From Pseudomonadota bacterium (GTDB lineage: Bacteria > UBA10199 > 2-02-FULL-44-16 > JBDRGF01): a DNA stretch of 21,692 bases. A program made the position numbers and the translations under genes. The stretch lies in contig JBDRGF010000081.1 of NCBI GenBank assembly GCA_043818055.1, forward strand, positions 1 to 21,692, read 5' to 3'. The notes under the pieces were generated by a model. That model was not told the origin of the DNA. It was given only the letters and a program-made list of their open reading frames with translations, and made no database searches. Position 1 is the stretch's first letter. Each line of letters begins with the position of its first letter. Positions 1 through 21,692 of this stretch are shown piece after piece.

Positions 1-199
1 CCCACAATCCGACACTTTAAAAGTATCAAATCGACCTTAGTACATATCTAAACGCTCATAAAGCTTAAATGGGACTGTTCCATTTTTCACGACAGAGGTG
101 AAAATCAAAAAACATCAATTTACTCGCTGTTACTTACAAAATCAGCATTTGTCACAATTGATAAAAATTTCACTGTCGGATTGTGGCGACAATTTCGGA

Positions 200-295
200 C
201 AATTTAATTTCCACAAGTGACAATGTAATAATATTAAATTGTTTCGAGTACTTGTGCCGATCATTTAGCCGGAAATTTAATTATCACGGTGCTAG
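200..295. repeat. Dispersed ~96-bp AT-rich non-coding element, copy 1
   Basis: 200-258 aligns ungapped to 9290-9348 at 52/59 identity; both copies then share AAATTTAATT-N5-GGTRCTAG (273-295 and 9364-9386). Confidence 0.85.
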
Positions 296-323
296 GGCAT
301 ACTTCAACACATCAAATTCGCTC

Positions 324-353
324 TTGCGCTCATTCACTTACGAATGTTACTCT
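324..353 (+). promoter_or_regulatory. Putative sigma-70 promoter of amrS, possibly leaderless
   Basis: TTGCGC-N18-TACTCT with extended -10 TGn, 7 nt before ATG 361; no Shine-Dalgarno. Confidence 0.5.
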
Positions 354-360
354 TTCAAAC

Positions 361-1362
361 ATGAAAGAAGCAATGCTTTATACTTTAGAAAAAGAGCAGA
401 GGGTCAAATGTCATCTCTGTCGGCATGGGTGTATCGTATATGATGGAAAGCGCGGTATCTGCAATGTCAGGGAGAATCGCGCGGGGAAATTGTTTTCGAT
501 CCTCTATGGAAAACCGTGTACGATATCCGTCGATCCGATTGAAAAAAAACCGCTCTTTCATTTTTATCCGGGCTCTAAATCGCTCTCTCTCTGCACGCTC
601 GGGTGCAACTTCAAATGCAGCTTCTGTCAGAACTGGAGGATTTCGCAATATGAGGATCAGGGTGATGATGATACGGTCTCCCCTGAAGAGGTTGTAGCAC
701 TTGCAAAAGAGCACGCTGTTAAAAGCATATCCTACACATACACAGAGCCTACAATTTTTTTCGAATACGCATACGACATCGCAAAGCTTGCAAAGGATGC
801 CGACATCGCCAACAACTTCGTGACAAACGGATATATGACAAGAGAGGCGCTCGACACGATTAAACCATATCTCGACGCCACGAATATCGATCTAAAATCC
901 TTTCGCAAGGACACATATCGCAAATACATGAAAGCAGGGCTCGATGGCGTACTCGATTCGATAAAATATATGAAGGAGCTTGGAATCTGGATCGAGGTAA
1001 CAACACTGATCGTGCCCGGCATGAACGATGACGAGAGCGAACTCAAAGATATCGCCAATTTTCTTGTGAACACCGGACGCGATATACCGTGGCACATAAG
1101 CAGATTCACACCGCAATACAAAGAGACCGACCGGCCACCGACACCTGTGAAAAAACTCTACCGCGCTTATGAGATCGGAAAAGAGGCGGGAATAAATTAT
1201 GTCTATGTCGGAAACCTCCCGACAGATGAAAAGGAGAACACATATTGCCACGGCTGCAACGCTCTTCTGATAGAGAGATCCGGTTTTTCCGTTGTAAAAA
1301 ATTCACTCGAACCTAAAGGGATTTGCTCTAACTGTAAGACTAAGATTGCTGGGGTGTTTTGA
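361..1362 (+). CDS. amrS: AmmeMemoRadiSam system radical SAM enzyme (PflA-like)
   Basis: N-terminal MKEAMLY...CHLCRHGC...GICNVREN, DPIEKKPLFHFYPG, CxxxCxxC (GCNFKCSFCQN), YTYTEP, PWHISRF, C-terminal CHGC...CSNC. Start placed at ATG 361 rather than 289. Confidence 0.9.
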   Translation: MKEAMLYTLEKEQRVKCHLCRHGCIVYDGKRGICNVRENRAGKLFSILYGKPCTISVDPIEKKPLFHFYPGSKSLSLCTLGCNFKCSFCQNWRISQYEDQGDDDTVSPEEVVALAKEHAVKSISYTYTEPTIFFEYAYDIAKLAKDADIANNFVTNGYMTREALDTIKPYLDATNIDLKSFRKDTYRKYMKAGLDGVLDSIKYMKELGIWIEVTTLIVPGMNDDESELKDIANFLVNTGRDIPWHISRFTPQYKETDRPPTPVKKLYRAYEIGKEAGINYVYVGNLPTDEKENTYCHGCNALLIERSGFSVVKNSLEPKGICSNCKTKIAGVF

Positions 1363-1369
1363 TTAGAGA

Positions 1370-2248
1370 TTAGGAGATGACTCTGTTATTTTCTTTTCGA
1401 ATTTCTTTTTCTTTCTCTCTGAGTTGCTTATCCACTTCTTTTTGGCGAGATGCGATCAGCCTTCTTTGCTCAATGATCTGCTGTTGCTGGAAGCGGCCAT
1501 TATCGATCTGACTTCTGGCTTCAACTGCAAACTTCTGAGCCTGATGCGAGAGTTGATTACGGTTTGTTAAAAGCTTCTCTTCGCTCTGTCTTGCATTTAT
1601 CTGATTTTGCTGAAATCGATTACCCTGATCTTGTACCGCAAGAGCTTGCTGATCTACAAGCTGTCGATCCGGTTTCTGAATATTTTGAATTTCGTTAAAC
1701 TGCTCCGGCTGTATATTAGTTCCGAATCTAGACCCTGAAATAGCCTGTGCTAAGGCAATCTGAGCACGTTTCATGTAGATACCGACATTTTCGCGCATCT
1801 TTCTTAATTTATTCTTCGCATTCTCAATTCCAACTCTCCACCAATGACGTAGGTTTTTTTCAAAATAGTATTTTTTCTGTGCAAGCGACTCGCGTGCAAT
1901 TTTTAAGCTTTCAGACTGTTTTTCCAGCTGAACCTTTTGCAGTCCAAGCTGCTTGCTATTACCTTCGATTTGATTTCTCAAAGAAGCAAGTTCCAGCTCT
2001 TTTTGCCTGTGAGCTGCAGGAATTGCTTGTTGTAAATTATATTTTGCGGAATTTAATTTCTGAGCGTTTTCTCTTCCGGTATGTTTTAACTGCTTCTTGG
2101 CAGCCTCTAACTGTTGTTTCTCCCTCCGAAGCACATATAGGCGCTGCTTCTTCTGCTCTTCCTTGGCGCGTTTTTCACGCTCCTTGGCCTCACGCCTTTG
2201 GTCTGCAACGCGTCTATCTAATTCGGCCCTTGTTAATGGGGGTGCCAT
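1370..2248 (-). CDS. Orphan Q/K/E/R-rich coiled-coil protein, 292 aa
   Basis: Long ORF with GAGGAG RBS, helical heptad-like composition, dedicated upstream promoter-like motif; convergent with amrS. Confidence 0.75.
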   Translation of the reverse strand: MAPPLTRAELDRRVADQRREAKEREKRAKEEQKKQRLYVLRREKQQLEAAKKQLKHTGRENAQKLNSAKYNLQQAIPAAHRQKELELASLRNQIEGNSKQLGLQKVQLEKQSESLKIARESLAQKKYYFEKNLRHWWRVGIENAKNKLRKMRENVGIYMKRAQIALAQAISGSRFGTNIQPEQFNEIQNIQKPDRQLVDQQALAVQDQGNRFQQNQINARQSEEKLLTNRNQLSHQAQKFAVEARSQIDNGRFQQQQIIEQRRLIASRQKEVDKQLREKEKEIRKENNRVIS

Positions 2249-2273
2249 AAATTACAATTCTCCTCACTATTAT

Positions 2274-2300
2274 TATCGGCTATAGATACCCTGAAGTTGC
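2274..2300 (-). promoter_or_regulatory. Putative alternative-sigma (sigma-28-like) promoter, site 1
   Basis: Minus strand GCAACT-N14-GCCGATA(A), 25 nt upstream of ATG 2248. Confidence 0.7.
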
Positions 2301-2413
2301 GTTTTATTACAATATTTTTTTAAGCAATTTCAAATGGTTACAATACAAACCTAATTCGACACAATCGATGCAACATACCGTAAAATAAAGTGTTTTCACT
2401 TATAGTATACAGC

Positions 2414-3478
2414 TTATAGCTGAATTTCCAGCATCCTATCCAGTGCCAGTTTGGCATCTTTTGCTGTAAGATCGGGGACTTGGATCTCATTTACCTTGCC
2501 GATCTCATCCAGCGTCCATGTTAAATCATCCAAACCAACTCTAAACATATTAGCACATAATGATCTGGCCAGTGGAACGACCCGTTTTGAGGGATTATCT
2601 CTCGCCAGCCTTGAGACAAAGCTCACCTCAGTTCCAACTATGATCGTCTCACCCGATTTGGCCTCTTCGACATATTTTTTTATAAATGCGGTTGAGCCGG
2701 AGGCATCCGAGATATCTACGACATCTTCATTCGATTCCGGATGAACAATCACTTTGCAGCCCGGATATCGTTTTCTTGCATCCTTCACATGATCTGTCGT
2801 GAAAAATGTATGGACGTGACAAAAACCTTTCCAGAGGATGAGCTTCGCGCGCTTCAATTCCGCAGCACTCACTCCGCCATTTTCCTCTTGCGGATCCCAG
2901 AGGGCTATCTCATCCTTTGATATTCCCATCGACTTAGCGGTATTGCGCCCCAGATTTTCGTCGGGAAAGAAAAAGATTTTTGATTTTTTGCCAAGGCCCC
3001 ATTCGAGAACTTTTTTCGCCGATGATGATGTGCAGGTCGCGCCACCATTTCTTCCGCAGAAAGATTTAAGCTCGGCTGAAGAATTTATATATGTGACAGG
3101 CGTCAGATCGTTTGCGATTCCCAATTTTTCAAGTTCAACCCACGCGGATTCTACCTGCTCGATATCCGCCAAATCCGCAAGAGGACATCCCGCAAGAGGA
3201 TCAGGAAGAAAGACCTTTTGATCGGGCTTTGCCAACACGCTCGCAACCTCAGCCATAAAACGCACACCACAGAAAACGATATATTTCGCCTTCCCATTTT
3301 CACTGCCCACCTTCGCAAGCTGATAGCTGTCCCCCACAGCATCGGCGAATTCGACGATCTCGTCCCTCTGATAGTAGTGGCTCAAAATGAAAAGCTCTTC
3401 GCCAAGTTTTTTCTTCACCTTGGCAATTCGTTTCTTCAAATCTTCCGGTGACATGTTTAAATATTTATCTGGTATCAT
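2414..3478 (-). CDS. nadA: Quinolinate synthase A
   Basis: HYYQRDE, GDSYQLA, FCGVRFMAE, GCPLAD, YINSSA, CTSS, FPDENLG, GFCHVH, VHPE, GTE, LCANM motifs; three [4Fe-4S] cysteines. Confidence 0.95.
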   Translation of the reverse strand: MIPDKYLNMSPEDLKKRIAKVKKKLGEELFILSHYYQRDEIVEFADAVGDSYQLAKVGSENGKAKYIVFCGVRFMAEVASVLAKPDQKVFLPDPLAGCPLADLADIEQVESAWVELEKLGIANDLTPVTYINSSAELKSFCGRNGGATCTSSSAKKVLEWGLGKKSKIFFFPDENLGRNTAKSMGISKDEIALWDPQEENGGVSAAELKRAKLILWKGFCHVHTFFTTDHVKDARKRYPGCKVIVHPESNEDVVDISDASGSTAFIKKYVEEAKSGETIIVGTEVSFVSRLARDNPSKRVVPLARSLCANMFRVGLDDLTWTLDEIGKVNEIQVPDLTAKDAKLALDRMLEIQL

Positions 3479-3499
3479 AAAAACTCCAAAACTCTTTTA

Positions 3500-3552
3500 C
3501 CCCCTCCAACTCCCCCCAGTTATTCAACGGGGCATGCCTTATCAAGGGGGAG
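3500..3552. repeat. REP-like palindrome with a nested hairpin insertion
   Basis: Removing 3515-3536 (CCCAGTTATTCAACGGGGCATG) restores a perfect CTCCCCCTT-ATC-AAGGGGGAG stem-loop preceded by CCCCCTCCAA. Confidence 0.65.
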
Positions 3553-3567
3553 CGTATCCACGGAGCG

Positions 3568-5463
3568 TCACTTTATCAGCTCGACAAACTCGCTCTCCGA
3601 AATTATCTCCACCTTTCCACCCTTCTCTTTCAGCCTTTTTGCCTTGTCGAGTTTGGAGCCCACACTTCCTTCGTCTCCTACCACTAGATAATCGACATCC
3701 TTCGTAACGGTTGAAGCCGACCTTCCGCCATGTTCCTCAACCCTTCTGATGGCATCCGATCTTGTCATAGCAGAGAGGCTTCCCGTGAAGAGGAATGTTT
3801 TGCCGAAAAACTTTCCCTCCCTTTGAACACCCTCCCCCTCAATCAACTTCACTTGTTTCAAAAGTTTGTCGATCAATGCTGATTTTTTCTTCAAACCATT
3901 GACGATATCGGCAGCTATCACCTCTCCGAATCCGTGGATCGTTGAGAGTTCTTCAACTGTGAGGGAGCGAATTCGCTTCAATGTTTTGAACTGCAACAAT
4001 ATCTGTGATGCGCTCTTCCCGAGTTCACGGATGCCAAGCGAGCGCAAAAAGACATCGAGGGCTAATTCTCGTCTGGCCTCTATATTTGAAAGAAGTTTAC
4101 TGGAGAGAGTCTCACCCATTCTCTCAAGCCGCATTAGTTCATCCTCCGTGAGAGAGTAAAATTCATCTGCGTCCGTCACAAGGCCCGTCGTGTAGAGTTG
4201 TTCCACCAGCTTGTCGCCAAAGCCATCACACTCTATCGTCTGGATGAAGTGTAACAGCTCACCCACCTTGCTCTTCACGCAATTATTCGAATTTTTGCAG
4301 TAGAGAAAATCATCCCGCTCTTCGACATCTCCACCGCAGGATGGACAACGCTTAGGAATCACAACCTTGCCGCTTCCTGTCTCCACAACCTCTTCGAGAT
4401 GCGGGATGACGCCCCCACGGCGCATCATCACCACCTTCGAGTTTGGCGTCGCGCCTATTTTTTTGAGCCAGCCGATGTTGTGAAGAGAGGATCGTTTTAC
4501 TATAGCCCCAGAAAGTTCTATCGGATCGACTATGCCAATAGGTGTGATGAGGCCGCTTCTTGAGACACTCCATTCAATCTCCCTCAAAGTCGTCACACCC
4601 GACTCGCCCTGAAATTTATACGCTATCGCATAGCGCGGGTGATGAGCGGTATTGCCAAGCCGCTTTTGCTCGGAGATAAGATCGGCCTTGAAAACAATAC
4701 CATCAGTCTCGAAATCGTAATCGGAACGTTCTTTAAAAAAAGTATCACAGACTTCTTCTATTTTTCCGCGATCAACAACTTGTTTGTTTTCTATAATAAT
4801 GATTTTTTCTTTTTTAAGTTTTTCTAACAAATCATGAGTATATTCTGAATTGAGTCCCAACACATCATAAGCTAAGAATCTGAGCTCATATGCCGCGGTT
4901 TTTTTGGGATCCTTCTGTTTCACTGCACCTGCTGCAAGGTTTCTTGGGTTTGAAAATTTATCCTTAAACTTTTTAAAAACAGATAAGGGCATGTAGATCT
5001 CACCTCTAATCTCAACATCCTTAAAAGCTATTTTCTGAGGTATATCCCTTATCTCTTTGACGTTCTGAGTGATTTCTTCACCTACAACTCCGTTGCCGCG
5101 TGTCGAGGCTTGAGCAAGCCTTCCATTTTTATCGTATTTTAAAGAGACGGCCAGACCATCCACCTTGGGACTAGCTATTACGGCACCCTGAAACTTCGAT
5201 CTCCATTCGCGAAGGGTCTTGTCATCATAGCATTTGTCCAAGGATAACATCGGAACATCGTGTCTGATCTTCTTTCCCCTCTTTGTTAAGTCGCTCCCAA
5301 TTTCATCAAGCACTTTCGAATCAGGCTTGAGCTTTTTTAGCTCCTCAACTAGGCGATCGAAATCAAAATCGGATATTTCCGGTTTGTGTTTTTCGAAATA
5401 TAGTTTATTGTGATGCGAAATCACCTTTTCAAGTTCGGCGATGCGCATTTGATTCTCAGTCAT
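3568..5463 (-). CDS. ligA: NAD-dependent DNA ligase
   Basis: Domain Ia (HNKLYF..PEISD..FD), PMLSL, KVDG adenylation motif, STRGNG, EIRGE, NPRN, DGIVFK, AIAYKF, C4 zinc finger, HhH repeats, C-terminal BRCT; GAGGGA RBS. Confidence 0.95.
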   Translation of the reverse strand: MTENQMRIAELEKVISHHNKLYFEKHKPEISDFDFDRLVEELKKLKPDSKVLDEIGSDLTKRGKKIRHDVPMLSLDKCYDDKTLREWRSKFQGAVIASPKVDGLAVSLKYDKNGRLAQASTRGNGVVGEEITQNVKEIRDIPQKIAFKDVEIRGEIYMPLSVFKKFKDKFSNPRNLAAGAVKQKDPKKTAAYELRFLAYDVLGLNSEYTHDLLEKLKKEKIIIIENKQVVDRGKIEEVCDTFFKERSDYDFETDGIVFKADLISEQKRLGNTAHHPRYAIAYKFQGESGVTTLREIEWSVSRSGLITPIGIVDPIELSGAIVKRSSLHNIGWLKKIGATPNSKVVMMRRGGVIPHLEEVVETGSGKVVIPKRCPSCGGDVEERDDFLYCKNSNNCVKSKVGELLHFIQTIECDGFGDKLVEQLYTTGLVTDADEFYSLTEDELMRLERMGETLSSKLLSNIEARRELALDVFLRSLGIRELGKSASQILLQFKTLKRIRSLTVEELSTIHGFGEVIAADIVNGLKKKSALIDKLLKQVKLIEGEGVQREGKFFGKTFLFTGSLSAMTRSDAIRRVEEHGGRSASTVTKDVDYLVVGDEGSVGSKLDKAKRLKEKGGKVEIISESEFVELIK

Positions 5464-5573
5464 GATCGTCCCTCAACATTTTTGCTTTTCATTCAGACTT
5501 TCAACTGATATTTAGACCGATAGAAATTAAAAAGCAAGATATGAGAAGTCAACCTATCTTACCAGGAGAAACG

Positions 5574-8132
5574 ATGAGTTTTTCAAAATTCACACTAAAG
5601 AATGGCATGCAGGTAGTCCTCGAAGAGGATCATTCCTCCCCCGTAGTCTCTTTAAATGTTGTTATAAGAGCCGGCAGCGCGATGGAAGAGACTCGTGAGT
5701 GGGGAATCGCGCATGTGATTGAACATATGTTGTTTAAGGGGACTCCCACCAGGGGGGTTGGCACCATAGCCCGCGAAGTTGAGGCGGCTGGCGGCGAGAT
5801 CAACGCATATACATCGATCGATCACACGCTCTATTACATCAACATGGCATCCCAGTTTGCAAAGAAAGGCCTCAGTATCCTCTCCGACACAGTTAAAAAT
5901 CCCCTCTTCGATCAGGGGGAGCTAGACAGAGAAAAAGAGGTGATAATAGAGGAGATCAGGAGATCTAAAGACCTTCCCTCCTCTCGTGTGAGCGAGAATC
6001 TCTTCAAGCTCGCCTTCGGCACGCATCCCTTTGGACATCCGGTTATCGGAACTGAAAGACATGTAAGATCTTTCAAAAGAAAGGATCTCATTTCATTTTT
6101 CAAAAAGTGGTACACGCCGCAATTTATGAGCATAGTTATAGTTGGGGATTTTAACACGAAGCAGATGTTGCAGCTTCTGGAACGAGAATTCAGAACTCTT
6201 ACAAAAAAAGCTGCTTCCCCCGAGCCCCACATAATGGTGCCGCCGCACAGAAAGATCAAAATTCATACTGAATCGTCGAATATACAGAACACGCACATGA
6301 CGCTCGGCTATCACATTCCCGAAATTCGCCATGAGGATGTTCCTGCCCTCGATATCCTCTCCTTCATTCTTGGGGGTAGCGATTCATCCCGCCTCGAACA
6401 GGAGATAAAGGAGAAGAGGCAACTGGTGCATCAGATCTCATCTGGGACATACACGCCAAGATTCTGCGGACAGTTTATGGTGAGCGCGGTGCTCAGGGAT
6501 GCCGAAACGCAGAAGGTGATTCAGGCGATAGGTGATGAGATATCAAGAATTTCAACTCAAGGGATATCACAATCTGAGCTCTCTCGTGCAAAGCTGAATT
6601 TACAAGCAAGTCAGATATACGACAAGGAGACCGTCGGCGGCCAAGCCTCTAAACTAGCTTATTTCCTGGCGACAACAGGAAGTGCGGACTTTGAGCGAGA
6701 CTTTTTTCAAAGACTACATTCGGTGACGGATGGGGATGTGAGAAGTGTTTGCCAAAAATATCTACAGCCGAAAAATTCCGCCATATCGATACTGACTCCG
6801 AATGGTTCTCGCTGGAATAAGGCGAAGGCCACACTCAACAGAACTCTTGCCAGATCGTACACACCCCCTAAAAGTTCTTCTGTACAAAGTGCAGATACAA
6901 AACCCGAAGTGATCAGACTCAAAAACGGCATGACCCTCGTCTGCAAGGAGATACACAAACTGCCAATCGTATCTCTTGGAGTATTTGGCAAAGGGGGTTT
7001 GAGATTTGAAAACGCTCACAACAACGGTATCAGCATGCTGACAGCAAGGGCACTTACAAAAGGGACTAAGAATTTAAGCGCGATGGATATCGCACAGAAG
7101 TCAGAGATGATCGCGGGAAGCATAGATGGAATAGCGGGCAGAAACTCGATCGGCATCAAATGTGAATTCCTCTCATCCTTTTTGAATGATGGATTCGACC
7201 TTTTCGCGGATATAGTTGCAAACCCATCCTTTGCCGAAGATGAGGTGGAAAAAGAGAAGGCTATGCTTTTGCAGGAAATTAAAGATCATAACGATATGCT
7301 CCACTCAAAGGCGTTCGACGCCGCCCTTAAAAATCTCTTTCCGGATCACCCTTACGGGCTGCCTGTAATAGGAAAAAAGAAGAGCGTCACATCATTAACG
7401 CCTGCCTCCCTGAAAAAGTTCTTCTTCAATTCGATCAGAAAGAGGGATTTGGTCATCGTAGCGGTCGGCGACATAACTTCACACAGCATTGAAGATCTTA
7501 TCGAGGAAAAATTAAAAGGGATCCCATCGGGTCATATCGTGACTCCGAAAATTCCGGTCGAGCCTCCCCTCACAGGGATAAAGCTTGTCGAAGAGGAGGT
7601 CGATGAGAAAGAACAAGCGCATATGGTAATCGCCTTTCCGGGCACGACGATGTTCAGCGCTGACCGTTTCCCTCTGACAGTATTGAACAGCGTGCTGACC
7701 GGTCAGGGTGGAAAACTCTTTCAAACTTTAAGGGATAAAATGGGGCTCGCCTACTCGATATTTTCAACGACAATCGAGGGAGTCGATGCCGGCCTTTTTG
7801 CGATCTACATCGGGACAGAACCTGCAAAACTTGAGAAGGCAAAGTCAGGAATCCTCAATGAATTGAAACTCCTTCTTAAAAACGGTGTCACTAAAACAGA
7901 GGTCGCCAGAGCCAAACAATATATCGCGGGCACATATTCGCTCGACCTGCAAAAACAGAGCGGCCTCGCCACGAGATACGCGATGAGTCAGCTCTATGAA
8001 CTTGGAGTGGAAAACGTAAAAGATTATCCCAAAAAGATCATGGCAGTAAAATCAGCCGACATCAACGCAGTGATCGAAAAATACATCAACCTCGATTCGT
8101 ATGTCATGTCGATTGTAAAACCCGGCAACTAA
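5574..8132 (+). CDS. M16-family zinc peptidase (pitrilysin/insulinase type, two fused halves)
   Basis: HxxEH (HVIEH) plus NAYTS and EKEVIIEE in the N-half; C-half lacks the zinc motif but has LRDKMGLAY. AGGAG RBS supports ATG 5574 over 5541. Confidence 0.92.
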   Translation: MSFSKFTLKNGMQVVLEEDHSSPVVSLNVVIRAGSAMEETREWGIAHVIEHMLFKGTPTRGVGTIAREVEAAGGEINAYTSIDHTLYYINMASQFAKKGLSILSDTVKNPLFDQGELDREKEVIIEEIRRSKDLPSSRVSENLFKLAFGTHPFGHPVIGTERHVRSFKRKDLISFFKKWYTPQFMSIVIVGDFNTKQMLQLLEREFRTLTKKAASPEPHIMVPPHRKIKIHTESSNIQNTHMTLGYHIPEIRHEDVPALDILSFILGGSDSSRLEQEIKEKRQLVHQISSGTYTPRFCGQFMVSAVLRDAETQKVIQAIGDEISRISTQGISQSELSRAKLNLQASQIYDKETVGGQASKLAYFLATTGSADFERDFFQRLHSVTDGDVRSVCQKYLQPKNSAISILTPNGSRWNKAKATLNRTLARSYTPPKSSSVQSADTKPEVIRLKNGMTLVCKEIHKLPIVSLGVFGKGGLRFENAHNNGISMLTARALTKGTKNLSAMDIAQKSEMIAGSIDGIAGRNSIGIKCEFLSSFLNDGFDLFADIVANPSFAEDEVEKEKAMLLQEIKDHNDMLHSKAFDAALKNLFPDHPYGLPVIGKKKSVTSLTPASLKKFFFNSIRKRDLVIVAVGDITSHSIEDLIEEKLKGIPSGHIVTPKIPVEPPLTGIKLVEEEVDEKEQAHMVIAFPGTTMFSADRFPLTVLNSVLTGQGGKLFQTLRDKMGLAYSIFSTTIEGVDAGLFAIYIGTEPAKLEKAKSGILNELKLLLKNGVTKTEVARAKQYIAGTYSLDLQKQSGLATRYAMSQLYELGVENVKDYPKKIMAVKSADINAVIEKYINLDSYVMSIVKPGN

Positions 8133-8135
8133 AGT

Positions 8136-8151
8136 TGGCACCAAACTTGCT
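8136..8151 (+). promoter_or_regulatory. Sigma-54 (-24/-12) consensus site between convergent genes
   Basis: TGGCAC-CAAAC-TTGCT, exact GG-N10-GC spacing. Confidence 0.5.
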
Positions 8152-8846
8152 TACCTTTTCCCAACACCGGGTGTAGGGGGTACACCCGGTGTTGATTTTG
8201 GCTGGTCATTCCAGCCGTTCAACGGGCATTCACCACACTTGGGATTTTTTGGTCGGCAGAAGTTCTTGCCGACTTCTACAAGCTGGGCATGATATTCGTT
8301 GAAGAGGGTGACATCCTCTGAAAGATTGTCCATGAAATATTCCTGAAGCTCGTAATAATCCGCAGCCTCATCGCACATGTTGTGGCGCAAAAGGATTCGC
8401 TTTGTATACGCATCAATAACAAATGTCGGTTTTTCCAGCGCATAGAGCAGGATGGAATCGACTGTCTCTGGCCCAATCCCGGAGACAGAGAGAAGTTCCT
8501 CTCTCAACGATGAGAGAGATCTCTGTTTCATAGCTTCAACATCGCCATCATACTCGCCAATATAATAGTTTAGAAAATTTTTGAGTCTCTTCGTCTTAAC
8601 ATTAAAAAAGCCGGCCGGTTTGATCAGTTCAGCGAGTCGATCCAATGGCAAGTCCAACATCATTTTAGGATACAAAACCGCAGCGCTCTTCAGATTATCG
8701 ATCGCCTTTTCGACATTCTTCCAGCTCGTATTCTGCGTGAGGATCGCCCCTACCATCACTTCAAACGGAGAATCGCCGGGCCACCAGTGTCTCGGGCCGA
8801 AACGCTGTAGCATCAGATCAAAGGCCTGTTTGAGAATGGGATTCAT
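8151..8846 (-). CDS. HhH-GPD superfamily / endonuclease III-related DNA repair protein
   Basis: HWWPGDSPFEVMVGAILTQNTSWKNVEKA, PAGFFNVK, HhH LLSVSGIGPETVDSILLYA, VIDAY, partial FCL motif CRPKNPKCGECPL; GGTGAGG RBS supports ATG 8846. Confidence 0.88.
   Translation of the reverse strand: MNPILKQAFDLMLQRFGPRHWWPGDSPFEVMVGAILTQNTSWKNVEKAIDNLKSAAVLYPKMMLDLPLDRLAELIKPAGFFNVKTKRLKNFLNYYIGEYDGDVEAMKQRSLSSLREELLSVSGIGPETVDSILLYALEKPTFVIDAYTKRILLRHNMCDEAADYYELQEYFMDNLSEDVTLFNEYHAQLVEVGKNFCRPKNPKCGECPLNGWNDQPKSTPGVPPTPGVGKR
8162..8194. repeat. Perfect 14-bp inverted repeat, possible bidirectional terminator or REP-like insert
   Basis: CAACACCGGGTGTA-GGGGG-TACACCCGGTGTTG inside the 3' end of the HhH-GPD gene, encoding STPGVPPTPGVG. 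Confidence 0.8.
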
Positions 8847-8859
8847 CGTAAAAACCTCA

Positions 8860-8925
8860 CCCCCATCCGCCCTGCGCCATGTCATGCGACATGGCAAGGG
8901 CACCTTCCCCCATTCAGGTGGAAGG
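8860..8925. repeat. REP/RIME-like double hairpin with nested 20-bp palindrome
   Basis: CCCCCATCCGCCCT..GGGCACCTTCCCCC-ATTCA-GGTGGAAGG scaffold with GCCATGTC-ATGC-GACATGGC (8876-8895) in the first loop. Confidence 0.65.
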
Positions 8926-8999
8926 GCAAGATTGTTGAGTATTTCACTACATGCCACATGCGCTTTTCTGAAATTGTGCAATATAAGATTATAATTTGA

Positions 9000-9248
9000 T
9001 TAACTCTGAGGAGCTGCGGCTTCAGTCTCGGCACCCTTCTTCGAAGCCATCCAGGCGCCGTAATGCTGCTCGCACAATCCGAAGCGATGAATCTTCTTAC
9101 AGCATTTTTCTTCGGAGCAGGTTTTATAACGAGGCTTCGCTTCGATTTCGCCTCTTCGCCACTTGCGAAAATGGACATTGCAATATCCCTTCGCCCTGTA
9201 AGCTCTTTTACATCCCTCTATCTTGCAAGTTTTAGCTGTTTCAGTCAT
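9000..9248 (-). CDS. Small basic protein with two C-x4-C-x9-C-x2-H repeats (VegA/'vegetative protein'-like putative Zn-binding)
   Basis: CKIEGCKRAYRAKGYCNVH and CSEEKCCKKIHRFGLCEQH; strong GGAGG RBS. Confidence 0.8.
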   Translation of the reverse strand: MTETAKTCKIEGCKRAYRAKGYCNVHFRKWRRGEIEAKPRYKTCSEEKCCKKIHRFGLCEQHYGAWMASKKGAETEAAAPQS

Positions 9249-9277
9249 TTTTTCCTCCAGTGTTGATTATGAAAATC

Positions 9278-9386
9278 CTAGTGCTTCGTCAATTTAATTT
9301 CCACCAGTGGAAATATGATAATATTAAATTGTTACGAGCACTTGTGCCCTTCCTTAGTGTTGAAAATTTAATTGATGAGGTACTAG
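9278..9386. repeat. Dispersed non-coding element, copy 2, bounded by a 23-bp imperfect inverted repeat
   Basis: Homologous to 200-295; arms 9278-9300 and 9364-9386 pair with 19 WC, 3 G-U and 1 U-U on the + strand. Confidence 0.85.
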
Positions 9387-9727
9387 AAACCTGTATAACC
9401 CTCTTTCTCTTTGTTCTTATTAGTAACCGGGGTCTCTTTTTGAGGCTCGGATGGTTCTTTCAACTTTTTCAACTCATCCCTCACCAATTTGTCCAGCTCT
9501 TGCCTCTCCTTGTCATTGACATCATCCGAGATCTCTTCGCCGACTGCTTTAATTGCTTCACCGACCATCTGTCTGATATCTTTTATACCCTCTTTAGTGT
9601 CGGACTTTGATAAAAATTCTTTCGCATGCTCCGTGACGGTCTTGTCACCGATCTTATAGCCTGTTATCGCCAGAACGATGAAAGCCACAATCAGCCCAAA
9701 AAAAATAAGTTTAAAAAGCCTCCACAT
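9383..9727 (-). CDS. Hypothetical membrane-anchored protein, 114 aa
   Basis: N-terminal hydrophobic helix (LIFFGLIVAFIVLAI) then charged helical body; GGAGGGGAG RBS. Confidence 0.75.
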   Translation of the reverse strand: MWRLFKLIFFGLIVAFIVLAITGYKIGDKTVTEHAKEFLSKSDTKEGIKDIRQMVGEAIKAVGEEISDDVNDKERQELDKLVRDELKKLKEPSEPQKETPVTNKNKEKEGYTGF

Positions 9728-9796
9728 GCCTTACTCCCCTCCTAAAAATCGACTGAAATTAACCAAATAGACCCACGATTGCAACTCTTTTTAAAG

Positions 9797-9824
9797 CAGC
9801 TTTCAGCCATCAGCCGTCAGCTAA
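9797..9824. repeat. Four-copy heptamer tandem repeat CAGCNNN
   Basis: CAGCTTT CAGCCAT CAGCCGT CAGCTAA in a divergent intergenic region. Confidence 0.6.
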
Positions 9825-9888
9825 AGCAACATTTTACAATTAGACGTTGAAGAATCTGTCGAAAGAGGTTATAAAAGGCTCTCAAATT

Positions 9889-10854
9889 ATGAGGGATAAG
9901 CCGCAAATACTGATAGTCGATGACAATAAAGTCAATGTTGAGCTTTTAAAGAGCCAGCTTAAGCCGTTTAGCTACAATCTCGATTGTGCCTACGATGGCG
10001 AAGAGGCGCTTTCTAAGATCAACGAATCTCATCCCGATCTCGTCTTGCTCGATCTCATGATGCCCAAGATCAGCGGCTTCGAAATCTGCCGCTCGGTAAA
10101 GCAGAACAAAAAGACCCAATTTATTCCGATTATCGTCATCACCGCTTTGCAGGAGCTCGATGACAAGATCAAGGCCATCGAACTGGGCGCGGACGATTTT
10201 CTCGTGAAACCTATCAACAGGCTTGAACTGACGACGAGGATCAAATCGCTATTGCACCTAAAATCACTCCACGACGACCTCGACACGAGCGAGAGCATAC
10301 TCTTTTCGCTGGTTCAGGCGCTCGAAGCGAAGGACTTCTATACAAAGGGTCATTCTGAGAGGGTCGCCCACCTCGCAACCGAGATCGGAAGGATAGCAAA
10401 TCTAGGGGACAAGGAGCTCGATTATCTCCATAAAGGCGGTCTGCTGCACGACATTGGGAAGATCGGGATCAAGGAGTCGATCCTTCTGAAGCCGGGAAAG
10501 CTGACCCCAGAGGAGATGGCACATATCAAATCGCATCCGTCGAGGGGATATGAGATCTGTTCTCCTCTGAAAACTCTCGGTCCATGCCTTTCGATCATCC
10601 GCTCGCATCATGAGAGGATCGACGGCGAGGGTTATCCAGATGGGCTTAAAGGAAAAGATATTCCAATACTCGCCAAGATCACCGCTGTCGCAGACTCATT
10701 CGACGCGATGACGACCGACAGGCCGTACAGAAGAGGGATGACAGAGGAAGCCGCACTGAAAATTTTCAGGAATGAGATCGATTCAGGACAATGGGATGCA
10801 GAGATCGTGAAGCTGTTGATCAAAGTGTTGGAGAGATCGAAAAGTTCCAAATAA
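9889..10854 (+). CDS. Response regulator with HD-GYP output domain (RpfG-type cyclic dinucleotide phosphodiesterase)
   Basis: REC: ILIVDD, LLDLMMP, ITA, DFLVKP; HD-GYP: YTKGHSERV, LLHDIGK, HHERIDGEGYP, DSFDAMTTDRPYR. Confidence 0.93.
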   Translation: MRDKPQILIVDDNKVNVELLKSQLKPFSYNLDCAYDGEEALSKINESHPDLVLLDLMMPKISGFEICRSVKQNKKTQFIPIIVITALQELDDKIKAIELGADDFLVKPINRLELTTRIKSLLHLKSLHDDLDTSESILFSLVQALEAKDFYTKGHSERVAHLATEIGRIANLGDKELDYLHKGGLLHDIGKIGIKESILLKPGKLTPEEMAHIKSHPSRGYEICSPLKTLGPCLSIIRSHHERIDGEGYPDGLKGKDIPILAKITAVADSFDAMTTDRPYRRGMTEEAALKIFRNEIDSGQWDAEIVKLLIKVLERSKSSK

Positions 10855-10880
10855 TGTTATTCCATCTATAATCGCAGGTC

Positions 10881-11741
10881 CTAGAAATGGTGCCAGAGGG
10901 CGAAAAAGATTCCCTGCCCTCTCTGAGTTCTCTTCGTGGCGAAATCTATGGCCGATCCCACCTGCAAAGAGATGTTGTGTGTGAATGAGAAGGCAGCTGC
11001 GGGACCCATGTAGGCTCTGACTGTTGTTCCCAGAGAGTTTCCCTGTCTGTCTTCGGCTCCACCCACCCTTCCGAGCAAGAGGCCAAAGTCAACCCCCAAT
11101 GATACGCTGTCGTTTATCGCGTATCCAACCGAGCCATTTGCTATATTCATTGAAAGCCCGTTTAAGATGTGACTCTTCTCATCGCGAAAATTCCACTGAA
11201 CTGCCATAGGCATGATTGAAACGATGAAATTTCTGTGGCGAATATAACACTCCTGAAACCAGCCTATGGAATAGTTTCTTCCGCCAAGGGCAACGCCGTT
11301 ATCGATAGTGGCCGTAGGAAATGAAGAGCTGACAGCGTTATCAAACCAGACCTCCGTCGTATCATTATCGACCAGATGCCAGAAGCTCTCCACATTGAAA
11401 GCGAGAGAGCCTATACCAAAGACCGATGATGATCCGCCGGCGTTGTTATTTTGCCTTCGATATCCAAATGGCAAATGCGCTACGAACTGAATCTGATCTT
11501 TAGAGGGATCGCCGGAAAAACCTGTGATGAAGAGCTGAGGCTCCAGCGCCATCTCGAAATCGTGAGCCGAGATCCCCTGCTGATTGAAATAGCTTAAGAA
11601 ATATTTTAAGGCGAAGCCGGGTTTTGCAGGTGCAGATGCGTTTCCGAGATATTCGGGATTGAAACCAACCTGCGCGTCAGCATTTTCAATGCTTACAAAA
11701 AAAATGCTGCAAAAAATCATGACCGCTAGCAATATTTTCAT
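10881..11741 (-). CDS. Putative outer-membrane beta-barrel / secreted transporter, 286 aa
   Basis: Signal peptide MKILLAVMIFCSIFFVSIENADA-Q, aromatic/Gly-rich amphipathic strands, C-terminal FFALWHHF; start reassigned to ATG 11741 to avoid overlap with the divergent transporter. Confidence 0.7.
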   Translation of the reverse strand: MKILLAVMIFCSIFFVSIENADAQVGFNPEYLGNASAPAKPGFALKYFLSYFNQQGISAHDFEMALEPQLFITGFSGDPSKDQIQFVAHLPFGYRRQNNNAGGSSSVFGIGSLAFNVESFWHLVDNDTTEVWFDNAVSSSFPTATIDNGVALGGRNYSIGWFQECYIRHRNFIVSIMPMAVQWNFRDEKSHILNGLSMNIANGSVGYAINDSVSLGVDFGLLLGRVGGAEDRQGNSLGTTVRAYMGPAAAFSFTHNISLQVGSAIDFATKRTQRGQGIFFALWHHF

Positions 11742-11801
11742 ATTTGATATATAATACTCTACTGAAAATCGCACAAGCGATAAAATCGATAGGAGAAAAA
11801 T

Positions 11802-12986
11802 ATGATTGAGATCATAGCCATCGCGCTCGTGTTCGTCATTGTCGCAGGCTTTATCAACGGATCCTTCGCTACCCCGATGAAATACATGCTCAGATGGGAA
11901 GAAGAAAACATCTGGCTCATATTCTCCTTCTGGGGTTTTCTCATACTCCCGTGGATAACAATTTTTATAATGGTCCCCGACGCTTTCAATATTATCGAAA
12001 AAATTCCATCCAATCTTTTGTACGCGATGATACTCGGCGGAATTGGATTTGGCCTGGGGCAGATCGCGTTTGCGACATCCTTCAGATATATCGGGATCGG
12101 ACTCGCCTTTGTCATCAACATCTCGATCGGGACATCGGGATCGGCTCTCATTCCAATCCTCTGGCACAAGGGAATAATGGGGACGACGTACAGCTACGTT
12201 CAGATACTGGGCATATTGATATTCATTCTCGCTGTCTGCTTCAGCACAGCGGCAGGATCGGATCGCGATAAGCACAAAAAATTGGAGGAGGAGACCTCTT
12301 CGGATGAGAAGACAAAAACGATCAAGCCGGGGATGTTGATACTCGGAATAATGCTCGCTCTGCTCGCGGGAGCCGGCTCGGTCTGTCAGGGAGTATCATA
12401 TATATGGAGCAACCCGGGAGTTTCTAAAATAGCTATGGATGGAGGCCAAACCACAAAGCTGGCGGCGAGCATCATCTCATGGGTGATCATCTTTTCGGCG
12501 GCGTGGGTCCCATACTTTTTGTATTTTTTAATTCTCAATCTAAAAAATCGCACGCTCTCAAAATTAGGAACGGGGAAAACAGGCGCATACTGGATATACA
12601 CACTTCTGATGGGAGTCGGCTTTTGGGGATCGCTCATCTTCTTCAGCAGGGCGAGCAACGAGATAGGTGGAGATCTCGCACCGACAATCGCCTGGCCGCT
12701 TTTTATGGTCTTCATCATCCTCACATCAAACTTCTGGAGCTTTAAATCGGGAGAGTGGAAGAATGCCAGAACTCAGGCGAAGAAAAAAATGGCGACGAGC
12801 CTTGTGCTGTTTATTTTTGCGATCCTCGTCTTCTCGTACAGCAGCGGACTGCAGCCAAAAAGCCCGGCAACACCGGACGATCGATATCACAACGTGCACT
12901 TTTTATATATTCAACACGACAACTATCCTACATATGAAATTACAAAAGAGGTACAGATAGAGATCAAAGAGAAGGCAACAGAATAG
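11802..12986 (+). CDS. RhaT-family (DMT superfamily) sugar:proton symporter-like protein
   Basis: NGSFATPMK..WEEENIW, LPW, IGIGLAF..IG, C-terminal FWSFKSGEWK, about 10 hydrophobic helices; AGGAG RBS. Confidence 0.8.
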   Translation: MIEIIAIALVFVIVAGFINGSFATPMKYMLRWEEENIWLIFSFWGFLILPWITIFIMVPDAFNIIEKIPSNLLYAMILGGIGFGLGQIAFATSFRYIGIGLAFVINISIGTSGSALIPILWHKGIMGTTYSYVQILGILIFILAVCFSTAAGSDRDKHKKLEEETSSDEKTKTIKPGMLILGIMLALLAGAGSVCQGVSYIWSNPGVSKIAMDGGQTTKLAASIISWVIIFSAAWVPYFLYFLILNLKNRTLSKLGTGKTGAYWIYTLLMGVGFWGSLIFFSRASNEIGGDLAPTIAWPLFMVFIILTSNFWSFKSGEWKNARTQAKKKMATSLVLFIFAILVFSYSSGLQPKSPATPDDRYHNVHFLYIQHDNYPTYEITKEVQIEIKEKATE

Positions 12987-12990
12987 GCTA

Positions 12991-14331
12991 TCACACAGAC
13001 GAAGCAACTGCTGCGATCGTCGCAGCCCCTATTCCGGAGCCATCGTGTGCCTGAACCAGCTTGATCCTTTTGGCCTTATTCCCATGCAGTTCAACAAACG
13101 ACGAGAGAATCCTCTCTCTGAACTTTGGATATTTCTCGAAGAGCGTGCCGTCGATGGCTATGGTATGCGATTTTGAAATCTTCGGATCCATCCACATGAC
13201 AACAGCCGATATAGCAGCAGCACAAATCCCCGCTGCACGCGTCGATACCAGCCTGCACACCCTCTTCAGACATTTTCTTTCAAACAGGGTGCTGTTGATA
13301 ATTCCAATCCCCTCAAGATAGCTAACAATTCCGGATAATCCGCTTGAGCTGTCAGCCTCGATCAGGGACATATGCCTTGTCGAAAAATCACCTTCGGAAA
13401 AAATAGCGTTTTCCTTTGCAAATAAGAGCTTCGAGGCGATCATATCTGTCAGGACCAGACGGGTCAGCTCACCCAGATACATCCCTGCGATCATCTTCTC
13501 CATCAGCTGCTTCTTTGGATTGTTCGTCGCTTGATCTAGCTTTTTGTCGAATGAGTTCATCGTGAGCTTGTTAAAATTTCCCCACTCGATATTGATTATC
13601 ATTCCTTTGCCGGCCTTGCGCCGTTCGGATTCAGACAACTTGGCGATTTTATCAACCCTCTCGGTGTAACAGGCGTTGGTGCCGGTCCCAAAGATGACTC
13701 CGATGTCACAATTTGGATCCTTGTACGATCTCGTCGCCAGCGTTCCGACCGTGTCATTTATCAGTGCAACTATTTCGATATTATTTAAGCCATACCTCTT
13801 GAGCGACTTTGAGAGTAGCTTGACGACATCCTCCCCGACAACTCCGCTAGCTGAAAAACCCTTAGTCCAGTTGATCAGGATGCCGGACGAGATGCTTCTC
13901 TGTTTTAAAGGAAACGAAAAAGTAAATCCAAGCCCCCTCTTCTCCGAAAAACCTATTCCATTTTTTAATACAAACTTTTGCACAGCTTTCGCAATGAAAT
14001 TAAAAAACTGTGTGGACGTGCCGTGCATGACAGCCTTTGGAATTACAAATTTTCCGACATGCTCCTCCTTAATTCCTCCCCTTCCATCGAATTTGACCTC
14101 GAGTATCCTGAAATTCGTCCCGCCGAGATCGAGCGCCAGAAATTTTCCCTTTTCATCTCCCTTCGGCCTGTTGACAAAGGATGGCAGCATCTTGAGCGAA
14201 CTCTTCCCGCCCGACAACCCTTTCTTCATCTCATCATGAAAGGCAGCAATAATCGAATTCATCCCCTTTTTTGTTAGTTCGAAAGAAGCTCCGATCTCTT
14301 GAAAATAGATTTCTATCTCTTTATTGTTCAC
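12991..14331 (-). CDS. Eukaryote-type hexokinase (Hexokinase_1/Hexokinase_2 domains)
   Basis: LKMLPSFV, LALDLGGTNFR, LGFTFSFP, WTKGF, ALINDTVGTL, GVIFGTGTNACY, INIEWGNF, EKMIAGMYLGE, IDGTLFEKYP, DGSGIGAA; GTG 14331 preceded by GGGGG (ATG 14352 is an alternative). Confidence 0.95.
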   Translation of the reverse strand: MNNKEIEIYFQEIGASFELTKKGMNSIIAAFHDEMKKGLSGGKSSLKMLPSFVNRPKGDEKGKFLALDLGGTNFRILEVKFDGRGGIKEEHVGKFVIPKAVMHGTSTQFFNFIAKAVQKFVLKNGIGFSEKRGLGFTFSFPLKQRSISSGILINWTKGFSASGVVGEDVVKLLSKSLKRYGLNNIEIVALINDTVGTLATRSYKDPNCDIGVIFGTGTNACYTERVDKIAKLSESERRKAGKGMIINIEWGNFNKLTMNSFDKKLDQATNNPKKQLMEKMIAGMYLGELTRLVLTDMIASKLLFAKENAIFSEGDFSTRHMSLIEADSSSGLSGIVSYLEGIGIINSTLFERKCLKRVCRLVSTRAAGICAAAISAVVMWMDPKISKSHTIAIDGTLFEKYPKFRERILSSFVELHGNKAKRIKLVQAHDGSGIGAATIAAVASSV

Positions 14332-14377
14332 AATACCCCCGTAGTGCCTCATTATTCGATATATGCATTTGACTTAT

Positions 14378-14403
14378 GTAGGGGCGGCCCCCCGTGGCCG
14401 CCC
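14378..14403 (+). repeat. GTAG-family REP element
   Basis: GTAG tetranucleotide followed by GGGCGGCC-CCCCGT-GGCCGCCC hairpin. Confidence 0.75.
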
Positions 14404-14445
14404 GAATTAGAGCAACCAGAGTCTCAAAGAAAGGTTACCAACCTA

Positions 14446-14859
14446 CTAAAAAAATTTTGCTACAACAGACGATATCCACTCTTTAATTTGTGGTCCACAT
14501 ATTCTAATAGGAATTATCATCAACAAAATTATTATGATAGTTAATCCAATCATCCAGAAATAACGCTTTTCTTGGACCCTTCGATCAATTTCTTTTTCAG
14601 CAGCGTCCTTAACCTCCCCTCCCTCCTTTTCTAAGAGTCTTTCCAGCTCTTCCTTTTTTACCCCCTTCATATTATTGCTATTCAGTAAAAACCTTCTCCT
14701 ACTTTCATCTAACGCGCTTAAGCGCCTATATTTACTATCATCTGGAAGAGATGGATCATTGGAAATTTCCGTTTGTAATTCCTCGAACTCCTTGAGATTT
14801 TTGCATTTCTTTATTTGAACCCAATATTGACTACGATTATTATCATTATCATTATCCAT
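14446..14859 (-). CDS. AT-rich hypothetical protein with C-terminal transmembrane helix, 137 aa
   Basis: GGAG RBS; charged N-terminal region then YFWMIGLTIIIILLMIIPI. Confidence 0.6.
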   Translation of the reverse strand: MDNDNDNNRSQYWVQIKKCKNLKEFEELQTEISNDPSLPDDSKYRRLSALDESRRRFLLNSNNMKGVKKEELERLLEKEGGEVKDAAEKEIDRRVQEKRYFWMIGLTIIIILLMIIPIRICGPQIKEWISSVVAKFF

Positions 14860-14981
14860 ATTTACTCCATTAGAGTTTAACGATAATTACAACTATATAG
14901 ATATTTTGAAATTTTACAATGCTTAAGCCACATGCCTTAATATGATTTACCAAAGACAATGAAATGATTTTTTCATTTTTT

Positions 14982-15056
14982 TGTCATTCCCGCGAAGTAG
15001 GAAATCCAGCATAAATTCAACCCAATCTGGATCCCGCATCGGGGTGCGGGATGACA
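14982..15056. repeat. GTCATTCCCGCG...GGGATGAC-type REP doublet (dRS3/RPE-like)
   Basis: TGTCATTCCCGCGAAGTAGGAAATCCAG-spacer-CTGGATCCCGCATCGGGGTGCGGGATGACA with terminal inverted TGTCAT/ATGACA and inner ATCCAG/CTGGAT. Confidence 0.75.
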
Positions 15057-15124
15057 TTGTAAATCGACAAAGTTGCCTTAAAATGAGTTATTTAGTCTTT
15101 CAGAGGGATACAATTTTTGCTGCC

Positions 15125-15153
15125 TTGCCCAAGCATTTCTAAAGTTGTATAAA
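15125..15153 (+). promoter_or_regulatory. Putative sigma-70 promoter of the alpha/beta hydrolase, possibly leaderless
   Basis: TTGCCC-N17-TATAAA-N7-ATG; no Shine-Dalgarno. Confidence 0.55.
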
Positions 15154-15160
15154 TACAGAT

Positions 15161-15946
15161 ATGTCATACTTTAATCATGAAAACTTGAATATCTATTACG
15201 AAGAGATTGGGAGTGGAGAGCCTCTACTTCTCATCAACGGCCTCGGCGGTGATACACGCGGCTGGGCTCCTTTGATTGAACATCTGAAAAACAAATTTCA
15301 CGTGATCAGCTACGATATGCGCTGTGCAGGGCAAAGCGATAAGCCGAAGGAGCAGATCACCATTCATCAACTCGCCGAAGAGGCGCTCGCTCTGATTCAA
15401 CACTTGGGATTAAAGAGGGTTCATGTGCTGGCTCACTCTATGGGTGGGATGATTGCAATGGATCTTGCTCTGAATCATCCCGATCTCATCGACAAACTTT
15501 TTTTGATCTCCACTGCGCCATCTCTAAATCGGCCATATGCTGTATCCGAAAAAATTTTAACGCTCTTTCATCGTATCGATGTCTCGCCTGAACTTCTGGC
15601 CGAGGTTTATGAGACTGTTTTTGGAACAAACTTTAAAAAGAAAATCTCTATTGATGATTACATAAAGGCGCGCATGAAAGACACAAACCCACAGCCGACT
15701 CAAGCGTATTTAAACCAGCTCAGGGCTACAGAGTTGTTTGACATCTATGATTCAGTCGCGAAAATTTTTCAGCCTGCCTGCATCGTTGTTGGCGATCAGG
15801 ATAAAATTATTCCGCCTCAAAACTCAAAATGGCTGAGCGAAAAAATCCCCAACTCAAAGCTCTTAGTCCTGAAAGGTATTGGCCACATGCTTCCAATTGA
15901 GGCCACAGATGAACTTTCCAAAATCGTGGAGGAGATATGTCTATAA
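15161..15946 (+). CDS. Alpha/beta-fold hydrolase (enol-lactonase/esterase-like)
   Basis: GEPLLLINGLG, YDMRCAGQS, nucleophile elbow AHSMGG, GDQDKIIP, GIGH. Confidence 0.9.
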   Translation: MSYFNHENLNIYYEEIGSGEPLLLINGLGGDTRGWAPLIEHLKNKFHVISYDMRCAGQSDKPKEQITIHQLAEEALALIQHLGLKRVHVLAHSMGGMIAMDLALNHPDLIDKLFLISTAPSLNRPYAVSEKILTLFHRIDVSPELLAEVYETVFGTNFKKKISIDDYIKARMKDTNPQPTQAYLNQLRATELFDIYDSVAKIFQPACIVVGDQDKIIPPQNSKWLSEKIPNSKLLVLKGIGHMLPIEATDELSKIVEEICL

Positions 15947-17190
15947 GAAGAATACAACATCCATTATTGATTGGACATCCGAATCCAACTGTATTTCCTG
16001 TCGAGACATCTCTCGGAGATGGAATAACTCCGATGGACCTGAGCGGGGATCACTATGATCTCAACAATGTCGCCTATGTCATCGAAGGACCGATTGCAGC
16101 GAACATACCGATAAGGCCTGAAACGCACAAAATCAGATCAATACCGATTCCTCTCTCATCCAAGCAATCACTGATTCTGCGTGAACATGAGCCCTACCTA
16201 AAACGTTACGATCTCTTCTCCAATTTGAATTACAGCCCTGTTGAAGGATCATTCTACTTTGGCGCACCTCTTCATGAAAATGACGAAGGCCTGACAAGCG
16301 TTAGAGTCAGCAGAAGTGCAATTGGCAGTGATGATCACAGCGTGGTCTTCGACACAGAGATAGGTATAAGAGATATCATTGAATGCTACAGCCTAAATCA
16401 AATACCATGTGGCGAAAGATTTCCCAGTATCTATTCGGCTGATGGTCAGCGCAGGGCTCATTACATCCACACCCCCTTACTACGACTTTTTGATCCAGCG
16501 ACAGCCCCATCGATAGGACTCTTCCTGCTCTTAGAAGGCACAATTAAAAAGCCTCAACCGACAAACGAACGGATGGTCAGTTCAAAGTTACATCTGGCGC
16601 CAGACTGGAAGATGTTCAAAAAGGAAGATGGTTATACGGCAATCATCAGCGCATTGCGCTATCACCCCTATCTTCTCCCTGATTATTTTGATCCGGTTAG
16701 AACCAATCTTGCCGTCCTCTCGAAAGGAAAGGAATTGGATCTGGCTGGATCAGTCAATCGCTTTGGTTTTTCGCAGTTGTGCGAACTCGATGCTACATTG
16801 ATACTTAGCTGTAATAAAGAGGGGGCGTTGACGCTATATTCAAAACATCCCCCTGATGGAGGTAGAAGAATTATAGTGCGGTCAAAGAGCTGGACAATCG
16901 ATTTCCAGAAGGAGCACAACTGCTGTCCTATCGATGAAAGCTCAACAATCACATTTGCTTTTTTGGGGAAAAATTCTACCCCATTCGTCGGACAAATTAC
17001 AATAGAGCTGCTCTTTCCCAGAATGCAACAACAGACATCGGAAGATGATAAGATGAAGCAGCATCCCTGGGTAATCGAGACAGAGGATGTTCTGTTTGGA
17101 AAGAAAAACCGCGCATTGTTACTACAGCTCGCCTCTTCCCAACACCTTTATGGCTATGATAAAAATGTGCCACCGGCTTTGATTTTTTGA
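15937..17190 (+). CDS. Orphan hypothetical protein, 417 aa
   Basis: Long ORF with GGAGGAG RBS inside the upstream gene and a 10-nt overlap; no recognisable motif. Confidence 0.7.
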   Translation: MSIRRIQHPLLIGHPNPTVFPVETSLGDGITPMDLSGDHYDLNNVAYVIEGPIAANIPIRPETHKIRSIPIPLSSKQSLILREHEPYLKRYDLFSNLNYSPVEGSFYFGAPLHENDEGLTSVRVSRSAIGSDDHSVVFDTEIGIRDIIECYSLNQIPCGERFPSIYSADGQRRAHYIHTPLLRLFDPATAPSIGLFLLLEGTIKKPQPTNERMVSSKLHLAPDWKMFKKEDGYTAIISALRYHPYLLPDYFDPVRTNLAVLSKGKELDLAGSVNRFGFSQLCELDATLILSCNKEGALTLYSKHPPDGGRRIIVRSKSWTIDFQKEHNCCPIDESSTITFAFLGKNSTPFVGQITIELLFPRMQQQTSEDDKMKQHPWVIETEDVLFGKKNRALLLQLASSQHLYGYDKNVPPALIF

Positions 17191-17215
17191 TGATTAAGCC
17201 CCATGATCATGAAGC

Positions 17216-18049
17216 TCAGATTACTATGTTATTAGAGGGAAAGGAAAATGCCAGGCGACCCATGATTGATCTTAATCCCGCATCGCTAGCCTTAAGAAGT
17301 CGTATGCATCTTAGACCAAAGTCATCAACTTTAGCATCATCTTGTGTCGTAGGAATCCCCCTACTATTGCCATCAAGCGTAACAGATTCCCCTTCAGCTC
17401 GAATCCAACCCGCACCTAAAACTTCTATTCGTTTTTCAATAATTCCCTCACACAAAAGATTCATATGCTCAACAACTATTAACGGTAATGACCATCGATA
17501 GGAAATATGAATGCGTGTACTTTGATCAGACAAAATGCGTAAAACTGCAAATTTCTCCAATTGCCGTTCACCATCCACAACCGACCATCTCAGTTGATCA
17601 AGATTTTCAAGTGGCCCAACACCCTCTTTCCCCTCATATTGGTAGACATCGACCCCATTATTCACAATATCAGCACTCACAAGATCGGCAAGAGAGGCAA
17701 CTAACACTGAATCCGATTCTTCCTGTCTGACTTCAGACGCATTATTAAGATTCACAGCAACATCTCGCAACTCAGGCGTTAACTCTATATCAACAGATCT
17801 TGTCAACAGGTGACCAAGTAAACGACAGTCAGAAGCCCTATCTCCACCGACATGCCCCCCTATAATTCCTAAATCAGTTTCAGCTCTTTGGGAAAAACTA
17901 TCAAGAGTTCTAAAGAGGCCATCCCCCTCTTGCAAAAAAGTGTGGAGCGCCCGGGGTGTAGATACAGAGGGTTCGACACCTATTGTCTGCATGACCCTCA
18001 TGATGTTAGATGTGTCTGTCTGTGCCAATCGACTAATAGCTTGTTTCAT
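17216..18049 (-). CDS. Orphan protein, 277 aa, possible C-terminal Janus/Ocnus (PHP14)-like domain
   Basis: AAGGAG RBS and shared promoter motif support expression; domain call is tentative (K..H..LGAGWI..G-x-S pattern). Confidence 0.65.
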   Translation of the reverse strand: MKQAISRLAQTDTSNIMRVMQTIGVEPSVSTPRALHTFLQEGDGLFRTLDSFSQRAETDLGIIGGHVGGDRASDCRLLGHLLTRSVDIELTPELRDVAVNLNNASEVRQEESDSVLVASLADLVSADIVNNGVDVYQYEGKEGVGPLENLDQLRWSVVDGERQLEKFAVLRILSDQSTRIHISYRWSLPLIVVEHMNLLCEGIIEKRIEVLGAGWIRAEGESVTLDGNSRGIPTTQDDAKVDDFGLRCIRLLKASDAGLRSIMGRLAFSFPSNNIVI

Positions 18050-18078
18050 ATCTCATTGATCTCCTTCCCTGTTGTTAC

Positions 18079-18104
18079 TATCGGCAGATCCTCAAAAAAG
18101 TTGC
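18079..18104 (-). promoter_or_regulatory. Putative alternative-sigma (sigma-28-like) promoter, site 2
   Basis: Minus strand GCAACT-N13-GCCGATA(G), 29 nt upstream of ATG 18049. Confidence 0.7.
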
Positions 18105-18148
18105 CTGGCAAAAAGGCTTCCGGATCCCCAATGATGATTCGAAAATTC

Positions 18149-20788
18149 CTATTCGGCTGCATCAAATTTAGTTACTAATTTTTCCAGAAGTTTGACCAGC
18201 CTTCGTAGAAAAACAGTATCTACATAACGATGTTTCACTGCAAGACCGAGCGGCATTTTGCCCTTCCCATATCCATTTACAGGTTTAACATGCCAATGAT
18301 TTGTTCCGCGTTCGACTGAAAGCCCTATTTTGTTCAACTGGGATGTTATTGTTTCGATAGTCATGTCCAGAAGCGCTGCCCCCCTCTCATCTGTTAATTC
18401 ATCTATAATTCCCCTGACAGCATCTCTGTGTTTTTCATTCATAATATAAAACTCAAATCTTAACAGTCCAAAATCTGAACTCACAGCATCGGGTGAAAAA
18501 ATATCAGCTTCAGATGGGGCACTTTCTTTTTTTCGACGTTTTTTAATATCTACAGGTAGCTGTGAACTTTCGCTGTCCCTTTGTGGATTTTCTCCAGTTT
18601 TTTTTCTTAACCGGTTTTGCGCTGCATTCACCAATACAGGATTATAGCCAAGTTCATCAGCCCATCCATACAACCTCAATGCCCCCGCTACATCCCCCTT
18701 CTCCTCAAATATTCTCCCAAGAGAAAAGGCACTATGCTCAGCACCATCCCCACCAAAAGAAAAGCTTAGCATATAGTATAATCCTGCAAGCTCTTTATTT
18801 CCATTATCCTGATGGGAATCCGCAACAAGCCCTGCAAGATTTGAATTATGAGGATCCAACTTCAGGGCTCTTTCATATCGTTCCACAGCAATATCGAATC
18901 GCTTCTGACGATAGTTGATATCTCCGAGCCCCTTCCAGTAATCGGGTTCATCTCCATAATTGTTCAGCAGCTCTCCGAACAACGCCTGAGACTCCGTGAA
19001 TTTACCCAGCTCTAAAAGTGAGCGCGCCTTCCACAACTGCAAATCGGCACAAACATCTGCAGCCCTTTCCGTAATATCAACTATTTTGGAAAATCGTCCC
19101 GCCTCAAAGAGATGGTAGATAAGGTGATGCAGAAGATTATGATCCCTTTCGACCAATCTGAGAACATCCCCGGATATTTTTCCTTCGGTCTCAAATATTT
19201 CACGCGCAGCTAATATAGAGAGCTCTCCCCGATAATCATCCCTTCCCGGTTCAAGTTCGTCGGCCTTGCTCATTGCAGAGATAGCTTCCATGAACCTGCC
19301 TTTTTCTTTGAGATAGTTCGAATAATTTGCAAATACAAGATGGTGAGATTTAGGATTGAGGCTATCGATCAGTTCCATGCCCCGAACCATACATCTTTTC
19401 TGTTCCAGACAATCGCCTTCTTCAATAGCAATTCCCAAAAGCTCACCTATAGTCAGTACCCCTTCGATCTCAGGTGAAACTCCCATTTTTATACTCGTAT
19501 CAAATTTACGTCTTGCCCCCCTCCTGTCATTTTGACTCAGCAATATTCTTCCATGAAGCAGATAAGAATAAGCGAGAGCACGAATATCCGGCGCATATGC
19601 TAAATATTCTGAATTGGAAGCAATAGCGGCTATATCTTTTGAATTTTCCACCCATTTAAGCATCCTTAGAACGAGTTCAATATGTTCATCATGCTTATTT
19701 GCATCTATAAGTGTCTGAATCGATCGCACAATGATATCAATAAAAGCAAAATACGAAATGATCGCAGTGGGTATATTTTTTTTAGCATCATTCCTGAGAT
19801 TATCAATTCCACCTGAAATCGCTTTCAAAACCTGAATCATGGCATTTGGATCCGTTGAATTTAGCTGTTCATAACTCATATCTTTTATCTGCAATGCAAG
19901 CTGAGCAACATCATCGTTGTACGGGTCCAGATAAGGTTTCATTGAATGCAGATTGCATCTGAGTTGTATGTCTATTCTTTCAGAAGGATCATCCCTCAAA
20001 AGATGCGTTTCCTGGCTTTCTACGCCTTCAGAATAAACAGGATCTTCATGCATCTTCAAAATTTTACATTTATCTAACATCTCAATAGCCCATTTTTTTC
20101 TCTCCTCTTTTTTATCCTCCAAAGAATCCCATGCATGAACGCCTAGAAATATCGCCATCGAAAAAAAATCCTTCGCTTCTTTTTCCTCCTCAAAAAGCTC
20201 TTCGTGGATAAGCATTTTCATATCACTCATGTGCGGTGGAAAATGACCGACTTTCTGCAACTGCTTCATGCGCCCAATCACCTCATCAACAACTTCTGAT
20301 GCTTTTACAAAAGCATCATACGCCTTCTCAATGCTTTTCAAATCATCCACCTTGTACAATTTAAATAAGGAGACACAATATTTTCTCCATGACTGAAATG
20401 AATTTGCCAATCCCGGCCAATTCCCCATACTATTCATAGACCATAAGTCGAATTTTTTCTCATACAAATTCACAACAACCTGCCAATCGCCTTTGATATA
20501 TGCCCTATAAATTTTATTTAGAATGTTTCTTGTATTAACAGGCTTCTTTCCCTTCATTCCAACCATTAAAGTCGGTGAAGAGAAAAGGGAGTTAGTAAGA
20601 AGTCCAAATGTTCCCATCATCGCTAATTGTTCCATCCCTGCATACCCCAGATTCGCATTGAGCTCACCCACGGAAACGATTGTCTGAGTGCAAAATTTGC
20701 CAGCGGTATTAATCAAGGATTCACGCGCAACATTTGCAACATTCGACAAGTAAGATGTGGGATTTGCCATCTTTGAAAAAAGATTCAT
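18149..20788 (-). CDS. Large tetratricopeptide-repeat protein, 879 aa, with possible C-terminal HicA-like domain
   Basis: TPR units such as YWKGLGDINYRQKRFDIAVERYERALKLDPHN and FANYSNYLKEKGRFMEAISAMSKADELEP; GAGGAG RBS. Confidence 0.8.
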   Translation of the reverse strand: MNLFSKMANPTSYLSNVANVARESLINTAGKFCTQTIVSVGELNANLGYAGMEQLAMMGTFGLLTNSLFSSPTLMVGMKGKKPVNTRNILNKIYRAYIKGDWQVVVNLYEKKFDLWSMNSMGNWPGLANSFQSWRKYCVSLFKLYKVDDLKSIEKAYDAFVKASEVVDEVIGRMKQLQKVGHFPPHMSDMKMLIHEELFEEEKEAKDFFSMAIFLGVHAWDSLEDKKEERKKWAIEMLDKCKILKMHEDPVYSEGVESQETHLLRDDPSERIDIQLRCNLHSMKPYLDPYNDDVAQLALQIKDMSYEQLNSTDPNAMIQVLKAISGGIDNLRNDAKKNIPTAIISYFAFIDIIVRSIQTLIDANKHDEHIELVLRMLKWVENSKDIAAIASNSEYLAYAPDIRALAYSYLLHGRILLSQNDRRGARRKFDTSIKMGVSPEIEGVLTIGELLGIAIEEGDCLEQKRCMVRGMELIDSLNPKSHHLVFANYSNYLKEKGRFMEAISAMSKADELEPGRDDYRGELSILAAREIFETEGKISGDVLRLVERDHNLLHHLIYHLFEAGRFSKIVDITERAADVCADLQLWKARSLLELGKFTESQALFGELLNNYGDEPDYWKGLGDINYRQKRFDIAVERYERALKLDPHNSNLAGLVADSHQDNGNKELAGLYYMLSFSFGGDGAEHSAFSLGRIFEEKGDVAGALRLYGWADELGYNPVLVNAAQNRLRKKTGENPQRDSESSQLPVDIKKRRKKESAPSEADIFSPDAVSSDFGLLRFEFYIMNEKHRDAVRGIIDELTDERGAALLDMTIETITSQLNKIGLSVERGTNHWHVKPVNGYGKGKMPLGLAVKHRYVDTVFLRRLVKLLEKLVTKFDAAE

Positions 20789-20824
20789 TTTCTTATCTCC
20801 TCAAGTTAATTTTCTTTGTCTGAT

Positions 20825-20850
20825 TATCGTCTGATATCGATTTTAGTTGC
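20825..20850 (-). promoter_or_regulatory. Putative alternative-sigma (sigma-28-like) promoter, site 3
   Basis: Minus strand GCAACT-N13-GACGATA(A), 36 nt upstream of ATG 20788. Confidence 0.65.
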
Positions 20851-20880
20851 TAGATATTTTATATATACATCTCATTCATA

Positions 20881-20909
20881 TTGCTGTCTTTTCGAATTTT
20901 CAATATACT
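20881..20909 (+). promoter_or_regulatory. Putative sigma-70 promoter of the serine hydrolase, possibly leaderless
   Basis: TTGCTG-N17-TATACT-N7-ATG; no Shine-Dalgarno. Confidence 0.6.
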
Positions 20910-20916
20910 CCCCTTT

Positions 20917-21692
20917 ATGCAGATAATAAAAAAACTGTTCCTTTCGGTTCTTTTAGTTTCGACGCTCTTCTCCTCCTGCGGCGGAACGTTCATCCCCGTT
21001 ACCGGCACATATGTCAATCAACTCAACTTTCTCGACTACATGATGAAATCGACCCTCACACAGTACGACATTCCGGGAGGGTCTATCGCTGTCGTGAAAA
21101 ATGGCAAGCTGGTTTACGCGAGAGGCTTTGGTTATGCCGATCGTGACAATCACGTGCCTGTCCAGCCCAGCGATGTGTTCAGAATCGCAAGCGTGACAAA
21201 GACGATTACCGGCATGGCTGCGACCAAGCTAATACAGGATGGGACGCTCAATCTCGACGACACCGTATTTGGACCCAATGGCATTCTGAATGACGCCATC
21301 TATCTGCAGATCAACGACCAGCGTGTTTATGATATCAAGGTCAAGCATCTCCTCTCGCACACGAGCGGCTGGTACGGCGAGACGGGGGATGATCCCCAGT
21401 ACGACTTCGTGGATATCGCAGTCGCGCTTGGCGTAGCTCCGCCGGCCAGCAATGTGAACGTGATAGAGTATGTCTTGTCGCAGGGGGAGCTGCAATTTGC
21501 GCCCGGCACCCAATATCTCTACTCCAACGTCGGCTACAACATGCTGGGCAGGATAATAGAAAAGGTCTCCGGTATGACCTATGAGGAATATGTCAGATCG
21601 ATACTCGCTGATCCGCTGATTGGCGTCAGTGACATGTATATCGCGGGGAATTTCGCTGCTGACAGACGCTCAAACGAGGTTTACTACTATGA
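20917..21692 (+). CDS. Beta-lactamase-family (AmpC/penicillin-binding-like) serine hydrolase lipoprotein, 3' end beyond window
   Basis: Manual translation: MQIIKKLFLSVLLVSTLFSS-CGG lipoprotein signal, IPGGSIAVVKNGKLVYARGFGYAD, SxxK (FRIASVTK), LLSHTSG, PGTQYLYSN (YxN), IIEKVSG. Not in the ORF track because no stop codon lies in the window. Confidence 0.9.
   Translation, partial: MQIIKKLFLSVLLVSTLFSSCGGTFIPVTGTYVNQLNFLDYMMKSTLTQYDIPGGSIAVVKNGKLVYARGFGYADRDNHVPVQPSDVFRIASVTKTITGMAATKLIQDGTLNLDDTVFGPNGILNDAIYLQINDQRVYDIKVKHLLSHTSGWYGETGDDPQYDFVDIAVALGVAPPASNVNVIEYVLSQGELQFAPGTQYLYSNVGYNMLGRIIEKVSGMTYEEYVRSILADPLIGVSDMYIAGNFAADRRSNEVYYY

Follow-up and report, generated by a model that had tools for sequence, protein, structure and literature searches.

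What is the two-box sequence that precedes three genes in the window analysed here (the whole stretch of 21,692 nt), which protein would read it, and what does it control? A sequence-only reading had taken it for a variant sigma-28 promoter shared by genes for putative effectors. We conclude that the three sites are part of a genome-wide two-box signal, probably a promoter read by a FliA/WhiG-like sigma factor that is encoded in a non-flagellar T3SS cluster and would govern that machine and about 100 scattered genes, a large share of them for predicted cargo.

Three promoter-like sites and the genes behind them

The window contains three minus-strand sites and three minus-strand genes, as follows.

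2274..2300, minus strand: promoter-like site 1, GCAACT-N14-GCCGATA (27.9 bits), placed 25 nt upstream of the 292-aa gene
18079..18104, minus strand: promoter-like site 2, GCAACT-N13-GCCGATA (23.6 bits), placed 29 nt upstream of the 277-aa gene, inside the 99-nt gap after the TPR gene
20825..20850, minus strand: promoter-like site 3, GCAACT-N13-GACGATA (24.4 bits), placed 36 nt upstream of the 879-aa gene
1370..2248, minus strand: 292-aa gene; Gln/Lys/Arg-rich orphan protein with a charged N-terminus, unlike T3 cargo
17216..18049, minus strand: 277-aa gene; near-orphan, candidate modular cargo protein
18149..20788, minus strand: 879-aa gene; N-terminus rich in Ser, Asn and Thr and poor in acidic residues, TPRs near residues 580-710, and a C-terminal domain some 110 aa long without family match

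The positions and spacers originally reported for the three sites are correct, and shuffled versions of the window hold a mean of 0.01 matches, with none of 100 shuffles reaching three; a scan of the window found no further motif site of at least 14 bits. The distances of 25, 29 and 36 nt that separate the −10 box from the start codon also agree with the earlier description, as does the strong ribosome-binding sequence, GAGGAG or GGAAGGAG, before each ATG. An Rfam search returned nothing in the window.

All three genes had been called orphans. This holds fully for the 292-aa protein, which has no Pfam, NCBIfam or PDB family and for which a search of 5.8 billion proteins of similar length returned no sequence but its own. 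The 277-aa protein likewise matches no family in these three collections and has few relatives, but one 29%-identical relative exists besides itself, together with a C-terminal match in 1 of 92 related genomes. The 879-aa protein has family matches to TPR only, its C-terminus having none in the same collections, but it too has a match, at the level of the TPRs, in 1 of the 92. The C-terminal domain of the 277-aa protein carries conserved K166, R171, H195, GAG, GNSxGxPT and DAGL, and recurs in another genome (G084) on an unrelated N-terminus, behind a motif-like site. The catalytic or toxin role suggested for such C-termini is hypothetical: this domain is conserved and modular yet matches no family. 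A likeness of the 277-aa protein to the Janus/Ocnus fold fell under the tool's bar (Atlas feature scores up to 0.77, TM up to 0.53, model pLDDT 0.43) and may serve as a lead only.

Metatranscriptome run X2 (contigs only) is the sole RNA run that contains the window; it covers 29 of 30 bins with an evenness similar to that of DNA run X1. We rejected this coverage as a sign of expression or of transcript starts, given that it is as even as in the DNA run, and we rejected the X2 contig end at 18078, beside site 2, as a transcript start, since a single contig end is no evidence.

A two-box signal with fixed spacing across the genome

The strict pattern that defines the three sites occurs genome-wide 16 and 14 times at spacers of 13 and 14, three times each at 12 and 15, and not once at all remaining spacers from 5 to 25. 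The wider pattern GCAAC(T/A)TT-N10/11-N(G/A)CCGATAAT yields 115 sites, compared with 1-6 at eight wrong spacer pairs, and by this spacing-specific excess the motif is more frequent than chance. Placement is equally constrained: 121 of 126 sites are intergenic, a start codon lies within 100 nt of 97 sites in the motif orientation versus 16 in the opposite one, and the motif stands 20-60 nt before an RBS, in one orientation.

The −10 element, (G)CCGATAA, has matrix columns C, G, A/T and A at 0.95-0.99 and matches the sigma28/FliA class-3 −10. Reduced to GCAAC-N15/16-CCGAT, the motif peaks at 40 and 44 sites versus 2-11 at other spacers, which fits the 15-16-nt spacing of sigma28 promoters. The −35 box is GCAAC in place of the sigma28 TAAA(G); TAAA-N15-GCCGATA is present at 3 sites, inside the range of 1-9 seen at other spacers. 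These data support the proposal of a promoter of sigma-28 type whose −35 box differs.

A FliA/WhiG-like sigma factor as candidate reader

The genome encodes only four members of the sigma70 family: RpoD, an RpoH-like protein, one ECF sigma and one FliA/WhiG-like sigma. The last has TIGR02479 as its best family, at 138.6 bits, below the cut-off of 189.6. Residues R74, A78, D81, R84 and R91 of Escherichia coli FliA contact the −10 element. Four of them correspond to R123, D130, R133 and R140, invariant in 23 sequences of the sigma factor compared; A78 corresponds to A127, present in at least 90% of the 23 and replaced by Ser in this genome's own protein. In region 4.2, the FliA helix ESRVSQ(L/I)H is replaced by SKSW(T/V)SRLH in all sequences compared, so that the anticipated FliA/WhiG homologue with a divergent region 4.2 is indeed present. 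We sought covariation between region 4.2 and a −35 variant (GAAAC in some families) and discarded the idea, the helix being identical in both. A look-up of the sigma factor yielded only automatic 'FliA' labels, and a plasmid search for it returned one 28% match. No PF04316 match to the anti-sigma factor FlgM was found, a search that a divergent FlgM could escape, and no flagellin was found in the genome (93.6% complete).

Upstream of the sigma gene, a sigma54-like box, TGGCA-N7-TGC(A), is present at 54 of 62 loci versus 1 of 62 for the reversed pattern, a pattern that was relaxed after stricter versions; canonical sigma54 patterns had been found at 2 of 30 loci, with both window and pattern too strict, and the box was found at none of four myxobacterial sigma loci. 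A gene with an RpoN box and 14 full activator domains are present in the genome.

This sigma factor is the likely reader of the motif as a putative promoter, judging from sequence comparison. Another protein is a highly improbable reader, be it the RpoH-like or the ECF sigma or a transcription factor acting with RpoD; the FliA-like sigma would in that case have other targets. The −10 box does end in GATAAT, near TATAAT, and one genome, G116, holds 31 exact sites with no close sigma homologue found. However, CCGATA at such spacing is the sigma28 −10 in the available excerpts of a Bdellovibrio study (PMC3627812), the −10-contacting region is conserved only in the FliA-like protein, and the distribution of the site follows that protein, as described below.

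The sigma gene lies in a non-flagellar T3SS cluster

The search for flagellar or T3SS export genes found them around the sigma gene itself, which sits among SctJ, FliG-like, SctL, N, O, P, Q, R, S and T in a non-flagellar cluster. SctN adjoins the sigma gene in all 49 relative loci with enough flank, and two operons of the cluster are headed by motif sites (C90:675, 2786). With sctU and sctV on other contigs, the genome has the gene set of the Myxo-type T3SS*: SctJ, L, N, Q, R, S, T, U, V and TPR chaperones. SctN and SctV are 58% and 53% identical to those of the cluster in a 9.0-Mb myxobacterial-type genome. FHA/YscD-cytoplasmic domains occur in motif-led genes.

A search for the SctF needle gave no hit above the cut-off in 93 genomes of the phylum (presumably UBA10199), and 14 control genomes likewise gave none, which leaves its sensitivity unproven. 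The cluster has no secretin; the three secretins in the genome belong to T2SS, pilus-like and Tad clusters, the Tad cluster being marked by RcpC in only 28 of the 93 genomes. The failure of any needle to score above the cut-off in 93 genomes and the lack of a cluster secretin count against export through this T3SS, as they leave its cargo no evident route out of the cell.

The motif follows the sigma factor across genomes

Counted over related genomes, which are non-independent samples, the pattern is present in all 93 phylum genomes, with about 2,100 matches versus 12 for the reversed control, and the median number of exact sites is 13 in 25 genomes with the sigma factor versus 2 in 20 without it. 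Outside the phylum, the motif directly follows the sigma gene in 12 of 30 loci versus 0 of 30 on the other strand; the same sigma factor and motif head a full T3SS* cluster in all nine large myxobacterial genomes examined, and the motif accompanies the sigma factor in a Terriglobales locus. The reader was wrongly described as lineage-specific: 60 of 61 relatives carry the sigma factor, as do 182 of 301 genomes drawn from the phylum to which a Myxococcales record belongs.

This tracking of the sigma factor into Myxococcales and Terriglobales loci argues against another reader, as does the finding that, of three site-rich genomes that appeared to lack the sigma factor, two proved to hold a split or divergent copy. 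The correspondence has exceptions: G105 has the sigma factor and no sites, five other genomes with a distant sigma have site counts near controls, and G196 (13 sites versus 6 in the control) and G290 (6 versus 4) are also near controls. The regulon marked by the motif is smaller in myxobacteria than here.

Motif-led genes are family-poor and partly cargo-like

The expected bias towards orphan genes is strong genome-wide: 24 of 103 motif-led genes have Pfam hits versus 102 of 130 controls (p = 1.4e-17), leaving 79 and 28, respectively, without. The statement that no housekeeping gene follows the motif is true of the window, but across the genome the motif precedes genes for YidC, a uridine kinase and a DEAD-box helicase as well as the two T3SS operons; GGDEF and PilZ proteins are also found behind it.

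By a composition score that is our own heuristic, target N-termini are enriched in S+P+T+N (0.284 versus 0.208) and depleted in D+E (0.062 versus 0.120). The shift is confined to residues 2-30, with none inside the proteins, and 18 Pfam-less controls do not have it (S+P+T+N 0.218, D+E 0.103); myxobacterial targets show the same shift (0.35 versus 0.24 and 0.058 versus 0.099). The composition threshold is passed by 42 of 84 remaining targets and not by the 292-aa window protein. By percentile of cargo composition, the 879-aa protein ranks 98th, the 277-aa protein 89th and the 292-aa protein 2nd; the first two N-termini thus look like T3 cargo and that of the 292-aa protein does not. Hydrophobic, signal-peptide-like N-termini occur in 19 of 106 targets versus 460 of 2185 in the background, which is no depletion, by a test that is likewise our own heuristic and misses Ala-rich signals (as at L280). 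Among the myxobacterial targets, PG-binding amidases (L285 and L323), a GH19 that binds PG (L314) and a thermolysin (L320) lack an evident hydrophobic signal; no peptidoglycan hydrolase stands behind the 13 exact sites of G196.

The reading of the motif-led genes as exported effectors, none with a Sec signal, thus survives in the composition of many targets and gives way at the 19 of 106 hydrophobic N-termini and at the 292-aa protein; the label 'effector' appears to fit only part of the regulon. These same 19 targets would suit a regulon that, with the sigma assignment right, is a general life-stage programme (attack or attachment) that includes the T3SS among its members and in which most orphans would be surface, cytoplasmic or Sec-exported proteins instead of T3 cargo. 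The YidC, kinase, helicase, GGDEF and PilZ proteins and the failure to find a needle or cluster secretin point the same way, as does Bdellovibrio FliA, which in the excerpts of PMC3627812 controls two thirds of attack-phase promoters, many of them non-flagellar. We nevertheless regard such a programme as unlikely, given an N-terminal shift that is limited to residues 2-30, absent from the Pfam-less controls and repeated in myxobacteria, and a sigma gene that stays within the T3SS cluster across phyla.

Group II intron insertions at the −35 box

In 12 of 12 cases, the insertion point of a group II intron is the −35 box, its target being the upstream edge of the box, antisense. The copy in G045, about 815 nt long, runs from a GTGCG start to a domain V/VI-like end and has no ORF over 42 codons. 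Contig ends in G000 carry six 5′ ends of the intron and six RF00029 3′ ends, which presumably join; the sole intron-type RT in that genome belongs to another intron. The predicted EBS1 loop, GCGCAAC, copies the −35 box and would pair with the exon GTTGCGT. An Rfam search found nothing in three intron-bearing loci. The intron junction pattern occurs in 2 of 93 genomes, an undercount, as it recovered 4 of the 12 known G000 sites. Most DNA matches of the intron search were rejected as intron copies and proved to be a short hairpin repeat.

Could the motif, instead of being a promoter, mark where a mobile element or cassette system (an intron, an IS or something integron-like) that carries orphan genes ends or inserts? 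The 12 sites with an intron end would fit, as would others that share IS-like ends within about 12 nt upstream. Yet most sites share no flank, both boxes are retained although the spacer is free to vary, T3SS operons of vertical descent keep the site at constant positions, and it stands 20-60 nt before an RBS in one orientation. We give this explanation very little credence; the intron reads as a parasite of the motif site. Group II introns of the classes IIC and IIC-attC are directed to terminators or attC sites. Like them, this intron inserts beside a recurring functional DNA signal and breaks no gene; unlike them, it targets the edge of an alternative-sigma −35 box, antisense, through an EBS1 loop that would copy the box. 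No description of such targeting was found in the literature.

Discussion

In the mechanism that we propose, sigma54 holoenzyme with an enhancer-binding activator would transcribe the sigma gene, as the TGGCA-N7-TGCA box suggests. The sigma factor would then read CCGATAA through its FliA-like region 2.4/3.0 and GCAAC through the changed helix of region 4.2, and would drive the two T3SS operons and many single-gene units, whose positions behind the motif are observed. Products rich in Ser, Pro, Thr and Asn and poor in acidic residues may exit through the apparently needle-less T3SS on contact with prey or host, and the remaining products would be co-regulated proteins that stay in the cytoplasm, carry a lipid anchor or leave by Sec. 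In myxobacteria, the same sigma factor and motif would go with the predation T3SS*.

HrpL, by way of comparison, recognizes a defined hrp-box sequence, and its gene is under sigma54/HrpRS control. The Pseudomonas syringae regulon of HrpL is under an alternative sigma linked to a T3SS, and the promoter read by that sigma tags the genes of the machine as well as dispersed effector genes, according to excerpts of PMC3597554. Here, too, the putative promoter of a T3SS-tied alternative sigma heads T3SS operons, and a sigma54 tier may stand above it; HrpL, however, belongs to the ECF class, reads another promoter and goes with a complete injectisome that bears a needle and targets plants, whereas this sigma factor belongs to the group 3 sigma28 family, the T3SS is apparently needle-less and the cargo is predicted. 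The attack-phase promoter of Bdellovibrio bacteriovorus FliA is given in PMC3627812, as excerpted, as TTAAG-N16-CCGATA. That regulon shares the −10 box and spacing, a sigma28-family factor, about 100 promoters, many uncharacterised genes and a predatory-type lineage; it differs in that here the −35 is GCAAC, no flagellin or FlgM was found, and the sigma factor, whose score stays under the FliA/WhiG cut-off, is encoded within a non-flagellar T3SS cluster. The T3SS* of Myxococcus xanthus is needle-less and belongs to the 'Myxo' family of NF-T3SS (PMC10433427, PMC3459982, PMC10849154, PMC12428579). The system described here resembles it in SctI, J, L, N, Q, RSTUV, TPR chaperones and the lack of a cluster secretin, and differs in occurring throughout a phylum, in genomes that are small and uncultured, and in having a regulon several times as large. 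The same accounts, in the parts available, name no sigma factor or promoter and restrict T3SS*/Tad co-occurrence to Cystobacterineae; our literature search found no description of the motif, the sigma factor or the regulon.

More broadly, and more tentatively, with the chances slightly against the reading as a whole, the needle-less T3SS of myxobacteria and UBA10199 may have its own sigma28-derived sigma factor, with GCAAC-N16/17-CGATAA as an equivalent of the hrp box that lists T3SS* cargo (peptidoglycan amidases, GH19 lysozymes, proteases and conserved unknowns). The UBA10199 bacteria would then be predators or parasites that depend on contact, each 2-3-Mb genome encoding 50-100 secreted proteins that evolve fast, and a group II intron would home to the promoter.

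The M. xanthus T3SS* lyses prey with local peptidoglycan breakdown, and its effectors are given as unknown in the available parts of reviews up to 2025 (PMC10433427, PMC12428579). A promoter tied to the cluster would provide a short list of T3SS* effector candidates and a single regulator in a soil bacterium that is harmless and genetically tractable. The Myxo-type T3SS has been argued, in the excerpted account, to be a step between flagellum and injectisome (PMC3459982), and the flagellar sigma family would here be re-used, with a rewired −35 helix, on just such a system. For UBA10199, a phylum without a cultured member, the motif would be the first handle found on its lifestyle.

A promoter-like signal in the window and across the genome

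Three minus-strand copies of a two-box GCAAC...CGATAA motif lie in the window, each ahead of a gene whose start codon follows a strong ribosome-binding site:

2274-2300, minus strand: motif site, 25 nt from the start of the 292-aa gene (1370..2248, minus strand)
18079-18104, minus strand: motif site, 29 nt from the start of the 277-aa gene (17216..18049, minus strand)
20825-20850, minus strand: motif site, 36 nt from the start of the 879-aa gene (18149..20788, minus strand)

Positions and ribosome-binding sites are exactly those of the sequence-only reading. Three or more matches arose in 0 of 100 dinucleotide shuffles, and a matrix scan of the window found no further site of at least 14 bits. 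The window makes up contig C81 of a genome of 2.93 Mb (43% GC, 93.6% complete), here G000, to which the C numbers below refer. The strict pattern peaks genome-wide at spacers of 12-15 only, and the iterated matrix consensus is GCAAC(T/A)TT-N10/11-N(G/A)CCGATAAT. The expectation that the motif exceeds chance genome-wide was borne out: using a matrix trained on this same genome, 115 sites score at least 18 bits, and setting the two boxes at eight wrong spacer pairs gives 1-6. Relative to gene calls made for this analysis (2,582 genes, 89% coding), 121 of 126 sites fall between genes, and a start codon lies within 100 nt of 97 sites in the motif orientation versus 16 in the opposite one.

Products of the motif-led genes

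Annotation covered 103 genes beyond the window, each starting no more than 200 nt from an intergenic site. The remaining 23 sites are the three in the window and sites that are intragenic, distant from called starts, located at contig ends or second before the same gene. The proposed bias towards genes without a known family holds: 24/103 motif-led genes match Pfam (E ≤ 1e-5) versus 102/130 controls (p = 1.4e-17), which were sampled randomly among the 476 eligible first-of-unit genes of the same regions. The matched products include FHA/YscD domains, which are T3SS-flavoured, lytic transglycosylase, peptidases, a serpin, YidC, uridine kinase, a DEAD-box helicase, and GGDEF and PilZ proteins.

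Type III export signals are N-termini rich in Ser/Pro/Thr/Asn and poor in Asp/Glu. A hydrophobic N-terminus occurs in 19 of 106 targets (background, 460/2185). Among the 84 remaining targets of at least 100 aa, the N-terminal Ser/Pro/Thr/Asn fraction is 0.284 versus 0.208 in 1,725 other proteins, and that of Asp/Glu is 0.062 versus 0.120. This shift is absent from the interiors of the same 84 proteins and from 18 Pfam-less controls; the composition threshold is passed by 42/84 targets versus 11% of the background.

Three pairs of paralogous targets each keep the promoter (C66:4645-6768 with C165:31461-33584, C33:106825 with C80:138, and C39 with C46; 88%, 29% and 83% identical, respectively); apart from these, the 103 targets are almost all mutually unrelated. 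At C14:928-19989, motif-led basic proteins of 330 aa alternate with signal-peptide proteins of 1,540-1,670 aa without a Pfam match. A 4124-aa open frame on C3 (L113:3813-16187) joins apolipoprotein N-acyltransferase to RHS repeats, by fusion or misassembly.

By N-terminal composition, two of the three window genes fit the view that they encode effectors. The 879-aa protein combines TPRs with a cargo-like N-terminus (98th percentile) and a C-terminal domain matching no family, and the 277-aa N-terminus ranks at the 89th percentile. The 292-aa protein has no relative in a protein database search, and its charged N-terminus ranks at the 2nd percentile; by its composition it is probably co-regulated and not cargo. 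The 277-aa protein has one distant relative, and its C-terminal domain recurs in another genome (G084) on an unrelated N-terminus behind GCAACT-N14-CACGATG. Across three sequences of this domain, K, R, H, GAG, GNSxGxPT and DAGL are invariant, the layout of a candidate swappable catalytic domain, which matched no family.

Two further features were seen in the window:

15937-17190, plus strand: gene for a 417-aa orphan with a Pro/His/Thr-rich N-terminus; it faces the 277-aa gene, has no motif site and overlaps an alpha/beta hydrolase gene at the latter's end
~14980-15055: palindromic intergenic repeat before a 137-aa gene, REP-like by eye

A candidate sigma factor in a type III secretion cluster

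The genome encodes four sigma70 proteins: RpoD, an RpoH-like protein, one ECF sigma and one best matching FliA/WhiG, which scores below the cut-off of its best family. On C90, the gene for this last protein (hereafter the sigma) has sctJ on one side and an SctI-like gene on the other, beyond which follow genes for FliG-like, SctL, N, O, P, Q, FliO-like, R, S and T proteins; C90 does not carry sctU and sctV, which lie on other contigs. Two operons of the C90 cluster are headed by motif sites. Of the predicted flagellar or T3SS export genes, the T3SS set is present, from SctJ to SctT around the sigma, and flagellin and FlgM were not found in this genome.

Residues of region 2.4/3.0 of Escherichia coli FliA and its region 4.2 helix contact the promoter. 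R74, D81, R84 and R91 of region 2.4/3.0 are invariant in the sigma, and the region 4.2 helix reads SKSW(T/V)SRLH in place of ESRVSQLH, as anticipated for a FliA/WhiG homologue with a divergent region 4.2. The motif calls for this combination, in which the region that reads the -10 box is kept and the one that reads the -35 box is altered, and it is very probably a promoter read by this sigma.

A sigma54-like box, TGGCA-N7-TGCA (a pattern loosened once stricter forms matched just 2/30), precedes the sigma gene at 54/62 loci versus 1/62 on the opposite strand, and the genome has an RpoN-box gene and 14 full activator domains. Four loci (L058, L063, L064 and L075) lack the box and carry an opposite-strand motif site ~220 nt upstream of the sigma gene; a GAAAC -35 is frequent in these and other loci. 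Elsewhere, eight places (window ~8135-8190, C31, C43 (twice), C53, C61, C82 and C91) carry a good sigma54 box with one and the same hairpin-forming sequence behind it, a candidate small RNA or miniature element.

Range within and beyond the phylum

The exact pattern occurs in all 93 genomes of the phylum, which form one class, with 2 to 73 copies each and a total of ~2,100 versus 12 for a reversed control. The sigma is present in 60/61 relatives, the one miss being a 78% complete genome, and SctN adjoins it in 49/49 loci with sufficient flank.

A homologue occurs in 182/301 genomes sampled from the phylum to which a Myxococcales record belongs, a tally including one unpublished genome (G258) that enters no other count. 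Among 16 read in 20-kb windows, nine large genomes (9-13 Mb) have a full TPR-sigma-SctI-J-L-N-Q-R-S-T-U cluster, headed by the motif in 9/9; a site is present in 4/5 partial clusters and 0/2 loci without T3SS neighbours. In shorter loci, a site follows the sigma gene within 400 nt in 12/30 (other strand, 0/30). The sigma gene is a member of the motif-led operon in these myxobacterial clusters and 4/4 loci checked have no sigma54-like box, which together suggest that the myxobacterial sigma may be under positive feedback.

Exact sites and reversed controls number 23/3, 16/1, 19/2, 13/6 and 6/4 in five myxobacterial-side genomes. Across 45 further genomes, in which kin are not independent, the median exact count is 13 in the 25 that have the sigma versus 2 in the 20 that do not. 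Three site-rich genomes initially appeared to lack it: G132 has a split copy, G100 has a divergent copy, and none was found in G116 (31 sites). G105 has the sigma and no sites. Five genomes with distant homologues have counts near the control, although in three of them a site directly follows the sigma gene. Separately, a Terriglobales record labelled Acidobacteriota (L109) carries the same sigma, motif and T3SS genes, suggesting wholesale transfer or a mis-binned contig.

We inspected 51 of the 77 exact sites in the five genomes: 40 are intergenic with a gene behind, 9 are intragenic and 2 have no gene. Of those 40 genes, 28 lack a Pfam match; matched products include an orthologous pair of PG-binding amidases (L285 and L323), a PG-binding GH19 (L314), a thermolysin (L320), an amylase-family enzyme (L308), an FHA/YscD protein, two nuclease/phosphatase lipoproteins, a sulfatase and NmrA. 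In G196, a 9.0-Mb genome with 13 exact sites, no wall hydrolase lies behind any of them. Set against 101 control genes taken from these loci, the targets of the five genomes show the same N-terminal composition shift.

Mobile elements at the probable promoter

One group II intron family is inserted antisense at twelve sites, with GTGCG beginning exactly at the upstream edge of ACGCAAC:

C14:869, C14:7793, C18, C60 (both ends), C111, C125: intron insertions
C130, C156, C164, C165:39654, C165:49702: intron insertions

A -10 box lies behind ACGCAAC in 12/12 intron-bearing versus 18/148 other cases (p = 1.9e-9). In G045, from another family, an ORF-less copy of ~815 nt (L198:1-817), 65% identical, has the same junction. 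The predicted intron loop GCGCAAC pairs with the exon end (AAGCAAC stands there instead in two G000 copies). Because seven paired bases are too few to explain the tie to the -10 box, we infer that protein contact or the open complex may contribute the extra specificity.

Two IS-like ends also recur 9-12 nt upstream of motif sites, one of them being the window's first bases:

window 1-30; C16:15863, C17:152, C18:152, C20:31488, C131:28978: IS-like ends
C165:48206, C30:19312, C56:10741, C126:137, C154:135: IS-like ends

Some of them sit inside one another or inside the intron; mobile DNA accumulates before these promoters.

The secretion machine and the nature of the regulon

The core proteins resemble those of the G196 cluster (SctN, 58% identical; SctV, 53%), the content of which agrees with the description of MXAN_2434-2464 in PMC10433427. 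From this likeness, we infer a machine of the T3SS* type, the needle-less system of Myxococcus xanthus. No needle protein scored above the cut-off in the 93 phylum genomes, in a search that had no positive control, and the three secretins of the genome belong to T2SS, pilus-like and Tad clusters. Tad RcpC occurs in only 28/93 phylum genomes, so Tad cannot be a universal exit. A Tad pilus cluster with RcpA secretin, RcpC, TadE/G, TadA-C and Flp lies at C20:1-5259 and C59:4398-13083.

PMC10433427, PMC10849154, PMC12428579 and PMC11804543 describe T3SS* as driving prey lysis with local peptidoglycan degradation and its effectors as unknown, limit its co-occurrence with Tad to Cystobacterineae, and yield no passage on a T3SS* sigma in a text search for "sigma". 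The pairing here is in a genome outside that group. The comparison also drew on PMC3459982, PMC3627812, PMC3597554 and PMC9098779. No description of the motif, sigma, regulon or intron targeting was found in literature outside most subscription journals and supplements, where a myxobacterial regulon could be listed.

By feature tests, the motif and sigma belong to neither the canonical FliA family nor the HrpL family. Taken together, the sequence comparisons indicate that the motif is a real promoter family of the sigma28 kind, which would work like the HrpL regulon, and it is somewhat likely that a large share of its targets are type III cargo.
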